Positions 1 through 64,000 of a DNA stretch of 64,000 nt are shown here, piece by piece. The stretch spans positions 123,048 through 187,047 of the forward strand of contig CAWEYP010000006.1 of the NCBI GenBank assembly GCA_963813305.1. The letters run 5' to 3'. Source of the DNA: an uncultured Chloroflexia bacterium. GTDB taxonomy: Bacteria; Chloroflexota; Limnocylindria; Limnocylindrales; CSP1-4. Positions within the stretch are counted from its first letter, which is position 1, and every line of letters starts with the position of its first letter. A program made the position numbers and the translations under genes. The notes below the pieces were generated by a model. The model was not told where the DNA came from, made no database searches, and worked only from the letters and a program-made list of their open reading frames with translations.

Positions 1-1109
1 TCAAGGCCTCCGGCGACGCCGATGCGGCCGAGACGAACGGCGACCTGTACTTCATCGACAAGGGCCTGACCTCCCCGGACGAGGCGTTCGTCGACGCGAT
101 CTTCGCCCTGGCCGCCCCGGGCTACACCGCGGTGATCGAGGGCGCCGACGGCGTCTACCGGATCGGTCGGCTGGCAGAGATCAACGCGGAGCTCGTGGAT
201 CCCAACTACATGAAGCGCGCCGCCGACGCCGGCGTCGCCGAGGCGGTCTACCGCCGCTCGGCCGAGGCGATCGTCGCCCGCGACACGATCGAGGCCCAGA
301 TCCTGGCCGATGTCGTCGACAAGCCCTCCGAGCAGCGGCGCGCTGCCGAGATCGAGATCGAGAACAACGGCGGCGACCCGGTCCCCGCCGGCGCCGTGCT
401 GGTGAAGCACCTCCTGTACTCGCCCAAGGACGACCCCAACGCGGCAGCAGCGCTCGCGGCCGACGATCCGGCATGGAAGGCTGCCGAGGACGAGGCCAAG
501 AAGGCCTACGACGAGCTGCAGGCCGGGACGACGCGCTTCGTCGACCTGGCACCCGGGAGCGACGACACCACGTCGGCGGCGGCCAACGGGTTCCTGCCGT
601 ACTTCGCCAAGGACGACCCCAGCACCCAGCTGGATGCAGCCTTCGCCGCGGCGATCTTCGCGGACGGGCTCCAGCCTGGGCAGGTGCTGGCTCCGGTCAA
701 GTCGGCCTTCGGGTGGCATGTCATCCAGTTCGTCACGGCCGACGACCCGTCGGTGCGGTCCCAGAAGCTGATCGACGAGGTGACCAGGCCCGGCGCCGAC
801 GTCGCCAAGCTGGTGGCGGAGAACTCCATCGCCTCCACTGCCGTCGACGGCGGAGACCTCGGCTGGGTCGCCCGCTACCAGCTGGCCAAGAACGCCGAGG
901 ACGCCATCTTCGCCACCCAGGCGAATGGCGTCTCCACGCCGAGCCAGGGCGACGGCCTGCGCTTCTACAAGGTCTCCGAGATCGCCACCCGGTCGCCGGA
1001 CCCGGACCAGGTGACCACGCTCCGCGGCAACGCGTTCGCCAACTGGTACCAGGGGATCAAGGACGACCCCAGCCAGACGACGATCGAGCGCCTCCTCACG
1101 AGCGCCTGA
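1..1109 (+). CDS. Peptidyl-prolyl cis-trans isomerase, parvulin type (PrsA/SurA-like foldase); 5' end lies outside the window
   Basis: The frame is open from base 3. Two parvulin-like segments are present (VLVKHLLYSPKDD ... GWHVIQF and DLGWVARYQL). The ORF-track Met at 132 is internal. Confidence 0.7.
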   Translation, partial: KASGDADAAETNGDLYFIDKGLTSPDEAFVDAIFALAAPGYTAVIEGADGVYRIGRLAEINAELVDPNYMKRAADAGVAEAVYRRSAEAIVARDTIEAQILADVVDKPSEQRRAAEIEIENNGGDPVPAGAVLVKHLLYSPKDDPNAAAALAADDPAWKAAEDEAKKAYDELQAGTTRFVDLAPGSDDTTSAAANGFLPYFAKDDPSTQLDAAFAAAIFADGLQPGQVLAPVKSAFGWHVIQFVTADDPSVRSQKLIDEVTRPGADVAKLVAENSIASTAVDGGDLGWVARYQLAKNAEDAIFATQANGVSTPSQGDGLRFYKVSEIATRSPDPDQVTTLRGNAFANWYQGIKDDPSQTTIERLLTSA

Positions 1110-1121
1110 CCGGAGCGGCGC

Positions 1122-2309
1122 GTGCTCGACGCCCTGCTTGCCGAGGCGCGACTCCGCTGGGGGCTCGACCCCGCCGACGGCCTCGCGGTGGTGCCGGCGG
1201 AGCGCCTGATCTCGATCCCGGTGGAGCCGTCGCGGCCGGTGCTTCTCGTCCCGCTGGCCGTCCTGCGGTCGGCGGCCCCCGACGAGCCGCCCACTCCGCT
1301 GGCCGGCCGCCACGGACCGGCCGGCCGCGACGCGCTGACGCTGCTGCGCCGGCTCTACCCGCCCGATCACCCGGTCGGGCGGTTCGGCGTGGCGGAGGGC
1401 ACGATCGTCGGTGACCTCCGCGAGGCCGACCTCGCGGCACCCCTCTACCTGGCGCCCGTCGCGCCTGAGCTGGCAGCCGCATCGCCGTGGGGCATGCCCT
1501 GGATCTCGAACCGCCTGCGGGCCCCGGACGGCTGCCCCTGGGACCGCGAGCAGACCCACGAGTCGCTCCGCAACCACCTCCTCGAGGAGGCCTACGAGGT
1601 CTACGACGCGCTGGCCGACGGGGCCACGCCGGAGCTGGCCGGCGAGCTCGGCGACCTCTGGCTGCAGGTCGTCCTTCACGCCCAGCTCGCCGCCGAGGCC
1701 GGCGTCTTCGACCTGGCCGACGTCCAGGCGGCGATCGCCTCCAAGATCGTGCGGCGCCACCCCCACGTCTTCGGCGACGCGGAGGTCCGCACGGCGACCG
1801 ACGTCAACCGCCAGTGGGAGCGGATCAAGCAGGCGGAGCGCGCGGTCGCCGCCGCCGCGTCGGCCCAGGACGGCGAGCCGGCGCCCGCACCGAAGAGCGC
1901 CCTCGAGGGCGTCAGCCGCTCCATGCCGGCCCTGGCGGCCAGCCAGGAGATGCAGGAGCGCGCCGCCCACCTCGGCTACGACTGGCCGAGCGTCGAGGGG
2001 ATCCTGGCCAAGGTGGCCGAGGAGCTCGGCGAGCTGGCGGAGGCCGAGGGCTCGGCCGCCCGCCGGGAGGAGCTGGGCGACCTGCTCATGGTCGTCGTCA
2101 ACCTGGCCCGCCACCACGACGTGGAGGCGGAGGCGGCGCTCCGGGCGGCCAACGAGAAGTTCCGGCGCCGCTTCGGGATCGTCGAGCGGCTGGCGGCGGA
2201 ACGCGGCGTCGCCCTCCGCGACCTCTCCTTCGCCCAGCTCGACGAGCTGTGGGACGCGGCGAAGGCCGAGCTGGCGCGCCAGAATGGGTCGCAGGAGGTG
2301 CCGCGATGA
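1122..2309 (+). CDS. mazG: MazG-family nucleoside triphosphate pyrophosphohydrolase (YabN-like, with N-terminal methylase-like domain)
   Basis: Tandem MazG EEXXE-type motifs ([20 protein letters not shown] and [17 protein letters not shown]). The stop overlaps the rph start as ATGA. Confidence 0.8.
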
Positions 2310-3040
2310 CGATCGGCAACCGGGCCGTCCTTCGCCCGTCGGGCCGCCGGCCGGACGAGCTGCGGCCCGTGACGATGACGCTGGGCGTCCAGAAGTGGGC
2401 CGAGGGTTCCTGCCGGATCCGCGTCGGCGATACCGAGGTCCTGTGCGCGGCGACCATCGAAGACCGCGTCCCGCCGCACCTGCGGGGCAAGGGCAGCGGC
2501 TGGGTCACCGCCGAGTACTCCATGCTGCCGCGCTCCACCGCGGAGCGGACGCAGCGCGAGGCGACCGCCGGCAAGATCGGCGGCCGGACCCACGAGATCC
2601 AGCGCCTCATCGGCCGGTCCCTGCGCGGCGTCGTGGACCTGGGCCGGCTGGGCGAGCGGACCGTCACGGTCGACTGCGACGTGCTCCAGGCCGACGGCGG
2701 CACCCGCACCGCGAGCATCACGGGCGGGTACGTCGCCCTGGCGGCGGCCCTCACCGCGTACGGCATGGAGCGGCTGCTGGTCGGGAAGGTGGCCGCCGTC
2801 TCGGTCGGCATCCACGACGGCGTCGCGCTGCTCGACCTCGACTATGCCGAGGACCGGGTCGCCGAGGTCGACTTCAACGTCGTGGGCACGGACGCCGGGC
2901 GCTACGTCGAGCTGCAGGGGACGGCCGAGGGCAAGGCCTTCTCGCGCGACGACCTGGGGGCGCTGCTCGACCTGGCCGGGACCGGGCTGGCCCGGCTCTT
3001 CGAGGCGCAGGCAGCCATCCTCGCCACCGTCAAGCGGTGA
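2306..3040 (+). CDS. rph: Ribonuclease PH
   Basis: Full-length RNase PH signature ([15 protein letters not shown]...[15 protein letters not shown]). The ATG at 2306 overlaps the mazG stop, and the rph stop overlaps the next GTG start as GTGA. Confidence 0.9.
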
Positions 3041-3672
3041 CCGGACGACCCCGTCTCCTCGTCGCCACGCGCTCGCGGCACAAGCTGGCCGAGCTGCGCG
3101 ACCTGCTGCGGCTGGAGCGGGCCGAGCTCGTCGACCTCGACGACGTCGGGATCGACGAGGAGGTGGAGGAGACCGGCGCCACCTTCGCCGCCAACGCCGC
3201 CCTGAAGGCTCGGGCGTACGCCCGGCTCTCCGGGCTCCCGACCCTCGCGGACGACTCGGGGCTCGAGGTGGACCACCTGGGCGGCGGGCCGGGCGTCCGC
3301 ACGCGGCGCTATGCCGGCGAGCAGGCGACCGACGAGGACAACAACGCCAGGCTCCTGGCCGCGCTGGCAGGCCTCCCGCCGGAGCGCCGGGGGGCGCGCT
3401 ACCGGTGCGTCCTCGCCCTCGCCCTGCCGGGCCGGGCGGGGCCGCGCGGCGGCCTGCCGGTGCACCTGGCCCGCGGCACCTTCGAGGGCCGGATCGGGAC
3501 GGCGCCGCGCGGCTCGAACGGCTTTGGCTACGACCCCATCTTCGAGCCCGCGAGCGAGCCGCCCGGCGGCGCCACCGTCGGGGAGTGGCCGCCGGAGCGG
3601 AAGCAGGCGGTCTCCCACCGGGCGCGCGCAGCCCGGCGCATGGCTCCGCGCCTCGCCCGGGAGGGGTTCTGA
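3037..3672 (+). CDS. rdgB: Non-canonical purine NTP pyrophosphatase (dITP/XTP pyrophosphatase, RdgB/Ham1 family)
   Basis: Ham1 motifs ([43 protein letters not shown]). Sits in the conserved rph-rdgB arrangement. Confidence 0.85.
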
Positions 3673-3744
3673 TCGAGGGCGCCGCCGCGGGGCCCTGACC
3701 GCGGACCCTCTTGCGCTCGACGGCCGGAGCACGATGATGCGCAG

Positions 3745-6700
3745 GTGACCAAGCGCTGCGACGCCTGCGGAGCCGAGAGCCCGCCGACCTCGAGGTACTG
3801 CGGGGCGTGCGGCCGCGCGCTCCCGGCCCGCTGCCCGGCCTGCGGGACCGCCGTCGAGGGCGAGGCGCGGTTCTGCGGGGCGTGCGGCACGCCGATCGAG
3901 CCGCCCGCGCCGGCGCCGCCGGCACGCTCGGCGCCTGCGCCCGAGGCGTCCCCGCTCGCCGCCGGCGAGCCGCTGGTGGCCGGTCCCGGCGCCTTCGCCG
4001 CCCGGCGAGCAGCCGGCCACGGGACGCCTCCGGTCGCCGAGCGGCGCCAGGTCTCGGTCCTCTTCATCGACCTCGTCGCGTTCACCGAGCGCACGTCCGG
4101 GCGCGACCCGGAAGAGGTCCGTGACCTCCTCGATCGCTACTTCGAGACCAGCCGGGGGCTGATCGGTCGCTATGGCGGCACCCTCGAGAAGTTCATCGGC
4201 GACGCGGTGATGGCGGTCTGGGGGACGCCCGTCGCCCACGAGGACGATGCCGAACGCGCCGTCCGGGCGGCCCTGGACCTGGTCGCCGCGGTCGACGGCC
4301 TCGGCGCGGAGCTGGGCCTCGACGGCCTGTCCGCCCGCGGCGGCGTGGTCACCGGCGAGGCGGCGGTCACGGTCGGCGCGATCGGCCAGGGGATGGTCGC
4401 CGGCGACGTGGTCAACACGGCCTCCCGGCTCCAGGGCGCCGCCCCGCCGGGCGCGGTCCTGGTGGACGAGACGACGCACCGGATCGTGCGCGGGTCGATC
4501 GCCTTCACGTCGGCCGGGGCGCAGGCGCTCCGCGGGATCCCGCTCCCCGTGACGGCCTGGGAGGCGCGCCGGGTCGTGGCCCTGCGGCGCGGCCGGGGCA
4601 GGAGCCTGAGCCTCGAGGGTCCGCTGGTCGGTCGCGAGCGCACGCTCGCCGTCGTGAAGGAGCTGCTGGACAGCGTGCGCGCGGAGCGGACGGTCCGCCA
4701 GCTCTCGATCGTCGGCCAGGCCGGCGTGGGCAAGAGCCGGATCGCCTGGGAGCTCGAGAAGTACGTCGACGGCGTCGTCGAGCCGATCTGGTGGCACCAG
4801 GCCGGCTCGCCCGCCTACGGTGAGGGTCTGGCGTTCTGGGCGCTCGCCGAGATGGTCCGCACGCGGGCGGGGCTCGGCGGCAGCGAGACGCCGGGGGTCG
4901 CGCGGCAGCGCCTGGCCGCGTGCCTGGCGCGCTTCGTGCCGGACGCGGCCGAGCGGCGCTGGATCGCCCCGTTCCTGGCCGCGCTCGTCGACCTCGGCCC
5001 GGCGACGGGCGGCGAGCGGGAGGAGCAGTTTGCCGCCTGGCGGACCTTCTTCGAGCGGATCGCGGACCAGGGCACGACCGTCCTCGTCTTCGACGACCTC
5101 CACTGGGCCGACGCCGGCCTGCTCGACTTCGTGGACGACCTCGTGGAGCGGTCGAGGGCCCACCCGCTGCTCGTCGTGACGGTCGCCCGGCCGGAGCTCC
5201 TGGAGCGTCGGCCGGCGTGGGGCGTCGACGGCGGCGGCAGGGTGGGTGTCAGCCTCGAGCCCCTTCCGCGCGACGCGATGGCCGAGCTCCTCGCCGGCCT
5301 GGCGCCCGGCCTGCCGGTCGACCTGACGGACCGGATCCTCGATCGCGCGGCGGGGATCCCGCTGTATGCCGCGGAGCTCGTCCGGATGCTCGTGGATCGA
5401 GGCGACCTGGAAGCGTCCGCCGACGGGTACGAGGTCCGCGGCCCGCTCGACCGGCTGGCGGTGCCCGAGACGCTCCATGCCCTCGTTGCCGCCCGTCTCG
5501 ACGACCTCGACCCGGACGACCGGGCGCTCCTGCAGCACGCGGCGGTGCTCGGCGACGCCTTCCGGCGCGACGCGCTCGCGGCCGTCGCGGGGATCACCGC
5601 CGGGGAGATCGAGCCGGCCCTCGGGCGCCTCGTCCGGCGCGAGCTGCTGGCCCCGATCGAGGATGACCGCCGGCCCGGATGGGACCGACTCCGGTTCGTC
5701 GAGTGGCTCGTCCGGGAGGTCGCCTACGGGACGCTTGCCCTGCGGGACCGGCGGGCGCTCCATCTCGCGGCGGCGAGCCACTTCGAGTCGCTCGACGACC
5801 CCGAGGCCAGCGGGGCGATCGCCAGCCACGTCCTGGCGGCCTATCGCTCGGGGCCTCGCGGAACGGGCGATCCCGCCCTCGCCGAGCGCGCCGTCGGGGC
5901 CCTTCGGACGGCGGCGGAGCGCGCTTCGGCCCTCCACGCGCCCGAAGCGGCGCTGCCCTTCCTCGAGGAGGCCCTCGGGGTGGCCGCGGACCCGGCGGAG
6001 GTGGCCGCGATCCACGAGCACGCCGCGGCCGCGGCGCAGGCGCTCGCCCGGCTCGCCGAGGCCGAGGCGTACGCCCGGTCGGCGCTGGCGTGGCACCGGG
6101 AGCGCGGCGACCGCTCCGCGCTGGCCCGCACGGCGACGCGGCTCGGGGCGATCCAGGTGGCCCGTTACGACACGGCGGCCGTCGACACGATGCGGGCGGT
6201 GGTGGACGAGCTCCACGTCGACGATCCCGGCGGGGCGCTGGCGCTGGTCGACGACCCGGCCGAGATCGGCCTCCTGGCGGGCCTCGCCCGCGCCTGCGTC
6301 GTCAACGGGCGCATGGCGGAGGCGATCGGCTGGGCCGATCGCGCCCTGGCCGGCGCCGATCGCCTGCGCCTCGTCCCGCTCACGGCCGACGCCCTGGCGG
6401 CCAAGGGCGCCGCGCTCCTGGAGGAGCGCCGGACGACGGAGGGCATTGCCCTCCTGCGCGCGGCCCAGGCCGTGGCCGAGGACCACGGCCTGGTCGTCTC
6501 GGGGCTTCGCGCCCGGAACAGCCTTGCCGTCGGGCTGCTCGCCGACGACCCGCGGGCGGCCTTCGTCACCGCCGACGCCGGCCTCGCGGTCGCCCGGCGG
6601 CTCGGGTTCCGCGATTCGGCCATTCGGCTCGCCAGCAACTGGGCCGAGGCCGCCCTCGAGGTCGGCGCGTGGGATGCCGCGCTCGAGGTCCTCGCCGAGC

Positions 6701-7407
6701 TCGTCGACGACGACCTCCCGATCACCGACCGCGTCGATCTCGGCGGCGTCGTGGCGCTCGTCCTGGCGTGGCGGGGCGACGCGGAGGCAACGGAGCGCTT
6801 CGAGGCCCTCGCGGCGCTGATCCCGCCGCAGGGGGAGGAGCTCGCCGCGGCGACGCTGCTCTACCGCCGAGCGCTCGCCGCGCTCGCGCAGGGGCGGCCC
6901 GCCGCGGCCCAGGCGGACGCGGAGGCGGCCCTCGCCACGGGGGCGGCGTTCGGCGGCGTGACCGCGCTGCGCGAGGCCGGCGTGGCAGTCGCCCGGGCTG
7001 CGCTGTGGGGCGGGGACACGGAGCGGCTGGCGCGGGGGATCGCGGATCTCCGGTCGTCGGGCCTCGGCGGGCGCTGGGTCCGGGCGATCGTCAGGACGCT
7101 GGAGGCCGGGCTGGCCGCGCGGCTGGGCGAGGCAGATGTCGCCGCGGGGCGCTACGCGGAGGCCGCGGCTGCCTGGCGCCGGCTGGACCTGCCGCTCCAG
7201 CTCGCGCTGTGCCGGCAGGAGGCCGCGGCGCTGCTGCCGCCGGACGCGGCCGACGTCATCCCCGCCCGCGATGAAGCCCGCGCGATCCTCGAGTCGCTTG
7301 GAGCGCGCGGGCTGCTGGAGCGGCTCGGCGCCGGTCTGGCCGTGGCGTCCCCCGACGCCGACGATGCCGGGTCGGCAGGGCGTCAGCCGCCCGAGTTCTT
7401 CTTGTAG
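3745..7407 (+). CDS. Class III adenylate/guanylate cyclase fused to an AAA/NACHT-like ATPase and TPR repeats, with an N-terminal double zinc ribbon
   Basis: Two CxxC...CxxC zinc ribbons, then a cyclase catalytic domain (VSVLFIDLVAFTERT...FIGDAVMAVWG...NTASRLQ). A P-loop follows (GQAGVGKSR), then a long helical TPR-like C-terminus. The giant antisense ORF 2902..7776 is a GC artefact. Confidence 0.85.
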   Translation: MTKRCDACGAESPPTSRYCGACGRALPARCPACGTAVEGEARFCGACGTPIEPPAPAPPARSAPAPEASPLAAGEPLVAGPGAFAARRAAGHGTPPVAERRQVSVLFIDLVAFTERTSGRDPEEVRDLLDRYFETSRGLIGRYGGTLEKFIGDAVMAVWGTPVAHEDDAERAVRAALDLVAAVDGLGAELGLDGLSARGGVVTGEAAVTVGAIGQGMVAGDVVNTASRLQGAAPPGAVLVDETTHRIVRGSIAFTSAGAQALRGIPLPVTAWEARRVVALRRGRGRSLSLEGPLVGRERTLAVVKELLDSVRAERTVRQLSIVGQAGVGKSRIAWELEKYVDGVVEPIWWHQAGSPAYGEGLAFWALAEMVRTRAGLGGSETPGVARQRLAACLARFVPDAAERRWIAPFLAALVDLGPATGGEREEQFAAWRTFFERIADQGTTVLVFDDLHWADAGLLDFVDDLVERSRAHPLLVVTVARPELLERRPAWGVDGGGRVGVSLEPLPRDAMAELLAGLAPGLPVDLTDRILDRAAGIPLYAAELVRMLVDRGDLEASADGYEVRGPLDRLAVPETLHALVAARLDDLDPDDRALLQHAAVLGDAFRRDALAAVAGITAGEIEPALGRLVRRELLAPIEDDRRPGWDRLRFVEWLVREVAYGTLALRDRRALHLAAASHFESLDDPEASGAIASHVLAAYRSGPRGTGDPALAERAVGALRTAAERASALHAPEAALPFLEEALGVAADPAEVAAIHEHAAAAAQALARLAEAEAYARSALAWHRERGDRSALARTATRLGAIQVARYDTAAVDTMRAVVDELHVDDPGGALALVDDPAEIGLLAGLARACVVNGRMAEAIGWADRALAGADRLRLVPLTADALAAKGAALLEERRTTEGIALLRAAQAVAEDHGLVVSGLRARNSLAVGLLADDPRAAFVTADAGLAVARRLGFRDSAIRLASNWAEAALEVGAWDAALEVLAELVDDDLPITDRVDLGGVVALVLAWRGDAEATERFEALAALIPPQGEELAAATLLYRRALAALAQGRPAAAQADAEAALATGAAFGGVTALREAGVAVARAALWGGDTERLARGIADLRSSGLGGRWVRAIVRTLEAGLAARLGEADVAAGRYAEAAAAWRRLDLPLQLALCRQEAAALLPPDAADVIPARDEARAILESLGARGLLERLGAGLAVASPDADDAGSAGRQPPEFFL

Positions 7408-7754
7408 ATCGTCACCGCGACCGTTTCCTCCTCGGGCGCGACGACCGCCATCGCGAAGAGATGGATCCGGCTGAGCGTCTGGTGGTGGTTCACGACGAAG
7501 GTCGTGACATGCCAGCCCCGGTTGAACCCCGCATCGGTGAACGCCCGCTCGTCCACCAGTGCCTCCACCGGGTGATGCAGGAACCACTCCGCGTCGGGAG
7601 AGCTGCTCTTGAACCGCTTGGCGAACAGCTTGAACGGGACCGGCATCGCCGGGGGTTCCTGCGACACCAGGCCCTCCAGCCCCAGCTCGATCCAGGCGCT
7701 CGAGTCGTCCTCCTGCCCTGGCGTGAGCCAGGGGGTCGATCCCATGTCGGCCAT
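7383..7754 (-). CDS. Hypothetical protein (123 aa), convergent with and overlapping the 3' end of the cyclase gene by 25 nt
   Basis: Non-repetitive sequence. Codon third positions are strongly G/C-biased, as in true genes here. No recognisable family. Confidence 0.45.
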   Translation of the reverse strand: MADMGSTPWLTPGQEDDSSAWIELGLEGLVSQEPPAMPVPFKLFAKRFKSSSPDAEWFLHHPVEALVDERAFTDAGFNRGWHVTTFVVNHHQTLSRIHLFAMAVVAPEEETVAVTIYKKNSGG

Positions 7755-7890
7755 TGCGTCCCCTCCTCTTGATCACTGCGTGCTCGACGGCGTCGGCGTG
7801 CCCGGCCGAGCGTAGCCGCCGGATCGCCAGCGCGCCAGAGGGTTGCTCGCCGCCTCCTCCGCGGCGAGACGAGCGGCCGCTGGCGGTGGG

Positions 7891-8260
7891 CTACGAGAGC
7901 AGGCCGGGCCAGGCCGCGCTGACGAGCTGGCCGATGAGCACCGAGGCGGCGTTGGCCGCCAGCGAGACGGCAATCGCCCGGCGAGCGGGGAGCCCGGGGA
8001 AGGCAACCCAGAAGAAGAGCGCCTCCGCCGCCACGGCCCAGCCCTCGGCCACGAGCAGGTACTCCCACGTCCCGATCAGCAGCAGCTGCGGTGAAGATGA
8101 ACCAGACCGCGGGGTGGCTGGCAAGGTTGGCGAAGAGCAGCAGGATGAGCAGCCGCGGCCGGCTCGGCTCGAAACGGCGCAGGAGGAACGCGGCGAGCGG
8201 GACCTCCACCAGCACGGTGAGCAGGAAGGCCCTGAACCACAGGTCGACGGGGAAGTACAC
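7891..8260 (-). pseudogene. Small polytopic membrane protein (about 125 aa, about 4 TM) interrupted by a 1-nt frameshift near 8090
   Basis: Two hydrophobic halves sit in adjacent frames (…LFANLASHPAVWFIF | QLLLIGTWEYLLVAEGWAVAAEALFFWVAFPG…). They join across one extra base in ttcaccgcagctgctg. Confidence 0.4.
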
Positions 8261-8635
8261 GCTGGCCTCGTTGCGCGTGGCGGTCTCGTCGGCGGCTCGG
8301 CGCGAACGCCGCGGCGGGAGTGCGGGCCGGGCATCGTAGCCCTTCCCGCCAAGGGTTGCCTGCCCCGGCGCCAGCCGGCAGAGCCCTTCGTCACGAACCG
8401 GGGCCGGCAGAGCCCGGGGACGGCGGGGCCGGCCCCGGAGCCCACGGTCCCGCCGGCGACGCCGCGAACGCCCGGGTTGCCGTCGCGCACCGCCGTGCAA
8501 CTGCGACGTGGCCTTGCGCCCGGGTCGGGGGTATGCTCGACGGGCACTCCTGAGCGGTGCGCCGGGCCACGCATCCGCGAAGGCCCGGATCACCGCCCGT
8601 CGGGGATGTCGCACGCCGGGGGAGGTGGACGCACG

Positions 8636-10044
8636 ATGTCGCTGCTACGGCGGGTCGAGCAGGCGCAGCACGGCACCGACAGCCAGGCGCCCGGTGCGGT
8701 CGTACCGGTCCCGCCTCCGGCCGCCGCGAAGAAGGCGCATGCGGCGCGCGAGGAGTTCCTGCACGACATCCGGCTGCGCCTCCTGGACGAGGCCAGCAAC
8801 TCCTCCGCTTCGCTGTTCTCCGCGTCCACGCCGGCGGAGGTCCACACCAGGGTGGAGGCGATCGCCGACCGGCTCATCCGCGCGAACGGGTTCGCCGTCA
8901 CGGGGGATGAGCGCAGGCGCCTGGTCGACGAGCTGGTCGGGGAGATCACGGGACTCGGGCCGCTGGAGCCGCTCCTGCGCGACGACACGATCACCGAGGT
9001 GATGGTCAACGGCCCGAACCAGGTCTACATCGAGCGGCGCGGCAAGATCCTGCGCGTCGACAGCCACTTCCTGAGCGAAGAGCACGTGCTCCGGATCATC
9101 GACCGGATCATCACCCCCCTGGAAGGCGCATCGACCAGTCCAGCCCGCGGGTCGATGCCCGCCTGCCCGACGGCTCCCGCGTCAACGCGATCATCCCGCC
9201 GCTGTCGCTCATCGGTCCGGTCATCACGATCCGGAAGTTCTCCGCCAACCCCTTCACGGTGGACGACCTGGTCGGCTTCGGGACCGCGACCCCCGAGATG
9301 TTCGAGTTCCTGCGCGTCTGCGTCGAAGGACGGCTCAACGTCTTCGTGTCGGGCGGCACCGGCTCGGGCAAGACGACCACCCTCAACGTCCTCTCCTCCT
9401 TCATCCCGAACGACGAGCGGATCATCACCATCGAGGACGCCGCCGAGCTGCAGCTCCGCCAGGAGCACGTGGTGACGCTGGAAGCCCGGCCGCAGAACCT
9501 GGAGGGCGAGGGCGAGATCACGATCCGCGACCTGCTCCGCAACTCCCTCCACATGCGGCCCGACCGGATCATCGTCGGGGAGTGCCGCGGTGGCGAGGCC
9601 CTCGACATGGTCCAGGCCATGACGGTGGGCCAGGAGGGCTCGCTGTCCACCGGGCACGCGAACAGCCCGCCGGACATGCTCCGCCGCCTCGAGACGATGG
9701 TCCTGATGGCCGGCGTGGAGCTCCCGCTGCGGTCGATCCGCGAGCAGATCGCGTCGGCCGTCGACCTCATCGTCCACACGGCCCGTCTCAAGGACGGTTC
9801 CCGCAAGGTCGTCAACATCACCGAGGTCTACGGGATGGAGGACGACGAGATCCTGATGCAGGACATCTTCGTCTTCGAGCAGACGGGCGTCGACGAGGGG
9901 AAGATCCAGGGGCTGCTCAAGCCGACCGGGATCCGGCCGACGTTCATGCCGAGGTTCGCGCAGCGCGGGATCGAGCTGCCGCTCGGGGAGTTCGGTATCC
10001 CTCCCGAGGATCCGGCGCATCCGACCCGCCCGGGGAAGGGACGC
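8636..10044 (+). CDS. cpaF: CpaF/TadA-type pilus assembly ATPase. It is frameshifted (1-nt deletion at ccccctgg-aagg, about 9121) and runs in frame into the next domain with no stop
   Basis: RBS ggaggtgga precedes ATG 8636. CpaF motifs are present ([23 protein letters not shown]; Walker [10 protein letters not shown] in ORF 9259..10434). Reinserting one G restores …[35 protein letters not shown]…. Confidence 0.75.
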
Positions 10045-10047
10045 TGG

Positions 10048-10434
10048 TTGACGGGCGTTGGGCAGCAGGCGGCCGAGGCATCCCGACCCCCGGTCGGCAC
10101 CGGCCGGGCGGTCAGGGCCGGCGGCATGATCTACATCTCCTCGATGGGGCCCGTCGATCCGAAGAGCGGCATGGTCGTCAGCAATGCGATCAAGGAGCAG
10201 GCCCGCCAGTGCCTGCACAACCTCAAGGCGAGGCTGGAGACCGAAGGGAGCTCGCTCGAGAAGGTCGTCTGGGCCAACTGGGCGTTGCGCGACCCGACGG
10301 AGTTCGAGGAGTTCAACGAGGAATGGGTGCGCTGGTTCCCCGGCGACGTCCCCATTGGTCAGGGCACCCTGATGCCTCCGCTGCAGCGCCGTGCCGGCTT
10401 CCGCATCTCGATCGGGGTGATCGCCGAGGCGTAG
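10048..10434 (+). CDS. RidA/YjgF/L-PSP family domain, in the same frame as cpaF with no intervening stop. It may be a separate gene with a TTG start at 10048, or a fusion
   Basis: C-terminal 125 aa match the Rid family ([20 protein letters not shown]...[14 protein letters not shown]). Typical CpaF proteins end about 40 aa after the GxRPxF motif, roughly near 10020. Confidence 0.5.
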
Positions 10435-10496
10435 CCGCCGACCGGCGGCGCGACCCGCTCGGGCGGGGCGGCCGTCGGCCGGCGCGGGACGCCGGG

Positions 10497-12655
10497 TCAG
10501 CGCTCAAGACGTCGGAGCAGGTCCCCGCCGTAGCGCTCGAGCAGGCTTCGAGCCGCGGCCGGCGCATGGCGCAGGTCGGCGGTCGACGCTGACCGCCGAG
10601 CCTGGGCGGCGACCACGACCGGCTTCGACGGCGTGTAGAGCCACGTGTCGAAGAAGTCGCCGAGGTCCTTGCCGGAGATCCGTTCGGCGAGCGCGATGAA
10701 CTGGTCCGTCGTCACGTTCCCGCCGGCCTGCGTCCGGGCCCATCTCCGGAGGATCGTGAAGAAGGCGTCGTCGCCGACCTCCCCGCGGAGCGCCTGCAGC
10801 GTCATCGCCCCCCGGACGTAGACCGCGAAGTCGAACTCCATGCCCGGGCCCGGGTCGCCGATCGCCAGGCTCCAGAAGGAGTCGTCGTCGGGGATGACCG
10901 CGTTCCAGAAGTCGAAGATCTCCTGGGGGGTTCCCTGCCCCTCGTGCTCGCTCCAGAGCCACTCGGCGTAGGTCGCGAAGCCCTCGTTGAGCCAGATGTC
11001 CTGCCATCGCTGGACCGTCAGGCTGTCGCCGTACCACTGGTGCGCGTTCTCGTGGACGACGACCGAATCGCCGGACCCCGGCTGCTCGAAGAAGTCCCTC
11101 GAGTAGATCGGCCGGGTCTGTGTCTCGAGCGCGAAGCCCAGCCCCTGGACGCCGTCGACGATGCCGCCGCCAACATTCCACGGGTACCGGCCGAACTGCG
11201 TCGCCAGGAAGGCGAGCATCTCCGGTTGGCGCGCGAACGAGGCCCTGGCGTTCGCCCCGATGGTGGGCGGGCCGATCGCCGCCGTCCCGACGGTCCAGTC
11301 GTTGGCGTTGCCCGGCGACCCCGCCGGCGGCCCGGTGACGCTCCAGCCGTTCATCGGGTCGGCGCCCGGCTCGAAGGAGGTGCTCCCCTCGCCGGTCGAC
11401 ACCACGATGTCGTCCACGAAGACCCCCGGCAGCTGGACCACCTCGTCGCTCGCGTACGAGATGGAGACCTCGACATTCTTGTCCGCGTAGGCCGCCAGGT
11501 CCACCGACCAGTGCTCCCAGCCGTCGCCGATGCCGGTCGCCGCGGACCAGGTGCCTCCGGCCGGCCCGGACGGGCTGCAGGTGCCGTCGCCGTTGTCGGT
11601 CTGGTAGGCGGCCAGGAAGGGGTGGATCGCCTGCCAGCCACCGAACGGGCACGAGAGCCCGGTGTCGTCGCTCGTGTGGCCGTTCTGGTCGGGCAGGGTC
11701 GTCCAGTCGTCGGCGCCCGCGGTGTGCGCCTCGACGAAGAAGAAGTCCCAGCCCGGTTCCGTGTAGCGGTTGACCCAGAACGAGAGAGTGGCCCCGGACG
11801 CCGGCACCGAGATCGTGCGGGCCAGCCGCTTGAACGACAGGTCGGCCTCGCGCGAGTAGACGAACTGGCTGCCGGTTCGCGGCGTCGCCCACGGCACGTC
11901 GAGGACCGGGTCGATCGCATCCCAGTACCGGATCCCCGCCGCGCGGTAGGCGTGGATGTCGAACTGGCCCACGTTCATCGTCGCGAGGTAGGTCGCCATC
12001 GGGTCCCGGGCGTCCCAGGTCCACGTCGTCCAGCCGCCGCGCGTGCTCTTGCCCTCGAGGATGCCGTTGGCCACGACCTCGAGGCCCGCCGGCACCGCGA
12101 TCTCGAACGTGAACGACGCCTTGTCGGCGGGATGGTCGTTGGCCGGGAACCAGCTCGCGGCGCCGTGCGGCTCACCCGCGACGATCGCGCCGTCGTCGGT
12201 GGCGATGAACCCGGACTGACCGCCGAATACCTCGAAGGTGGCCTCGGGCACGCCGTCGTAGCGCACCTCGACGACGAACTGACTGCCCTTGGCAGGCCGC
12301 GCCGCGGGGTGATCACGAGCTCCTGGCCGGAGCGGCTCCAGGCCGCGGCGCGGCCGTCGACCTTCACGGCGCGGACCTGCAGGCCGACGAGGTCGAGGTC
12401 GAAGGCGGACAGGTTCTGGGTGGCCCGTGCCGTGATTGTGGCGATGCCGCCGAGGACGTCGGTGGCCGGGTCGTAGCGCAGGTCGAGGTCGTAGTGCCGG
12501 ACGTCGTAGCCCCCGTTCCCGTCCAGGGGGTAGTAGGGATCGCCGACACCCGACGAGCCGGGCGAGTAGGGAGGGCCCGCCGCCGCGGCCGCGGCGGGCA
12601 GCAGCGCTGCCACGAGCAGGAACGAGACGATCAGCGCGATCCGGCGTCGCATCAC
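10497..12655 (-). CDS. M1-family zinc aminopeptidase (PepN-like) with signal peptide. A frameshift lies near 12307 (one C missing from a C-run)
   Basis: HEXXH-E motif (VVVHENAHQWYGDSLT ... WLNEGFATYAEW). The N-terminal signal peptide (MRRRIALIVSFLLVAALLPAAAAAA) sits in ORF 11975..12772. The two ORFs join as ...ELVITP|AARPAKGSQFVVEVRYDGVP. Confidence 0.8.
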
Positions 12656-12937
12656 GAGCCCCCCTCCCGTCGACCGGGCAGCCGACGTTTCGCGGACGAT
12701 AGCACCCGGCCGCCCCTCGTCAACCTCGCCCGAGCGGCATCGCGGGTCATCTTCGCGACATCGGGACGCCAACTTGACGCTCGATCATCCAGTGCCTCCA
12801 CTCGAAGGATGGCTGGGCCAGGCCCGGGCCGGGCGGCCCTTTCCAACCGGGCGCGGCGCCTATAGCGTTGGCGGGAGCGAACGCCCGCAGGCAGGGACCC
12901 CGCGCGCGGCGCGAAGCCGAGGAGGCCCGGACGCACG

Positions 12938-13784
12938 ATGCGCACGATTCTCGAGGTGGGGTTCGCTCGTCGTGGCACTCGCCCTGGCGGCCGGTCTCGG
13001 CGCCGCGCTGGTCGGGTCGCGCAGGTTCGCCCGCCTCGTCCGGACGGACGTGGAGGCACTGCTCGCGAAGGCGGCGACGCCGCCACCGCGCCTCGTCAGC
13101 GAGGGCATGCTCCGGAGCCTGCCCGAGCCGGTGCGTCGCTATCTCGCGTACAGCGGCATCGTCGGCCGTCCGTTCGTCGGGACCGTTCGCCTGGCGCAGG
13201 TGGGCCGCATGCAGCCGAGCCCCGGCCAGCCGTGGTTCCCGCTGCGCGCGGAGGAGCACTACTCGGTGCGACCGCCCGGGTTCGTCTGGGACGCCGCGCT
13301 CCGGCTGGGCCCGGTACCGCTCGTGCGGGCCCGGGACATGTACCGCGAGGGCGCGGGGAACATGCTCATCTCGGCGGCCGGGCTCTACTCCATCGCCGAC
13401 GTGGCGGGTCCGGAGATGGACCAGGGCGCGCTGACGCGCTACCTCAGCGAGATGGTCTGGTTCCCGACCGCCTTCCTGGGCAACAACGTCTCGTTCGAAG
13501 CCGTGGACGACCGGTCGGCCCGGGTGACGCTCACGGACCGGGGCCGGAGCGCCAGCGCGACGATGTCCTTCGACGATGACGGCAGGCTCGTCGATCTCGT
13601 GGCAGAGCGCTACCGGATCGTCGACGGCGAGCACGTCCTCGACCGGTGGTCCACTCCGGTGGACGAGTACGGTGAGCTTGCCGGCCTGCGGCTCCCGGTT
13701 CGCGGCCGGGCCGTCTGGAAGCTGGCCGACGGTGATCTCGAGTACATCGACGTCACCGTCACGGAGCTGGAGTACAACGTCTGA
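12938..13784 (+). CDS. Hypothetical membrane-anchored protein (DUF-like). A frameshift at the G-run near 12960 separates the ATG and TM helix from the main ORF
   Basis: MRTILEVG (ATG 12938) joins SLVVALALAAGLGAALVGSRRF... of ORF 12774..13784 if one G of gtgggg is removed. A single N-terminal TM helix is predicted. Confidence 0.55.
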
Positions 13785-13799
13785 GACGGCCGATGGCCG

Positions 13800-14324
13800 T
13801 CAGGGATCGCTGACGCTGCGGGACTCCGTCGTCAGGTCGCCCACTTCATCCGCCGAGTCAAGGCTCCCCTGGATCCGGTGGAGCAGGGTGATGTACCCGC
13901 GCAGCTCCGGATCGGAGAGCCCGGCGAGCCAGGCCTTCTCGCGGCGATGGACGATCGTCCGAAGCTCCTGGAGCACGACCAGCCCGGCCGGCGTGATCCC
14001 GACGAGCAGGCTTCGGCGGTCGGCCGGGTTCGCCGAACGCCGGACGAAGCCGCGGCGCTCCAGCGAGTCGATGACGCCGGTCACGGTCGCGCGGGTGACG
14101 ATCAGCCGTTCGCTCAGCTCCGAGGGAGACAGTGGACCGCGGTCGCGGAGGATCCCCAGGACCAGGCCGCCGGCGGCGCTCACGTTGAGCGGACGAAGGA
14201 GCCGTCCGATTCGATCGAACAGCATGTCGGCCGTGCGGATGGTGTTCATCACCGCTTCGGTCGCCAGGACGCTCGCGTCCGGCGTCTGATCGTAGAAGTC
14301 GTCGGGCATGCGGATCGTGGCCAT
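13800..14324 (-). CDS. MarR-family transcriptional regulator
   Basis: Winged-helix MarR signature (LSPSELSERLIVTRATVTGVIDSLERRGFVRR..DRR). Divergent from a small gene, with a sigma70-like promoter between. Confidence 0.8.
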   Translation of the reverse strand: MATIRMPDDFYDQTPDASVLATEAVMNTIRTADMLFDRIGRLLRPLNVSAAGGLVLGILRDRGPLSPSELSERLIVTRATVTGVIDSLERRGFVRRSANPADRRSLLVGITPAGLVVLQELRTIVHRREKAWLAGLSDPELRGYITLLHRIQGSLDSADEVGDLTTESRSVSDP

Positions 14325-14344
14325 GCCGCACATGATACGGGGCT

Positions 14345-14371
14345 TGACAATACGGTGCCTAACCATATAGT
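14345..14371 (+). promoter_or_regulatory. Sigma70-like promoter candidate (TTGACA ... TATAGT) in the MarR divergent intergenic region
   Basis: cttgacaatacggtgcctaaccatatagtc. Similar TTGACAATAC-containing candidates occur at 20650-20678 and, on the reverse strand, at about 35200-35225. Confidence 0.3.
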
Positions 14372-14428
14372 CAGGGCCTGCTCGACCGGCCGAACGGCGC
14401 GGTCACGACGAAAGGGTGGGGTTCCCCG

Positions 14429-14713
14429 ATGGCGAAGGCAATCGTCCAGCACCACGTGGTCGACTACGACCGCTGGTTTCCCGTGTTCACGGAGCACCAG
14501 GCCGTCCGCCAGTCGCACGGCGCGACCGGTCACTCGGTCAACCGCGCGGTCGGCGATCCGAACACGATCGTGATCGTGACCGACTTCGCGACCCTCGAGG
14601 GTGCCCAGGCCTTCATGCAGGACCCGTCGCTCCGCGCGGCGATGGAGCGCGGCGGCGTCGACGGAGTGCCGCAGATCTGGCTCGTCGAAGAGGCCGACGC
14701 GAAGGCGTACTGA
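14429..14713 (+). CDS. Small conserved protein (94 aa; Dabb/DUF1330-like fold suspected)
   Basis: RBS gaaagggtgggg precedes the ATG. Divergently paired with MarR. Non-repetitive sequence. Confidence 0.6.
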   Translation: MAKAIVQHHVVDYDRWFPVFTEHQAVRQSHGATGHSVNRAVGDPNTIVIVTDFATLEGAQAFMQDPSLRAAMERGGVDGVPQIWLVEEADAKAY

Positions 14714-14874
14714 GAGTCAACGCGGGGCGGCTGCGCGGCTCCGCCTCGAGCTGGCTGCGCAGCACTCCGGACGGGTGGCCGTCCGCGGGTCCCATCGTCC
14801 GGCGGGTTGGGTCGGGGCGCCAATGCCGGTGGGCTGGCCGGCGACCCATCCTCGTCGGCGCCTCGGCCGCGACG

Positions 14875-15624
<750 letters not shown>

Positions 15625-15653
15625 CGGAGTGTCTCCTGTCTGTCGGATGCGGG

Positions 15654-16823
15654 TCATTCGTAGCGCAGCGCCGCGACCGGGTCGAGGCGTGCCGCGTTGA
15701 GGGCCGGGACGAAGCCGGCCAGGGCGCCGAGGATCGTGGAGAACGCGACCGCCGTCAGCGCCGTGCCGGTCGTGAGCTCGAACAGGATCGTGCCGGAGCT
15801 GCGCCCGCCTTCGTTCGCGGCAACCACCACGGCCGCACCGAGCGCGAGGCCGATCGCGCCGCCGATGAAGCCGATGAGGGCGGACTCGATCACGAACTCG
15901 CGGACGATCCGGGCCCGGCTGCCGCCGATGGCCCGCTTGATGCCGATCTCGCGGGTGCGCTCGGCGATCGACATGGCCATGGTGTTGACCACTGACAGGC
16001 CCCCGACCACGAGGCTGATGAGGGCGATCCCGACGAGGATCGAGTTGAGGATCGACACGCTGGAGCCGACCTCCCGGTCGAAGTCCTTGCCGGTCATCGT
16101 CGCGGCGTCGGGAAGGGCCTCCTGGATCTCGGCCGCCACGACTTCGGGGTCGGTCCCTTCCGTCGGGTAGACAGTCAGGCCGGTCGCGATCTCGGACGCG
16201 TTGAGGTTGGCCCCGACGATCGCCGGCAGCGTCATGAGGTACAGGCGCTGAGCCGCCGCCAGGGGGACGGACGCGGCGTTGTCCGGCGCCGTGAGGGTCG
16301 GCTCCAGGATGCCCACCACCCGGAACGTCTCGCCGCGCAGCGAGATGGTGTCGCCGACGTGCTTGCGGTACTGGCGCGCCAGGTCCGAGCCGAGGACGGT
16401 GACGTTCGTGCCCTCGTCCGCGACGGTGATGTGACGCCCGGACGCGAGGCTCACCTTGAAGGTCTCCCGCCCCTTGTCCCGGCCTTCGACGGCGGACGTG
16501 ATCATCGGCGGCATCGACATCGAGGCGGTGCTGACATCGTCGGACAGCAGCAGGACGACACCGGGCACCACCACGTCCACGCCGGCCAGGCGGCCGACCT
16601 GGTCGGCCGTGGAGATTGCCAGCGGGCCGCCGAGGCCCATCATCCCGCCCTTGGCGCTGACGGTCACCTTGCCCTGGTAGTACTCGCTGCCCCCGGCCAC
16701 CAGGGCGTTGATCTTGTTGGCCATCGAGCCGAAGACGACGAGTGCCCAGATCCCGATCGTGATGCCGAGGATCGTGAGGGCGGTGCGGACCTTGCGGCGG
16801 CCCAGGTTGCGCAGGAGCTTCAT
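15654..16823 (-). CDS. ABC transporter permease, FtsX/MacB family (N-terminal TM, periplasmic domain, 3 C-terminal TMs)
   Basis: MKLLRNLGRRKVRTALTILGITIGIWALVVF...IKRAIGGSRARIVREFVIESALIGFIGG. RBS gggagga precedes ATG 16823. Its start overlaps the stop of the upstream small ORF (ATGA). Confidence 0.85.
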   Translation of the reverse strand: MKLLRNLGRRKVRTALTILGITIGIWALVVFGSMANKINALVAGGSEYYQGKVTVSAKGGMMGLGGPLAISTADQVGRLAGVDVVVPGVVLLLSDDVSTASMSMPPMITSAVEGRDKGRETFKVSLASGRHITVADEGTNVTVLGSDLARQYRKHVGDTISLRGETFRVVGILEPTLTAPDNAASVPLAAAQRLYLMTLPAIVGANLNASEIATGLTVYPTEGTDPEVVAAEIQEALPDAATMTGKDFDREVGSSVSILNSILVGIALISLVVGGLSVVNTMAMSIAERTREIGIKRAIGGSRARIVREFVIESALIGFIGGAIGLALGAAVVVAANEGGRSSGTILFELTTGTALTAVAFSTILGALAGFVPALNAARLDPVAALRYE

Positions 16824-17035
16824 CAGTCGGTTCCTCCCATCGTGCCGGCGCCGGCCAGTCGCACGACGATGTCCGGTCCATTGGTCGGCCTCCGAGGCGA
16901 GACCCGCGCTGCGCGAGCCGCGCAAGCCAGTCGCTCGTCCCGGGCCTCGGCGCGCAGGCTCTCGAGCCGATCGCGCGCGATCTGATCCCATGCGGCCAGC
17001 CCGGCCGTCATCGTTGTGCTCATCTCGTTCCTCAA
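16823..17035 (-). CDS. Small hypothetical protein (70 aa, helical), translationally coupled (ATGA) on both sides
   Basis: Open frame with GC3-biased codons. Its stop overlaps the permease start, and its start overlaps the stop of the upstream small ORF. Confidence 0.45.
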   Translation of the reverse strand: MRNEMSTTMTAGLAAWDQIARDRLESLRAEARDERLACAARAARVSPRRPTNGPDIVVRLAGAGTMGGTD

Positions 17036-17274
17036 CTCACGTCCGTTGCCGTGTCGTCGCGATCCGCGTCATCCGGGGAGATGCGCCGGACCTCGACGAG
17101 CTCGAGGCCGGTGTCCCGGAGCCGGGCGAGCAGGCCGTAGGTGGCGGCCTGGTCGATCGCGGTGACCACCAGGATCGAATCGCCGTCCGGCAACCAGCGG
17201 CAGGCGTCGGCGCCGAGGGCGTGCGCCCGTCGTGCATCGAGCTGTCCGACGACCCGGATCTCGTAGCGGTTCAT
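17032..17274 (-). CDS. Small hypothetical protein (80 aa; MNRYEIRVVGQLD...), first gene after the LAL regulator
   Basis: Compact alpha/beta-like sequence. The ATG is at 17274. The frame continues upstream only as GC-rich junk (ORF 17032..18021). Confidence 0.5.
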   Translation of the reverse strand: MNRYEIRVVGQLDARRAHALGADACRWLPDGDSILVVTAIDQAATYGLLARLRDTGLELVEVRRISPDDADRDDTATDVS

Positions 17275-17411
17275 GCCGTGATCCTGGCCGAGCCGGCGCC
17301 TGGCAACGCCCACACAAAGGATGGTTTGGGGGGATGGTTTCGCGGTGCCGCGGAACGGCGGACGCTGGGTGTCGCCCTGGCCGTGAGGCGGGTCAGCCGG
17401 TGAGCCGCCAG

Positions 17412-20062
17412 CTACACCAGGCCGAGCTGCTGGGCGCGCAGGAGCGCCTGGGTCCGGCTGCTGGCCCCGAGCTTCGCCCGGATGTGCGCGGCATGCCACT
17501 TGGCGGTCGCGAGCGATACGACAAGCTCGTTTGCGATCGCAGCGTCGCCGGAGCCCTTCGCCATCAGGCGGAGGACTTCCAGCTCGCGCACGGTCAGCGC
17601 CTCGAGGGGCTGCCCAGACTCGTCCTGCCAGAGCGACGGACCGGCGCGGCGCCCAGTCACCGCCGCCGGTGCGGCTACCGCGGCGAGCGCGGCGGTGACC
17701 TCGTCGACGAACGCCGGCGCAGCCCTTCGCACGGCCGGCAGGAGGTGGCCGACGGGACGCCCGTCGTCGACCACGCGTCGCACGTATCCCTCGGGTGCGG
17801 CCAGCCGGATCACGGCCTCGAGCGCGCGCTGCGCGGCCGCCCGGGTGCCCGATGCCTCCGAGACTGCGGCGTCGAGGACGCCGATGGAGACGATGTCGGC
17901 GGTGTCGTGGGCGGCCGTGGCCGTGGCTCGCGCGACATCGAGGAATCTCCGGGCTTCGGCCGGCAGGCCCTGGGCGAGCCGAACCCGCGCCAGCGTGAGG
18001 TCGCGGGCGAGCCCGGCCCAACCAGGACGGCCCGGCCGGGTCGCTGCGTCGTGGGCAGCCTTGTCGGCCCAGCGGGCGGCAGCCGTGACGTCCCCTTGCA
18101 GCAAGTGCAGCCGCGCCTCGATCTCGGCAAGCCCGCCCTCGATCCCCTCCAGCCCCGCCGCGCGCGCGTCACGGCGCACGGTGCCGACGGCATCGAGCGC
18201 GCTCTCCGGCGACCCGGTCGCCTGGCGGGCGAGGGCGAGGTAGGAGACGGCCGTCGTCAACAACGCCCGACCGAACCCGAAGGTGCCGGCGGCCGCCCAG
18301 GCTCGCTCGAGCGCGTCGATGGCCTCGGCGAGGTCGTTCGCCTCGTACCGCACGATGCCGAGCCAGTAGAGTGCGTACGGCGTTCCTCCCGCCATGTGGC
18401 TCAGCTCGGCGCGATGGTCCGCCAGGGTCTGCCGGCAGAGCGCCTCGGCGTCCCGGAGGTGGCCGGTCAGGTTGAGGACGGTGACGAGCGCGGTCGTCGC
18501 CGGGACGACGAGCGTCGACCGCGTCGAGCCTGCGTCGAGGTCCAGCGCACTCCGCGCGGTCTCGCCGGCCGAGCGCAGCTCGAGGTCGTTCAGCTGAGCC
18601 GTGGCGAGCGCCTGGAGCGCGCGAGCGCGGAGGAACCGGTCGCCGCCGATGGCCTCGACGGCGGCCCGTCCCAAGGTCGTGGCATCGGGTCGGTTCGAGA
18701 ACGCGGCGATGAGCGCGCACGCCGTGAGCAGCGGCCCCGGCGCGGTGCCATCGGGGCAGGCAGCCTCACCCTCGTCGCAGGTTCGCGCCGCGTCCTCGAC
18801 GCGGCCGACGAAGAAGCAGGCAACTGCCCGCAGGTAGACAAGCTCCGCGCTCGCGGCAACCCGGTCGCGCGGCAGGGCGTCGAGCCAGCCGAGAAGGGTC
18901 GTGAGCTCGCCCGACTCGTACGTCCGGCGCGCCTGGCGCTCCAGCAGGCGGATCGCCCGCTCGGTCGATCCGGCCGCGACCGCCTGGACGATGGCTTCCT
19001 CGAGCAGATCGGCAGCCTCGAGGTAGTCGGCCGCACGCTCACGGAGCGCGACCTGCTCGGCGGGGTCGAGAAGCGTCCGGAGGTAGTCGGCGAACAGGTG
19101 ATGGAAGCGGTACCAGCGCCGCTCGAGGTCGAGGGGGATCAGGAACAGGTTCATGCGCTCGGCGCGCTCGAGCAGGGCGGCGCTGTCCTCGCGCCCGGTC
19201 AGCTCCCGGCAGAGCCCGGCTGTGAACCGCTCGGCGACCGAGCTCCGGACCAGGAAGGTCCGAAGCTCGGGCTCGAGCCGTCCGAGGACTTCGGCTGCCA
19301 GGTAGTCGAGGACGAACCGTTGGCTGCCGCTGAACGCCTCGACGAGCGACGCGGCGGTGGGCTGGTCTCGCAGCGAGATCGCGGCGAGCTGGAGGCCCGC
19401 GATCCAGCCCTCGGTGCGCTCGACGAGCCGGCCGATGTGCTCGTCGTCGAGCGCGAGCCCCGGCGCCTCGCCCAGATAGGCCGCAGCCTCGTCCGCGGTG
19501 TACCGCAGCTCGTCGGCTCGCAGCTCGACGAGGCGGCGGTGGGCACGCAGGCGGGGAAGCGCAAACGGCGGGTCCTCGCGGGTGATGACGACGAGGTGGG
19601 CGAACGGAGGTCCCTGCTCGATGAGGACGCGCAGGAGGGCATGCACCGGTTCCGCGGTGATGACGTGGTAGTCGTCGAGGACGAGCACGAACGGGTCGTC
19701 GGTGGCCCCGATCGCGTCGATCACGATCGCGGCTGCCTCGGGGCCGGAGGCGCCCTCGAGGAGCGGGTTGGCCACGCCGGCGATTCCCGGTCGCAGCGGC
19801 TCCAGGGCGGCGACGAGGTACCTCAGGAAGCGCACCGGGTCGTTGTCTGCAGCGTCCAGCGAGAGCCAGGAGCTCGGGACGTCACGGGATGCGAGCCAGC
19901 CCGCCACGGCCACGCTCTTGCCGTAGCCGGGGGGCGCGGAGAGCAGGGTCAGGTGGGTGGCGTCGTCGAGGGCGCGGTCCAGGTGCGCGCTGAGGCGAGG
20001 ACGGTCACCGTAGACGCGCCACGCGGGGAGCGTGGAGCTTGGTGGAGATGAGCGGGGTCACG
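17412..20062 (-). CDS. LuxR-family transcriptional regulator of the large ATP-binding LAL/MalT type, frameshifted near 20020
   Basis: C-terminal LuxR HTH (LTVRELEVLRLMAKGSGDAAIANELVVSLATAKWHAAHIRAKLG). The N-terminus is STKLHAPR ... RPRLSAHLD ... LLSAPPGYGKSV (P-loop). The first approximately 12 codons from the GTG at 20062 lie in an adjacent frame. Confidence 0.75.
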
Positions 20063-20235
20063 CGCGGACGGACAGCGCCCGACGCGGTTCCATCGAGGAC
20101 TGGCTCCGAAACGCTCACCCGACGTTCGATCTCCGTTCGGTGCTCATCAGCCACGGTGGCCGTCCGTTGTCGGTGAGACTAGTGCCAACGCGGCTCCTCG
20201 TCAGGCCCGAGAGCACGAGCGGCGAAGTCACCCGA

Positions 20236-20640
20236 TCATCGTGCGGCTCGCCCGCTCGGACCTGGGCGTGCCGCTCGCCGCCGGGCGCGGTACCAGGCGA
20301 GGTACTCGAGCAGCTCCTCCCGTTCGTCGTCGGTGAGATCGGCAAAGAGCGCCGCCCCAACCGTCACGGTGGGGCTCTCGGCGGACTCGCCGGGAACGCG
20401 GTAGCCGCTGAGGCGCATGAGCTCTGCGTAGGGCACCGCGAGCACTTCGCTCAGCCGGTGGAGGACCGGGGGCGAAGGCTTCTTGACCGCGTCACTTTCG
20501 AGCTTGCTGAGGTAGGCCGGCGAGATGCTCGCCGCACGCGCCGCGACCGCGCCCGACAGCCCGCGGATCTCGCGTGCCCGCCGCAGGATGGCTCCGATCG
20601 TTGGCGCCACGGCCGCTCCATCTCCTACAGTAGATGACAA
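20236..20640 (-). CDS. XRE-family helix-turn-helix transcriptional regulator
   Basis: HTH_3 signature (LRRAREIRGLSGAVAARAASISPAYLSKLESDAVKKPS). Confidence 0.7.
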   Translation of the reverse strand: MSSTVGDGAAVAPTIGAILRRAREIRGLSGAVAARAASISPAYLSKLESDAVKKPSPPVLHRLSEVLAVPYAELMRLSGYRVPGESAESPTVTVGAALFADLTDDEREELLEYLAWYRARRRAARPGPSGRAAR

Positions 20641-20765
20641 TCACCACAGTTGACAATACCACGCCTGTATGGTGTACTGCAACCACCAGCAGTGGCCGGA
20701 GCGTCGCCCGGCGGTGGTCATTGAGCCCCGCTTCCCCGGATGCCTGAAGGCACACTGAGGAAGCC

Positions 20766-20825
20766 ATGGCCATCGACCAGGTCGACCGGACGGTCGTCAC
20801 CCCCGGCCTGACCCACCACGCGTAA
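20766..20825 (+). CDS. Candidate 19-aa small ORF (MAIDQVDRTVVTPGLTHHA) with a strong RBS, upstream of glsB-like gene
   Basis: gaggaag sits 6 nt before the ATG. Divergent from the XRE regulator. Could equally be non-coding leader sequence. Confidence 0.2.
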   Translation: MAIDQVDRTVVTPGLTHHA

Positions 20826-20913
20826 CCGCGTCGCGGTCCCCCGGCGGGCGGGGCGTCGCCCACAGACAGCGCACGCTGGAGCGGCGGCGCACCACAACAA
20901 GGAACGGGATTCA

Positions 20914-21180
20914 ATGGGCTTCCTCGCATGGATCGTCGTCGGCGCCATCGCCGGCTTCCTCGCCAACCTGGTCATGGGCTCAAAACAGGGCCTGCTGATG
21001 ATGGTCGTCCTCGGCGTCGTCGGCGGGCTCGTCGGCGGGTTCGTGGCGACGAGCGTTCTCCACATGGGCTCCGTCAACGGGATCAACGTCGAGAGCATCC
21101 TGATCGCCACCCTCGGCGCGATCGGGGTCGCCTTCGTGGCCGGCTTCGTGACCCGTCCGCGGGGACTCTTCCACCGCTGA
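20914..21180 (+). CDS. GlsB/YeaQ/YmgE-family stress-response membrane protein (transglycosylase-associated protein)
   Basis: Three glycine-zipper TM segments (GAIAGFLANLVMG...VVGGLVGGFV...LGAIGVAFVAGFV). RBS aaggaacggg. Confidence 0.85.
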   Translation: MGFLAWIVVGAIAGFLANLVMGSKQGLLMMVVLGVVGGLVGGFVATSVLHMGSVNGINVESILIATLGAIGVAFVAGFVTRPRGLFHR

Positions 21181-21245
21181 GAGCGAGATCACGCCCGTTG
21201 CGGGCGCCCCCACTGCCACGCCAACCACCCTGAAAGAGGCCAGAA

Positions 21246-21854
21246 GTGACGAACGCAGACATCGAGCAGCGATCCGAGGACATGCCGTCCTCCGATCTCG
21301 AGATCCCGACACGGAGGGTCCGCATCGTGCAGGGCGCCAAGGATGCTGTTGGGCTCGCCCGCACGAGCGTGGGCACGGTCATCGAGAGAGTCCCCGGGAC
21401 GGCGCGCGCCACGCGGGCGGGTGCGCGCCGGACGACGAGCGCACTGCAGCGACTGCCCGACTCGACGCTTCGCTGGCTCACGGCCAGCTCGGTCGGCCTC
21501 GCGGCAGGGCTCAAGCTGGCGGGTGCACCGCGGCTGGTGACGGCGGCGGGTGCCGCCCCGGCGGTGCTCATGGGCGCGGCCATTGCGCTGCGCCGGACCG
21601 AGCCGGCCGTTCCGATCGAGGAACATGTCGACGAGTTGGCGGAAGGAGTGACCGACATGACCGATGAGCACACCAGGGGCACGATCAGCAAGACCACGGG
21701 GACCATCGAGGAGGGGCTCGGGAGGCTGACCGGCGACAGGGAGCAGCAGGCCCACGGCAAGGCCAAGCAGGTCCAGGGTGACGCCCAGAACGTCCTGGGC
21801 GATGTCCAGGACGCGATCCGGGAGCCGAAGGACCAGGCGAAGGACGGCGCCTGA
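21246..21854 (+). CDS. CsbD-domain general stress protein with extended N-terminal region
   Basis: C-terminal CsbD motif (EQQAHGKAKQVQGDAQNVLGDVQDAI). Confidence 0.7.
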   Translation: MTNADIEQRSEDMPSSDLEIPTRRVRIVQGAKDAVGLARTSVGTVIERVPGTARATRAGARRTTSALQRLPDSTLRWLTASSVGLAAGLKLAGAPRLVTAAGAAPAVLMGAAIALRRTEPAVPIEEHVDELAEGVTDMTDEHTRGTISKTTGTIEEGLGRLTGDREQQAHGKAKQVQGDAQNVLGDVQDAIREPKDQAKDGA

Positions 21855-21884
21855 TCCCGGGTCCGCCCCCGGCCGAGATGAGGT

Positions 21885-24800
21885 CTAGCCGAGGACGACC
21901 CGGACCCGGTGCGTGGCGCCGTCGTCGGCGAGCGGGATCGCGGCGGCGCCGCCGGCCAGCGCCTGGCCGTCGAGCTCCGACGATGCCACGCCGCGACTGA
22001 CCCCGTGCGGGTTCTCCACGACGATCTCGTACCGGGCGGAGCGATAGCGGAAGTCGATCTCGTAGCTCGGCCAGGCCCGGGGGATGCAGGGATCGATGAG
22101 GAGTGTCGTTCCGCGCAGCCGGAAGCCCAGGATCCACTCGACGCCGGCCTGGTACATCCAGCCCGCCGACCCCGTGTACCAGGTCCAGCCACCGCGGCCG
22201 ACGTGCGGAGGCTCGGTGTAGACGTCGGCCGCCATGACGTACGGCTCAACCTTGTAGCGATGGACTCCGGCCCGGGTGCTGGCATGGTTGATCGGGTTCA
22301 GGATGGAGAACAGCTCGCCGGCCTTGTCGCCGTCGCCCAGGGCTGCGAAGGCGAGGACCGACCAGATAGCTCCGTGCGTGTACTGGCCGCCGTTCTCGCG
22401 AACGCCCGGCAGATACCCCTTGACGTAGCCCGGATCCATGTCCGAGTGGTCGAATGGCGGGGTGAACAGCAGCACGAGGCCGTCACCGCGTCGGACGAGG
22501 TACTCCTCGACCGCGGCCATCGCCCGCTCGGCGTGGGGAGGATTGGCGGCCCCCGACAGGACCGCCCACGACTGGGCGATCGAGTCGATCCGGCACTCGG
22601 CGTTCTGCGCGGAGCCGAGTGGGGTTCCATCGTCGAAGAACGCTCGGCGGTACCAGTCGCCGTCCCAGCCGTGGCGCTCCAGGGCCCGCCGGAGGGCCTT
22701 CATGCGGGCCCGCCAACGCTCCGCCCGAGGACGATCGCCGCGGGCCTCCGCGATCGGCGCGAAGGCCGCCAGGACGATGTGGAGGAACCAGCCCAGCCAG
22801 ACGCTTTCGCCGCGGCCCTCGGGGCCCACTCGGTTCATGCCGTCGTTCCAGTCGCCCGAGCCGATGAGTGGCAGCCCGTGGGCGCCGACCTCGAGGCTCC
22901 GGTCCAGGGCCGCCGCACAGTGGTCGAACAGCGAAGCCGACTCCGCTGAGCGTTCCGGCTGGAAGTAGGCGTCCGCCTGGTCCGGGCGCAGCGCCGGTCC
23001 GTCGAGGTAGGGCACGGTCTCGTCGAGGACCGACGTGTCGCCCGTGACGGCGAGGTAGCGCTCGACCGCGTAGGGCAGCCAGAGGCGGTCGTCCGAGATG
23101 CGGGTCCGAACGCCGCGACCTGACGGCGGATGCCACCAGTGCTGGACGTCTCCCTCGGGGAACTGGTGCGCCGCCGCCCGCAGGAGATGCTCCCGGGCGA
23201 GCTCGCGCCTCGGCGTCACCAGGGCGATGACGTCCTGCAGCTGGTCGCGGAATCCGTATGCGCCGCCGGCCTGGTAGAACGCCGTCCTCGCCCACAGCCG
23301 GCAGGCGAGCGCCTGGTAGAGGAGCCAGTGGTTGAGCATGATGTCCATCGAGCGATCGGGCGTCCGCACCTGGACGGTGCCCTGCGTGTCGTCCCAGTAG
23401 CTCGCGACCCGGCGCAGCGCTGCCTCGTGGTCGGTCGCCCGCTCCCTCCGGATGAGGTCGGCCGCCGCGGTGGCACCGTCCGCCTCCCCGAGCAGGACAA
23501 GGACCTGGGTCCGCGCTCCGTTGGCGAGCTCGAAGCTCGTCTGGAGGGCGGCGCACGGATCCATGCCGGCGCCGGCGACAGCCTGCAGCCGGGATCCGCG
23601 GTCCAGGCCGGCGGGCCGCTCCGGATCCCCGTTGCGGCCGAGGAACTCGGTCCGATCAGCCGTCCACGCCGTCTGGCGTCCGCCGAGGTCGAGGAAGGCG
23701 ACCCGGCCATCGAACTCGGTGTTCCACGGGTTGCGCACGAGGATCGCCCGGGTCTCCGGGTCGAGCGCCGTGATGATCCTGGGGGCGCTCTCCCCGCGCG
23801 ACGTGCCCAGCACCCACTCGGCATAGGCGGTCACCGACAGGCGCCGCGAGCGCCCGGACCGGTTCTCGATCGTCAGGACCGAGACCTTCACGGGCTCGTC
23901 GAGCGGCACGAACTGGACGAGGTCGAGCTGGATGCCGCCGTGGAAGTGCTCGAAGCGGCTGTACCCGGCGCCGTGACGGGCGACGTAGGTCGACTCCTCG
24001 CAGCGGGTCGGCTGGATCGTCGGACCCCACAGCTCGCCGCTGTCGTCATCGCGGACGTAGATCGCCTCGCTCACCGGATCGGTGACCGGGTCGTTGGACC
24101 ACGGGGTGAGCCGGTTCTCGCGGCTGTTGCCGGACCAGGTGTAGCCCGAGCCGGACTCGGAGACCTGGAACCCGAACGAGGCGTTGGCGATCACGTTCAG
24201 CCAGGGCGCCGGGGTTGCCTGCCCCGGGCCGAGGACGGTGACGTACTCGCGCCCACCGTCCACGAAGCCGCCGAGCCCATTGAAGAACTCGAGCTCCGGG
24301 CGCGGCGCGGCCGGCTCGCTCCCGGGCCGACTCGAGGCGGGCGGCGCTGCCGGCCGCGCGGTCCTCTCGGGGCGCTCCAGGCGGATGACCTGGTCGGCCA
24401 GACTGCCCCGGCGACTCAGCAGGACGGCCCGGGCGGCGGCCTGGAGGAGCGTGCGATCCTCGGTGGAGAGCCGCTCGCCGCGCAGGATGTGCACGCCGCC
24501 GCGGCCCGGATGGCCATCGTGGGCCAGGGTGGACTGGCTCGTCCGCACGAGGCTCTCGAGCGCATCGTGGAGGTCCTCGGCGTACGTGACGCCGTGCTCG
24601 TTGAGGATGACGAGGTCGACGTCGAGGAGCTTCAGCCGCCAGTACTCGTGCGCGCGGAGCAGCTGCCGGACGATGTCAAGGTCCTCTGCTTCGTCGATCC
24701 GGACCATGACGATCGGCAGGTCCCCGGAGATGCCGTGGGCCCACAGGCCAGCTGCTCCGCGCTCGTTGCGCGCCAGCAGGGTCGCCGCCGGCCGCAGGGA

Positions 24801-27800
24801 CGGATCGGCGTAGAGGATCCGGTTGGCCAGGCGCTGGAACAGGTGGGCTTCGTCGGCCTCGATCCCCAGGTGATGGAGCTGGACCTGGGCCTGCGTCCAG
24901 GCCAGCGTGGCCGCCCGTTCGTAGGTGGCCGAATCGCGGTACTTGTCGGCCAGGTCCAGGACCTCGTCGCGGGACTCGGCAACGACCGTCGAGAAGATCG
25001 CGTGGGCGGTCGCACCGGGGGCGAGCCTCACTCGGCACCGGAGGCTGAAGATCGGATCCAGCACCGGGCCCACCGTGTCCGAGAGCGGACGCCCGTCGAT
25101 GACCGAGGCGGGGGAGCGGACCGACCGGCCGCGGCCGAGGAAGCGAGCCCGATCCGTCTCGTACTGGATGACCCCGCCGGTCTCCCCCTCGACCACCGCG
25201 ACATGGGCGGCCCAGATCGGCTGCTCGTCCCGGGATCGCGGACGGCGGGTCGCCAGGAGGGCCCCGATCTCCGCCACGAACTCGGTCTGCACGAACAGGT
25301 TCTGGAAGGCCGGGTGAGCGACATCGGCCGCCTGGGGCGCGAGAACGATCTCCGCGTACGACGTCAGCTCGATCTCGCGTGCGCGCGAGCCGAGATTGGT
25401 CAGCGTCACGCGGCGGATCTCCGCGTCGTGCTCTGTCGACACCACGACGGTCAGGCCCGTCGCGATCGAGCCGTCGCGACGGGAGAACTCGGCGTGATCC
25501 TCGGCGTACTCGACCTCGTAGCTGTCTGCCTCGGTGCCGCTCGGCTGGTGACCGGCCGACCACACCGCGCCGGACTGCATGTCGCGCAGGAAGAGAAAGC
25601 TGCCCCACGAGTCGCGCGTCACGTCCTCGCGCCAGCGCGTCACCGCCATGTCGCGCCAGCGGCTGTAGCCGGCTCCCGCGGCTGTCACCATGACGGCATA
25701 CCGCCCGTTCGACAGGAGGTGCGTCCGCGGCGTCGTGTCGTGGGGCGAGGTGAAGCGACGAGGTACCGGCGGCACGAGGTCGCGCACGTCCGCGGCGCTC
25801 TTCACCTCCTCGGCACGCGGCCGGGCCACGAGCACGTCGCGCGGCATCCGCTCCTGGAGGAGCAGCTCCGTCGCCTCGATGATCGGGTCGGCATGGAAGC
25901 GCTCGATCATCACGCGGTCGTTGAGGACATTGCCCAGGGCCACCAGCGCCATCCCCTGGTGATGCGCCATGTAGCTCTTCACGATCGCGACGGTGGCCCC
26001 TTCGGGGAGGCGCCGAGCCGTGTAGTCGAGCGCCTCTCGAAAGCCGTATCGCCCGCTCGCTCCGGCTTTGCCCAACCGGCCGAAGTTCCGGACCGCAGCC
26101 TCGGGCTGGATCATGGCTCCGAGGGCGGTGGCGTACGGGGCCACCACGATGTCCTCGCTCAAGCCCCGCTTCAGGCCCAGGCCGGGCACGCCGAAGCTCG
26201 CGTACTGGTAGGTCTGCTCGAGGTCCCGCGCGTTGAATGCCGACTCGGACATGCCCCAGGGGACGCCGAGCTCGGCGGCGTAGCTCATCTGGCGGGCCAC
26301 GACCAGCCGGTACGTATGGTCGAGCAGGCTGAGGGCGGGAGCGCGCATCACGAGGGCCGGCATCAGGTATTCGAACATGGACCCGGACCACGAGATCAGG
26401 GCGGAGCCGCGACCGACGGGCGTCAGCGCGCGCCCAAGGCGGAACCAGTGCTCCGGGGCGACATCCCCCTTGGCGATCGCGAGGAAGCTGGCCAGGCGGG
26501 CCTCGGACGCGAGGAGGTCGTAACAGCTGGGATCGAGCGTTCCGTCACGCACCCGGAAGCCGATCGAGAAGAGCTTGCGGGTCGGGTCGAAGAGAAAGCC
26601 GAACTCCATCTCCCGGAAGAGCTGGTGCGCCTGGTCGGCGATCGCCTGGAGTCGCCGAACGAGCGTCACCGCCCCGGGCGATCCGCCGCCGTTGTCGCCG
26701 CCCGGTGGATCCGAAAGCTCCGCGATCGTCGGAAACGCGGCCGCCTGTCCCGGGGGTTGGAGCAGCACGAGGTCTCGAACATGGCTGGTCACGGCCATTC
26801 GGGCCGCCTCGGCCCACGTCACGAGCTCGCCGTCCGCGCCCGCCCCGCGTTCCGCGGTCAGGGCCGACGCAACGTCCGACAGCGTCCCGGCGTGTGCAGC
26901 GAGCTCGCCCAGCAGGGCCGCCCAGGCCGCCGGCGTCGCGGGGACAGCAGCGCTGGCCGTGGGGAGCAGGTCGAGGGCTTCGGCAAGCTGGCGCCGGGTC
27001 AGCGTCTGGCTTCGCCGATCGTCACCGATCTCGCCTGCCGCTTCGCGGGTCAGTGCGATCGCGTCACCGATCCCGGCCAGTGCGGCCTCGGCCGGAAGCG
27101 GCTGGTCGATCATCTGGCGGCAGGCGCTCGACAGCACGAGCAGGTGTCCGGCGAGATTGCCGCTGTCGACCGTCGACACGTACGCCGGCTCGAGCCGGTG
27201 CAGGTCGCGCGTGTCGTACCAGTTGTACAGGTGCCCACGGAACCGTTCGAGGCTGCCGATGGTCGCGAGCGTCGCCTCAAGGCGCTCCACCATCTCGAGC
27301 GTCCCGATCCAGCCGAGGTCGCGGGCCGTCACGGTCGCCAGGAGGTACAGCCCGATGTTCGTCGGCGAGGTGCGATGTGCGACGACCGGCAGGGGCTCGT
27401 CCTGGAAGTTGTCGGGTGGCAGGCCATGGTCCTCCGGCGAGACGAATGTCTCGAAGAACCGCCAGGTCCGGCGCGCGACCAGGCGGACCGTGTGCACGTC
27501 CGCGGCCGGTAGCTGCTCCGCCGCGGAGTCCGAGGGTGGCAGGCTGATCCATCGGGCAACGACGGGCGCGAGCAGCCACAGGATCACGAATGGCGCCGCG
27601 ATCCAGGTGGCGCCCGGCCTTGCCACGAGGACGACGGCCGCGACGACGGCCGCAAGCACGATGCCACCCGCCATCTGCCGGTAGAACCCGGCCGGGTCGA
27701 GGTCGTGGCTGGCCTTGGCCTGCGCCGCGGTCATCCACTCCAGGAGGTTCCGCCGCGTGACGAACAGCCGAACCAGGGTTCGCAGGATGGCATCGAGCAT

Positions 27801-30563
27801 CAGCCACGCCTGGTGCGCGAGGAGCGTGAGACCGAGGCCGACGTGGGCCGCCGCAATGGCAATGTCCGCGCCCAGGGCCCGCACGTGGCTGCGCTTGGAG
27901 ATGCCGTGCCGGCGCGGCAGGATCCCCGCCACGACGGGCAACACCGCGGGGATGGTCACCGCTCCCAGGACGAATGCGGTCCACACGCCGGCCGACACCG
28001 ACGGGAGGGTCCAAGCCGCGGCGAGCGTGGCCAGCGTGAGCGGGGCGGACATCGTTCGGCGCAGGTTGTCGACCATCTTCCAGCGGGCGATGCCGGTGAT
28101 GGAGCTCGGATTCCTGCGGCCCGAGGCATCCCGGGCGCGGCCGAGGATCCAGGGCAGAAGCTGCCAGTCGCCGCGCGCCCAGCGGTGCTGGCGGGCTGCC
28201 GAGACCAGGTAGTTGGAGGGGAACTCGTCGAAGAGCTCGACATCGGTCACCAGGCCCGCCCGGGCGAAGGTGCCCTCGAACAGGTCGTGGCTCAGGAGCG
28301 CGTTCTCGGGTACCCGTTCCGCCATGGCCGAGCGGAAGGCGTCGAGGTCGTAGATCCCCTTGCCGGTGAAGCTGCCCTCCCCGAACAGGTCCTGGTAGAC
28401 GTCCGACACGGCGGAGGCATAGGGGTCGATCCCCGCCGGCCCCGAGAATGCTCGCTGGAAGATCGATGCCCCGTGCTCGGCCGGGAGCGTCGAGGTGATC
28501 CTGGGTTGCAGCACCCCGTAGCCCCCGGTCACCCGGCCGGCATGCGCATCGAAGGTTGGATGATTGAGCGGATGGGCCATCGTCCCCACGAGGCGCCCCA
28601 CCGCGCCGCGGGGCAGCCGCGTATCGGCATCGAGCGTGACGACGTAGCGCACGTCGCTCGGCGCGGTCGATGCCGCCCGACCCGTGGTCATGATGCCGGT
28701 CGTCGTCGAGCCGCGCAGCAGAGCGTTCAGCTCGTGGAGCTTGCCGCGCTTGCGTTCCCAGCCCATCCAGCGGCCCTCGGCCTCGTTCCACGTTCGCGCC
28801 CGGTGGAAGAGCAGGAACCGTGCGCCACCCCCGGGGGCCTCGCCGTGGCGCTCATTCAGCCGCTCGATGGCCGCCGCGGCCGCCGAGAGGAGCTCGTCGT
28901 CGCCGGGGACGTGCTCGGTCGGGGCGTCGAGCCAGTCCGAGAGCAGGGCGAACCGGAGGTCGCCGTCGCGGTTCCCCAGGTAGTGCACCTCCAGGCCGCT
29001 GACCTGGGCCTCGACATCCGCCTCGCTGGTGAGGAGCATGGGCACCACGACCAGTGTTCGCAGCCGAGGCGGCACGCCGTCATCCAGGGCGAGCCGTGGG
29101 AGCGGCCTCGGGCCCAGCACGTAGGTGACCGACCGGTTGACGAGGGCGATCGCGAGATCGGAGGCCGGGCCGAGCGCGAGAATCGCGACGACCAGGAGAC
29201 CGGCACCCGTGGCGTCTCCGATGCCGGACAGGAGGAGTGGCACGGCGAGGACCAGGGCCGTCACCAGCGCGATCGTCCCGAGGTATCCGCCCGTGGCAGT
29301 CCGGACGTAGGTCCGCCGGAGTCGGCCCGCGATCGGCACCCGGACGTGGAGGGCGCGCTCCAGATCGAGGCGGCCGTCCGAGATCAGGTAGTAGCCGGGA
29401 TCCCGGCGTCGACCGGCGATGGCCGGCTCGACGTCGTCGGCCGTCGGCGCACCGCCAGCCGTCGGCGCGGCGTCTGCCATCGCCACGGCCTCCCGGGCGA
29501 CCGCGACCTCGGTGAGGCCGGATCCCCTGGCCAGCTCCTCCACGGCGTGGCGGTAGCGATCTCGAGTCGCGAAGTCCATCTCCCCGAACGGACTTCGGGC
29601 GCGCAGGACGTCATCGACGAGGCTGACGCTCTCGACGAACTGCGCCCAGTCGAACCACGAGATGAGGCGCATGCTCGTGATGACGTTTCGAACCGTCACG
29701 TTCATCGTCGCCTGGCGCTGGTGCTCGAGGCGGACGGTCTCCTCGGCCGTGGTCCCCTCGGCCGCCAGGAGCTCCTCGAGCCAACGCAGGGCGGGAGTGA
29801 TCCCGGGGTCCTGGTCCCGCAGGCGCTGGAAGAGCTGGACCCGCGCCGCGGTCGGCAGCGCGGTACGCGACAGCCGCCGCAGCGATGCCGCCGCGACCTC
29901 CGGGCGGTCGGTGCCGAGGCCGAGCAGGCTGTCGGCGAGCTCGTCCGCCTGCTGCCGCGCGGCCCGGCTGCCCACGATCTGCTCCGCGAGGCGGCGGAGG
30001 TTCTCGACGAGGAGAATCCGCAGGGTGATGGCGACCGCCCACAGCTCGCCGATCGACAGCGGCTCTACCTCCTGGTAGGCGCGCACCATGCGGCGCAGGC
30101 TCTCCGGGTCGAAGCGGCTGTCGGTGTGCGCGATGTAGGCCCAGGCAAGCCCGAGGACCCGCGGGTATCCCGCGAGATGTCCCGCGGCCAGCTTCGGCAG
30201 CTCGCGGTAGTAGTCCGGGGGCAGGTCGTCGCGGATCTCGCGGAGCTGCTCGTCGACGATCGGGAAGTTGTCGACGAGCCATTCGGCAGCGGGCGTGATC
30301 GCACGTTCGTCCTTGATCGCACGGGCGAGGACGCGGTACGCGTCCACGAGGACGCGGCCGTTCTCCGCGGTGCGAGGCCCGACGGCGTGTCCACGACGGG
30401 GCGAGTCGGTGACGGCCTGGGCGGCGGCCAGGGTCTGGGCGTGCTGCTCCAGCCGCTCCACGCTGAAGAGCTCGGCGAGGATCGGCTCGTCGAGCTCGGC
30501 CCGCGGGCGCACCCGCCGGCGGTCGGAACGGGGCGGGTCGCGAAGAGACTGGTTCAATCTCAT
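21885..30563 (-). CDS. cgs: Cyclic beta-1,2-glucan synthase (Cgs/NdvB/ChvB type; GT84 glycosyltransferase plus C-terminal GH94 glucan phosphorylase), 2892 aa, intact
   Basis: Size and domain order match NdvB. A TM-rich GT region is present (LDADTRLPRGAV... family-2 GT signature), followed by a GH94 region (GGAYGFRDQLQDVIALV...HWWHPPSGRGVRTRISDDRLWLPYAV). There are no internal stops. Confidence 0.85.
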   Translation of the reverse strand: MRLNQSLRDPPRSDRRRVRPRAELDEPILAELFSVERLEQHAQTLAAAQAVTDSPRRGHAVGPRTAENGRVLVDAYRVLARAIKDERAITPAAEWLVDNFPIVDEQLREIRDDLPPDYYRELPKLAAGHLAGYPRVLGLAWAYIAHTDSRFDPESLRRMVRAYQEVEPLSIGELWAVAITLRILLVENLRRLAEQIVGSRAARQQADELADSLLGLGTDRPEVAAASLRRLSRTALPTAARVQLFQRLRDQDPGITPALRWLEELLAAEGTTAEETVRLEHQRQATMNVTVRNVITSMRLISWFDWAQFVESVSLVDDVLRARSPFGEMDFATRDRYRHAVEELARGSGLTEVAVAREAVAMADAAPTAGGAPTADDVEPAIAGRRRDPGYYLISDGRLDLERALHVRVPIAGRLRRTYVRTATGGYLGTIALVTALVLAVPLLLSGIGDATGAGLLVVAILALGPASDLAIALVNRSVTYVLGPRPLPRLALDDGVPPRLRTLVVVPMLLTSEADVEAQVSGLEVHYLGNRDGDLRFALLSDWLDAPTEHVPGDDELLSAAAAAIERLNERHGEAPGGGARFLLFHRARTWNEAEGRWMGWERKRGKLHELNALLRGSTTTGIMTTGRAASTAPSDVRYVVTLDADTRLPRGAVGRLVGTMAHPLNHPTFDAHAGRVTGGYGVLQPRITSTLPAEHGASIFQRAFSGPAGIDPYASAVSDVYQDLFGEGSFTGKGIYDLDAFRSAMAERVPENALLSHDLFEGTFARAGLVTDVELFDEFPSNYLVSAARQHRWARGDWQLLPWILGRARDASGRRNPSSITGIARWKMVDNLRRTMSAPLTLATLAAAWTLPSVSAGVWTAFVLGAVTIPAVLPVVAGILPRRHGISKRSHVRALGADIAIAAAHVGLGLTLLAHQAWLMLDAILRTLVRLFVTRRNLLEWMTAAQAKASHDLDPAGFYRQMAGGIVLAAVVAAVVLVARPGATWIAAPFVILWLLAPVVARWISLPPSDSAAEQLPAADVHTVRLVARRTWRFFETFVSPEDHGLPPDNFQDEPLPVVAHRTSPTNIGLYLLATVTARDLGWIGTLEMVERLEATLATIGSLERFRGHLYNWYDTRDLHRLEPAYVSTVDSGNLAGHLLVLSSACRQMIDQPLPAEAALAGIGDAIALTREAAGEIGDDRRSQTLTRRQLAEALDLLPTASAAVPATPAAWAALLGELAAHAGTLSDVASALTAERGAGADGELVTWAEAARMAVTSHVRDLVLLQPPGQAAAFPTIAELSDPPGGDNGGGSPGAVTLVRRLQAIADQAHQLFREMEFGFLFDPTRKLFSIGFRVRDGTLDPSCYDLLASEARLASFLAIAKGDVAPEHWFRLGRALTPVGRGSALISWSGSMFEYLMPALVMRAPALSLLDHTYRLVVARQMSYAAELGVPWGMSESAFNARDLEQTYQYASFGVPGLGLKRGLSEDIVVAPYATALGAMIQPEAAVRNFGRLGKAGASGRYGFREALDYTARRLPEGATVAIVKSYMAHHQGMALVALGNVLNDRVMIERFHADPIIEATELLLQERMPRDVLVARPRAEEVKSAADVRDLVPPVPRRFTSPHDTTPRTHLLSNGRYAVMVTAAGAGYSRWRDMAVTRWREDVTRDSWGSFLFLRDMQSGAVWSAGHQPSGTEADSYEVEYAEDHAEFSRRDGSIATGLTVVVSTEHDAEIRRVTLTNLGSRAREIELTSYAEIVLAPQAADVAHPAFQNLFVQTEFVAEIGALLATRRPRSRDEQPIWAAHVAVVEGETGGVIQYETDRARFLGRGRSVRSPASVIDGRPLSDTVGPVLDPIFSLRCRVRLAPGATAHAIFSTVVAESRDEVLDLADKYRDSATYERAATLAWTQAQVQLHHLGIEADEAHLFQRLANRILYADPSLRPAATLLARNERGAAGLWAHGISGDLPIVMVRIDEAEDLDIVRQLLRAHEYWRLKLLDVDLVILNEHGVTYAEDLHDALESLVRTSQSTLAHDGHPGRGGVHILRGERLSTEDRTLLQAAARAVLLSRRGSLADQVIRLERPERTARPAAPPASSRPGSEPAAPRPELEFFNGLGGFVDGGREYVTVLGPGQATPAPWLNVIANASFGFQVSESGSGYTWSGNSRENRLTPWSNDPVTDPVSEAIYVRDDDSGELWGPTIQPTRCEESTYVARHGAGYSRFEHFHGGIQLDLVQFVPLDEPVKVSVLTIENRSGRSRRLSVTAYAEWVLGTSRGESAPRIITALDPETRAILVRNPWNTEFDGRVAFLDLGGRQTAWTADRTEFLGRNGDPERPAGLDRGSRLQAVAGAGMDPCAALQTSFELANGARTQVLVLLGEADGATAAADLIRRERATDHEAALRRVASYWDDTQGTVQVRTPDRSMDIMLNHWLLYQALACRLWARTAFYQAGGAYGFRDQLQDVIALVTPRRELAREHLLRAAAHQFPEGDVQHWWHPPSGRGVRTRISDDRLWLPYAVERYLAVTGDTSVLDETVPYLDGPALRPDQADAYFQPERSAESASLFDHCAAALDRSLEVGAHGLPLIGSGDWNDGMNRVGPEGRGESVWLGWFLHIVLAAFAPIAEARGDRPRAERWRARMKALRRALERHGWDGDWYRRAFFDDGTPLGSAQNAECRIDSIAQSWAVLSGAANPPHAERAMAAVEEYLVRRGDGLVLLFTPPFDHSDMDPGYVKGYLPGVRENGGQYTHGAIWSVLAFAALGDGDKAGELFSILNPINHASTRAGVHRYKVEPYVMAADVYTEPPHVGRGGWTWYTGSAGWMYQAGVEWILGFRLRGTTLLIDPCIPRAWPSYEIDFRYRSARYEIVVENPHGVSRGVASSELDGQALAGGAAAIPLADDGATHRVRVVLG

Positions 30564-30779
30564 GTTCCGCCGTCAGCGCCTGGCCTGACCCGGTCCACCC
30601 TTGCTCGACGTGGGACGTGTCGATCATAGCGAGCCACCCCTCGGTCGCACGGGTAGCGGCTCCAGGGTCGCAACCGCCGGCGCCCGAGAACTGCCTTCAA
30701 CGTGCTGCGGGCCGGCGGCGGGCCCCCGGTCAGTCAGATCGCGGGCATCCTGGTGTGCCGAGCCTAACGGCGCCGGCCC

Positions 30780-32276
30780 CTACCCGGCGGACACCTCGAC
30801 GGGATGGCCCTGCGCGCTGCTCGCAACGACGACTCGGTCTCGGCCCGCCGCCTTTGCGCGATACATCGCCGAGTCGGCAGCCAGGATGAGCTGCGCGACC
30901 GAGGTTCCATGCTCCGGATACGCGGCCACGCCCACCGACATCGTGGAGGTCGGATAGAGCGGAGTCGGCTCGTCAGCGTGAAGAACCTTGACCCCCTCCC
31001 GCAGGGCCTCCGCCCGTCGTCGCGAGTCGCCCGCTGACGCCTTCGGCAGGATGACGACAAACTCCTCGCCGCCGAACCGGCAGGCAATGTCCTCGCCCCG
31101 CACGGCCGCCGCAATGAAGCGACCGATCCTCCGCAGGGCTTCATCGCCGGCGGCGTGACCGAAGGCATCATTGAGTTCCTTGAAGTGGTCCAGGTCAGCC
31201 ATCAGGACGCCGACACCGTAGCCCTCGCGGGCCGCCCGCCGGATCTCCCGGTCCAGCGATTCCTCCATGTACCGGCGGTTGAACAGACCGGTCAGCGAAT
31301 CGCGCGCGGACTGCTCCCGGAGCGTCCCGCGAAGTCGGATGTTGGCGAGCGCGAGGGCAAGCTGCTTGCCGAATGTCTCGATCAGGCGGGCCCGATCGGC
31401 GAGCATGGCCGCTCGTGCCTTGCCCACCGCCCGCCGTCGGACCTGGAGGTGAAGAAGCCCCAGGGTTTCAGTCTGGGCCACGAGCGGCTCGCAGAGCAGA
31501 CCCCCTGCGATCGGTTCCTCCACGTGAGGGCACTTGAGCTCCGGGTCCCCGTCCTCGACCTGGTGCAGGCGGCCGCGCCGCAGCGCCCAGCAGTCGGTCG
31601 GGTGGAAGACGGTCCGATTCGGGGGCGGAATGCCCCATGCAGCCACGGCCTCGACAGCGGTGCCCGAAGACGCCAGTGCGTACACCGCCCCGGCGTCACC
31701 CGCGAAGAGCGGCTCCGCGACCCCGGCGATCACCGCGTACGCCTCGTCGAGCGACTGGCACGACTCGAGCAGCTCCCCCACGTGGGCCAGCAGGGACATC
31801 TCCCTCCCGACCTGCTCCAGCTCGTGGGCGTGGCGCCGGAGCTGCGCATCGGCCTGCTCGAGCTGCTCCTTGAGGTTGGTGCGGGCGGTGATGTCGACGA
31901 TCGTGGCGATCACGAGTGGACGGCGCCGAGATTGCACCGGAGCGAGGCTGATCTCCACGGGGAACTCGGTGCCGTCGCGGCGGCGACCGATCAATTCGAG
32001 CCCGCTGCCCATCGGGCGCGGGATCGGGTGACGGTGGTATGCGGCGCGCTCGGCAACGTGTCCACCTGCCAGGCGGGTCGGCACGAGGCGCTCGACCGGC
32101 TCCCCACGGAGATCCCCCGGCGACCAGCCGAATGCCTCCTGCACGCTCGGGTTGGCATAGACGATCCGGCCCTGCCCGTCGACGGCAATCACGGCGTTCG
32201 GGCTCGCGTCGAGGACCGGCTCGGCGCTGAGTCCGAGTGGTGCTGTCCGGGCTCGCGGTGCCCGCGGAGGGTCCAT
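30780..32276 (-). CDS. PAS-GAF-GGDEF diguanylate cyclase
   Basis: GGEEF active site (ACRFGGEEFVVILP) with RYMEESLDREIRRAAREGYGVGVLMADLDHFKELND. An N-terminal PAS domain is present (NAVIAVDGQGRIVYANPSVQEAFGW). RBS gagggtagcgaag precedes ATG 32276. Confidence 0.85.
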   Translation of the reverse strand: MDPPRAPRARTAPLGLSAEPVLDASPNAVIAVDGQGRIVYANPSVQEAFGWSPGDLRGEPVERLVPTRLAGGHVAERAAYHRHPIPRPMGSGLELIGRRRDGTEFPVEISLAPVQSRRRPLVIATIVDITARTNLKEQLEQADAQLRRHAHELEQVGREMSLLAHVGELLESCQSLDEAYAVIAGVAEPLFAGDAGAVYALASSGTAVEAVAAWGIPPPNRTVFHPTDCWALRRGRLHQVEDGDPELKCPHVEEPIAGGLLCEPLVAQTETLGLLHLQVRRRAVGKARAAMLADRARLIETFGKQLALALANIRLRGTLREQSARDSLTGLFNRRYMEESLDREIRRAAREGYGVGVLMADLDHFKELNDAFGHAAGDEALRRIGRFIAAAVRGEDIACRFGGEEFVVILPKASAGDSRRRAEALREGVKVLHADEPTPLYPTSTMSVGVAAYPEHGTSVAQLILAADSAMYRAKAAGRDRVVVASSAQGHPVEVSAG

Positions 32277-32517
32277 CTTCGCTACCCTCGAGTTCGGCCG
32301 CGCGCTGGCAGCAGGGCACCCGGGCCGGCTCTCCACCGCCCACCAGCGACGACGAACCCCTGCCTATCGTCCAGGTCGACTCCCGGAACAGGGACTCGCA
32401 AAGCTGCGAGGTGAGTGTACGCGCGGAGAGCGGACGAGTTCTCGGCGATGGCTGCGCGAGAGCGTTCAGCCGGGACACTCTGGATCCCGCGGCTGCCTCG
32501 GCGCGGATGCGCGGTGC

Positions 32518-32590
32518 TTCTCCACACTCCGCCACGGCGCCTGCACGTTTGTGGACAAGTCCGGCCGGCGGGCCGCCAGTTGGTGGATAA
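32518..32590. promoter_or_regulatory. Cluster of three actinobacterial-type DnaA-box 9-mers between groEL stop and the GGDEF gene start. These are TTCTCCACA (+, 32518-26), TTGTCCACA (-, 32550-58) and TTATCCACC (-, 32582-90)
   Basis: TTGTCCACA is the established high-GC DnaA-box consensus. No dnaA or dnaN is nearby, so this is more likely a DnaA-regulated promoter or titration site than oriC. Confidence 0.3.
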
Positions 32591-32754
32591 GCCCCTTGCG
32601 GAACTCGTGTCGAACATCTATTCTAAATCTTGCCCGAGGGGGCCGACACTTACTGCCGAACCGACTTGGGGAGCAATCCCCGGGGAGGTCCCGGGAGACC
32701 GGACCGACGACCGCAAGGCCGCCGGGAACGGGCCCGGCGGCGGATCGACGATCA

Positions 32755-35086
<2,332 letters not shown>

Positions 35087-35225
35087 GGGTGGTTCCTCCT
35101 GGAGGTCCGAGCTGCGGAAAGGGTGCCCGCCCTGCGGCCGTCCCGGACTCAGCGGTGCGCGACAGGCTCGAGTGGTCGATGATCTCTACGAAACCGTTTC
35201 ATCAGTATGGTATTGTCTGGACGAT

Positions 35226-35897
35226 ATGTCAATCGACGCGACAGCCGCACCACCCGCCCACCTGACCTCGACGTCGTACCTCGTGCTGGGCCTGATCGAG
35301 CGAGAAGGTCCATCCACGCCCTACGAGCTCAAACGCCACGTGGCGGCGACCATCGGCCATTTCTGGTCGTTCCCCCACGCCCTTCTCTACAAGGAGCCGG
35401 CGCGCCTGGTCGAGCTGGGTCTGTTGACCGAAGAGCGCGAGGCGGATGGGCGGCGGCGGCGGCTCTTCTCGATCACCGGCCGCGGCCGCGCGGCGATCCG
35501 GGCATGGCTCGCGAAGCCCGCGCAGGAACCGACCGAGCTGCGCGATGCCGGCCTGCTCCAGCTGTTCTTTGCGGATCTGGGGTCAACCGACGACCGCCGA
35601 GCTCTTGCGGTTGCGCAGCTCGCGATCCATCGCGCTGCCCTCGCCCGCTACGAGGACGATCGGCGCGGCGAGCGCGGGCTCGACGGCTCGGACTCAGCGG
35701 CGCGCACCGTCGAGCATTGGCGAGGGGTGACCCTGCCGATGGGCCTCCTCTACGAGCGGGCCGCTGTCGAGTTCTGGGAGGGCGTCGCCGCCGGCGCGCG
35801 CGTCGATGACGCCGCCGGGGACAGCTCGCGGGCGGAGGACGACGGCGCCCGCCAAGCCGCCAACCGGGCCTCGCGAGGGGTGGGTAGCGAGCAGTAG
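35226..35897 (+). CDS. PadR-family transcriptional regulator
   Basis: PadR winged helix (SYLVLGLIEREGPSTPYELKRHV...FWSFPHALLYKEPARLVELGLL). Divergent from groES. Confidence 0.8.
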   Translation: MSIDATAAPPAHLTSTSYLVLGLIEREGPSTPYELKRHVAATIGHFWSFPHALLYKEPARLVELGLLTEEREADGRRRRLFSITGRGRAAIRAWLAKPAQEPTELRDAGLLQLFFADLGSTDDRRALAVAQLAIHRAALARYEDDRRGERGLDGSDSAARTVEHWRGVTLPMGLLYERAAVEFWEGVAAGARVDDAAGDSSRAEDDGARQAANRASRGVGSEQ

Positions 35898-36368
35898 GCG
35901 GGCCGGCAACATCGACCCACCTGCCGTCCCGGCGCGCGAGTGTGGATCGCCATCTGAAGTCCAGCGAGGCGACGGCTGCCGCGGGGGTCGTCCCATCTGG
36001 CCATCAGGGATGACCGAATCCTCAGGGCAGGCTCTCCTGGGCGCCGAGCAGAGGCCCCCGGTCGGCGCGATCTGGCCAATCCCCAAACGGGATCGCCGTC
36101 GACGTGCGGAGCGAGGGCCATGCATATCCTAGCCCTCCCGTCGAATCTCATCTCCGGTTCGGTCGGGCAGTTGAAGGCGCCGCCTCAGCGCACTCCTCCT
36201 GCGCGCAAGCGTCGGCCGTCACGTGTGGCCCCCGTGACGACCGGCAGCGCGACGACGCCCCGGGCCTGACCCAGGGCGTCGTCGCGGGTGTCCGCCGGCG
36301 ACCGGCGGGTGGGCCGTGGCGGAGGACGGGTTATTCCCGGCAGTCTCGATCGGCGGGTTCCGGGGAGG

Positions 36369-37838
36369 CTACTTCCGCCCGGCCGCCATGTCGTACTGCA
36401 GGTAGACGACGTGGGTCTGCGTGTACTCGAGCACGCCGTGCTTGCCGTCGGCGCCGCCGATCCCGGACTTGCGCCAGCCGGCGTGGAACCCCTGCATGTT
36501 CTCCATGTTCTCGCGGTTGACGTACGTCTCTCCGAAGCGGAGCTCGTTGGACGCCCGCATGGCCACGTCGACGTTCTTGGTGAAGATCGACGACGCGAGA
36601 CCGTAGATCGAGTCGTTCGCCCAGGCGATCGCCTCGTCGAGGTCGTTGAACGTGACGACCGGCATCACCGGTCCGAAGATCTCCTCCCGGACGATCGCCA
36701 TGTCCTGGCGGCAGTTGGCGATGACCGTCGCCGGGTAGTAGTGGCCCTCCGGCATGTCCTCGGCCCGCTTGCCGCCGACCACGATCTGGCCGCCGTCGGC
36801 GACGGCCCGCTCGACACGTCCGCTGACGGCCTCGAGCTGCCGGGCGCTCACCAGGGGACCCAGGTCGCGGCCCTCGTCGACGAGCGCGTTCCCGTAGGTC
36901 GCCTGGCCCATCGCGGTGGCCAGCCGGTCGACGAACTCGTCGCCGACGCCCTTGTGGACGTAGGTCCGGTCGGCCGCGCCGCACACCTGGCCCGTGTTGA
37001 GGAGGCGGCAGGCCTTGATGGACCTGACCGCCAGGTCCAGGTCGGCGTCCGGCATGATGATGACCGGGGCGCTGCCGCCGAGCTCGAGGCTCACCTTCGT
37101 GATGTTCTGCGCGGCGAGCTCCATGACCCGGGAGCCCGTCCTGATGCTGCCCGTGACGCTCACCATGCCGATGAGCGGGTTCGAGGCCAGCTCCTCGCCG
37201 ACGACCGGTCCGTAGCCGCACACGAGGTTGACGACCCCGGCGGGCACCTCCGCCTCGTCGAAGATGCGGCCGAGCTCGAGCGTGCTGTTCGGCGTGATCT
37301 CGCTCGGCTTCACGACGATGGCGTTGCCCGTCAGGAGGGCCGGCGCCACCTTCCGGGCGAGGACGTAGAGGGGGAAGTTCCAGGGCACGATCCCGCCGAT
37401 GACGCCGATGGGCTGCCGGAGCAGCAGCTGCATCTCGTTCGGCCGGTCGCTCGGGATGACCTCGCCCTCGACACGGCGGGCCCATTCCGCGGTGTAGTCG
37501 AAGTAGTCGGCCGTCCCGTTGACCTCGCCCCGGGCCTGGTCGAGGGGCTTGCCCTGCTCCTCGGACAGGACCCGGGCGAGGTGCTCGGCATCCTTCCGGA
37601 TCCCCGCGGCGATCCGGTGCAGGTAGTCCGCTCGCTCGATCGGGGCCAGCTTCTCCCACTGGCGCTGGGCCCGGTCGGCGAACTCGATCGCCTCCCGCGC
37701 GTCCTCGACGGACGAATCGGGGACGTCCGACACGACGGCGCCGGTGGCCGGGTTCTCGACGGTCAGCGTCTTGCCGCCCTGCGCGTCGACGAACCGACCG
37801 TTCACGTAGTTCTGGTAGCGGCGAGTTGCGACAGCCAT
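36369..37838 (-). CDS. NAD(P)+-dependent aldehyde dehydrogenase
   Basis: ALDH catalytic signatures (VSLELGGSAP; FLNTGQVCGAADRTYV; EEIFGPV), 489 aa, intact. Confidence 0.9.
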   Translation of the reverse strand: MAVATRRYQNYVNGRFVDAQGGKTLTVENPATGAVVSDVPDSSVEDAREAIEFADRAQRQWEKLAPIERADYLHRIAAGIRKDAEHLARVLSEEQGKPLDQARGEVNGTADYFDYTAEWARRVEGEVIPSDRPNEMQLLLRQPIGVIGGIVPWNFPLYVLARKVAPALLTGNAIVVKPSEITPNSTLELGRIFDEAEVPAGVVNLVCGYGPVVGEELASNPLIGMVSVTGSIRTGSRVMELAAQNITKVSLELGGSAPVIIMPDADLDLAVRSIKACRLLNTGQVCGAADRTYVHKGVGDEFVDRLATAMGQATYGNALVDEGRDLGPLVSARQLEAVSGRVERAVADGGQIVVGGKRAEDMPEGHYYPATVIANCRQDMAIVREEIFGPVMPVVTFNDLDEAIAWANDSIYGLASSIFTKNVDVAMRASNELRFGETYVNRENMENMQGFHAGWRKSGIGGADGKHGVLEYTQTHVVYLQYDMAAGRK

Positions 37839-37962
37839 CGTGATCCTCCGGGTTGACCGGCCGCACCCCTGGCGCGGCCGGACCTTGGGTGGCAGGGCGC
37901 GAAGCCGCCGGTCAGCCGCCGACCGGCTCCGCGTCCGCCACCGACACCACAGGCACCGGCAC

Positions 37963-39104
37963 CTAGCCGAGGACGAGCGCCGACAGGCTCAGGTCGGCAT
38001 GGGTGGGAATGCCCTGCCACCGAGACGCCCTGCTCGCCGAACGCGAGGTAGCCGATCAAGGGCATGTGGCCGACGGCGTGCTCGACCTCGGCGGGGATCT
38101 CCCTGATCCGGTCGCCGAGGGCGATGGCGCGGCCGCCGCAATGGGCGAGCACGATGGCCTTCGGCTGGTCCACGCCCTGCAGCCGCCTTGTAGACGGCGT
38201 TGCCCGCCTCGGCGATCAGCCCGTTCACGGAGGCCTCGCCCAGCTCCAGCACCATGCCGGGGCTCATGGCCGCCCCGAAGTCCATCGAGCCGTCCGCGTT
38301 GCTGTTGACCGGGTGGGCGGAGTACGTGATCCCGTCCTTGTGGAAGAGCAGCGGGTACTGGACGCTGAACGACACGAGAGCGCCGCCGCCGATCTCGGAT
38401 TCGGGCTTGGCGACCCACTCCGAGTAGACGTCCATGGCCCGACGGCCGCCGAGCTCGAACACCGTGCGCCCCGAGGCCTTGGTGACGGTGGCCTTCTTGC
38501 CGGTCGGTCGGTAGCCGTTCGTGAAGGCGTAGCCGATCGGCCCGCCGAGGGCCGCGATGGCGAAGTGGTTCTTGTAGGCGTGGCCGTTCGCGAACTGCTG
38601 GAACTTGCCGTCGGGAGAGTGGTCCGACGCCGTCCCGCCGACCACCGGCACGCCCGGGGCCACCTCGGCGATCCCTCGCAGGATCTCCTCTTCGGGTCCC
38701 ATGAAGGCGATGGTCAGCAGGGCGCTGGCCTCGCCGCCAAGCTGCTCGAGAGCCGCCCGGGCCGCCTCCTTGCCGGCCGCGAAGCCGTCGCCGTCGCCGA
38801 CGGCGGCGACGCCGACCCCGGCCGGCCGGTCGGCGATCAGCATCAGGCTGGCCGCGCCGCCTTCGCTGGTGACCCAGCCGTCGTCCTGGAACACGCCGGT
38901 GGACGACGATCCGCCCCACAGGGGCACGTCGCCCAGCAGCTCCGACACGCCGGCCACGAGGCTCTCCGTGTCGTACTGCGTCGTCGCGAACAGGATGGCC
39001 AGCGTCGGCGTGCCCTCGAGCCCGGCCTTCGCCCGCTCGACCAGCTCGGCGGCCGCCGCCTTCGCATCGGTGGACGTCGTGCTGCCAGTGCCAATTGCGC
39101 TCAT
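37963..39104 (-). CDS. FIST-domain (FIST N + FIST C) sensory protein. It appears to carry two 1-nt frameshifts near 38175 and 38015
   Basis: A strong RBS (aggagg) precedes ATG 39104. The FIST C end (…QPKAIVLAHCGGRAIALGDR…GHMPLIGYLAFGEQG) and the final …PTHADLSLSALVLG* lie in two other frames. Confidence 0.6.
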
Positions 39105-40516
39105 GAGATTGCCTCCTGGGTGACTCCCGAAGGGGACCTGTCCGGAACCGGGCAGCCGTCCCGACTGACTGATCTGGCCGAGGATCGCCGCGCCGAGCAG
39201 CGAGGACTGGTCCTGGAAGACGTACTCGAAGTCGCCGGTCCAGCGGCGCCGGGCCTCGAGCATTCCGCGGATCCTCGCCCCGCCGCCGGAGATCCCGACC
39301 CGGCGGCCGATGGGCACGAGCTCGGCGACTTCCCGGAGGTGCCCGCCGAGGTACGTCGCGTTGCCGCGGACGAGGCTGAGCAGCAGGTCCTCGCGCGTGG
39401 TCTCGAGCGTCAGGCCGCCGAAGCCGGCCGTGAGCCGCTCGAGGGAGTACCGGCTGCCGCCGAGGTACGGCACGTACTCGGGAAGCTCGGCTTCGCGGGC
39501 GTCCGGGTCCGGATCCCGAAAGAACTCGTCGAGCACGCGTGGGACGTACTCGGCGTAGAACTCGTCGTCGCCCAGCTCGCTGCAGGCGACCCGACGGAAC
39601 CAGTCCAGCGCCTCGCCGCCGGCATTGAGGACGAAGAAGGTGAGCCAGCGACCGGGGACGACGTGGCACCGGACGTTGAAGGTGGGCGAGGCGATCGGAC
39701 GGTCGGTGCAGACGTTGGCGATGTCGCACGTCCCGCTGATGATGTTGATGTCGCCGGGCTCGGTCAGGCCCCCGGACAGCGCCGCGAGCACGGCGTCGTT
39801 GCCACCGCAGAGCACCGAGCAGCCGGCGGGCAGACCGAGCTCATCGGCGACCGCGGGCAGCAGCCGACCGACCGGCTCGTGGGACTGCATGAGGGGTGGC
39901 AGCCTGTCCTCCGGGATGCCGGCCAGGTCGAGGATCTCGCGGTTCCAGGTGAGGTCGTTGCGGGCCGTGTTGTAGAGGCCGGTGATCGACGTGGTCGACG
40001 GATCGATCGCCCAGCGGCCCGTCATCCGCTTGACGAGATAGGTGTTGCAGTGGCCGAACTTCGCGGCCGCCGCCCAGACCTCCGGCTGCTCGTCCCGGAA
40101 CCAGAGGATGGACGACAGCGACGAGCCGCCCGACACGGGAAGGTTGCACGTCTCGGCCAGGAACCTCCTCTCTCCAACGATCTGGCGAATGGCGGCCGAC
40201 TGCGCATGCGAACGTCCGTCGAGGAACAGGACGGCCGGCGCGAGCGCCGTGCCGTCGGCGGCCATGGGCGTGAGCCCCGGCGTGGTGACGGACAGCGAGA
40301 CGACGCCGACCCCGGCCAGGCTGGCCGCGACCTCCGCGCAGCATTCGCGCAGCGCCTCCCACCAGGCCTCGGGCTCGATGTCCGCCTTGCCCCGGTCGTA
40401 GATGTGCGGTGCGTAGGTGCGCCGCGCCTCGCATCGCTGCTCGAGGTCGGGGCTGAAGACGCCGATCTTGAGCGCGCTCGTCCCGACGTCGATGGCCGAG
40501 GATGTCGCGCGCTCAC
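39101..40516 (-). CDS. FGGY-family carbohydrate kinase (xylulokinase/gluconokinase-like). The start and the last few codons are uncertain because of probable frameshifts
   Basis: SAIDVGTSALKIGVF ... GGNDAVLAALSGG ... ISGGGARIRGML. The N-terminal 80 codons have no in-frame start. A GTG at 40516 overlaps the upstream stop (GTGA) but is in a different frame. The C-terminus reads in frame into the FIST ATG unless a shift restores the TGA at 39101-39103. Confidence 0.6.
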
Positions 40517-41415
40517 GGCAGGAGACCCTCCGCGACGAGGAGCGCCCTCAGCGCCTGGACCTGGGCCGGCTCCAGGGGGAGCAGCGGGCGCCGCGGGATG
40601 CCGCCCCGGAAGCCGGCGAGGGTCATGGCCGCCTTGACGCCCGCCACCCCGTGGGCTCCCGAGATCGCCGCGTTGATGCGGCTGACCCGATCCTGCAGCG
40701 GGACGCCGTTCGCCTCGTCGCGAGCGCGCCCGTAGCCGAACAGCTCGAGGGCGAGCTGGGGGAAGGAGTTGGCGAGCGACACCGTGCCGCCCGGCGAGCC
40801 GCCCATCATGGCCCGGAAGAGGAAGTTGGCCGAGCCCGCCAGGACCTGGAACGACGGGCCCTGGAAGGGCAGGAAGGCCTCGATGCCGCTCGCCGCGCTG
40901 TCCTTGAGGCCCACGATGTTCGGATGGGCCGCCAGGCGCCCGACCAGGTCCGGGCTCAGGGTGACGCCGCAGAAGCCCGGGGCGTTGTAGAGGAGGAGCG
41001 GGATCCGCGCCCGGTCGGCCAGCGACGAGAAGTAGCGGTACAGGACCTCGTCCGTCATCTGCGCCCGGAAGTAGCCCGGCGACAGGACGAGCCCGAAGTC
41101 GGCCCCAAGGTCCGCCGCGGCCGCGAGGAAGCGCTCCGCCTCGCGCTGCCCGTCGTACGCGGCACCGGCCAGGACCACCTGCCCGGGCCCCTTGTGGCGC
41201 ACGACATCGTCGAGGACGCGCAGCTTCTCGTCTTCCGCCAGGCTCCGGTTCTCGCCGTTGGACCCCAGCGCCAGGTAGCCGAGGATCCCGCTCTCCGCGT
41301 AGCGCGCGAGGTTGAACCGCAGGGCGCCGTGGTCGACGTCCTCGTTCGCGGCAAAGGGCGTGCAGATCGGCGCGAAGACGCCGGCGAGCTTCGCCTCGAC
41401 CTCGCGGGGGATCAT
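40513..41415 (-). CDS. Dihydrodipicolinate synthase / KDG-aldolase family lyase
   Basis: DapA-family signature (GYLALGSNGE; YNAPGFCGVTLSPDL; GLKDSA). Its ATG overlaps the IclR stop (ATGA). Confidence 0.85.
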   Translation of the reverse strand: MIPREVEAKLAGVFAPICTPFAANEDVDHGALRFNLARYAESGILGYLALGSNGENRSLAEDEKLRVLDDVVRHKGPGQVVLAGAAYDGQREAERFLAAAADLGADFGLVLSPGYFRAQMTDEVLYRYFSSLADRARIPLLLYNAPGFCGVTLSPDLVGRLAAHPNIVGLKDSAASGIEAFLPFQGPSFQVLAGSANFLFRAMMGGSPGGTVSLANSFPQLALELFGYGRARDEANGVPLQDRVSRINAAISGAHGVAGVKAAMTLAGFRGGIPRRPLLPLEPAQVQALRALLVAEGLLP

Positions 41416-42276
41416 CAGGTCGCCTCGCGAGTGTCCTGGCCGCGCCCGTCGGTCGGCTCGCCCGCGTCGGCCCCCAGCTCCCGGGCGATCGCTCCGGCCA
41501 CGGCGCGCACCCGTTCGCCGAAGTACGGGAGGCGATCGTGGATGCGGAAGTACGGTCCGGAGATGCTGATCGCGCCAACGGGCCGTCCGTCGGCTCCGAC
41601 GATCGCCGCCCCGACGCACGCCCCGAACGGCTCGTTCTCGCGGTCGTCGGTGGAGTAGCCGCGGAGCTGCGTCCGCCGGATCTCCTCCCGGAACGTGGCC
41701 AGGTCCAGGATCGTCCTGTCGGTCCGCGGCTGGAAGTCCATCCGAGCGTACTTCCCCTCGCGCTCCTCGTCCGGCAACGCGGCGAGCATGGCCTTGCCCA
41801 GCGAGGTCGAGTGGAGCGGCATCGTCTGGCCGACGGCGGAGACGAGCTGGATGCTGTTGTCGGCTTCCAGCTTGTCGACGTAGACGACCCGGAGGTCCTC
41901 CATGACCCCCAGGTGAACGGTCTCCCCGAGCTCGTCGCGCAGCGCCGTCAGGTGCGGTCGAGCGACGCTCCGAAGGTCGAGGCGGACGGTGGCTCGGTGG
42001 GCCAGCCACAGGATCTTGCCGGTGAGTCGATAGCGACGCGTCGTCTCGTCCTGGGTCACGTACCCGGCCTCGACGAGGGTCCGCAGGAGGCGCGTCACGG
42101 TCGCCTTGTCGAGGCCCACCCGCTGGCCGATGCGCAGAGGGCCCGAGCCCGTGCTCGTTCGCGCGCGCCAGCGCCTCCAGGACGTCGAGCCCTCGACTCA
42201 GGGTGCGGGTCACCGTCGTTTCACTCAGTGAACTCCTGGTGCGCTGATCGCACCCCATTGTAGCGTGATGCTCCAC
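41415..42276 (-). CDS. IclR-family transcriptional regulator, frameshifted near 42135
   Basis: An HTH segment (...RGLDVLEALARANEHGLGPS) in one frame is followed by GLDKATVTRLLRTLVEAGYV and an IclR effector domain in ORF 41415..42119. Confidence 0.7.
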
Positions 42277-42508
42277 CGCCGTCCGGACGACATCGACGCG
42301 CCGGGGCGTACCTGCCGGAGCGCCCTACAGGGTGGAGAGGACGACCATCAGGGCAAATCAATAGGCCGACCGCCCGGGGGTCCCGGGCGGTCTGGCCGTT
42401 GTTGGGTGGTGCTTCAGGCAGGGGGAACCGACTTGCCAACACCGATTGGCTACGTCAGAGGTGTCCCGTCATGGCGGGCCCGCCCTGGATGGGTGGCCGC
42501 TGGTACGT

Positions 42509-43057
42509 TCAGGGCTTGAACTGGAGCTCGGCTCCGTTGAAGGTGCTGACCATCGAGACCATCAGCCCATCGTCGGTGATGTAGGCGTCCGCGCCCTGGT
42601 AGGGCTCAGCGAGGAACGGGGCATTGGCCTCCCACGTGACGGCGATGGTGCCACCGATCTTCTGTCGAGAAAGCTCGGTGAACGTGATCCCGCACAGCCC
42701 TCCCTGGGAGTGCGGCAACACGAACCCGGCGAACGTCGCGTTGGCCTCCTCGCGGCCCTTGACGAGCACTCCGTTCGGCAGGCGGAGCTCGTAACTGTCG
42801 GGATACTGCTGCATCAGCCCCTTCCAGTCACAGCCGTTGAGGGCCTTCAAGTGCTGGGCGAGCACCGCGTCTGGAGTGCGCTCACGGACCAGCTTTCTCG
42901 ACTTCTGCCCGGTGTTGGGGTTCGTGACCGAGATTGCCGTGTACTTGTGTGAGTTGGAGTGCCACCCCGGCACGGTCCTGCCATTGCCTGCGAACGTGAC
43001 CGCGGCGCTGGCAAGCAGCGCGATCGTGACGAGCGCCACCAAACCGATCCTGCGCAT
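42509..43057 (-). CDS. Secreted hypothetical protein (signal peptide; SnoaL/NTF2-like suspected)
   Basis: RBS ggaggggg precedes ATG 43057. The N-terminus is MRRIGLVALVTIALLASAAVTFA. Confidence 0.6.
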   Translation of the reverse strand: MRRIGLVALVTIALLASAAVTFAGNGRTVPGWHSNSHKYTAISVTNPNTGQKSRKLVRERTPDAVLAQHLKALNGCDWKGLMQQYPDSYELRLPNGVLVKGREEANATFAGFVLPHSQGGLCGITFTELSRQKIGGTIAVTWEANAPFLAEPYQGADAYITDDGLMVSMVSTFNGAELQFKP

Positions 43058-43239
43058 GGTGTCCCCCTCCTGCGTGGGTAGCGGTGCAAGTCGGCCCCAC
43101 CAGTGGCTCGGCGCGTTCCCGGCGGCCGGGATTTGGCGTGTCAAAGCCTCCCGCAACGCGCCCACCTTGGCAGGTCCAGTGCAGGTTGGCAAGGAATCAA
43201 CGATTCTCGATTATCCGTCTCCATTGAACCGGAGCTCGG

Positions 43240-43362
43240 GCCAGTGGTAGCGCAGGTGCCTTCGGGAGCCGCTGGGGCCCGAGCGGCGTGGGGTCGACGA
43301 TCCTGAACGACCGGCCGAGCGGCGAAAGCCACCGATTGATTGTGCGATTCGCGAGCACGATG
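43240..43362 (+). repeat. Partial copy (E) of the approximately 230-nt structured repeat family (3' two thirds)
   Basis: Shares ...cagtggtagcgca.gtgc.ttcgggagccgctggggcc... and ...ccgattgattgtgcgattcgcgagcacga with copies A-D. Confidence 0.6.
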
Positions 43363-43482
43363 TCGGTCGCCACGACTGAAGCATCGATCAGACGCCCGGC
43401 GCGCGACGATCCCGTCGTACCCAGGCACGAAGGTGGCGGGAATGTCGTGGAACTCAGGGTACCCTCGATTTCCGAGCCTTCA

Positions 43483-44253
43483 ATGTCCGAGTTCACCCCT
43501 GCGCCAGGGTTCGCCTGCGGTAGGATCGGCACAATTCGAGGAGGCCCCCACGTGGGTGCGACCGAACCGGTTGGTACCCATCTCGCACGGCTGCTGCCGC
43601 GTGCCGGCGCCGGCACGCTGCGTCGCCTGGAGCATGGGGCTCGGCACCAGACCTTCTCCCGCCGTGACCTGTTGCACGCGAGGGGTTTCCAATTGCCACC
43701 CTTCGTCGTGCTCGATGGGCACGTCATGAACCGCCGCGTCGTGGAGACGGGACAGGTCTACGCCGCGCTGATCGCGGGGCCCGGATACCTCGGCGGACTT
43801 CGCTCGATCAGCGACCCGGACGCCGACGCGCTCTACGAGCTGGTCGCGCTGAGCGACGGGACGTGGGCGACGTGGAATCCGGGGTTCATGCGGCAGATGG
43901 CGCTCGAGGACGCCGGGCTGGCCGTGGGCCTCCTCGACCTGGCATCGGACTTCGCGGTGGTCCTCAACGTGCGACTCGACGAACGGTCCTTCGCGAGCGC
44001 GCGCCAGCGGATGGCCGCCATCCTCCTCCGCTACGGGAGCGTGATCTTCGACACGCCCCATCCGGTCGCGCAGCGAGCCGACCTGGCAGCCATGATCGGC
44101 ACGAGCCGCGTGATGATGTACCGGACGCTGCGCGGGCTGGAAGCCGACGGCCTCGTGGAACGCCAGCGCGGCGGCGGCATCAACGTTTTGGACAAGGACG
44201 GGCTCGCCCGACTTGTCGACGTGGCGGCCCCTGACGGCGCCCCGCCTCTCTGA
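43483..44253 (+). CDS. Crp/Fnr-family transcriptional regulator (cNMP-binding domain plus C-terminal HTH)
   Basis: HTH (RADLAAMIGTSRVMMYRTLRGLEADGLVERQ). A beta-roll region lies upstream. The start is uncertain (ORF opens at 43288). Confidence 0.7.
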   Translation: MSEFTPAPGFACGRIGTIRGGPHVGATEPVGTHLARLLPRAGAGTLRRLEHGARHQTFSRRDLLHARGFQLPPFVVLDGHVMNRRVVETGQVYAALIAGPGYLGGLRSISDPDADALYELVALSDGTWATWNPGFMRQMALEDAGLAVGLLDLASDFAVVLNVRLDERSFASARQRMAAILLRYGSVIFDTPHPVAQRADLAAMIGTSRVMMYRTLRGLEADGLVERQRGGGINVLDKDGLARLVDVAAPDGAPPL

Positions 44254-44385
44254 CCGCTGCTGCCGCCTGCGACCACGCATGCGGACGGCCCGCCAAGCCC
44301 TCCCTTCTCCGAGCCCCGACCCAGCGTGGGGGTCGGTGTCTTGAGGCACCACCCGGCGGCTCCGAACGGGAATAGGACAAAGGTT

Positions 44386-44993
44386 ATGTCGCTCGGTCGA
44401 ACCACCGAGTACGTTCGGCCGGCGTCCCTCCGACCAGGTGGCAGCTGGTCGCGTGAAGCGCGAGGTAGCTCTACCTCGGTTGAGTCCCGCGAGTCGGTGC
44501 AACGGCGGACGGCCGTGGCAGCGAGAGGAGCGGAACGGCGGACGTCACCGGCCTCATCTCGACGTTCATCTCACGCGCCCGCGGTGGCGCGGCGGGCCTG
44601 CTCGCGGGTCGCCTCCTGGCCGGCCACGATGGTCACCGCGAGAGGCTCCTGAAGGCGATCGACGAGACGGAGCTCTGGCAGAGGGCCGTGCTCGACCTGC
44701 TCTACCGTCACGCGCTCGACAACGAGGCCGACAGCAGGCAGGTCGAGGCCTACCTCGCGACGCGGCCATGGCCGCAGGCCCACGCCGACCTGCTTGGCCC
44801 GGACCGGGACGCAGTGCTGGCCCTGTCTGTCCGGCTGATGAACGCGACCGGGAGGACCGAGGCCCTGGCGTCGTGGACCGAGGCCCAGCAGCTGGTGGGA
44901 CGTCGGATGGCCCTCCAGCGGAAGCGCGTCCAGGCGGGCCACGAACCCGAACAACCGACGAACCCCGACCCGGCCGGCCCGTTCGGGGCATGA
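44386..44993 (+). CDS. Hypothetical protein. An ATG with RBS at 44386 reads into a protein-like downstream frame (44484..44993), implying another frameshift. Low confidence
   Basis: Downstream frame: ...RERLLKAIDETELWQRAVLDLLYRHALDNEADSRQVEAYLATRPWPQAHADLLGPDRDAVLALSVRLMNATG.... Confidence 0.3.
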
Positions 44994-45502
44994 AGAGACC
45001 CCGGTCGCCCGATGTGCGCCCCCATCCCGCGAACGGAGCGATCAGGGGTCGGTCTGGGTGGACTCAGCCTCGGCGATCCCCAGGGTGGTGGTCGCGCTCG
45101 CAGTCGCGGCAGATTCGGTTCGGGCGCCGCGTCGCGCGCGGGCACAGGCAGACCGCGCAGCGGCAATCCTTCAGCTCCGCCACGAAACCACGGTGCTACT
45201 CCGTTTCACGCTGCGCGGGGACACCGCCCATCACACCGACCCCGGGACGCCCGGTGCGCCGCGCTCCCCCCAGTCTCGAGCGGGCGACCGGGCGTGCCGG
45301 GGGTCGTCAGGTGTTCGACGTCCCACGCGATCGAGCGCGGATCGTGTGCGTCCCGGCGTCCTGTGTCGATAAACAATGGCCGAAAACGCATCGGCCTCCC
45401 GGTCGCCCGGTGCGCGCAGCTGCCGGAGCCTTCCTACGGCGTCGGGGGCGAGCCGGGGAAGATGAGGCCGTGGGGCGCAGGTCGGGCCCCCGGACGTGCA
45501 AG

Positions 45503-45600
45503 CATCGTGCGCTGGGGCCGAACGGTGGAGGGTCCCGCACCGAAGGCACGGGGTCTGCCAACGAGACCCGTCCGACTATTGTGCGCTTCGCAGGCACGAG
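45503..45600 (+). repeat. Degenerate short copy (F) of the structured repeat family
   Basis: Keeps the left boundary catcgtgcgctg and the right-end motif ccgactattgtgcgcttcgcaggcacgagg. Confidence 0.45.
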
Positions 45601-46009
45601 GACTACCGTTTGGGGACTGCTCCCGGACGAATGCGCACGTAGCGAATGTGGTAGCGCATCCTGCCGACGGCTGACGGGCGGGTCTTGGCGCCCTCGGACG
45701 GACGCGGGGCTCGACGGCGGCGCAGGATGCCCCGCCCCACCGGTGGCACGCTCTCACATCACCTGACGCCGCTTTGACCCCGCCCGCTCGGCACCCGGGG
45801 TCGCGTCCCCGGCGAGCTCCTGCGACGACGGCGCGCCAACTGCGGGCTGTTTGTCACTCGTCAATCGCGCGTGCCCTGCCGATGATCCAAACGACGGCAC
45901 ACGAACCCGCTCGACCCGCAGACCTGCCGTCGACGGCAGCCGCGGAGCTGCCTCGGAGAGTGCGTTGCCCGGAAGACTGCTGCACCGGGACAAGCAGAGA
46001 CGGCGAGCC

Positions 46010-46261
46010 ATGGTCTCGGCGGTCGTCGTCGCCGAGCCGGTCCGGTGCGTCGAGTGCGGAATCTGCACGTACAACTGCCCGCTGGGCATCGACGTCCGCA
46101 CCCACGCCCGACTGGGGCAGCCCGTTGCCGACACCTACTGCCTGACCTGCGGCGAGTGCGTCGCCCGCTGCCCGCGCGGCACCTTGCGTTTCGAGATGTC
46201 GGCGGTGTTCAACTCCGGGCTCCACCCGCGGGGGTGGATGAGATGGCCCGACGCTACGTGA
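46010..46261 (+). CDS. 2x[4Fe-4S] ferredoxin
   Basis: CVECGICTYNCP and CLTCGECVARCP motifs. Overlaps the next gene by 19 nt. Confidence 0.7.
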   Translation: MVSAVVVAEPVRCVECGICTYNCPLGIDVRTHARLGQPVADTYCLTCGECVARCPRGTLRFEMSAVFNSGLHPRGWMRWPDAT

Positions 46262-47562
46262 TCGTCGGCAACGGACCGGCCGGCCTGACGGCGGCAGAGA
46301 CGATCCGCCGCAACGACCAGTCCGGTGAGATCCGGATCGTCGGTAGCGAGGACCACCGCTTCTACTCCCGTCCCGGCCTGGCCTACCTGCTGACGGGAGC
46401 CATCCCGGAGAAGCGGCTCTTCTCGCGCCCGGACTCGGAGTACGAGCGGGCCCGCATCCACAGATCCGTGGGGACCGTGCAGCGGATCGAGCCTGCGGAT
46501 CACCTGATCACGCTCGCCGACGGCCGGACGATGACCTACGACCGCCTGCTGCTGGCCGTCGGGGCTCGAGCCGTGCGGCCGTCGATCCCCGGCTCCGATC
46601 TCGACGGCGTGGTGACGCTCGACAACCTCGACGACGCACGTCGCATCCTGCGCCTCGCGCGCCGGGCCAAGCGCGGGTGTGTCGTCGGAGGCGGGATCAC
46701 GGCAGTCGAGCTGGCCGAGGGCCTGGCGGCACAGCGGGTCGAGACGCACTACCTGATGCGCGGTGACCGCTACTGGGCGAGCGTCCTCAGCCCGCACGAG
46801 TCGGCGCTCGTCGAGGAGCGCCTCGTCGAGGACGGCATCCGCATCCACCCTGGCATGGAGCTGGCCCGCGTGATCGGGCGCAAGGACCGGGTCTCGGCGG
46901 TCGAGACCCAGACCGGGGCCGTGCTGCCGTGCGATCTCCTCGCGGTGGCGATCGGCACGCTGCCGCGAATCGAGGTGGCGCAGCAGGCGGGCCTCGAGAC
47001 CGGCCGCGGTATCTGGACCGACGACACCTTCCAGACCAGCGACCCCGACATCTTCGCCGCCGGCGATGCCGCCGAGGTGCTCGACGCGGCCACCGGCAAG
47101 CGCGGTCTCGACAGCCTGTGGTCCGTCGCCATCGAGCAGGGCCGGGCCGCCGGGGACAACCTGAGCGGCGTCATCCGCCACTACCGCCGGCCTGCGCCGT
47201 TCAACGTGACGAAGATCGGCGGGGTGACCACGACCCTCATCGGCGCCGTCGGCACCGGCGGCCGGGAGGGAGACCTGGTGACCCTGGCCCGAGGCGACAG
47301 CAACGCGTGGCGGGAGCAGCTGGATTCCTTCGCCGTCGTGTCAGACGCGGGTGCCAACCACCTCCGGCTCTCGCTGGGCGACGATCGGATCCTGGGCGCG
47401 GTCGTGATGGGCGACCAGGCGCTCTCGCGTCCATTGCAGCGCCTGATCCGGGAGCGGGTCGACATCCGCTCCGTGCGCGACCGGCTGATCCAGCGGCCGG
47501 CCGAGATCCACCGGGAGCTCGTGGCGCTCATGGAGAGGACGGCCTCGCTTGGCGCGGTATAG
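46243..47562 (+). CDS. FAD-dependent pyridine nucleotide-disulfide oxidoreductase (NAD(P)H:acceptor reductase)
   Basis: Two Rossmann GxGxxG motifs (VIVGNGPAGLTAAE; CVVGGGITAVELAE) and an FAD C-terminal motif (IFAAGDAAEV). Confidence 0.85.
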   Translation: MARRYVIVGNGPAGLTAAETIRRNDQSGEIRIVGSEDHRFYSRPGLAYLLTGAIPEKRLFSRPDSEYERARIHRSVGTVQRIEPADHLITLADGRTMTYDRLLLAVGARAVRPSIPGSDLDGVVTLDNLDDARRILRLARRAKRGCVVGGGITAVELAEGLAAQRVETHYLMRGDRYWASVLSPHESALVEERLVEDGIRIHPGMELARVIGRKDRVSAVETQTGAVLPCDLLAVAIGTLPRIEVAQQAGLETGRGIWTDDTFQTSDPDIFAAGDAAEVLDAATGKRGLDSLWSVAIEQGRAAGDNLSGVIRHYRRPAPFNVTKIGGVTTTLIGAVGTGGREGDLVTLARGDSNAWREQLDSFAVVSDAGANHLRLSLGDDRILGAVVMGDQALSRPLQRLIRERVDIRSVRDRLIQRPAEIHRELVALMERTASLGAV

Positions 47563-48220
47563 GGAGCTCATGCTGGCGCTGCTGGCCATCGTCGGCATCA
47601 CCGTGGTATACGGCAGCTACGTCCGTGCCGTCGACGTTCCCGCGGCGAGCGGCCTGCTCGGCCACTCCCTGGGGATCGTCGGCTTCACGATGATGCTGAT
47701 GACGGAGACGCTCTACTCGGTCCGCAAGCGGGCCATGCGGCGGCCGCGGGGAACGATGCGCTCCTGGCTGCGGTTCCACATCTTCACCGGGATCGTCGGC
47801 CCCTACCTCGTCGTGCTCCACGCCGCCTGGACCTTCAACGGGCTGGCGGGGGCGCTGACGGCCATGACGGTCGTCGTCGTGGCCAGCGGCTTCGTCGGGC
47901 GATACATCTACACCGCGGTGCCGCGCACGGCGGACGGGGTGGTGATCGAGGCGCAGGAGCTGCAGCTGCTGCTGGACGCCGCGCGGCAGGAGGTGGCGCA
48001 CCCATCGACCGAGAACGGGGCGTCCGGTGCAGCACGGGGCCGGGAGCGGGCGGCGTCGCGCCGGCTGCGCGAGCTGGAACGGCAGATGGCTGCGCTCCGC
48101 TGGGCGCGGCGCACCCTGGCGACCTGGCACACGATCCACATCCCCCTGGGGATGGCCCTCTTCGTGACGGCCTTCGCGCATATCGGGGCTGCCGTCTATT
48201 ACGCAACGCTGCTGCGCTGA
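47549..48220 (+). CDS. 4-TM integral membrane protein, putative di-heme b-type cytochrome membrane anchor
   Basis: Four hydrophobic helices. Conserved His residues lie in TM2 (LRFHIFTG...LHAAW) and TM4 (WHTIHIPLG...FAHIGAAVYY). Operonic with the multiheme cytochrome. Confidence 0.55.
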   Translation: MARYRELMLALLAIVGITVVYGSYVRAVDVPAASGLLGHSLGIVGFTMMLMTETLYSVRKRAMRRPRGTMRSWLRFHIFTGIVGPYLVVLHAAWTFNGLAGALTAMTVVVVASGFVGRYIYTAVPRTADGVVIEAQELQLLLDAARQEVAHPSTENGASGAARGRERAASRRLRELERQMAALRWARRTLATWHTIHIPLGMALFVTAFAHIGAAVYYATLLR

Positions 48221-48229
48221 GGCGACGAG

Positions 48230-49837
48230 ATGCGCCGTCCGCTGGGCTGCATGACCTTCTCGGCGCTCGTTGCCGCCGTCCTGACGTTCCTCGCGATCCT
48301 CGCCGCCGCCGCCCTCACCGGCAACGGGATCTTCAGCCCCGGCTCGCTCAGCGGCGTCGCGCGAGGCGCCCCGATCGAGGGCGTGAGCTCCCACGCCGAG
48401 CTCGAAGCCCGGTGCGACGCCTGTCACGCGACCGCCTTCTCGGGCCACCGGATGGCCGACCGGTGCCTGGACTGCCATACCCAGGTGCAGCAGGAGATCT
48501 CCTCCGGGGACGGGCTGCACGGCCTGTTGGCCCCGGTGGACGACTGCCGCGGCTGCCACACGGACCACCGGGGCGCGACGGCCTCGCTCACGCTGGCGGA
48601 CCCGGCCGTCTTCCCCCACGACCGGACGGGCTACTCCCTGCGCGCGCACCCGCTCCGCGCCGGTGGCGGCAGCTTCGGGTGCCTGGATTGCCACCCCGGC
48701 TCGCCGACGTCGTTCACGCCACCCGCCTGCATCGCCTGCCACGAGGAGCGCGATCAACCCTACATGGCGCAGCACGTCGGGACCTTCGGCACGGCCTGCC
48801 TGAACTGCCACGACGGGATCGACTCCTACGGGGCCGCGTTCGACCATGCGACATACCCCCTGACCGGCGGGCACGGCGAGGCGCTGTGCGGCGCCTGTCA
48901 CCAGGGCGCGACGACCATCGAGGCGCTCCAGGCCACGGAGACCGCGTGCGCCGCCTGCCATGGAGCCGACGACGTCCACGACGGCCGCCTGGGCACCTCG
49001 TGCGGGGGGTGCCACACCCCCGCAACCTGGGCGAACGCGACCATCGACCACGACCTCACGCGCTTCCCCCTTGTCGGACGCCACGTGGGTCCGCTCTGCG
49101 AGTCCTGCCACGTCGACCAACAGTGGACGGGGATCGGCCTCACCTGCCGCAGCTGCCACGCCGTCGATGACCCGCACGCCGGGCAGTTCCCCGGTGACTG
49201 CGCGCGCTGCCACGCGCCCACCGGCTGGAAGGACGTCACCTTCGACCATGCCCAGACGGGGTTCGCTCTCAAGGGCGGGCACGCCAAACCCGCCTGTGCG
49301 GCCTGCCATCCGGACGGCCGGTACGTCGGGACGCCGACCTCGTGCATCGGATGCCACGCCGGTGACGACCGCCACAAGGGGACTTTCGGCAAGGACTGCG
49401 CCGCCTGCCACAAGGCGACGACCTGGGCCGACTGGACGTTCGACCACGCCAAGTCGTCGTTCCCGTTGACCGGTGCCCATCGCGGCGTGTCCTGCCAGGG
49501 CTGCCATGCAGGCGGCAAGTTCCAGGGAACGCCGAGCACGTGCTCGGCCTGCCATGCCAGGCCTGCCTCGCACGGCACCGTCCTTCGCGGCAACTGCGGA
49601 TCCTGCCACTCGACCCGAGCCTGGAAGCCCGCGTCGTTCAACGGGCCGCATCCGTTCCCCATGAACCATGGCGGCGCCGGTGGGTCCTGCGCTCAATGCC
49701 ACCCGTCTTCGCTGACCAGCTACTCCTGCACTCGATGCCACTCGAGAGCCGACATGGCGGAGCATCACAAGGAGGTGTTGGGGTTCTCGATGACCACGTG
49801 CGCGAGGTGCCATCCGAATGCCCAAGGGGGTGGCTGA
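48230..49837 (+). CDS. Membrane-anchored multiheme c-type cytochrome with 21 CxxCH motifs (doubled-CXXCH repeat architecture)
   Basis: 21 CxxCH motifs counted by eye in 535 aa. An approximately 25-aa repeat recurs (FDHxxTxFPLxGxHxxxxCxxCH). An N-terminal TM anchor is predicted (MTFSALVAAVLTFLAILAAAAL). Confidence 0.85.
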   Translation: MRRPLGCMTFSALVAAVLTFLAILAAAALTGNGIFSPGSLSGVARGAPIEGVSSHAELEARCDACHATAFSGHRMADRCLDCHTQVQQEISSGDGLHGLLAPVDDCRGCHTDHRGATASLTLADPAVFPHDRTGYSLRAHPLRAGGGSFGCLDCHPGSPTSFTPPACIACHEERDQPYMAQHVGTFGTACLNCHDGIDSYGAAFDHATYPLTGGHGEALCGACHQGATTIEALQATETACAACHGADDVHDGRLGTSCGGCHTPATWANATIDHDLTRFPLVGRHVGPLCESCHVDQQWTGIGLTCRSCHAVDDPHAGQFPGDCARCHAPTGWKDVTFDHAQTGFALKGGHAKPACAACHPDGRYVGTPTSCIGCHAGDDRHKGTFGKDCAACHKATTWADWTFDHAKSSFPLTGAHRGVSCQGCHAGGKFQGTPSTCSACHARPASHGTVLRGNCGSCHSTRAWKPASFNGPHPFPMNHGGAGGSCAQCHPSSLTSYSCTRCHSRADMAEHHKEVLGFSMTTCARCHPNAQGGG

Positions 49838-50017
49838 CAGCTGAGGCCACGCCACATCGGTACCTTGCCCGCACGCGAGACGTGGCCTGGGGCCGCTCCG
49901 CACGCCCTGTACGTGGTCGAGCTCGCTGCCTGCGCGGGCGCCCGAACGGCCCGTCACGTCGGGTGCACCGGCCACCCCGACGCGGTGCGGGGACCGGGGC
50001 GAGGGCGGCAGCATCGG

Positions 50018-50225
50018 GCGGTTCGAGCGCTGTAGGCCAGGCTCCCGGTCGTCGCCGAGGAAGCACGCGCGCTTCCGAGCACGAAATCGGCCGGGGTGTA
50101 GCGCAGTGGTAGCGCACGTGCTTTGGGGGAGCCGCTGGGCCCCGTGCGGCCCAGGGTCGGCAGTCCTGAGTACGAGGGGCCGAGCGGCGTAGGCACCGAT
50201 TATTGTGCGGTTCGCGAGTACGGAC
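50018..50225 (+). repeat. Copy A of the approximately 230-nt structured repeat (right end truncated), abutting the anti-sigma gene stop
   Basis: catcgggcgg...gagcgctgtaggcc...ggggtgtagcgcagtggtagcgcacgtgctttggg...ccgattattgtgcggttcgcgagtacgga. Confidence 0.7.
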
Positions 50226-51968
50226 CTACGGCGCGACGAGCGTGGTCGTGTAGATCGGGTCGCCGTGCAAATCGAGCGCCACGACGGTCCCCGAGTAGAG
50301 AGGCTGCTTCGGGCCGCACTCGGTGCGCCCGGTGCCGGCGGGCTCGACTGCGAACCCGTAGACGGTGTTCCTGGCCCCGACTTCCGAGGTGGCAAGCCAC
50401 GCCCCGGCCTCGACGAGCGTGACAGGCCAGCCCGCCTTGACCTTGCCGGTTGTCCCGATCGCCGTGACTCTGTTGGCGGTGGCTCGGACGCCCCCCTCCG
50501 TGTTCTGTGCGAGGTGGAGGCTCCCGTCCGGGCCGGCGAACGGCGGCAAGTAGAAGGAGGGGCAGGACGGGCAGGTCGTGCAGGCCCCACCCACGTTGAC
50601 GACGAGGTCGTCCTGGGACCTGTGTGGCCAGCCTGCTCGCAGCTGGCCTGATGGACCGAGGGCGTACGCGACAGTCTCCGCCCCAGGGCCCGCGACGACG
50701 TAGACCGAGCCGTCCGGCGCCACGACGGGCGGGAGTGGCGGAGACGCCACGTCGGACGCGGGCAGCGTCGTGTCGATCGGAAGCTGGACCGGCCAACCCC
50801 TGGCGAGGCGGCCGTCGCGGGTGAAGGCGTAGACCTGAGAGGACGCGCGAGGGGTGATGCGCCCCTCGTCGTCAACTGGCCAGCGGCCGGCCGTGACGTA
50901 GATGTCGCCGTCCGTGCCGAATGACGGAACCGACGCCCAGCCGGCGACGCTGATCGGCCAGCCGGTCGCGAGGCCGTCAAGAGTGAGGGCCGAGATCAGG
51001 GTCTCTTCGGTGTCGCCGCCCACGACATACGCGGTCCCGTCCGGTCCGATCGACGCTTGGAGACTGACGAGCTCAGGGTCCCGCAGGCTCACACCAATCC
51101 GCGTGGAGCCATCCCTGGCCACGCGGACCAGCGTCGCAGAAGCCCTGCCGGCTTCCCTATCGAGCAGGACGACGTAGAGGTCGCCGTTCACGAGCCCCGT
51201 CGGGTCGCTCAGATACCACTCGAGGCCGCCTCTCGGGAGGTCGACCGGCCAGCCCGCCATGAGTCGGCCCGACCCGTCAAGCGCGAAGGCTCGCAGCCGC
51301 CCCGTCTCTCCGATCGCGCAGACGGCGCGCACCGAGCCGTCGGAAGGGTCAGCGTCGAGCGTGCAACCTGTGGCCTTCTTCAGCAGCACCGGCCAGCCCG
51401 CGCGAACACTGCCCTCCGCGTCGAGTGATCCGAGGACGGTGCCGTTCTCTGCCGGGATCGCCACGAACAGCCCGCTGTCGGGGCCCGCCGCCAGGCCGAC
51501 TCTCGCCAGCTCGCCGGCGTTCCCCTTCACCGGGAAGGACGCCGCGGCAACCGCCGTCGCGACGAAGCTCGCAGCCGGCGTCGAGGTCGGGGCGGCGGAC
51601 GGCGTGGCCGCGGTCGGGGCGGCGGACGGCGTGTCGGCAGTGGAGGTTGGCGCGGCCGTGACGAGCGGCGTCGCCGTCGGGGGGAGGGGCGGCACCACGG
51701 CCGGCAGCTTCCGCTCCATCTGCGAGCCGACGATCAGCATCCCGCCGACGAGCGCGGCCAACAGGCCCGCACCGACGAGCAGGAGCACGGCCGGGCGCGA
51801 GACAGTGACAGGGCGCAGGCCGAGGGCCGCCGCCAGCCGGTCCGACAACGCGGCCGGTTCGGTCGCCGGGATGGCCGCAACCGCCCCTCGGAGGGCGTCG
51901 GGCACGGCTGGCGACGCCTGGGCGTCGAGCCAGTCGCGGAGCCGCCGCTCGGTCTCGCGCTCGTTCAT
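50226..51968 (-). CDS. Membrane anti-sigma factor with a large extracytoplasmic beta-propeller domain (repeated GWP motifs)
   Basis: Its ATG overlaps the ECF sigma stop (ATGA). It has an N-terminal cytoplasmic segment, one TM (AVLLLVGAGLLAALVGGMLIV), a Pro/Thr/Ala linker, and at least 8 repeats ending in AGWP/RGWP. Confidence 0.75.
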   Translation of the reverse strand: MNERETERRLRDWLDAQASPAVPDALRGAVAAIPATEPAALSDRLAAALGLRPVTVSRPAVLLLVGAGLLAALVGGMLIVGSQMERKLPAVVPPLPPTATPLVTAAPTSTADTPSAAPTAATPSAAPTSTPAASFVATAVAAASFPVKGNAGELARVGLAAGPDSGLFVAIPAENGTVLGSLDAEGSVRAGWPVLLKKATGCTLDADPSDGSVRAVCAIGETGRLRAFALDGSGRLMAGWPVDLPRGGLEWYLSDPTGLVNGDLYVVLLDREAGRASATLVRVARDGSTRIGVSLRDPELVSLQASIGPDGTAYVVGGDTEETLISALTLDGLATGWPISVAGWASVPSFGTDGDIYVTAGRWPVDDEGRITPRASSQVYAFTRDGRLARGWPVQLPIDTTLPASDVASPPLPPVVAPDGSVYVVAGPGAETVAYALGPSGQLRAGWPHRSQDDLVVNVGGACTTCPSCPSFYLPPFAGPDGSLHLAQNTEGGVRATANRVTAIGTTGKVKAGWPVTLVEAGAWLATSEVGARNTVYGFAVEPAGTGRTECGPKQPLYSGTVVALDLHGDPIYTTTLVAP

Positions 51969-52507
51969 CTCGTCACCTCGGGACGCTCGCCCTCGAGCGC
52001 GACGCCGAGGTCGCGCAGGGCATAGTGAAGGCGCGACTTGACCGTACCGGCCGGCACGCCGACCCGGGCCGCGATCTGGTCGATCGACAGGTCGCGGTAG
52101 TAGCGGAGGATCACGACGATCCGCTGGTCGGGATCGAGCCTCGCGAGGCCACGCCCCACGGCATCGCGGTCGGCGGCGACCGCCGCGATGTCGTCCGCGG
52201 CTGGGCTCATGGACAGCTCGTCGCTGAGGTCGGTGATCGGGTGCCTCCGGGTCCGGCGGAGGCGGTCGCGACAGACATTGACGAGGATCCGCCCGAACCA
52301 CGCCTCGAAGCGGGCTGGGTCGCGGAGCGAGCCCCAGTGCTTCCAGGCGGCGACGAAGGCATCGTGGGTCGCGTCCTCGGCCTCCGCCGGGTCGCCCAGG
52401 ATCAGCGCAGCGAGCCGGTAGCTGTCGGCGAGGTGGCGCTCGGCGAGCTCGGAGAACGCCGCCGCCCGGTCCGCGTTCGCGCTCCCGATCGCCCGCTCCC
52501 TGAGCAT
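51965..52507 (-). CDS. ECF (sigma-70 family group IV) RNA polymerase sigma factor
   Basis: Region 2 (DATHDAFVAAWKHWGSLRDPARFEAWFGRILVNVCRDRLRR) and region 4 (LDPDQRIVVILRYYRDLSIDQIAARVGVPAGTVKSRLHYALRDL). Confidence 0.85.
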   Translation of the reverse strand: MLRERAIGSANADRAAAFSELAERHLADSYRLAALILGDPAEAEDATHDAFVAAWKHWGSLRDPARFEAWFGRILVNVCRDRLRRTRRHPITDLSDELSMSPAADDIAAVAADRDAVGRGLARLDPDQRIVVILRYYRDLSIDQIAARVGVPAGTVKSRLHYALRDLGVALEGERPEVTR

Positions 52508-52767
52508 CTCGTCTCCGGCCTACCGATCGTCTCGGGCCCTGTCGAGGGGTCCTGCCTATCTGACGAACTGGTCGGGCAGAACGTTCAGCCGTGCGGCCAC
52601 CGCTCCTGGCCCGCGTTTCCGCGGGCCAGGAGCGAGTTGCCGCGTTCCGGTGGCCGTGGACTCGGCCGCGCGTCAAAGGCCTCCCGCCGCCGGTCACCAT
52701 AGGCGGCACTCGTTCGTCTGGCGAGAGGCGAACGGCTCCCGGGGCTCGGAGGCTGGGCGAAGGCGCG

Positions 52768-53010
52768 CATCGTGCGGTCCGAGCGCTGTAGGCTAGATCT
52801 TCGGGCGTCGCTCCCGAAGCACGTGCGCTTCCTGAGCACGAACTCGGCCGGGGTGTAGCGCAGTGGTAGCGCACGTGCTTTGGGAGCCGCAAGGGCGTTC
52901 GCGGCCTAGGGTGGCAGACCCTGAGCACGACCGGTCGAGCGGTGAAGGCACCGATTATTGTGCGGTTCGCGAGCACGAATTTGAAGCCGGGACTCCAGCG
53001 CTCGGCTCCG
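52768..53010 (+). repeat. Copy B of the structured repeat (full length with right extension), between the small Cys gene stop and the ECF sigma gene
   Basis: catcgtgcggtccgagcgctgtaggctag ... ggggtgtagcgcagtggtagcgcacgtgctttgggagccgcaagggcgttcgcggcctaggg ... ccgattattgtgcggttcgcgagcacgaa ... ccagcgctcggctcc. Confidence 0.75.
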
Positions 53011-53012
53011 AT

Positions 53013-53432
53013 CAGTCCAGGCACCTATCCTGGTGATCGGGCAACGGGGCGCTGCGATCGGGCAGCGGCGGTGCGAGCCCCTTGGTCGCCTCGATGATCC
53101 CCTTGAGGACATCCATAGGAACCGCCTCGGAGGTGACCGTGGCGGCGAAGCCGCGTCCCTCGGTGAGGATGGCCGGACGATCGAAGAGGACGTGGAGCCG
53201 GTCGATCAGGAGCGCGAGGTCGCGGGGACCGATCCGCAGGGTTCAGCGCTCGGTCGATCGCCGTTTCGACCGCGCACGGTACGACGGCGGCGGGGTGGCG
53301 GCGGCATTCGCAGGTCGCCTTCGTGACCAGATGGACCTCGACCGTCTTTCGCTGCGAGATCGTCGAGACGCTGGTCTCCGGAGGATCATCGAAGTCGAGT
53401 CTTCCGGGTTCCGGCTGCCCGACGCACATCAT
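53013..53432 (-). CDS. Small Cys-containing hypothetical protein (about 140 aa) with a frameshift near 53245. Its C-terminal approximately 50 codons are duplicated next to repeat copy D
   Basis: N-terminal part: MMCVGQPEPGRLDFDDPPETSVSTISQRKTVEVHLVTKATCECRRHPAAVVPCAVETAIDRA. C-terminal part, in an adjacent frame: LRIGPRDLALLIDRLHVLFDRPAILTEGRGFAATVTSEAVPMDVLKGIIEATKGLAPPLPD...DRCLD*. Confidence 0.4.
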
Positions 53433-53485
53433 CAATCGGTATCATTTCTGGGCGCAGGTCGCACGCGCGTCCCAAGCGAGGTTTC

Positions 53486-55738
53486 ATGGGCGTCGCTCGC
53501 CGTCGCATGCTGGAGCTGGCCGACGGGGAGCAGGCCGATCGCCTGGCCCTGTCACTGATCGAGTCGCGCTTTCGACCGCCCCTACCCCGGCTTCGGCTCG
53601 TCCGCCGCGAAAGCGTCCTCTTCAGGCTCGACAACGGCAGCGCGCCTCTCATCGTCATCGCTGCACCCGGCGGCTTCGGCAAGACCATCACGCTCGCGCA
53701 GTGGGTGCGGACTGAAGCACGCCCGGTCGCATGGCTGCAGGCTGACGAGGCAGATGACGATGCGCTGCTCTTCCTAACCTATCTCGCGTCGGCGCTGGAC
53801 GACATCGTCGAGATCGATCGCCGAGTGTGGAGCTGGCTCCGGCTTGCGCCGCCGCCCGTCACCACGCGCATCCTGCCGGCCATCGCCGGGGCAGTTGCAG
53901 CAGCGGAGCCCTTCCTGTTCGTCATCGACGATGTGCACCTCGTCAGCAACCCCGCCTGCTGGCGAATGATCAACCTGGTGATCGACCAGTCACCACCAGG
54001 CTCTCAGGTATGCCTTGCGGGTCGCGTCGAGCCCCTGCTGCCGCTCGCGCGTCTTCGCGCGGAGGGGCGGCTGCTCGAGCTTGGTCCTCGCGAGCTGGCA
54101 TTTACGTCGCGGGAGATCGACCAGCTCCTCGCTCTACAAGGGGCGCCGGCCGACAGTGCGACCGTGGCCCGCCTCGCTGAGTTGACCGACGGCTGGGCAG
54201 CCGGGCTGTATCTTGCCGTGCTCGCCGGCTCGGAGGTGCCGGGACACGATTGGCTGGCGAGCATCCGCGGTGACCGCCACGGCATCGCGCGTTATCTCGC
54301 GACCGAGGTCCTGCATCGCGAAACCCCGGAAATGCGTCGCTTCCTGTTGCAGACCTCGATCCTTGAGCGGCTCTCGCTGGGTCTCTGTCGGGTGGTGACC
54401 GAGAACCCAAGGGCCGGGGAGTTGCTCCAGAGGGCTGCCCGCGACAATCTGTTCGTGACGGCGCTCGACGACGCCGACGAGTGGTTCCGCTACCACCACC
54501 TCTTCGCCGAATTCCTGATGGCTGAGCTGGCGCGTGGCAACGAGTCCGAGGTGCGCGCGCTCCATGCCCGCGCTGCGGCGTGGTTCGAGGCGCACGGGGC
54601 GCCGGACGAGGCGGTTCGACACTGGCTGGCTGCGGGCGATGCACGTCGCGCCGGCCTGATCGTCTGCTGCGCACACGCCGATTACTCGAGTCGCTCACGC
54701 CATGAGACGATTCGCCGCTGGCTGGAGATGTTCTCGGACGAGCAGATCCTTGCCGACCCGGCGCTCACCATCATTGCCGGCAACTCGACCCCGATGACGG
54801 GCGACTCGCGCCCGCGGGCTCGCCGTTGGCTCACCGCCGCCCTCCTTCTGAAGCCTGGTGACGACGTGATGCCCGGCACGAACATGCCGTTGGGCGCCCT
54901 GCACGCGATCCTCGTCGGAGAGCTAGCCCTCGGCGGGGTGAGCCAGATGCGTCGGTGCGGAGAAGAAGCGGTCCTGCTGAGCCGGTCCGGTGACCTGACC
55001 GTGCAGGCCGCGGCAGAGGTGCTGCTCGGGCAGGCCCTGTGGCTTGCCGGCGACTCTACCCGGGCCGAGCCGCATCTGCGGGCAGGCGAGGAGGCGGGTG
55101 CGGTGGCGCACTGCCTCATGCAGATCACGGCCATCGGGCTGCAGGCGCTCTCGCTCGCAGATCAGGGTCGCTGGAAAGAAGCGCGTGCGAAGATGGCGGC
55201 AGGCCTCGCACGGTTCGGCGACGCGGGGCTGCGATGGGCTCCGCCCCACTTCCCACTCCTGCTGGCCCAGGTGCGGCTCGAGGCTCACGATCGAGGACCC
55301 GATGTCACGGGACTGGTAGCCGAAGTTGCCGACTTCATCGGCTACCCCGAGATCGGCCCCTTCCCGGTGCTCACGTCCCAGGTCATGGTGGCCGAGGCAC
55401 TCGCCGACTGCGGCGACGTCGACGCCGCCGAACCGTGGGTGCGTGACGGTCTTGCCACGCTCGCGACGTACCCGGATGCAGGCATGCTCGGCGGGCGGCT
55501 GCTTCGGCTGCGCGGCCTGCTCGAGCAGCGCCAGCTCGTCGAGCCGCTCACGACCGCTGAGCGCCGAATCCTCGAGTTGCTCCCGAGTGAGCTCAGCGAG
55601 AAGGAGATAGCGCGACGGTTGCTGGTCTCTCCAGAGACCGTCCACTCGCACGTAGCGGCCGTCTATCGCAAGCTCGACGTCCACGTCCGGAGCGAGGCCG
55701 TGGAGAAGGCGCGATCACTCGGCCTTCTTGGCTCCTGA
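53486..55738 (+). CDS. LuxR-family transcriptional regulator of the large ATP-binding LAL/MalT type (intact, 750 aa)
   Basis: P-loop (VIAAPGGFGKTITLAQW), TPR-like middle region, and C-terminal LuxR HTH (LTTAERRILELLPSELSEKEIARRLLVSPETVHSHVAAVYRKLDV). Confidence 0.85.
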   Translation: MGVARRRMLELADGEQADRLALSLIESRFRPPLPRLRLVRRESVLFRLDNGSAPLIVIAAPGGFGKTITLAQWVRTEARPVAWLQADEADDDALLFLTYLASALDDIVEIDRRVWSWLRLAPPPVTTRILPAIAGAVAAAEPFLFVIDDVHLVSNPACWRMINLVIDQSPPGSQVCLAGRVEPLLPLARLRAEGRLLELGPRELAFTSREIDQLLALQGAPADSATVARLAELTDGWAAGLYLAVLAGSEVPGHDWLASIRGDRHGIARYLATEVLHRETPEMRRFLLQTSILERLSLGLCRVVTENPRAGELLQRAARDNLFVTALDDADEWFRYHHLFAEFLMAELARGNESEVRALHARAAAWFEAHGAPDEAVRHWLAAGDARRAGLIVCCAHADYSSRSRHETIRRWLEMFSDEQILADPALTIIAGNSTPMTGDSRPRARRWLTAALLLKPGDDVMPGTNMPLGALHAILVGELALGGVSQMRRCGEEAVLLSRSGDLTVQAAAEVLLGQALWLAGDSTRAEPHLRAGEEAGAVAHCLMQITAIGLQALSLADQGRWKEARAKMAAGLARFGDAGLRWAPPHFPLLLAQVRLEAHDRGPDVTGLVAEVADFIGYPEIGPFPVLTSQVMVAEALADCGDVDAAEPWVRDGLATLATYPDAGMLGGRLLRLRGLLEQRQLVEPLTTAERRILELLPSELSEKEIARRLLVSPETVHSHVAAVYRKLDVHVRSEAVEKARSLGLLGS

Positions 55739-55907
55739 GCGAGGGCGGCCAATCAGCGGCTGCCATGCCGAGCTGACCGAGAAATCGCGACTCACAAGCC
55801 GGTCGATCTCGACCGCGCGCTCCTTGGTCGCCACCCGATTGAAACGGGTCGACGGGGCGCTCGTTCCCAACGTGCGCTGCGAGGACCAGGCGTGGATGAC
55901 GGCCTTG

Positions 55908-55928
55908 CCTCACCCGTTTTAGGTGAGG
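55908..55928 (+). terminator. Candidate intrinsic terminator hairpin (7-bp perfect stem CCTCACC / GGTGAGG, 7-nt loop) about 170 nt downstream of the LAL gene
   Basis: cctcacccgttttaggtgagg. The downstream tract is only weakly T-rich. Confidence 0.3.
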
Positions 55929-56129
55929 CGGATGTTTCGCCTCCTCCCGTACGCTCACGGCCGTGACGGTGCCGACGAATCGCAACCTTCAGGGCGGAGC
56001 AAGCCAACATGATCGGCCGGGCAGTCGTCGGGGCAGTCGACGTCCCCGAATCGGGGACGCTGTCGGGATGCTTCTCGGGAAGTTGTAGCGGCTTCGGGAC
56101 GCGCCTCCCACACCACAAGCCGTGACGTC

Positions 56130-56720
56130 ATGCAATTCACCCGCATGGACAGTGCCTCTGCACCCGCGGTCCCGCGTGACCCGTCACCCGTCCTCGAGCG
56201 GGCACGGCCGGCGGCATACGCCGGCGAGGCGGAGTTCGCTGCCATCTACGAGGAGCGCCGCGGCGAGCTGCACGCGTTCCTCGTCGGCATGACCCGCGAC
56301 GCGGATACGGCGGAAGACGTCCTCCAGGACACATTCCTGCGCCTGGTCCGCGAGGCCCGCGCCGGGCGGATGCCCCATGACGTCCGACCCTGGCTGTACC
56401 GGACCGCTGCCAACGCGGCGATCGACCGGGGCCGCCGGGTCGCCGCGTTCGGCCGCCTCCTGCCACGCCTCCTCGACCGCTCCGAGCCCGCGAGACCGGA
56501 GTCCGAGGCGCTCCGCTCGGAGCGGGACGCGGAGCTCCACGCCGCCCTGGGCCGGCTTGCTCCCGATCGGCGTGCCGCCCTCCTGCTCGCCGCGCGGGGC
56601 TTCTCCGGCCACGAGGTCGCGGGGCTCATCGGGAGGACCGAGGGCGCCACGCGCACGCTCCTGTGCCGCGCCCGCCTCGAGCTGCGCGCCGTGCTCGAGA
56701 CGACGGAGGTACGGCCATGA
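56130..56720 (+). CDS. ECF RNA polymerase sigma factor
   Basis: Region 2 (DTAEDVLQDTFLRLVREARAG...RPWLYRTAANAAIDRGRR) and region 4 (LAPDRRAALLLAARGFSGHEVAGLIGRTEGATRTLLCRARLEL). Confidence 0.8.
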   Translation: MQFTRMDSASAPAVPRDPSPVLERARPAAYAGEAEFAAIYEERRGELHAFLVGMTRDADTAEDVLQDTFLRLVREARAGRMPHDVRPWLYRTAANAAIDRGRRVAAFGRLLPRLLDRSEPARPESEALRSERDAELHAALGRLAPDRRAALLLAARGFSGHEVAGLIGRTEGATRTLLCRARLELRAVLETTEVRP

Positions 56721-56726
56721 GCACGA

Positions 56727-57173
56727 TCAGGCGCCGGAAGCCCCGTTCCAGCGCGTCCAGTCGGACAGCGCTGCCAGCTCGTCGGGTGCCTCGGGTGGGT
56801 CGTTCGGCAGGAGCTGGACGCTGCCGCCCATCCGCCGGTCACGTCGAGCCTCGGCCAGGCTGAAGCGCAGCGCGATCCGGTAGGTCCACGCCTCGAAGCG
56901 GTCTGGATCCCGGAGGCCGGACAGCTCCTGCCAGATCGCCACCAGCGTGCGCGGCACCGCGTCCTCGGCGAGGTCCGGGTCGCGCAGCACGCGGTGGCAG
57001 ACCAGGAACAGCCGGCGGGCGCTGTCGCGAGCGAGGGTCTCGTACGCCTCGCGGTCGCCACGTTGCGCTCGCTCGACCAGCGCGCGGTTCACCGGCCTCT
57101 GCCTCGGCCTCGGCGTCCCGGACGTGCCGGGGCGCTCACCATGTATGAGGCGCCAACTGCCGGATTCCTTCAA
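56727..57173 (-). CDS. ECF sigma-factor-like protein with region 2 only (no recognisable region 4), convergent with the preceding sigma gene
   Basis: LVERAQRGDREAYETLARDSARRLFLVCHRVLRDPDLAEDAVPRTLVAIWQELSGLRDPDRFEAWTYRIA. The tail is not sigma region 4. Confidence 0.5.
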   Translation of the reverse strand: MKESGSWRLIHGERPGTSGTPRPRQRPVNRALVERAQRGDREAYETLARDSARRLFLVCHRVLRDPDLAEDAVPRTLVAIWQELSGLRDPDRFEAWTYRIALRFSLAEARRDRRMGGSVQLLPNDPPEAPDELAALSDWTRWNGASGA

Positions 57174-57269
57174 GGGTGGGAGCGCCTGTTTCGCGGCTCG
57201 AGGGCAGGCGGCACCTGCCGCCCGCGGGGCAGGCTACGGTCGACCGCCTCGCGTGGCGGCAGTCGGGGC

Positions 57270-57505
57270 AGGGAAGCGGTGTAGGCTAGGCTTCGGGGTG
57301 CGGCTCAGGAAGCACATGCGGTTCGCGAGCACGAAACCGGCCGGGGTGTAGCGCAGTGGCAGCGCACGTGCTTTGGGAGCCGTCGGGGCCTCTGCGGCCT
57401 AGGGCCGGAGGCCCGGAGCACGAGACGCCGAGCGCCGTAGACACCGGTTATTGTGCGGTTCGCGAGCACGAAGCTGCCGGACCGGGTACCAGCTTGGCAG
57501 CGGTG
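57270..57505 (+). repeat. Copy C of the structured repeat (full length). The internal 20-mer tgcggttcgcgagcacgaa occurs twice, identically
   Basis: gcggtgtaggctagg ... gcggttcgcgagcacgaaaccggccggggtgtagcgcagtggcagcgcacgtgctttgggagccg ... ccggttattgtgcggttcgcgagcacgaagctg ... ccagcttggcagcg. Confidence 0.75.
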
Positions 57506-57598
57506 GTCGGGCCTAAGGGGGTAGCCCCGCGAGCAGCGACCTTCCGATCACATGCGGCTCGCCGAGCCTCCAGAGCCTTGCGACCTGGTCCGCAGCGC

Positions 57599-57847
57599 AT
57601 GACGCGTCGGCCGTCCCGCCGCCCCGCCGAGCGCGCCACCGACCGCGAGGTCGGCGTGGTCGCAGCGGTCGTCGTCACCGGATCGGAGAAGGCGGCCGCC
57701 CACCGACTCGGCCTGTCGCGCTCGACCGTGAAGCACCACCTTGCGAACGCCCGCTCCAAGGTGGGGGTTGCGACCACGGCGCAGCTCGTGTGGATCCTGG
57801 CACCGCGGCTGCCCGAGCCGGAGGGCGGGGCGCATTCGGACGGATAA
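57599..57847 (+). CDS. Stand-alone LuxR-type HTH protein (GerE-like, 82 aa)
   Basis: ERATDREVGVVAAVVVTGSEKAAAHRLGLSRSTVKHHLANARSKVGVATTAQLVWIL. A second, frameshifted copy lies at 59935..60184. Confidence 0.6.
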   Translation: MTRRPSRRPAERATDREVGVVAAVVVTGSEKAAAHRLGLSRSTVKHHLANARSKVGVATTAQLVWILAPRLPEPEGGAHSDG

Positions 57848-57939
57848 GGGCGGCACCCGTCCACAAGTGCCGTCCGGCAACCGCCCTGGGCGTAGCCTCG
57901 GCCCGCAGACGTCGAGGTCGCCCAGGGAGGAGTGCCGGG

Positions 57940-58444
57940 TCAGTAGATCCAGGGAATGAGGCGCGGCGTCCGGCGGCGGTACTCGGCGTACGTCGGGAAC
58001 ACCTCGCCGAGCCAGGCCTCCTCGCGGCGGGACTTGAGGTCGAAGAACAGCGCGAGCAGGACTCCGCACAGCGAGCGTCGGCCAGGACGCCATCAACAGG
58101 CCCCAGCCGATCGCGAAGAGGACGCCGCCCCCGTACATCGGATGGCGGACGAGGCCGAACGCGCCTTCCTCGATGAGCCGGCCGTCGTCCACGGGGCGCG
58201 GGAACGCCGTCAGCTGTCGTCGCAGCGCGACGACCCCGCCGGCGATGAGCGCGATCCCCCCGGCCATGAGGGCGAGGCCGGCGAGGGCTCCGATCGCGCG
58301 CACGGGGCCGGCCCAAGACGGACCCGCTATGCCCGTGGCGATGACGGCGACGAAGAGGACCGCCTGAAGAGCGACCCAGCCCTCGCCGCGAGGACCGAGG
58401 TCGGGGATGTGGATGCGCGGCGTGCGGCGCGTGGTGGCGGTCAC
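57940..58444 (-). CDS. Isoprenylcysteine carboxyl methyltransferase (ICMT)/phospholipid methyltransferase-family membrane protein. A frameshift lies near 58068
   Basis: RHPMYGGGVLFAIGWGLL motif. The C-terminus (GVLLALFFDLKSRREEAWLGEVFPTYAEYRRRTPRLIPWIY*) is reached by dropping one C in gtgcgga. The GTG start overlaps the upstream stop (GTGA). Confidence 0.65.
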
Positions 58445-58821
58445 CGCTCGGCCCGGCCCTTCGAGAGTACGCCCGCGATCAGGGCGAGGCCGCAGGCGAC
58501 CAGGAAGAGCGCGAACACCGGGATGTAGACACCGGCGATCGTGCCGAACCCGGCGACGAGGGCGCCGGTGCCGAGGATCACGCCGAACCACTCGAATGCG
58601 AGTCCGAGGGCAACGCGCACGGCGGCAAGACCGAGGAGAAGGACGCCGAGACCGACGAGCCAGGTGCCCTCGGGCAGGCTCGGGAAGAGCATCAGGACCC
58701 CGGTCATGAGGAAGAAGATGCCCCAGCCGAGGACGTCGAGGCGGTGGGCCAGGTTGGTGGTGTCTGCGTTGGTGGTGTCTGCCATGCCAGTCATCTGCGT
58801 CTCTCCGGTGGCCCCAGCCAC
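58441..58821 (-). CDS. Small polytopic membrane protein (126 aa)
   Basis: Four hydrophobic segments (GWGIFFLMTGVLMLF...WLVGLGVLLLGLAAV...FGVILGTGALVAGFG...VFALFLVACGLALIAGVL). Operonic with the ICMT gene. Confidence 0.55.
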   Translation of the reverse strand: MAGATGETQMTGMADTTNADTTNLAHRLDVLGWGIFFLMTGVLMLFPSLPEGTWLVGLGVLLLGLAAVRVALGLAFEWFGVILGTGALVAGFGTIAGVYIPVFALFLVACGLALIAGVLSKGRAER

Positions 58822-58877
58822 CCCTCCCGTCGGCCCGACACCTCCATCGGCACCAGCTCACCGACTGCCTGCACCAT

Positions 58878-58968
58878 AACGAGCGAGCGCTCGATTTGAA
58901 AGTGCCAATCGGCTCTATTCGAACGACGGCATCTTGGTACCATTCATGTGTGAGCGCTCGCTCTTGTT
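58878..58968. promoter_or_regulatory. Two related GC-rich palindromes (AACGAGCGAGCGCTCG at 58878-93 and GAGCGCTCGCTCTTGTT at 58953-68) in the divergent TetR intergenic region. These are candidate TetR operators
   Basis: Each site is internally palindromic around GAGCG.GCGCTC. The two sites are reverse complements of each other. Confidence 0.35.
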
Positions 58969-58986
58969 ACCGATCCGGAGGGACCG

Positions 58987-59598
58987 ATGCCGCGCATCTC
59001 GGCCGAGCGTGAAGAGGCGACTCGCCGCCGGATCCTCAAGGCGGCCCGGCAGGTCTTCGTCGAGAAGGGCTTCCATCGGGCGAGCATCGACGATGTCGTC
59101 GCCGCCTGCGGGCTCTCGGTCGGGGCCATCTACACCTACTTCCCGAACAAGGACGAGCTGATCCGGGCGAGCATCCTCGACGCGAACCGCGAGGAATCCG
59201 ACGCGGTTCTGGCTGACACGCGGGCGGCCGGGTCGGTCGGCGAACGGCTCGACCGAGGGATCCGGGGCTGGTGGCGCTACACGATAGAGGCGGAAGGGGC
59301 GCCCGCGTTCCTGGCCGAGGCTTGGGGCGAAGCCTCGCGACGGCCACTGATCCGGGACCTCATGGCCAGGCGCCACGAGCGGGGGATCACGATGACCTCG
59401 ATCATGTTCCGCGAGTGCGTCGAGCGGGGCGATCTGCCCACGCGCATCGACGTCGATGCGCTCGCCCGCACGATCGGGGCGCTCACGGACGGCATGGTGC
59501 TCGAGTACGTCGTCTCCGGCGGTACGCTGCGGTTCGAGGACGCGCAGAATCGCATCCGCCTGGTGCTCGAGGCTGCCATCAGGGAGGCAGCCGCCTAG
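58987..59598 (+). CDS. TetR/AcrR-family transcriptional regulator
   Basis: N-terminal TetR HTH (RRRILKAARQVFVEKGFHRASIDDVVAACGLSVGAIYTYFPNKDEL). Confidence 0.85.
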   Translation: MPRISAEREEATRRRILKAARQVFVEKGFHRASIDDVVAACGLSVGAIYTYFPNKDELIRASILDANREESDAVLADTRAAGSVGERLDRGIRGWWRYTIEAEGAPAFLAEAWGEASRRPLIRDLMARRHERGITMTSIMFRECVERGDLPTRIDVDALARTIGALTDGMVLEYVVSGGTLRFEDAQNRIRLVLEAAIREAAA

Positions 59599-59934
59599 GA
59601 GCCTGGTGTGAAACGCGCGTTCTGACCGGCTGACGAGGGGGGCCGACGCTTGGCGACGGCTCGGAGCGGTTCCGGCAGATCGCCGGTCGGAGGCCCCCGT
59701 CCGGTCCCTGGCCCTGGCCGTTGAGCCGGACCCTGCTCACCCCCTTGGTCAGGTCCTGCTGGTCACCCAGGTTTCGCCTGAACGGCCGAGCCCGAGCACC
59801 GCGAGCCGGGCGAGGTTGACGGCGGCGGCGAGGAGCGAGAAGTCGGCGCCGACCTTGAGCCTGCCGCGGACACGCGCCCGCCTGCCGCCGTGCCGGCGCC
59901 GCACCAGGTGGGCGAGCTTGCGCGCTGGCGCTGA

Positions 59935-60184
59935 CCAGGGCGCCGGACGACGGGCAGGCGACGTTCACCGAACGTGCCACCGACCGCGAGGTCGGCGTTG
60001 TCGCAGCCGTCCTGGTCGCGGGGTCGCAGAAGGCGGCCGCCCACCGCCTCGGCCTGTCGCACTCGACCGTCAAGCGCACCTGGCGAACGCCAGGTCCAAG
60101 GTGGGAGCGGAGACGACCGCGCAGCTCGTGTGGATCCTCGCCCTGCGGCTGCCCGAGGCAGGCGACACCACCTCGGGCGACTAG
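59935..60184 (+). pseudogene. Second copy of the LuxR-type HTH solo gene, frameshifted near 60075 (…STVKR | HLANARSKVGAETTAQLVWILALRLPEAGDTTSGD*) and lacking a clear start
   Basis: Roughly 85% nucleotide identity (estimated by eye) to 57620..57847 over about 230 nt. Confidence 0.45.
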
Positions 60185-60197
60185 AAGTGGGTTCGAG

Positions 60198-60461
60198 TCA
60201 CGCCTCGCGCGCGACTTCCGGCCCGGGAGGCGGTAGCGGTTCCCCCGCCGGGGTGGGCCTCTGCTCCTCCAGGAGGGCGAGGATGCGATCGGTGTTCGCT
60301 CGGATCGCCGTGACGTTCGTGTAGATCCACTTCGGCGGGGACGTGTCAGGCATCGCGGCGATCCGCTCTCCGATGTCCATCTTGCCGACCCCGGACCCAA
60401 GCGCTCTCGCGAGGAGCGCCCCACCGGCGACTATGGCAGCGATGACCCACGCCTTCTTCAT
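60198..60461 (-). CDS. Small secreted/membrane-anchored hypothetical protein (87 aa)
   Basis: RBS gaggagg precedes the ATG. N-terminus is MKKAWVIAAIVAGGALLARA. The start overlaps the upstream gene stop. Confidence 0.55.
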   Translation of the reverse strand: MKKAWVIAAIVAGGALLARALGSGVGKMDIGERIAAMPDTSPPKWIYTNVTAIRANTDRILALLEEQRPTPAGEPLPPPGPEVAREA

Positions 60462-60991
60462 GTGAGCCTCCTCAGGTCAAGAGGACTTCGGCCGCGGGCC
60501 CACAGCCCGATCCCGACACCGAACGCGATGTGGCCGACGAGCATGATCCGGAGGAGCCGCCCGGCCTCCCCCGACCGGAGGCCCAACCAGCCGTAGCCCA
60601 TCGAGGGGAACATGACCAGGAGCGGCAGCACGGCCGTCGAGATGCCGTACACGGTCCCTGCCAGGAAGCTCCGTCTCCCACGCCAGCGAGGCGGCACGAG
60701 CAGGAATGCCTGCGTGAGCGCGACGCCCGTGACGTAGTGGGTGACCAGGCCGAGCGCGAGCTCACCGCGCTGCGCCGGCTCGCGGCTGATGTCGACGCGG
60801 CGCCACCGGCCGCGCAGCAGGCCGGCTGCCCAGCGGCCGATCATGTCCGGGCCGAGACGGTCGGAGCTGAACGCACTCCCACCGAGGACGCCGGCGGCCA
60901 CCATGGCGACGTCCATGCTGATGGTCGCCAGCACGCCCGCCGGAACCCCGGCCGGAACGCGGATCGAGCGGATCGGCCGGACGTCCATCAC
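60458..60991 (-). CDS. DUF2938-like integral membrane protein
   Basis: Hydrophobic 177-aa ORF, translationally coupled to both flanking genes. Confidence 0.55.
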   Translation of the reverse strand: MMDVRPIRSIRVPAGVPAGVLATISMDVAMVAAGVLGGSAFSSDRLGPDMIGRWAAGLLRGRWRRVDISREPAQRGELALGLVTHYVTGVALTQAFLLVPPRWRGRRSFLAGTVYGISTAVLPLLVMFPSMGYGWLGLRSGEAGRLLRIMLVGHIAFGVGIGLWARGRSPLDLRRLT

Positions 60992-62058
60992 TCAACGTTT
61001 CCGGCGGCGAGCATCAGCTCAACCTGCTCGGCGACCCTGCACCCGATCGTCCTGCACCTCGTGATCTGCTCACCGTCGATGTACCTCGACACGCCCCCGG
61101 TGTCGGAGAAGTCGCATCCGGTGATCTTCCGGCACTGGGTGCTGCCGAACTCGCCCGCGAACCACTTCGCCAGCCGGTTCCCGCGGTTCATGCTGGGGTT
61201 GAACTTGTTGAGGTGGTCACCGAAGGCGTCTCCGCCGACCGTCATGATGGCGAGCAGGCGGATGACCCGCAGGCGGCTGTTCTCGATCTCCCCGTCCTTC
61301 AGGCCGATCGCCATCACGCCCGCCGTGAGCGCGCTGCACGTCCTGCCCATGAACAGCGTCCCGCCCATGAACGCCGAGGTGGCATCGAACAGCTCGCGGT
61401 GCTCGGTGGGTGAGTAGCCCAGGTGGCCGAGCACGGCCTGAGCGCAGTGGAACTCGTTCTCCACGAAGTGCGAGTACAGCCTCGAGTAGCCTGCCCTGGT
61501 GCCCTCCGGGATGGCGTCCGACCGGTCGTCGTCGAGCGCGCCTCGCCAGAGCTCCGCCGAGCGCAGGACCGGACCGATGCACTGCCGCGGGAAGCCGTCC
61601 TTCGTTCGGATCTCCCGGCACTGGAGCGTCTGGTGGCAGGCGAGGAAGTCGCGGCACAGCGCATGCCCCCGGTCGAAGATCACCGGGAGACCACGGTCAA
61701 CCTCGCGCAGGCCGTGCTGTGTGCCCATCACCGCGAGGGGCGAGGTGACGGCCCCGCACTCGTGTCCCGTGTTGCCGATGCCCCCCGGCATGCCGGCGCT
61801 CAGCCTGACCAGCCATTCCTTGTCCGTCGACGAGACATCGAGGATCGTCTGCATGGCCGTCGGGGCGCAGTGGCCCATCCTCAGGAGGTTGGAGAAGCCT
61901 CGCCGCCGGTAGCTCCAGTTCGGACCCAGCTCAGGCTTCTGGGGTTGAGTCTGCGTCTCCATCAGATGATCCTTTCGAATCTCGCCCGACTGAGCGGCCT
62001 CGTTCTCCGCACCTTGGCCGGTCGAAACCGCTTGCGGCACGTACGAAACGCGGGCCAC
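60988..62058 (-). CDS. C_GCAxxG_C_C family protein (putative redox-active protein). GC content looks lower than the surroundings. The true start may be ATG 61962
   Basis: Family motif context (LLRMGHCAPTAM...GNTGHECGAVTSPLAVMG...CHQTLQCREI). An aaagga RBS sits before METQTQ. Confidence 0.65.
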   Translation of the reverse strand: MARVSYVPQAVSTGQGAENEAAQSGEIRKDHLMETQTQPQKPELGPNWSYRRRGFSNLLRMGHCAPTAMQTILDVSSTDKEWLVRLSAGMPGGIGNTGHECGAVTSPLAVMGTQHGLREVDRGLPVIFDRGHALCRDFLACHQTLQCREIRTKDGFPRQCIGPVLRSAELWRGALDDDRSDAIPEGTRAGYSRLYSHFVENEFHCAQAVLGHLGYSPTEHRELFDATSAFMGGTLFMGRTCSALTAGVMAIGLKDGEIENSRLRVIRLLAIMTVGGDAFGDHLNKFNPSMNRGNRLAKWFAGEFGSTQCRKITGCDFSDTGGVSRYIDGEQITRCRTIGCRVAEQVELMLAAGNVE

Positions 62059-62459
62059 GCCTATTCGTACCTGATCGCGTCACCGGGCTTCATGTTGGTG
62101 GCGCGCCGGAGAGGGAAGAAGATCACGATCAGCGTGCCGACCATCGCGAAGACTCTTTGAGATCACGAAGCTGGATGAGCGACATGAAGAAGCTCCCTCC
62201 GGTCCAGTCCGCTGTCATGCCAGCACTCGGGTGGGCGGGTCGGTCTCGCCAGTCGCTCGGCGCGGTCCCGGCGGCCGGGGTTGGACCGCGCGTCAGAGCT
62301 TCCCGCCGGCGGTCACGGTAGGCGCCTGCCGGGTCTCTGGCGAGGGCCGAAGGGCCCGGGGCCTACAAGCCACCCGCGCCGGCCGAGCCGTCCTCCGGCC
62401 CGCCGGCAGCGCCGGCATCGCCGCAACCCCGGCGGATGTCCAGTCCTCGGGCCACCAAA

Positions 62460-62710
62460 CATCGTGCGCTGAGAGCGCTGTAGGCTAATCTTCTGGGCGT
62501 CGCTCCCGAAGCACATGCGTTTCGTGAGCACGAAATCGGTCGGGGTGTAGCGCAGTGGTAGCGCACGTGCTTTGGGAGCCGCTGGGGCCTATGCGGCCTA
62601 GGGTCGGCGGTCCTGAGCACGAGACGCCGAGCGGCGTAGGCACCGATTATTGTGCGGTTCGCGAGCACGAATCCGACGCCTGGGCTCCAGCGCTTGGCTC
62701 CGCGCAGTCC
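62460..62710 (+). repeat. Copy D of the structured repeat (full length with right extension)
   Basis: catcgtgcgctgagagcgctgtaggctaatc ... ggggtgtagcgcagtggtagcgcacgtgctttgggagccgctggggcctatgcggcctaggg ... ccgattattgtgcggttcgcgagcacgaa ... ccagcgcttggctcc. Confidence 0.75.
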
Positions 62711-62870
62711 GGGCGCTTCTCCCGGACGTAGGGCAGCCCGGACGGGTGTTCGGGCTGCGGCGGCGCGAGCCCCCTGGTCAGCTCGACGATTCCCGTGCGG
62801 ATGTCGACCGGGATCGCCTCGGAGGTGATCGTGGCGGCGAAGCCACGTCCCTCACTGGGCGAGGTGACGT
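62690..62870 (-). pseudogene. Remnant of the 3' end of the small Cys gene (homologous to 53013..53165), lacking the N-terminal part
   Basis: Encodes ...SEGRGFAATITSEAIPVDIRTGIVELTRGLAPP. Compare ...TEGRGFAATVTSEAVPMDVLKGIIEATKGLAPP at copy B. The upstream sequence is unrelated. Confidence 0.35.
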
Positions 62871-63007
62871 GTCCAGACGGAGGTCGCGGTGGCTGACGTC
62901 GCGCCGGTTGCGTGCCTCCCGTGCCGTCTCGACCTCGAGGACCACCCGCCAAGAGATGCCGCAGGAGGCTGACGCGGGCAAGCGGCCGAGGATCGGTCTG
63001 CTGAGGG

Positions 63008-63364
63008 TCAGCTCGGCGCTCGCCCCGTTCCGCGGCGCCAGGGGACTGTGCCATCCAGCTCGATGTCGAGCGAGAAGCTGAGAAACGTCCGGACGAGCAC
63101 GATGATCCCCAGGGTGAGGGCGCTCTCGATCGTCTGATCGATGGTCACCGTCAGGACGATGTCGGCGATGATGAGGACCTCAAGGCCCAGGAGGATGCAG
63201 CGGCCCAGATTCTGCCGCAGGCGTTCGTAGGCCGGCCGTGGCGGGCCCCGGAACAGGTCGCGAACGTAGGCGACGACGGCGATGAGTCCGCCGCCCGCGA
63301 GGACCATGACGCCCGCGATCTCGAAGCCGCGCACGACGCTGTCCATCATTTCAGTGAAGGTCAC
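63008..63364 (-). CDS. DUF1622-like small membrane protein (118 aa)
   Basis: GTG start with RBS ggaaggag. Four short hydrophobic segments. Confidence 0.5.
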   Translation of the reverse strand: MTFTEMMDSVVRGFEIAGVMVLAGGGLIAVVAYVRDLFRGPPRPAYERLRQNLGRCILLGLEVLIIADIVLTVTIDQTIESALTLGIIVLVRTFLSFSLDIELDGTVPWRRGTGRAPS

Positions 63365-63458
63365 AAGCCCGCTCCTTCCGCCGCCGGGACTGCGACGAGG
63401 CGTCCGACAGCATCACTCGCATCACAAGACGCCAGGGGCCCAATTGACGCCCGTCGTC

Positions 63459-64000
63459 TCAGAGCCGCGCCAGGCCGCGGCCGAGGCGCCGTCGATAGGC
63501 AGGCGCGACGAGCGACCGCCATATCGGCCCGAACGAGCGCCCAGACTGCGCGACGCCCTCGTCGAGCTCGCGGACGAACCGGTCGATCGACCTCCGCTCG
63601 TGCTTCGACATTGATCCCGAACCGGCGATGAACTCACGCCCGTGCGTCGCCGCGACGTGGAGGTCGTGCTGGGCGCCGAGCTGGTCTTGGAGCGCGACGA
63701 CCGGGCGGATGAGCAGCGTGGCTTCCGGCTCGATCGGCTCGCGGACGAACTCGAGCGTGTAGCGAAGCCACTTGGCGGCGATCCGGAGCGCGTGGAGGGC
63801 GGCGAGGTCGGCGCCCGCGAGGCCCTCCTCAAAGGCCCAGACGGTTCCATAGGCAGCCCAGGCCGTCGCCGGCATACGGTTCCGGACGAGCCCGGGGGCG
63901 TGCGGGGCCACGGGCGCGACAGCCAGACCCTTCGTCTCCGCAAGTGCCTCGCACTCGGCGAGGAAGCGGGCGAAGGATTGGGAATCGCAAGACTTCGACC
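63459..64000 (-). CDS. CHAD-domain protein, C-terminal part. The 5' end lies beyond the window
   Basis: CHAD motif (LHALRIAAKWLRYTLEF). The frame stays open to the window edge. Confidence 0.55.
   Translation of the reverse strand, partial: SKSCDSQSFARFLAECEALAETKGLAVAPVAPHAPGLVRNRMPATAWAAYGTVWAFEEGLAGADLAALHALRIAAKWLRYTLEFVREPIEPEATLLIRPVVALQDQLGAQHDLHVAATHGREFIAGSGSMSKHERRSIDRFVRELDEGVAQSGRSFGPIWRSLVAPAYRRRLGRGLARL

Follow-up and report, generated by a model that had tools for sequence, protein, structure and literature searches.

Single-base frame breaks in a Chloroflexota metagenome contig are very probably consensus errors of the assembly

Does a bacterial genome in which one gene after another is broken by a single nucleotide record decay in the organism or mistakes in its assembly? 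The question is raised by a 64,000-nt stretch of contig CAWEYP010000006.1 (positions 123,048–187,047; assembly GCA_963813305.1) from an uncultured Chloroflexia bacterium, here called the window. A preliminary description had reported single-nucleotide frameshifts in at least eleven of its genes, mostly at short G/C homopolymers. Comparison with related genomes indicates that the frame breaks are very probably consensus errors of the deposited assembly and not mutations of the organism.

Results

Nearly every coordinate listed in the preliminary description has a +1 or −1 frame switch on the same strand within ~20 nt, as seen in a Viterbi frame map and in three-frame views. Exact indel sites were placed by nucleotide alignment with relatives; those at 33297, 58070 and 60075 were judged solely by whether a domain or paralogue continued across them. 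The window holds 14 single-base indels (11 insertions and 3 deletions) in 11 genes, a density of ~0.2 per kb. Three of them fall in an FGGY kinase gene and two in a FIST gene, and these multiple hits do not compensate for one another. The count of at least eleven frameshifted genes is therefore borne out, and eleven of the twelve genes that had been named are confirmed, the exception being a small Cys gene. Repair of one base per break yields a full-length conserved protein, as judged by Pfam coverage before and after and by colinearity with homologues and PDB chains; the homologues are all full length (~600 aa for CpaF–RidA, ~716 aa for the M1 aminopeptidase and 281 aa for the DUF6544 protein). 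Every lesion in the window is 1 nt long and most are non-templated; nonsense codons, larger deletions and IS elements are absent. Viterbi switches were also seen at 2299, 3033, 13781, 15657, 16825, 17038, 21887, 40515, 41421, 46227, 47556, 51974, 58446, 60473 and 60990, and these are ordinary gene junctions, at which a stop lies beside or overlaps the next start. Neither a candidate N-terminal break at 44535 nor the long stretches lacking a coding call (32.3–33.0, 43.1–43.7 and 44.9–46.0 kb) had Pfam or homology support either way.

A contig of the same species, contig_60208 of ENA ERZ25039502 (L083/L084), could be compared over window positions 2948–31174 (28 kb), at 97.2–98.7% identity. The two sequences differ by 64 indels, and all 64 are exactly 1 nt long. 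At each of the five window breaks so covered (8090, 9120, 12288, 12952 and 20018) contig_60208 has the frame-preserving version; the nine remaining sites lie to the right of 31.2 kb, beyond the same-species coverage. A more distant relative (L081; 90.6% identical) is intact at six further sites, and coding indels against relatives, other than the 1-nt ones, were multiples of three only. Contig_60208 in turn carries ~53 private 1-nt indels (~46 insertions, 7 deletions) in genes that the window has intact. Gene calling splits its M1, MacB/FtsX, LAL and cgs genes; cgs, with five 1-nt indels that are all extra bases on the sister side, comes out as four fragments. With ~2 frameshifts per kb in contig_60208, no living cell would bear such a load. 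Indel density in contig_60208 ranges by region from 0.6 to 4.1 per kb, which makes plausible the earlier suggestion that errors vary regionally.

Substitutions behave differently from indels in this comparison. Between 54% and 86% of the mismatches with contig_60208 fall at third codon positions, in indel-bearing genes too, and we therefore take the substitutions to be genuine polymorphism shaped by purifying selection. Selection is not relaxed in the affected genes: dN/dS is 0.16–0.20 in broken genes and 0.13–0.23 in their intact neighbours, and values past the breaks are also low once the repaired frame is read. A search of genome contigs with cgs returned only relatives of ≤78% identity, with flanks matching window positions 1068–3606 only. 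Exact-protein look-ups with intact window genes (cgs, Aldedh, LAL2, groES, ECF sigma, ferredoxin and an 87-aa protein), meant to find clean same-species copies for the right half, returned none.

Five sites lie in the left part of the window. The small membrane-protein gene (minus strand, ~7891–8260) carries an extra base at 8090 (site 8089–8091; G on the plus strand) that is absent in contig_60208, the 122-aa protein of which, ...VWFIFTQLLLIGTWEY..., is identical to the repaired junction; two homologues (P0244 and P0246) are colinear. The cpaF–ridA fusion gene (plus strand, 8636–10434) lacks one base at 9120 (site 9119–9121), the third of a Leu codon (CTG|GGA); against three relatives (L081, L082 and L083) no other indel has a length that is not divisible by three. 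Repair extends T2SSE HMM coverage from 65–283 to 3–282 and gives a protein of 599 aa, which ~600-aa homologues match at 100% coverage. An extra break suspected at the cpaF 3′ end, where no stop precedes the RidA domain, was rejected, as a ~600-aa CpaF–RidA fusion is normal in >100 homologues. The M1 aminopeptidase gene (minus strand, 10497–12652) lacks a base at 12288 (site 12287–12300), where AAA has become AA in the gene sense and contig_60208 keeps the missing T/A. Upon repair, Peptidase_M1_N coverage grows from 122–186 to 4–186 and the protein, of 718 aa, is colinear with homologues of 716–717 aa; the deposited gene call (P0121) begins 134 aa late.

The DUF6544 gene (plus strand, 12938–13784) is interrupted in codon 6 by an inserted C, flanked by T and G, at 12952 (site 12951–12953), that is absent in contig_60208; a 281-aa homologue that is 97% identical (P0243) starts with MRTILRWGSL, matching the +2 frame of the window beyond 12952. 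The breaks in the M1 and DUF6544 genes had previously been placed in a C-run at 12307 and a G-run at 12960; both are real, but one is an A/T triplet cut to a doublet and the other a C between T and G. LAL regulator 1 (minus strand, 17412–20061) is hit near its N terminus by an extra base between C and C (plus strand) at 20018 (site 20017–20019), again absent in contig_60208. TKLHAPR and RPRLSAHLD are read in different frames, and the AAA_16 domain starts upstream of any in-frame start codon. Two large genes served as intact controls: cgs (minus strand, 21885–30563), which encodes a cyclic β-1,2-glucan synthase-like protein of 2,892 aa, and an adenylate/guanylate cyclase–AAA–TPR gene (plus strand, 3745–7407) encoding 1,220 aa. 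Each is a single open reading frame, as had been described for these 8.7-kb and 3.7-kb genes, with no window-side indel against the same-species contig; the cyclase is also 1,220 aa in contig_60208 and shows only one compensating pair, at 7332/7335.

The groEL gene (minus strand, 33015–34638) has one extra base at 33297 (site 33295–33299), within RRALEAP|LRQIADNAG. Cpn60 HMM coverage grows from 1–411 to 1–487 after repair, and the repaired GroEL aligns over residues 1–540 to solved GroEL chains, unbroken across 33297. An earlier aside that likened the gene to dispensable actinobacterial groEL1 paralogues is doubtful, given that the nearest syntenic relatives are metagenome-assembled genomes (MAGs) labelled Limnocylindrales/Chloroflexia.

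Six sites fall within an operon of about 4.1–4.2 kb (IclR–DHDPS–FGGY–FIST). Over the cluster from IclR to Aldedh the window has six 1-nt extra bases relative to L081 and, apart from these, a single coding indel, which is 3 nt long and in frame. In the FIST gene (minus strand, 37989–39104) an extra A stands between C and G in the gene sense at 38015 (site 38014–38016), near the 3′ end, and a second extra base is found at 38180 (site 38179–38181), its placement ambiguous within GGCTGCAGG. L081 has a single-base gap at each, and the frame switch at 38180 is seen directly; the repaired protein has FIST_C coverage of 1–130/131 and, at 379 aa, the length of the L081 orthologue. The FGGY kinase gene (minus strand, 39101–40516) has an extra base at 39128 (site 39120–39135), in its last ~10 codons, matched by a single-base gap in L081, and as assembled its reading frame runs into the FIST ATG. 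The L081 protein ends ...GQVSSRVTQEAVT* with a 4-nt ATGA overlap, in agreement with the other frame of the window (...GVTQEAIS*). At its start (40497–40511), where the GTG overlaps the DHDPS stop (GTGA), the kinase gene has two extra bases in codons 3 and 7 (C at 40498 and G at 40510, gene sense). Here L081 has two single-base gaps and reads GTG AGC CGC GAC ATC CTG GCC..., giving MSRDILAVDVGTS. Breaks in the start region and possibly the last few codons of this gene had been proposed, correctly in both cases. In the IclR regulator gene (minus strand, 41415–42258) an extra A stands between C and T in the gene sense at 42131 (site 42130–42132), within the helix–turn–helix (HTH) region; L081 has a single-base gap there and HTH_IclR coverage is 1–52/52 across the repaired junction. 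The clustering of the six sites is mildly above random (P ~0.017), as is the complete sparing of cgs and the cyclase gene (P ~0.02–0.04), so that the non-uniform distribution claimed earlier is only marginal.

In the right part of the window, a PEMT/ICMT-family methyltransferase gene (minus strand, 57940–58444) has an extra base at 58070 (site 58066–58073); the frame switch is seen directly, and PEMT HMM coverage is 4–103/105 over the repaired junction. The second copy of a LuxR-type HTH gene (plus strand, ~59925–60184) lacks a base in its recognition helix at 60075 (site 60074–60078). It shows a single-base gap relative to the intact paralogue at 57599–57817, and GerE coverage of 4–54 bridges the junction after repair. 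Its upstream frame contains no ATG, GTG or TTG; copy 1 has such a start. The small Cys gene (minus strand, 53012–53441) is recognisable only in its 3′ part (53012–53242) and lacks a canonical start codon. The frameshift claimed for it at 53243 is unconfirmed: stand-alone family members of 69–94 aa begin at the supposed junction, the in-window paralogue at 62.7 kb covers only the 3′ half, and a relative that is 97% identical from 53376 rightwards (L087) has unrelated sequence to the left of that point and no small Cys gene. This gene probably has no frameshift at all.

These right-hand loci raise the possibility of a mixture, in which most breaks are assembly errors and one or two reflect real decay, with LuxR copy 2 a decaying gene or the Cys-family module a truncated inserted element. 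The missing start codon of LuxR copy 2 would fit such a history, as would the Cys-family open reading frame without a canonical start, its degenerate paralogue at 62.7 kb, and the close relative that lacks the module. An unrecognised 1-nt error upstream could equally account for the missing start, and we consider a mixture of this kind unlikely, if the least unlikely of the alternatives. The missing LuxR start codon and the operon cluster count against errors as the sole source.

Sequence context gives little sign of homopolymer slippage. Six of the nine assignable sites are isolated bases, such as an A between C and G, and only 1 of the 14 sites adjoins any of the 108 runs of ≥5 bases in the window, with its missing base outside that run. 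Of all window positions, 32% have a G/C run of ≥3 no more than 3 nt away, and the earlier placement of the breaks mostly at short G/C homopolymers does not hold. In a genome of 71% G+C such context is uninformative; the decisive test is to compare the sequence with reads or with an independently made assembly. Error sites had no repeat tracts, no common motif and no association with palindromes or methylation motifs (P > 0.13). Homopolymer-length miscalls of the kind made by 454, Ion Torrent or early Nanopore chemistry, the mechanism first suggested, could explain three run changes (GGG to GG at 9120, AAA to AA at 12288 and G to GG at 8090). Against this mechanism stand the isolated bases, the near absence of sites from long runs and the inserted bases of contig_60208, which extend a run in 15/46 cases when 51% would be expected by chance. 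Because the extra bases are mostly non-templated singles and two sites had been misplaced into nearby runs, we disfavour a 454/Ion-type source or classic homopolymer mechanism and hold it to be improbable.

Discussion

Very probably the metagenome-derived consensus contains ~0.2 erroneous one-base indels per kb, chiefly spurious insertions that fall essentially at random with respect to context. Each such error shifts the frame of a functional gene, and gene callers then give truncated or split proteins. The preliminary description was right at its core in favouring error over biology, as contig_60208 is intact at the five breaks it covers and has errors of its own; its argument from a G/C-run bias was wrong. 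The most likely platform is Nanopore sequencing with Flye assembly, light polishing and modest coverage and/or co-occurring strains, a suggestion drawn from the contig names of sister assemblies, which are in Flye style (contig_N), and from published accounts of such data. Indels left in a Nanopore consensus shift the frames of called genes, and polishing is needed for bins under ~40x (PMC9262707); a large soil MAG project used Flye and one Medaka round and deposited its assemblies in ENA (PMC12313526). A link between ERZ25039502 or ERZ25039554 and the Microflora Danica long-read project was not found in paper text or supplements.

The closest known system is the residual indels of long-read metagenomes (Nanopore/Flye/Medaka-type), as measured by IDEEL-type tests (PMC9262707). 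The window shares with these isolated 1-nt indels in conserved genes, a truncated deposited call (P0121), independent assemblies that differ in their errors, region-dependent density and Flye-style sister names. Published accounts emphasize homopolymer indels, unlike the mostly non-templated insertions outside runs seen here, and this difference counts against a Nanopore-type explanation.

The finding is ordinary and concerns quality control only. Annotation would wrongly present about one fifth of the window genes as truncated or split genes or as pseudogenes, among them groEL, the gene for the CpaF–RidA pilus ATPase and two genes for transcription regulators. Signs of genome decay, gene loss or novel short proteins would be spurious if deduced from this contig or the sister assemblies.

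Natural bacterial indels are deletion-biased and associated with runs. Decaying genomes, such as those of the host-restricted or declining Mycobacterium leprae, Salmonella Typhi and Yersinia pestis, combine nonsense mutations, varied deletions and IS insertions, with lesions shared among strains and relaxed dN/dS. The window resembles them in having many frameshifted genes in a short stretch, and its indels could be genuine, very recent and specific to a strain that is losing eleven genes, including an inactivated IclR–DHDPS–FGGY–FIST operon. The deposited sequence does contain the indels, and gene calls made on it, including P0121, reflect them; six of them fall in one operon, and the two largest genes are spared, as selection might yield. 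The spectrum is nevertheless the opposite of the natural one, being insertion-biased and mostly non-templated, and it includes none of the mixed or shared lesions and no relaxation of dN/dS, which also counts against the unusual pseudogenisation once offered as an alternative. The hits extend to a groES-linked groEL, and the sister assembly has like lesions at tenfold density at other sites, which cannot be biological. We judge such wholesale gene loss very improbable, and give equally little credence to a narrower version in which only a minority is real, the six operon hits marking a Limnocylindria-like strain that inactivates a sugar-acid utilisation operon and the rest being assembly noise.

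In prfB and dnaX, programmed frameshifts are conserved among orthologues and occur at a slippery site. Programmed ribosomal frameshifting or phase-variable contingency loci, which share with the window only the existence of ±1 shifts within functional genes, are vanishingly unlikely here, as each homologue examined is in a single frame at the matching position, the sites have neither repeat tracts nor a common motif, and the shifts, two or three to a gene in several cases, do not compensate for one another.

Frame breaks within conserved genes

Spurious long open reading frames are abundant at the G+C content of the window (approximately 71% over 64 kb), and we therefore mapped frames using a Viterbi codon-usage model trained on two long intact genes, classing each same-strand frame switch either as a gene junction, where a start codon follows a stop, or as a break within a coding sequence. 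This map and three-frame views located the in-gene breaks at or near the positions listed in the preliminary description, with the exception of the small Cys gene. In three-frame views, conserved motifs run on in another frame at the breaks: the cpaF protein continues in another frame after IITPL, and equivalent junctions were found in groEL (RRALEAP / LRQIADNAG), LAL regulator 1 (LAL; TKLHAPR / RPRLSAHLD), IclR (EHGLGP / LRIGQRVGLDKATVTRLL), PEMT/ICMT (SWPTLA / GVLLALFFDLKSRREE) and LuxR (LSHSTVK / HLANARSKVG). Joining the frames extended HMM coverage from 65–283 to 3–282 for T2SSE, from 122–186 to 4–186 for Peptidase_M1_N and from 1–411 to 1–487 for Cpn60, and the FIST_C, HTH_IclR, PEMT and GerE domains each crossed their junction. 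Solved GroEL chains align with the repaired groEL across residues 1–540, and homologues of 716–717 amino acids are colinear with the repaired M1 aminopeptidase; the source assembly's own M1 call (P0121; 584 amino acids, 100% identical) is truncated and starts 134 residues late.

The CpaF pilus ATPase is fused in frame with a RidA/L-PSP domain (approximately 600 amino acids; 8636–10434, plus strand). More than 100 homologues share this layout as standard, which rules out read-through and marks a real, widespread domain combination.

Comparison with related contigs

A search with the DUF6544 N terminus returned P0243 (281 amino acids, 97% identical), which is encoded on a contig of the same species (ERZ25039502 contig_60208; L083, extended as L084) that is 97.2–98.7% identical to window positions 2948–31174. 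Sixty-four indels separate the two assemblies, each of exactly 1 nt. The reading frame is preserved in the sister contig at each of the five window breaks that it covers: the window carries an extra G at 8090, an extra C at 12952 and one extra base at 20018, and lacks a G at 9120 and a T/A at 12288. Around 46 insertions and 7 deletions are private to the sister contig, nearly all within genes whose frames are unbroken in the window, and M1, MacB/FtsX, LAL and cgs are called there as fragments. As previously described, cgs (21885–30563, minus strand) is intact in the window, a single 2,892-amino-acid frame with no indels; the sister contig's copy carries five extra bases. The breaks of the two assemblies, both of one species, fall at different random positions, and each assembly is intact where the other is not, which is the signature of consensus noise.

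Differences of 1 nt from this contig also occur in intergenic window DNA at 7885 and 14383, where frame logic cannot tell which assembly errs, so the true window error count may slightly exceed 14. The sister contig also carries an inserted segment of 2.6 kb (L083 11810–14432) with a sigma-70 region-4 gene, which is missing from the window (14748/14774).

Using repaired cpaF as a query, we reached a second relative (ERZ25039554 contig_32773) with the same Aldedh–FIST–FGGY–DHDPS–IclR cluster, all intact and with 4-nt gene overlaps (90.6% identity across 6.1 kb). Against it, the window has single extra coding bases at 42131, 40510, 40498, 39128, 38180 and 38015, and the only remaining coding indel is an in-frame 3-mer. 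The alignment assigns two indels to FIST and three to the FGGY kinase (40510, 40498 and 39128; codons 3 and 7 and approximately 10 codons ahead of the stop), bearing out the earlier suspicion that its start region and possibly its last few codons were affected. The two also differ by a rearrangement: in this relative, cpaF adjoins the Aldedh–FIST–FGGY cluster; in the window, 26 kb (10.4–36.3 kb; M1, LAL, cgs, GGDEF and groESL) lie between them.

Selection and lesion spectrum

Between the window and this second relative, dN/dS was 0.20 for IclR, 0.19 for FGGY and 0.16 for FIST, 0.23 and 0.13 for the intact neighbours DHDPS and Aldedh, and stayed low 3′ of the breaks in the repaired frame. Third codon positions hold 54–86% of the mismatches between the window and the sister contig, indicating that the substitutions are real polymorphism under selection in the same genes that carry the indels. 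Natural bacterial gene decay is deletion-biased and of mixed lesion sizes, whereas the window lesions are 11 insertions and 3 deletions, each a single nucleotide long; nonsense codons, larger deletions and IS elements were absent. The broken genes lack the biological signature of gene loss. With a same-species contig that is intact at five of five sites and has different indels of its own, and with low dN/dS, the proposal of indel error rather than biology holds, and we are highly confident that the breaks are an artefact of noisy assembly, in the sequence but absent from the organism.

Base context and sequencing platform

The breaks had been described as lying mostly at short G/C homopolymers, which would suit flow chemistry or the classic homopolymer mechanism, but this context proved not to be real. 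Short-run changes do occur at 8090, 9120 and 12288, but six of the nine base-assignable sites are isolated bases: A between C and T (42131) or between C and G (38015), C between T and G (40498 and 12952) and G between C and C (40510 and 20018). The DUF6544 break, placed in a GGGG run at 12960, is the C at 12952, and the M1 break, placed in a C-run, falls in an A/T triplet. Only 15 of the 46 sister-contig insertions extend a run (51% expected by chance), and just one of the 108 window runs of at least five bases adjoins an indel site. For 32% of window positions, a G/C run of at least three bases is no more than 3 nt away, so such runs beside breaks are uninformative. The base context therefore disfavours both flow chemistry and a classic homopolymer mechanism; no palindrome or motif was enriched at the indel sites.

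The reported non-uniform distribution stands in part: 6 of 14–15 sites fall in 4.2 kb (P ≈ 0.017), but the heterogeneity is mild. The two largest genes, cgs and the cyclase gene (3745–7407, plus strand), contain no sites (P ≈ 0.02–0.04). Indel density in the sister contig ranges from 0.6 to 4.1 per kb, tracking local strain divergence (3.3–23 mismatches per kb), and such variation would fit consensus trouble at differing co-occurring strains or low coverage. The naming of the sister contigs follows the Flye pattern, and their ENA analysis accessions look consecutive. Nanopore-only Flye assemblies that had received one round of Medaka polishing were placed in ENA by a large soil project (PMC12313526); frameshifted gene calls arise from Nanopore consensus indels, and bins below approximately 40× need polishing (PMC9262707). 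No link between the accessions and that project was found, and the platform is probably of the Nanopore/Flye type. At the left end of the window, the closest relatives with shared synteny carry Limnocylindrales/Chloroflexia MAG labels, which makes the earlier actinobacterial framing of groEL doubtful.

Small ORFs, repeats and riboswitches

The frameshift proposed for the small Cys gene was not confirmed. Its 3′ part (53012–53242, minus strand) belongs to a real family (52 matches), several members of which are stand-alone proteins of 69–94 amino acids starting at the supposed junction, and the proposed 5′ half overlaps a conserved region upstream of LAL2. In another relative (L087, 97% identical), homology ends at 53376 and the gene is absent. 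The ORF appears to belong to an inserted module that has no canonical start codon. A second window copy (62700–62853, minus strand) shares the motif PRDLALLIDR...EGRGFAATVTSEA...TRGLA; the copies differ by synonymous or conservative substitutions. Both lack a canonical start codon, and the second copy shows internal degeneration. Absence of the first copy from L087 suggests a mobile or variable module.

LuxR-type HTH copy 2 (59859–60073, plus strand) has no ATG, GTG or TTG in its upstream frame, and its paralogue at 57.6 kb begins with ATG (MTRRPSRRPAERATDRE...); either a further, unrecognized 1-nt error has removed the start or the duplicate is genuinely decaying.

Each small-ORF copy is followed by a conserved repeat of approximately 115 nt, present in five copies of one orientation (43283–43400, 50112–50222, 52870–52980, 57362–57472 and 62562–62672) with 77% mean identity and many invariant columns. 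The repeat had no Rfam match, no covariation support from its five copies and no copies among 110 other loci compared. In the minus sense, it lies directly 3′ of small genes and 5′ of two ECF sigma and two riboswitch-led genes. Two minus-strand c-di-GMP-II-GAG aptamers (RF03169; gathering score 40) at 62229–62312 (63.6 bits) and 43080–43160 (48.3 bits) each lie 120–280 nt downstream of a repeat copy in the minus sense, and are followed by minus-strand genes at 60988–62058 and 42509–43192 (SnoaL-like).

Follow-up and report, generated by a model that had tools for sequence, protein, structure and literature searches.

Tandem repeats in a Limnocylindrales genome as probable junction scars of serial integration at a tRNA-Pro(UGG) gene

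The window, that is, the whole 64,000-nucleotide stretch of DNA analysed here, carries four full (A–D) and two decayed (E and F) copies of a repeat, each on the + strand, which are most likely junction scars, each with the displaced promoter and 5′ half of a tRNA-Pro(UGG) gene, and not RNA genes or transposons. A full copy is laid out as P-O-X, where P is the promoter/leader of tRNA-Pro(UGG), O the tRNA itself as far as the anticodon loop, and X an unrelated, conserved segment of about 95 nt. We consider it probable (roughly 0.7) that the repeats are the junctions of successive site-specific integrations into a single tRNA-Pro(UGG) gene, attL-type junctions together with attP-like P-O-X units internal to the array. 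We read them as att junctions of elements that integrated one after another and have mostly decayed, because of their composition, their arrays, their breakpoint, the adjacency of an integrase and a covariation that is inherited. What is established here is how the arrays are built, that O is identical with the local tRNA, where the breakpoint lies, that one occupied/empty pair exists and that the integrase is adjacent.

The repeat family had been described in an earlier note, and we confirm its copies and their positions (A–D full, E and F partial, one strand, +), as well as the motifs CATCG.GCG...GAGCGCTGTAGGCTAG, GGGGTGTAGCGCAGTGGTAGCGCAC, GCCGC-N10-GCGGC and CCGATTATTGTGCGG, all found in the window repeats. 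The 3′ box CCGNNTATTGTGCGNTTCGCNNGNACG occurs 5 times, vs 0 expected by chance. The features of the window are as follows.

43242..43362, + strand: copy E, an old decayed junction; O remnant 43242-43267, X 43269-43362
45503..45600, + strand: copy F, a deleted junction; the left end of P (CATCGTGCGCTG) joined to the interior of an X variant
50009..50225, + strand: copy A; P 50009-50088 (more diverged), O 50092-50132, X 50133-50225
50226..52507, − strand: cargo of the A–B unit; ECF sigma 51965-52507 (Pfam Sigma70_r2/r4) and membrane anti-sigma-like protein 50226-51968 (from its translation)
52763..52981, + strand: copy B; P 52763-52845, O 52849-52887 (37/37), X 52888-52981
53039..53239, − strand: terS-like remnant in the cassette after copy B (tblastn 55% identity, 67 aa, E 5e-18)
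57260..57474, + strand: copy C; P 57275-57338, O 57342-57380 (36/37), X 57381-57474
62456..62673, + strand: copy D, made up of the three segments below
62456..62537, + strand: P arm of copy D; promoter-like TGnTAGGCT box and ~70-nt tRNA-Pro(UGG) leader (nhmmer P profile E 7e-23)
62541..62579, + strand: O of copy D, 39 nt; tRNA-Pro(UGG) from nt 1 to the anticodon loop, plus GC (37/37 to the tRNA 5′ part)
62580..62673, + strand: X arm of copy D, unrelated to tRNA, with the CCGATTATTGTGCGG box (nhmmer X profile E 3e-21)
62749..62865, − strand: terS-like remnant beside the X of copy D (tblastn E 4.6e-7)

The copies are indeed intergenic, as had been claimed, but B and D adjoin gene remnants. The GAGCAC motif, counted before as occurring twice per element, is actually present three times per full copy, as direct repeats with spacings of 89 and 48 nt; in copy D, GAGCACGA thus lies at 62526 in the P arm and at 62615 and 62663 in the X arm. 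In support of the junction reading, O shows a gradient of decay along the window: its identity to the tRNA is 23/37 in copy E, where the first 12 nt are gone and P is absent, O is essentially gone in copy F, copy A keeps 36/37 to the 5′ part of tRNA-Pro(UGG) with a GG insertion in the loop, and B, C and D keep 36-37/37. The orthologous site of copy E in a related locus (L030) is a complete P-O-X, and the X variant of copy F is similar to that of another (L001).

The tRNA-Pro origin proposed for the 5′ module holds, but not the statement that no anticodon arm follows, as the tRNA-like stretch runs on through the 5′ strand of the anticodon stem and the UGG loop. Indeed, O agrees in 36-37/37 positions with nt 1-37 of relatives' genuine tRNA-Pro(UGG) genes and, in the loci compared, it is the 5′ part of the local tRNA, lineage-specific D-arm variants included; for copy D, whose breakpoint lies at the 3′ end of O, the identical sequence is found in the genuine tRNAs of three loci (L006, L042, L085). 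The P module is also found before intact tRNA-Pro genes in relatives. ARAGORN detects an intact tRNA-Pro(UGG) in 27/135 related loci; in the window it finds none. P is a putative active promoter; that a simple consensus scan gave no sigma-70 match in it counts against the junction reading.

The same junction, at one identical nucleotide, is found in more than 130 contigs with differing, unrelated cargo. Related Limnocylindrales (Chloroflexota) contigs carry co-oriented [P-O-X]n arrays whose right end, in those stretches that include a tRNA, consists of P and the intact tRNA-Pro(UGG); in the mapped loci of at least 7 kb, the tRNA lies downstream of the repeat in the same orientation, and no X was seen beyond the tRNA in mapped loci. 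The window itself holds neither an integrase nor an intact tRNA-Pro, a point against the junction reading, and the right end of its array is predicted to lie past base 64000.

One site is found both occupied and unoccupied among relatives, and the comparison puts the breakpoint at the anticodon loop's 3′ edge. Loci L009 and L014 have in common a cassette of about 2 kb (86% identity) followed by P and O, through TTTGGGA; past this point L009 continues into the tRNA and L014 into an X variant and new DNA. In the common form, identity stops after TTTGGGAGC. A further locus (L013), from a close relative, is 99.4% identical to window positions 63458-64000 and misses about 12.6 kb of array, one endpoint of this deletion (...GAC|GTGCTTTGGGAGCC) lying at the core. 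The inserted DNA is bounded by direct repeats of the target tRNA segment, with the intact tRNA at one end of those stretches that include a tRNA.

In each of the five independent contexts checked (L136, L141, L142, L143 and L144-L151), a conserved tyrosine integrase of about 316 aa adjoins P and the intact tRNA and is divergent from both. This Phage_integrase protein has a SAM-like domain at its N-terminus (Pfam PF00589, PF13495, PF02899). In L142, four X copies lie on the far side of the integrase; in L136, integrase, P and tRNA are present, and O-X is absent on the other side, which counts against the junction reading. Integrase N-terminal remnants adjoin P in L009, L014, L031, L048 and L102. 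A second family, terS-like, matches PHROG 1206 (terminase small subunit, E 5.7e-9); its remnants match in 20 loci, the window among them, and adjoin X where their position was checked (L139 and window copies B and D). The inverted repeat formerly seen at the right end of B and D sits inside this gene remnant and is no terminal repeat. In loci showing both, distal units are without integrase and terS-like genes and have kept cargo alone. An ECF sigma/anti-sigma pair is the commonest cargo type across loci, the cargo also including regulators and toxin-antitoxin pairs; between the window copies, the cargoes are mutually unrelated. One window cassette contains an internal 2.3-kb duplication (57627-57817 vs 59968-60157).

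We propose that crossover by the tyrosine integrase would take place at the anticodon stem-loop, with CGTGC-TTTGGGA-GCACG as core and a 7-bp overlap. P and O would sit at one end of the incoming element, beside its integrase gene, with the X arm at the opposite end. An intact tRNA would thus be re-formed on integration, from the P-O of the element and the chromosomal 3′ half, and the earlier P-O would be pushed away and end up fused with X on the distal side of the insert. After several such rounds the locus would read [P-O-X]-cargo-[P-O-X]-cargo-...-integrase-P-tRNA, the oldest units presumably being those most distant from the tRNA. The GAGCACGA and GAGCGNNGTAGGC repeats are putative arm-type protein-binding sites. 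Such elements replace the 5′ half and promoter of the tRNA, a mirror image of the usual case; to our knowledge, 5′-half/promoter replacement at tRNA genes is rare in bacteria.

The X arm shows no significant similarity to the 3′ half of the tRNA. It measures 90 nt between two anchors in 145/157 instances; its conservation, in sequence and length, exceeds what att arms usually show and counts against the junction reading. So do its absence from viral contigs, in which no free P-O-X was found, and the fact that neither an excised circle nor a free attP was seen. In favour of the junction reading are the GAGCRY direct repeats, which have a fixed spacing and are present, among non-redundant full copies, in P (46/49), mid-X (45/49) and the end of X (37/49).

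One has to keep in mind that many cassettes of 0.5-5 kb are without integrase, some of them immediately beside the intact tRNA, which implies either fast decay or movement in trans. We hold an integron-like alternative to be unlikely: a resident, vertically inherited integrase, fixed beside tRNA-Pro(UGG), would capture, excise and reshuffle in trans integrase-less cassettes with one P-O-X each. An extension of it, just as doubtful, has the displaced tRNA promoters expressing the cassette genes, with X as a conserved leader. Were this true, the array would at once be a platform for expression and a record, in order of time, of what was acquired, ECF sigma/anti-sigma modules in particular. The integrase family is indeed large and uniform in length (~316 aa); its members are in many cases 70-89% identical and lie beside tRNA-Pro in every checked context; most cassettes are without any recombinase, some being only 0.5-0.9 kb with a single ORF; and in one lineage X terminates in ...GCGAUAUG, whose AUG opens the cassette ORF. 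However, an integrase-less cassette that entered at the tRNA would come to lie between the integrase and the intact tRNA, but these two are adjacent in all contexts seen, with the array on the far side of the integrase; much cargo runs opposite to the tRNA promoter, and remnants of integrase and terS-like genes at the ends of cassettes speak for formerly autonomous cassettes.

Less probable still is a family of structured ncRNA genes, each P-O-X being a promoter-equipped gene for a chimeric RNA of tRNA half and X, acting in trans or as a leader, for example for ECF sigma genes. This would fit the promoter-like box upstream, the TATCAT-type boxes 8-12 nt ahead of the tRNA-like start in leaderless copies, the strong conservation of X across lineages, the frequent adjacency of ECF sigma genes, and a CGUGCUU/GAGCACG pairing that is 96% pairable with changes preserving wobble, the candidate hairpin being rich in G-U pairs on the + strand. 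Against it, the element matched nothing in Rfam 15, whether at the gathering threshold or with E relaxed to 5, and no tRNA. The only strong covariation and sole clear compensatory changes lie in the D-arm; they are the ones that the local genuine tRNA also shows and are therefore inherited. Candidate helices in X are weak, with many broken cells and 75.0% pairing against 72.3% for shuffles, RNAalifold yields hardly any consensus structure (-7.5 kcal/mol), old copies decay, and the constant position upstream of tRNA-Pro and tied to the integrase is unexpected for a trans-acting RNA.

A MITE/SINE-like, tRNA-derived non-autonomous element or a local segmental duplication by unequal crossing-over might be suggested by several similar, partly tRNA-derived copies within 20 kb and by the internal duplication in one cassette, but is very improbable and already contradicted by the data: terminal inverted repeats and flanking target-site duplications are absent, all copies have one orientation and one location, upstream of tRNA-Pro wherever the tRNA is included, and are not dispersed, and a purely local duplication does not account for a junction at the identical nucleotide in >130 contigs with unrelated cargo; between the window copies, too, the cargo is unrelated. 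A cis-regulatory module for ECF sigma or LuxR-type genes is rejected as well, since the neighbouring genes are diverse and often convergent. The tRNA-Pro origin and the involvement of mobile DNA thus remain from the earlier interpretation; its three proposed explanations, as they were worded, do not.

Serial integration at tRNA-Pro(UGG) can be set beside several known systems. As in integron arrays, a conserved recombination site parts co-oriented cassettes, many with one or two genes and without recombinase, and an integrase sits at the end where insertion takes place; unlike in integrons, the array lies on the integrase's far side from the intact tRNA, there is no sign of attC-type folded single-strand sites, the hairpin potential within X is weak, and remnants show that cassettes once had their own integrase. 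Closer in phylum are the tandem ssrA-specific genomic islands of Dehalococcoides (Chloroflexi), many of which are without integration genes and were proposed to be cis-mobilisable, with strain-specific cargo (PMC3146451). They likewise show serial accretion at one small-RNA gene and a row of direct repeats, but they rely on a serine (CcrB-like) recombinase instead of a tyrosine integrase, have 20 bp of the ssrA 3′ end as their repeat instead of a ~230-bp composite that takes in the 5′ half, and are found downstream of the gene (PMC3146451), whereas the array lies upstream here.

Islands and prophages with tyrosine integrases in tRNA genes, including the anticodon-loop sublocation, were classified by Williams (2002), as summarised in PMC8371274. 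Our arrays resemble the anticodon-loop islands in the adjacent tyrosine integrase (in relatives), in a core made of the 7-nt anticodon loop and a symmetric stem, and in the duplication of a tRNA segment with an intact tRNA restored after integration. They differ in that the scars are upstream of the tRNA and that the 5′ half and promoter/leader are duplicated, so that the restored tRNA must use the promoter copy of the element, whereas in those islands the 3′ part is duplicated and the original promoter kept. The archaeal pTN3-like integrases of Thermococcales, for which attB is the 5′ half of a tRNA and the promoter is borne by the element (Cossu et al. 2017, as cited in PMC8371274), come close: an uninterrupted tRNA is restored, with the promoter, putative in our case, on the element beside the integrase gene, and the geometry of integrase divergent from P, then tRNA, is seen in relatives. 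The likeness is one of geometry, our integrase being known from its Pfam domains and the host being bacterial (Chloroflexota), and long tandem arrays of decayed units are not known as a feature of pTN3. The type of event is already known; here it takes an unusual mirror-image form, in Chloroflexota.

The repeat family is real: repeat searching and multiple alignment recovered four full and two partial copies in the window, all on the + strand, and the box at the 3' end of the repeat occurs five times there versus zero times in 100 shuffles. A full copy consists of P (the promoter and leader of tRNA-Pro(UGG)), O (the 5' part of this tRNA, through the anticodon loop) and X (a segment of about 95 nt unrelated to tRNA); we read these P-O-X units as scars of integration at tRNA-Pro(UGG). 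The copies are as follows:

43242-43362, +, copy E, partial
45503-45600, +, copy F, partial
50009-50225, +, copy A, full
52763-52981, +, copy B, full
57260-57474, +, copy C, full
62456-62673, +, copy D, full

Identity of O to the tRNA is 23/37 in copy E, 36/37 plus an insertion in A and 36-37/37 in B, C and D, and O is essentially gone in F; the orthologue of the decayed copy E in the related locus L030 is a complete P-O-X. Ordinary chromosomal genes fill the 42 kb left of the array; its predicted right end lies beyond base 64000, and neither an integrase nor an intact tRNA-Pro occurs within the window.

Scanning with the 3' box, at one genome per species, gave 15 loci, every one in a Chloroflexota MAG (Limnocylindrales and “Chloroflexia” bins), and a two-box scan at least 120 metagenome loci; viral contigs gave zero matches to the O-X pattern, and no excised form of the element was seen. 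The span between the two anchors is 90 nt in 145 of the 157 instances among the matches listed. Copies come in three forms: with a 5' module of about 110 nt; lacking this module, with a TATCAT/TATGAT-like box 8-12 nt ahead of the tRNA-like start instead; and as the 3' part alone.

ARAGORN made zero tRNA calls in the window; among the matches listed, it found an intact tRNA-Pro(UGG) in 27/135 loci, and in the mapped loci of at least 7 kb this gene lies downstream of the repeat in the same orientation. In the loci compared, O reproduces the 5' part of the tRNA at the same locus, anticodon loop and two further bases (GC) included, and both share lineage-specific D-arm variants (GCGC/GCGC, GCGU/ACGC, GCCU/AGGC). 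Since O copies the local tRNA, D-arm variants included, the covariation of the D-arm (GC to CG 83/22; CG to UA 67/38) is inherited from functional tRNAs and is not the sign of a new structured RNA. The 5' module, including GAGCGCTGTAGGCTAG, which the earlier note took as the left boundary of the element, is indeed present, but it also stands ahead of intact tRNAs and is thus the upstream region of tRNA-Pro. A simple consensus scan called no promoter in P; from its position only, we read TGnTAGGCT as a putative extended -10 box. The leader (about 70 nt) also holds GAAGCACATGCG, the complement of CGCACGTGCTT in the tRNA body (3' strand of the D-stem and 5' strand of the anticodon stem), at 62505-62516 with 62563-62574 in the window and likewise 5' of intact tRNAs in L006, L042 and L085; through this complementarity, the genuine tRNA may form a precursor structure.

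P and X profile searches combined with ARAGORN show that, in the mapped loci of at least 7 kb, the P-O-X arrays are co-oriented, the smallest units being about 0.5 kb and the largest more than 7 kb; wherever the stretch includes a tRNA, the right end of the array is P followed by the intact tRNA, and no X was found beyond it. The breakpoint is visible in two related loci, L009 and L014, which have in common P, O and a cassette stretch of about 2 kb at 86% identity. Their alignment ends at TTTGGGA, the end of the anticodon loop, past which L009 continues as tRNA (GCACGAG...) and L014 as a variant X and then other DNA, as in empty and occupied sites. This variant (L014:3950-4060, TTTGGGA and at once TTCTCGTGGCCG...GTCGATTATCCTGCGG) suggests several X families, perhaps paired with integrase subfamilies. 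A third locus, L013, matches window 63458-64000 at 99.4% identity, but about 12.6 kb of the array seen in the window is missing there; one end of the deletion, between ...GAC and GTGCTTTGGGAGCC (L013:3200-3330), falls at the recombination core and fuses the interior of an anti-sigma-like gene to ...GTGCTTTGGGAGCC, an apparently aberrant site-specific event. L006 was rejected as a clean empty site for copy C, as its cassette contents differ.

Seeds from XerD, lambda Int and gamma-delta resolvase yielded one decayed match in 770 kb, a tyrosine recombinase abutting P in L048; beyond this one, family-specific seeds were needed. In many copies, the ORF beside X matches PHROG 1206, a phage terminase small subunit (E 5.7e-9). 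Remnants of this terS-like gene adjoin X of window copies B and D, and the terminal inverted repeat formerly proposed for these two copies falls inside the remnant. Homologs of the terS-like gene led to L136, where this gene forms one module with a 57-aa ORF and a Phage_integrase gene (L136:8239-9285); the integrase directly adjoins P and tRNA-Pro(UGG) and is divergent from them. L136 holds all of these parts, but the far-side O-X junction is absent (L136:10560-10700). Here the module directly abuts a sugar-acid catabolic operon, so the element may be fixed in place, or its attL deleted. The integrase family (about 316 aa, Limnocylindrales/Chloroflexota) has 2,439 matches at E <= 1e-30 and stands beside P and an intact tRNA in every context checked (L141, L142, L143 and L144-L151, the latter being eight places of one cluster). 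Four X copies lie on the far side of the integrase in L142, and the L144 type carries a series of small ORFs, all in one direction, like those of an intact prophage or ICE. N-terminal remnants of the integrase are found next to P in L009, L014, L031, L048 and L102. Many cassettes have no integrase, and these may be mobile in trans, as in an integron.

In the model that we propose, the incoming element would have its X arm at one end, and the integrase followed by P-O at the other. Crossover in the anticodon loop of the tRNA on the chromosome would join the P-O of the element to the resident 3' half and so make the tRNA intact, while the displaced older P-O would become joined to X at the opposite end of the insert; repeated rounds would build an array. 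Distal units of the window do appear older and more decayed, judging from the O-identity series. The hairpin with a GAGCAC loop described earlier as occurring twice per element exists as a motif, but its count does not hold, the two belonging to three direct repeats of the GAGCACGA type, with fixed spacing of 89 and 48 nt in most full copies. By eye, there are also two GAGCGNNGTAGGC repeats, one in the 5' module and one in the 3' part of X. Together with the size of about 250 bp, these repeats would fit putative arm-type protein-binding sites of a lambda-like attP.

The P-O-X units are probably transcribed from the displaced tRNA promoters, and chimeric RNAs may therefore exist. In one lineage, X ends with ...GCGAUAUG, whose AUG opens the cassette ORF. 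The X end ...ATTGTGCGATATG is conserved in beta-lineage loci (L104, L107 and others, e.g., L038, L061, L112); in L104 and L107, the cassette has a single small ORF that starts at this ATG, so that the displaced tRNA promoter and X could serve as promoter and leader, a possible role for X. Support for a selected fold in X, as expected of a structured RNA family, is weak: RNAalifold gave -7.5 kcal/mol on 107 sequences, and three candidate hairpins are 75.0% paired versus 72.3% in shuffles. The element has zero matches in Rfam, both at gathering thresholds and at E up to 5. Mutual information reflects mostly subfamily structure. The long-range helices CGUGCUU/GAGCACG and GCACG/UGUGC, two of whose boxes were fixed by the search pattern, are pairable but vary on one side only, and pairing of the acceptor-stem strand CGGGGUG with CACCG in X shows no consistent compensatory changes in the alignment by eye. 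X as a diverged tRNA 3' half with a 40-nt GAGC-flanked insertion scores about as shuffles do (z = 1.0, -1.0, 0.6). A role on the minus strand (leader of a divergent gene, or riboswitch) was rejected, as G-U pairs, tRNA orientation and promoter-like boxes favour the + strand.

The sole Rfam matches in the window are two c-di-GMP-II-GAG riboswitches (RF03169), on the strand opposite to the repeats, paralogous to each other (86% over 44 nt). One is 5' of a C_GCAxxG_C_C protein accompanied by a DUF2938 gene, and the other 5' of a weak SnoaL-like ORF. Aptamers and cargo of the window are listed below:

43080-43160, -, c-di-GMP-II-GAG aptamer, 48.3 bits, just left of copy E
62229-62312, -, c-di-GMP-II-GAG aptamer, 63.6 bits, just left of copy D
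46045-49837, +, pyridine-nucleotide-disulphide oxidoreductase, 223-aa ORF (weak MerR-type match) and 535-aa multihaem cytochrome c (c7/c3)
Crp-type regulator
ECF sigma/anti-sigma pair
LuxR/AAA regulator and two sigma-like genes
GerE and TetR regulators, DUF2938, and the C_GCAxxG_C_C protein behind its riboswitch

The oxidoreductase/multihaem cytochrome cassette is unusual cargo for a Chloroflexota island. Across loci, ECF sigma and anti-sigma genes are the commonest neighbours, and other cargo includes MFS transporters and toxin-antitoxin pairs (MazF-like, PhdYeFM/PIN). In L015, the cassette beside the tRNA carries a small antitoxin and a toxin whose translation looks MazF/PemK-like by eye, and a PhdYeFM/PIN pair is found at L138:17994-18640. 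Within one window cassette, 57627-57817 and 59968-60157 (2.34 kb apart, 85-88% identity) each encode a small HTH regulator of the GerE type; the pair reflects an internal duplication or an insertion, since L006 lacks the intervening 2.6 kb or so (GerE, PEMT-like, TetR). Outside the array, a 2,895-aa protein (21885-30572, -) with glycoside hydrolase family 94 supersandwich and catalytic domains and a glucoamylase-like domain resembles a cyclic beta-1,2-glucan synthase.

The tRNA-Pro site is a hotspot where uncultured Limnocylindrales-type Chloroflexota gather regulators, ECF sigma/anti-sigma pairs and toxin-antitoxin modules, and the integrase with its site of roughly 250 bp could become a site-specific integration tool for this host group. 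For annotation, there is a trap here: repeats that look like structured, tRNA-like elements and seem to show compensatory changes can be integration scars, which mimic structured RNAs because their covariation is borrowed from a genuine tRNA.

Insertion by tyrosine integrases at the tRNA anticodon loop is classical; normally, the 3' part is duplicated and the native promoter kept, whereas here it is the 5' half that is replaced. In bacteria, few cases are documented in which integration replaces the promoter and 5' half of a tRNA gene; the present system would be a widespread example, with more than 130 environmental contigs. In PMC8371274, archaeal pTN3-like integrases are described as targeting the tRNA 5' half, the tRNA then being expressed from a promoter that the element brings; such targeting is said to be seldom met in bacteria. 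In the same phylum, islands accrete in tandem at ssrA (PMC3146451); both systems involve tandem accretion at a small-RNA gene, but the ssrA islands use the 3' end and a serine recombinase. The tRNA-Pro system is bacterial, widespread and 5'-half-replacing, and builds long arrays.

What the first reader, a model, noticed from the sequence alone, without database searches (positions are those of the whole stretch)
46010..49837. Ferredoxin / FAD-oxidoreductase / cytochrome-b-like / 21-heme c-type cytochrome operon in a high-GC Gram-positive-like genome
Seen directly:
- Four consecutive plus-strand genes with short overlaps.
- The last encodes a 535-aa protein with an N-terminal TM anchor and 21 CxxCH motifs in a doubled-CXXCH repeat architecture.
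- The third is a 4-TM protein with conserved His residues in TM2 and TM4.

Established knowledge: multiheme c-type cytochromes with membrane quinol-dehydrogenase-like partners mediate extracellular electron transfer, for example in Geobacter and Thermincola. Such large multiheme cytochromes are uncommon in Actinomycetota.

Inference: a soluble NAD(P)H to ferredoxin input module may be coupled to a membrane b-type cytochrome and an extracytoplasmic multiheme wire. No cytochrome c maturation genes are in the window.
Basis: partly seen in the sequence, partly recalled or inferred. Interest (0 to 1): 0.65.

Follow-up and report, generated by a model that had tools for sequence, protein, structure and literature searches.

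The report
Chloroflexota four-gene multiheme electron conduit
A compact operon of an uncultured Chloroflexota (Limnocylindria-type) bacterium encodes a cytoplasmic NAD(P)H flavoprotein, a ferredoxin, an unannotated two-heme membrane cytochrome b and a membrane-anchored 21-heme cytochrome c. Together they look like a wire carrying electrons from inside the cell to the outside; the parts are known kinds, but I found no description or test of this combination, which recurs in hundreds of uncultured species.

Summary
Four tightly packed plus-strand genes (46010-49837) encode:
- an 83-aa 2x[4Fe-4S] ferredoxin;
- a 439-aa FAD/NAD(P)H oxidoreductase, whose closest solved relative is AorC, the NAD-binding cap of a polyferredoxin wire;
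- a 223-aa membrane protein;
- a 535-aa cytochrome with exactly 21 CxxCH motifs (shuffles give 0.3).

Three corrections:
- The organism is Chloroflexota (Limnocylindria-like), not Actinomycetota.
- The cytochrome is seven tandem triheme c7-type units, not a doubled-CXXCH type.
- The membrane protein has five TM helices plus a cytoplasmic helical hairpin. Four conserved His lie on TM3 and TM5, 14 residues apart on each helix. It is a divergent, Pfam-unannotated member of the di-heme cytochrome b clan.

In 79 species-representative Chloroflexota loci, the oxidoreductase is adjacent in 67/68, the ferredoxin in 66/68, and a c7 multiheme cytochrome lies directly downstream in 58/73. Heme numbers vary mostly in steps of three (12-42). 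All 21 motifs and 21 further His are invariant in close homologues.

Best reading (inferred, untested): NAD(P)H -> FAD -> Fe-S -> two b hemes across the membrane -> 21-heme rod -> external acceptor, without quinone. No cytochrome c maturation genes are in the window. No paper describing the cassette was found. It is a new variant of a known kind.

The parts
45812..46009 (+). Conserved leader or promoter region upstream of the ferredoxin gene. It is part of the block shared with the closest relatives.
   Evidence: Nucleotide similarity to L004 and L005 (85-87%) starts at 45812-45822 and ends at 49847-49893; the flanks are unrelated. The scan found no sigma-70-like promoter. A TTG-N8-CAA box at 45851 is conserved only in L004 and L005.
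46010..46261 (+). Ferredoxin, 83 aa, with two CxxCxxCxxxCP motifs (2x[4Fe-4S]).
   Evidence: Pfam Fer4_9 and Fer4_10 at about 1e-8. The best PDB sequence match is a polyferredoxin MvhB module, 6.8e-14. It is present upstream of the oxidoreductase in 66/68 related loci.
46243..47562 (+). FAD-dependent NAD(P)H oxidoreductase, 439 aa, of the ferredoxin/rubredoxin-reductase type (AorC/PadH-like).
   Evidence: Pyr_redox_2 at 1.7e-55. Best NCBIfam hit is PadH, 1.5e-54, below its cutoff. Full-length match to PDB 8c0z_E (AorC), 2.8e-52. Adjacent to the membrane gene in 67/68 loci.
47549..48220 (+). Putative di-heme cytochrome b, 223 aa (TTG start). It has five TM helices plus a cytoplasmic helical hairpin (about residues 128-190). 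The proposed heme ligands are H77/H197 (cytoplasmic side) and H91/H211 (outer side).
   Evidence: No Pfam or NCBIfam family reaches its cutoff. H197 and H211 are invariant and H77 and H91 are conserved in at least 90% of 32 diverse members. AlphaFold2 pLDDT is 91. Charge distribution follows the positive-inside rule. Family members give weak but consistent hits to Ni_hydr_CYTB (25/32), DUF4405 (22/32) and Ferric_reduct (15/32).
48230..49837 (+). Membrane-anchored 21-heme c-type cytochrome, 535 aa. It has an N-terminal cytoplasmic RPLGC tail and a TM helix, followed by seven triheme c7-type units.
   Evidence: 21 CxxCH motifs. Cytochrome_C7 at 3.2e-30. Units contain 6-7 His each. All 21 motifs plus 21 other His are invariant in 15 homologues. 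The best solved relative of the repeat-unit profile is 3OV0 (GSU1996), 1.9e-5.

Best explanation
The four genes encode one self-contained transmembrane electron-transfer module.

Proposed pathway:
1. In the cytoplasm, the flavoprotein oxidises NAD(P)H and reduces the 2x[4Fe-4S] ferredoxin. This is the same chemistry as AorC/AorA and PadH/PadI.
2. The ferredoxin delivers electrons to the cytoplasm-side heme b (H77/H197) of the five-helix membrane protein. It probably docks on the Arg/Lys-rich loop and the cytoplasmic helical hairpin.
3. The electron crosses the membrane to the outer heme b (H91/H211).
4. It then enters the 21-heme cytochrome c, whose N-terminal helix holds it next to the b cytochrome.
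5. The seven tandem all-bis-His triheme units form an extended heme rod. If built like GSU1996, it would be about 20 nm long. It could carry, or store, electrons through the envelope to external acceptors such as Fe(III)/Mn(IV) minerals, humic substances or partner proteins.

The route needs no quinone.

What is shown: the genes, their domains, the cofactor-binding motifs and their conservation, the predicted membrane topology, and the conserved gene order.

What is inferred: complex formation, heme b binding, the direction of flow and the acceptor.

Outward electron flow from NAD(P)H is not by itself energy-conserving, because it moves negative charge out and leaves H+ inside. The likeliest role is therefore an electron sink or extracellular reductase rather than a coupling site.
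For: Domains and motifs:
- AorC is an FAD subunit that exchanges electrons between NAD and a [4Fe-4S] ferredoxin-like subunit, with 9.5 A between FAD and the cluster (PMC10413684). The window protein matches it end to end (2.8e-52) and has no redox-active Cys at the YSRPGLAY position.

Membrane protein:
- Two conserved His pairs lie 14 residues apart on TM3 and TM5 (H197 and H211 invariant, H77 and H91 in at least 90% of 32 members).
- The model is confident (pLDDT 91).
- Loop 58-72 carries 5.4 K+R on average, while the outer loops carry almost none. This places one His of each pair near each membrane face.
- Weak but consistent hits to the di-heme cytochrome b clan were found.
- A DUF4405 protein of that clan has been shown to bind heme b (PMC11334425).

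Cytochrome:
- 21 invariant CxxCH motifs plus 21 invariant extra His.
- c7-type triheme repeats.

Gene neighbourhood:
- Gene order fdx-oxr-mem is kept in 66-67 of 68 loci. A c7 multiheme cytochrome lies directly downstream in 58 of 73 loci, and upstream in 14 of the other 15.
- The order is also kept in divergent zinc-ribbon/GYF-fused variants.
- Flanking genes are never shared.
- Overlapping or abutting reading frames suggest co-translation.
Against: - There are no experimental data for any member.
- Heme b binding is inferred. The window protein itself is below every Pfam cutoff (15.4 bits against 30.1), and neither Foldseek nor an HMM search finds a solved relative.
- Physical contact between the ferredoxin and the membrane protein could not be tested. 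No Rosetta-stone fusion was found.
- Members of the PF01292 family are typically quinone-reactive, so a quinone site cannot be excluded.
- A distant member pairs with a 12-heme c7 cytochrome without the ferredoxin or flavoprotein (L086). The cytoplasmic donors are therefore not obligatory for the b/c pair.
- The cytochrome model failed (pLDDT 39), so the rod shape rests on analogy with GSU1996.
- No cytochrome c maturation genes are in the window.
Confidence: 0.58

Rival explanations
1. Quinone-coupled conduit. The membrane cytochrome b is a (mena)quinol:cytochrome c oxidoreductase, playing the role of CbcL, CymA or ImcH. The ferredoxin and flavoprotein would then reduce the quinone pool or serve another purpose.
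For: The best weak Pfam relationship is to PF01292 (HydC/FdnI/CybB), whose members react with quinones. A distant relative has only the b cytochrome plus a c7 cytochrome.
Against: The ferredoxin and the AorC-type flavoprotein are present in 66-67 of 68 loci, with overlapping frames. The flavoprotein resembles Fe-S-protein reductases over its full length, not NDH-2. The cytochrome gives no NapC/NirT hit. Having both a cytoplasm-side and an outer-side His pair fits transmembrane transfer from a cytoplasmic donor.
Confidence: 0.15
2. Same wire, non-respiratory role. It could be an assimilatory ferric or metal reductase, or an electron-storage 'capacitor' or redox buffer at the cell surface, rather than a route for dissimilatory extracellular respiration.
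For: The NAD(P)H-driven outward route is not energy-conserving (inference). GSU1996-type c7 polymers are proposed to be capacitors (PMC10138318). Two variant loci carry a divergent DtxR/IdeR-FeoA iron regulator next to the cassette. The di-heme relatives FoxB, MsrQ and the FRD family act as reductases for uptake or repair (PMC11334425).
Against: An iron regulator is present in only 2 of about 80 loci. A 21-42-heme rod is large for a simple assimilatory reductase. No siderophore or iron-transport genes are conserved next to the cassette.
Confidence: 0.17
3. Inward flow. The module takes electrons up from external donors (reduced minerals, humics, cathodes, partner cells, or H2 via an outer hydrogenase) and delivers them to ferredoxin or NAD(P)+.
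For: All the cofactors are reversible. The Hmc and Tmc complexes of sulfate reducers move electrons inward from periplasmic c3-type cytochromes (established knowledge).
Against: This is inference only. Electrons would move against the membrane potential, and uphill from bis-His c hemes to [4Fe-4S] clusters and NAD(P)+. No extracytoplasmic hydrogenase or oxidase is conserved nearby.
Confidence: 0.06
4. The adjacency is coincidental or the genes are decaying, so the proteins do not work together.
For: None beyond the lack of experiments.
Against: Conserved order across hundreds of species, invariant cofactor ligands, strong third-position GC bias in all four genes, and intact frames.
Confidence: 0.02

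Closest known systems
GSU1996 / GSU0592 / GSU2210 'nanowire' cytochromes of Geobacter sulfurreducens (tandem c7-type triheme domains; PDB 3OV0)
   Same: One polypeptide built of repeated triheme c7-like units: 4 units in GSU1996, 9 in GSU2210 and 7 here. It matches Pfam Cytochrome_C7. 3OV0 is the best solved match of the repeat-unit profile.
   Different: - The similarity is weak (1.9e-5) and the protein is below the TIGR04257 cutoff (17.9 against 40).
- The Geobacter proteins are soluble and periplasmic, and each domain has one His-Met heme.
- Here every unit has six conserved His, and the canonical repeats contain no Met. At least one GSU1996 domain has a Met where this protein has the conserved His.
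- This protein is anchored by an N-terminal TM helix.
- It is genetically tied to a membrane cytochrome b and cytoplasmic redox proteins.
AorC/AorA of tungsten aldehyde oxidoreductase (PDB 8C0Z) and PadH/PadI of phenylglyoxylate:NAD+ oxidoreductase
   Same: A Pyr_redox_2 flavoprotein exchanges electrons between NAD(H) and the [4Fe-4S] clusters of a ferredoxin-like partner. The match to AorC is full length at 2.8e-52, and the best NCBIfam hit is PadH.
   Different: - Here the Fe-S partner is a small two-cluster ferredoxin.
- The chain continues into a membrane cytochrome rather than a W- or TPP-dependent enzyme.
- The protein is below the PadH equivalog cutoff (185 against 475).
- The acidic residue at the end of the NAD-binding beta-strand of AorC (VVEMGDR) is replaced by Met-Arg (YLMRGDR). 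This is a weak hint of NADPH use.
Di-heme transmembrane cytochromes b: Ni_hydr_CYTB (PF01292), DUF4405 (PF14358), the ferric-reductase domain of NOX/FRE/MsrQ (PF01794), and FoxB
   Same: Four conserved His on two TM helices could hold one heme near each membrane face for transmembrane electron transfer. The sequence relationship is weak but consistent. DUF4405 has been shown to bind heme b (PMC11334425).
   Different: - This protein has five TM helices and a cytoplasmic helical hairpin of 60 to more than 100 residues inserted before the last helix.
- It is below all Pfam cutoffs, and no solved relative was detected.
- Its partner is a multiheme cytochrome c rather than a flavinylated protein, MsrP or a fused NADPH domain.
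NADPH oxidase / ferric reductase (NOX, FRE) and the E. coli Fre-MsrQ-MsrP system
   Same: The working logic is the same: cytoplasmic NAD(P)H, then a flavin, then two b hemes across the membrane, then an outside acceptor, without quinone.
   Different: - The flavoprotein fold differs (two-dinucleotide-binding-domain type here, FNR-like in NOX).
- An extra ferredoxin is interposed.
- The components are separate polypeptides.
- A 21-heme c-type extension sits on the outside.
Hmc and Tmc transmembrane redox complexes of sulfate reducers; the multiheme EET chains of Thermincola and Carboxydothermus; the flavin-based EET of Listeria
   Same: These systems link cytoplasmic redox metabolism to extracytoplasmic multiheme or flavin carriers across the membrane of (mostly) monoderm or anaerobic bacteria.
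   Different: - Hmc and Tmc use HdrD-like or NrfD-like subunits and run inward. The HmcA model scores only 29.6 bits against a cutoff of 400.
- Thermincola and Listeria draw on the quinone pool.
- None of them has this four-gene composition.

Membership tests
c7-type multidomain ('nanowire') cytochromes c (GSU1996 family) | Tandem triheme c7-like domains detectable with Pfam PF14522 | tested here: met
   104 bits against a cutoff of 24.8, with 5 stretches. Seven units of three CxxCH each.
c7-type multidomain ('nanowire') cytochromes c (GSU1996 family) | NCBIfam TIGR04257 nanowire_3heme domain above its cutoff | tested here: not met
   17.9 bits against a cutoff of 40.
c7-type multidomain ('nanowire') cytochromes c (GSU1996 family) | One His-Met coordinated heme per triheme domain (PMC10138318) | tested here: not met
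   Each unit has 6-7 His, and the four canonical repeats contain no Met. 21 non-motif His are invariant. In the top-scoring aligned stretch, GSU1996 has a Met where this protein has the conserved His. This is sequence-level inference only.
c7-type multidomain ('nanowire') cytochromes c (GSU1996 family) | Soluble periplasmic protein | tested here: not met
   A conserved N-terminal TM helix is preceded by a conserved cytoplasmic [LF]GC tail in 92/107 homologues. Whether it is cleaved was not testable.
Di-heme transmembrane cytochrome b clan (PF01292 / PF14358 / PF01794) | Four conserved His on two TM helices, positioned to give one heme near each membrane face | tested here: met
   H197 and H211 are invariant; H77 and H91 are conserved in at least 90% of 32 diverse members. 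Spacing is 14 residues on each helix. The topology comes from the model and the positive-inside rule.
Di-heme transmembrane cytochrome b clan (PF01292 / PF14358 / PF01794) | Score above the gathering threshold of one of the clan's models | tested here: not met
   The window protein scores 15.4 against 30.1, 12.0 against 26.7 and 14.5 against 28. However, 25, 22 and 15 of 32 family members give sub-threshold hits, the best at 6e-8.
Di-heme transmembrane cytochrome b clan (PF01292 / PF14358 / PF01794) | Binds two b-type hemes | not testable with these tools
   This needs expression followed by pyridine hemochrome and UV-vis measurements. It has been shown only for a DUF4405 protein (PMC11334425).
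Ferredoxin/rubredoxin:NAD(P)+ reductase-type flavoproteins (AorC/PadH group) | Pyr_redox_2 fold with FAD and NAD(P) Rossmann motifs, and full-length homology including the C-terminal domain | tested here: met
   Pyr_redox_2 at 1.7e-55. 8c0z_E residues 2-414 align with query residues 4-428 at 2.8e-52.
Ferredoxin/rubredoxin:NAD(P)+ reductase-type flavoproteins (AorC/PadH group) | Equivalog-level membership (PadH, NF045765) | tested here: not met
   185.5 bits against a cutoff of 475.
NapC/NirT/NrfH/CymA quinol dehydrogenases | N-terminal TM helix followed by a tetraheme Cytochrom_NNT domain (PF03264) | tested here: not met
   No PF03264 hit at E <= 0.01 for the window cytochrome. Among the listed homologues, PF03264 is flagged only for P0065, one distant relative.
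   No hit at E <= 0.01.
Hmc complex (HmcA 16-heme cytochrome) | NF045713 above its cutoff | tested here: not met
   29.6 bits against a cutoff of 400.

The most novel reading that the evidence does not exclude
The cassette is a quinone-independent, NAD(P)H-fed 'split-NOX' wired to a modular heme rod that spans the cell envelope. On this reading it is the principal extracellular electron-transfer device of monoderm Chloroflexota (Limnocylindria, Anaerolineae, Caldilineae). Its length would be tuned by gain and loss of triheme units (12-42 hemes), and the cassette would move between genomic contexts as a self-contained unit. It would define a fourth architecture for bacterial extracellular electron transfer, beside the Mtr-type porin-cytochrome, Geobacter and Listeria types, in very abundant soil, sediment and freshwater lineages.
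Probability: 0.35. Interest if true: 0.75.

Novelty: new variant of a known kind. Interest (0 to 1): 0.6.

Why it matters
Chloroflexota of the Limnocylindria/Ellin6529 and Anaerolineae groups are among the most abundant uncultured bacteria in soils, aquifers, sediments and bioreactors. Their large multiheme cytochromes have been noted (10.1101/2021.08.23.457424; PMC7399161), but I found no paper proposing an electron-input route for them.

A conserved four-gene module that plugs NAD(P)H directly into a heme wire through a new di-heme membrane protein would give a concrete, testable mechanism for how these monoderm bacteria reduce minerals, humics or electrodes. It would also provide:
- a small portable gene set (about 4 kb) for engineering extracellular electron transfer;
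- a functional assignment for a large protein family without annotation (2,565 clusters at 50% identity);
- a natural series of heme wires of graded length.

Tried and rejected
2. AlphaFold2 of the cytochrome with 15 homologues gave pLDDT 39, so no fold search was run on it. phmmer of the whole cytochrome against the PDB found nothing at 1e-3.
3. Regulation. The scan found no sigma-70-like promoter and only one minus-strand terminator-like site. An FNR/FixK-like TTGTCACTCGTCAA box at 45851 is conserved only in the two closest loci (6 of 69 loci have any TTG-N8-CAA box). A link to the Crp-family gene at 43690-44253 is therefore not supported.
4. Conserved extra partners. The Crp-like gene, the ECF sigma, the anti-sigma-like gene and the neighbouring hypothetical genes of the window are not found next to the cassette elsewhere. 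A DtxR-like regulator appears in only 2 loci.
5. Rosetta-stone fusions of the ferredoxin or flavoprotein with the membrane protein: none found. The apparent fusions are frameshift artefacts. The real N-terminal fusions are zinc-ribbon/GYF domains.
6. Cytochrome c maturation genes: none in the window. The rest of the genome could not be reached. The window's own proteins are in the protein collection on a 193-kb contig, but their contig is not retrievable.
7. Actinomycetota origin: rejected on the basis of homologue names and loci.
8. Literature. Searches combining Chloroflexi/Anaerolineae/Limnocylindria with multiheme, ferredoxin, cytochrome b, NADH oxidase or oxidoreductase terms found no description of the cassette.

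Full report
**Observation**

The region 46010-49837 holds four plus-strand genes packed head to tail.

| Gene | Coordinates | Length |
|---|---|---|
| Ferredoxin | 46010-46261 | 83 aa |
| Oxidoreductase | 46243-47562 | 439 aa |
| Membrane protein | 47549-48220 | 223 aa (TTG start) |
| Cytochrome | 48230-49837 | 535 aa |

The first two genes overlap by 19 nt and the second and third by 14 nt. A 9-nt spacer precedes the cytochrome gene. The cytochrome has exactly 21 CxxCH motifs. Shuffling its own residues 2000 times gives a mean of 0.29 and never more than 3. All four frames show the third-position GC bias of real genes in this 71% GC sequence.

**What organism**

The relatives say otherwise.
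- Named homologues of the membrane protein and the cytochrome come from 'Chloroflexi bacterium RBG_16_72_14', 'Candidatus Limnocylindrales bacterium' and Anaerolineales MAGs.
- All 79 best loci among species-representative genomes are Chloroflexota MAGs.
- Limnocylindrales is an order of the phylum Chloroflexota.
- Large multiheme cytochromes have already been reported in this supergroup. One preprint counts proteins with at least 20 motifs (10.1101/2021.08.23.457424). Another paper notes variable heme numbers in homologous Anaerolineales cytochromes (PMC7399161).

The argument 'unusual for the taxon' therefore falls away.

**The parts**

*Ferredoxin.* It has two CxxCxxCxxxCP motifs and matches the 2x[4Fe-4S] families. 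Its best solved relatives are polyferredoxin modules.

*Flavoprotein.*
- It is a Pyr_redox_2 protein (1.7e-55).
- Its best curated relatives are PadH, the NirB N-terminal module, and ferredoxin and rubredoxin reductases. None reaches an equivalog cutoff.
- Its best solved relative, aligned end to end (2.8e-52), is AorC. AorC is the FAD- and NAD-binding subunit that caps the polyferredoxin wire of the Aromatoleum tungsten aldehyde oxidoreductase. It sits 9.5 A from a [4Fe-4S] cluster of AorA (PMC10413684).
- It has no redox-active cysteine at the position used by CoA-disulfide reductases and NADH oxidases (YSRPGLAY).
- The acidic residue that ends the NAD-binding strand in AorC is Met-Arg here. 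This is a weak hint of NADPH use.

*Membrane protein.*
- No Pfam or NCBIfam family reaches its cutoff.
- The family is large: 2,565 clusters at 50% identity reach E <= 0.001. Close relatives are 67-92% identical.
- An alignment of 32 diverse members shows H197 and H211 invariant and H77 and H91 conserved in at least 90%.
- The AlphaFold2 model is confident (pLDDT 91). Its helices are 4-28, 36-61, 70-91, 98-123, 128-150 and 159-220. This gives five TM helices plus a cytoplasmic helical hairpin.
- The loop 58-72 carries 5.4 Lys+Arg on average, whereas the short loops 27-35 and 92-97 carry almost none. The N-terminus and the hairpin are therefore cytoplasmic.
- H77 and H197 lie near the inner face, and H91 and H211 near the outer face. 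This is the classical arrangement of two bis-His b hemes stacked across a membrane.
- Scanned one by one, 25 of 32 members hit Ni_hydr_CYTB (best 6e-8), 22 hit DUF4405 and 15 hit Ferric_reduct, all below threshold for the window protein. These are all families of transmembrane heme-b proteins. A DUF4405 protein was recently shown to bind heme b and to share the four-His core with MsrQ and PepSY-like proteins (PMC11334425).

*Cytochrome.*
- It matches Cytochrome_C7 (3.2e-30, five stretches), not Paired_CXXCH_1.
- It divides into seven triheme units, four of them canonical 66-68-aa repeats. Each unit has 6-7 His.
- In 15 homologues of 63-87% identity, all 21 motifs and 21 further His are invariant. 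That is enough for bis-His ligation of every heme.
- A profile of the repeat unit finds GSU1996 (3OV0) as the best solved relative, but weakly (1.9e-5).
- GSU1996 is a chain of four c7-type domains, each with one His-Met heme. It is proposed to act as a periplasmic capacitor (PMC10138318).
- Where the top-scoring aligned GSU1996 stretch has Met, this protein has the conserved His.
- Unlike the Geobacter proteins, it starts with a conserved TM helix. This is preceded by a cytoplasmic [LF]GC tail, found in 92 of 107 full-length homologues.

**Conservation of the cassette**

Two long-contig examples carry all four genes in order. In a third the gene caller missed the ferredoxin, but the ORF is there.

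| Feature, among the 79 species-representative loci | Count |
|---|---|
| Flavoprotein gene directly upstream of the membrane gene | 67 of 68 testable |
| Ferredoxin gene upstream of that | 66 of 68 |
| c7-type multiheme cytochrome directly downstream | 58 of 73 |

- In 14 of the other 15 loci, c7-type cytochrome hits lie upstream instead. In L067 two such genes sit directly upstream of fdx.
- Heme counts in the downstream gene range from 12 to 42, and 90 of 107 full-length homologues have a multiple of three. This fits gain and loss of whole triheme units.
- More divergent members, with a zinc-ribbon/GYF domain fused to the ferredoxin and the membrane protein, keep the same four-gene order.
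- One distant member has only the b cytochrome plus a 12-heme c7 cytochrome.
- Nothing else is conserved around the cassette.
- Nucleotide similarity between the window and its closest relatives (85-87%), and among those relatives, covers only about 4.05 kb (window 45812-49893). The flanks are unrelated.

The cassette behaves as a self-contained unit sitting in different neighbourhoods.

**How it most likely works**

Shown: the cofactor motifs, their conservation, the predicted topology and the linkage.

Inferred: NAD(P)H reduces the FAD, and the FAD reduces the ferredoxin clusters, as in AorC/AorA. The ferredoxin then reduces the inner heme b, probably docking on the basic cytoplasmic loop and hairpin. 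The electron crosses to the outer heme b and enters the c-heme chain, which the cytochrome's TM helix holds alongside. GSU1996 is about 12 nm long with 12 hemes (my own recollection of Pokkuluri et al. 2011, not checked here). By that analogy a 21-heme chain could reach about 20 nm, the scale of a monoderm envelope.

The logic is that of NOX/FRE or Fre-MsrQ (NAD(P)H, flavin, two b hemes, outside acceptor). The differences are an extra ferredoxin, separate polypeptides and a long c-type extension.

Outward electron flow from NAD(P)H moves negative charge out and leaves the proton inside, so it does not build a proton-motive force. I therefore favour an electron-sink or extracellular-reductase role over an energy-coupling site. 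Inward flow to NAD(P)+ would run against both the membrane potential and the redox potentials, so I consider it unlikely.

A quinone site on the b cytochrome cannot be excluded. An assimilatory, iron-related or capacitor role uses the same wire and remains open. Two variant loci carry a DtxR-type regulator.

**What could not be settled**

The invariance of 21 CxxCH motifs across species argues that the protein is matured.
- Structural comparison of the membrane protein found no solved relative, and two structure libraries were unavailable.
- The cytochrome model failed.
- No promoter, terminator or conserved operator was identified.

**Novelty**

Each component belongs to a known superfamily. 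Large Chloroflexota multiheme cytochromes with variable heme numbers are already in the literature. I found no paper describing the conserved partnership with an AorC-type flavoprotein, a ferredoxin and this unannotated di-heme membrane protein, or the quinone-independent route it implies. I rate it a new variant of a known kind. Interest is moderate to high because of the abundance of the host lineages and because the model is directly testable.

Noticed in passing
window 43080-43160 (-) and 42509-43060 (-): A c-di-GMP-II-GAG riboswitch aptamer (48.3 bits against a gathering score of 40) lies immediately upstream of a gene for a 183-aa secreted protein with no Pfam family.
   Followed up: partly
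window 62229-62312 (-), with 60988-62058 (-) and 60458-60991 (-): A second c-di-GMP-II-GAG riboswitch (63.6 bits) lies upstream of a C_GCAxxG_C_C 'putative redox-active protein' gene followed by a DUF2938 gene.
   Followed up: partly
window ~45000-45810: About 800 nt directly upstream of the cassette show no codon-position GC periodicity in any frame and give no Rfam hit. This is an unusually long apparently non-coding stretch. Only its last ~190 nt (from 45812) are conserved in close relatives.
   Followed up: partly
window 45812-49893 versus L004, L005, L019, L001, L006, L008, L009, L011: Nucleotide similarity (67-87%) is confined to the four-gene cassette in every pair compared, with unrelated flanks. 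The cassette therefore sits in a different neighbourhood in each genome, through rearrangement or horizontal transfer. No mobile-element genes were seen at the borders.
   Followed up: partly
window 48230-48330 (cytochrome residues 1-33): A conserved cytoplasmic N-terminal tail carries an [LF]GC motif at residues 5-8, directly before the TM helix. It is present in 92 of 107 homologues, and R3-P4-L5-G6-C7 is invariant in the 15 closest. It is lipobox-like in sequence, but no hydrophobic region precedes it. Its function is unexplained.
   Followed up: partly
L067 317-4404 and L046: In this variant arrangement, two c7-type multiheme cytochrome genes lie upstream of fdx-oxr-mem. A DtxR/IdeR-type iron-dependent repressor with a FeoA domain is divergently transcribed next to them. 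It was seen in only 2 loci.
   Followed up: partly
P0248, P0252, P0254, P0261, P0262, P0269 (relatives of the membrane protein): Some family members carry an N-terminal CPxC...CPGC zinc-ribbon (possibly rubredoxin-like) domain, with or without a GYF domain, on the cytoplasmic side. In one contig the ferredoxin also carries a GYF_2 domain, and the four-gene order is kept.
   Followed up: partly
window 21885-30572 (-): A very large gene (2,895 aa) carries glucoamylase-like, GH94 supersandwich and GH94 catalytic domains.
   Followed up: no
window 3673-7407 (+), 17412-20057 (-), 53486-55738 (+): There are three large AAA_16-type signalling or regulatory proteins. One has zinc ribbons and an adenylate/guanylate cyclase domain. 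The other two are LuxR/GerE-type, one of them with a MalT-like TPR region. The window also contains a PAS-GAF-GGDEF protein at 30780-32363 (-).
   Followed up: no
window 50226-52507 (-): Directly downstream of the cassette, on the opposite strand, lies an ECF sigma factor gene (51965-52507). It is followed by a 580-aa protein without a Pfam family (50226-51968) that has a predicted TM segment and a long extracytoplasmic region, so it is possibly an anti-sigma factor. The pair is not conserved next to the cassette elsewhere.
   Followed up: partly
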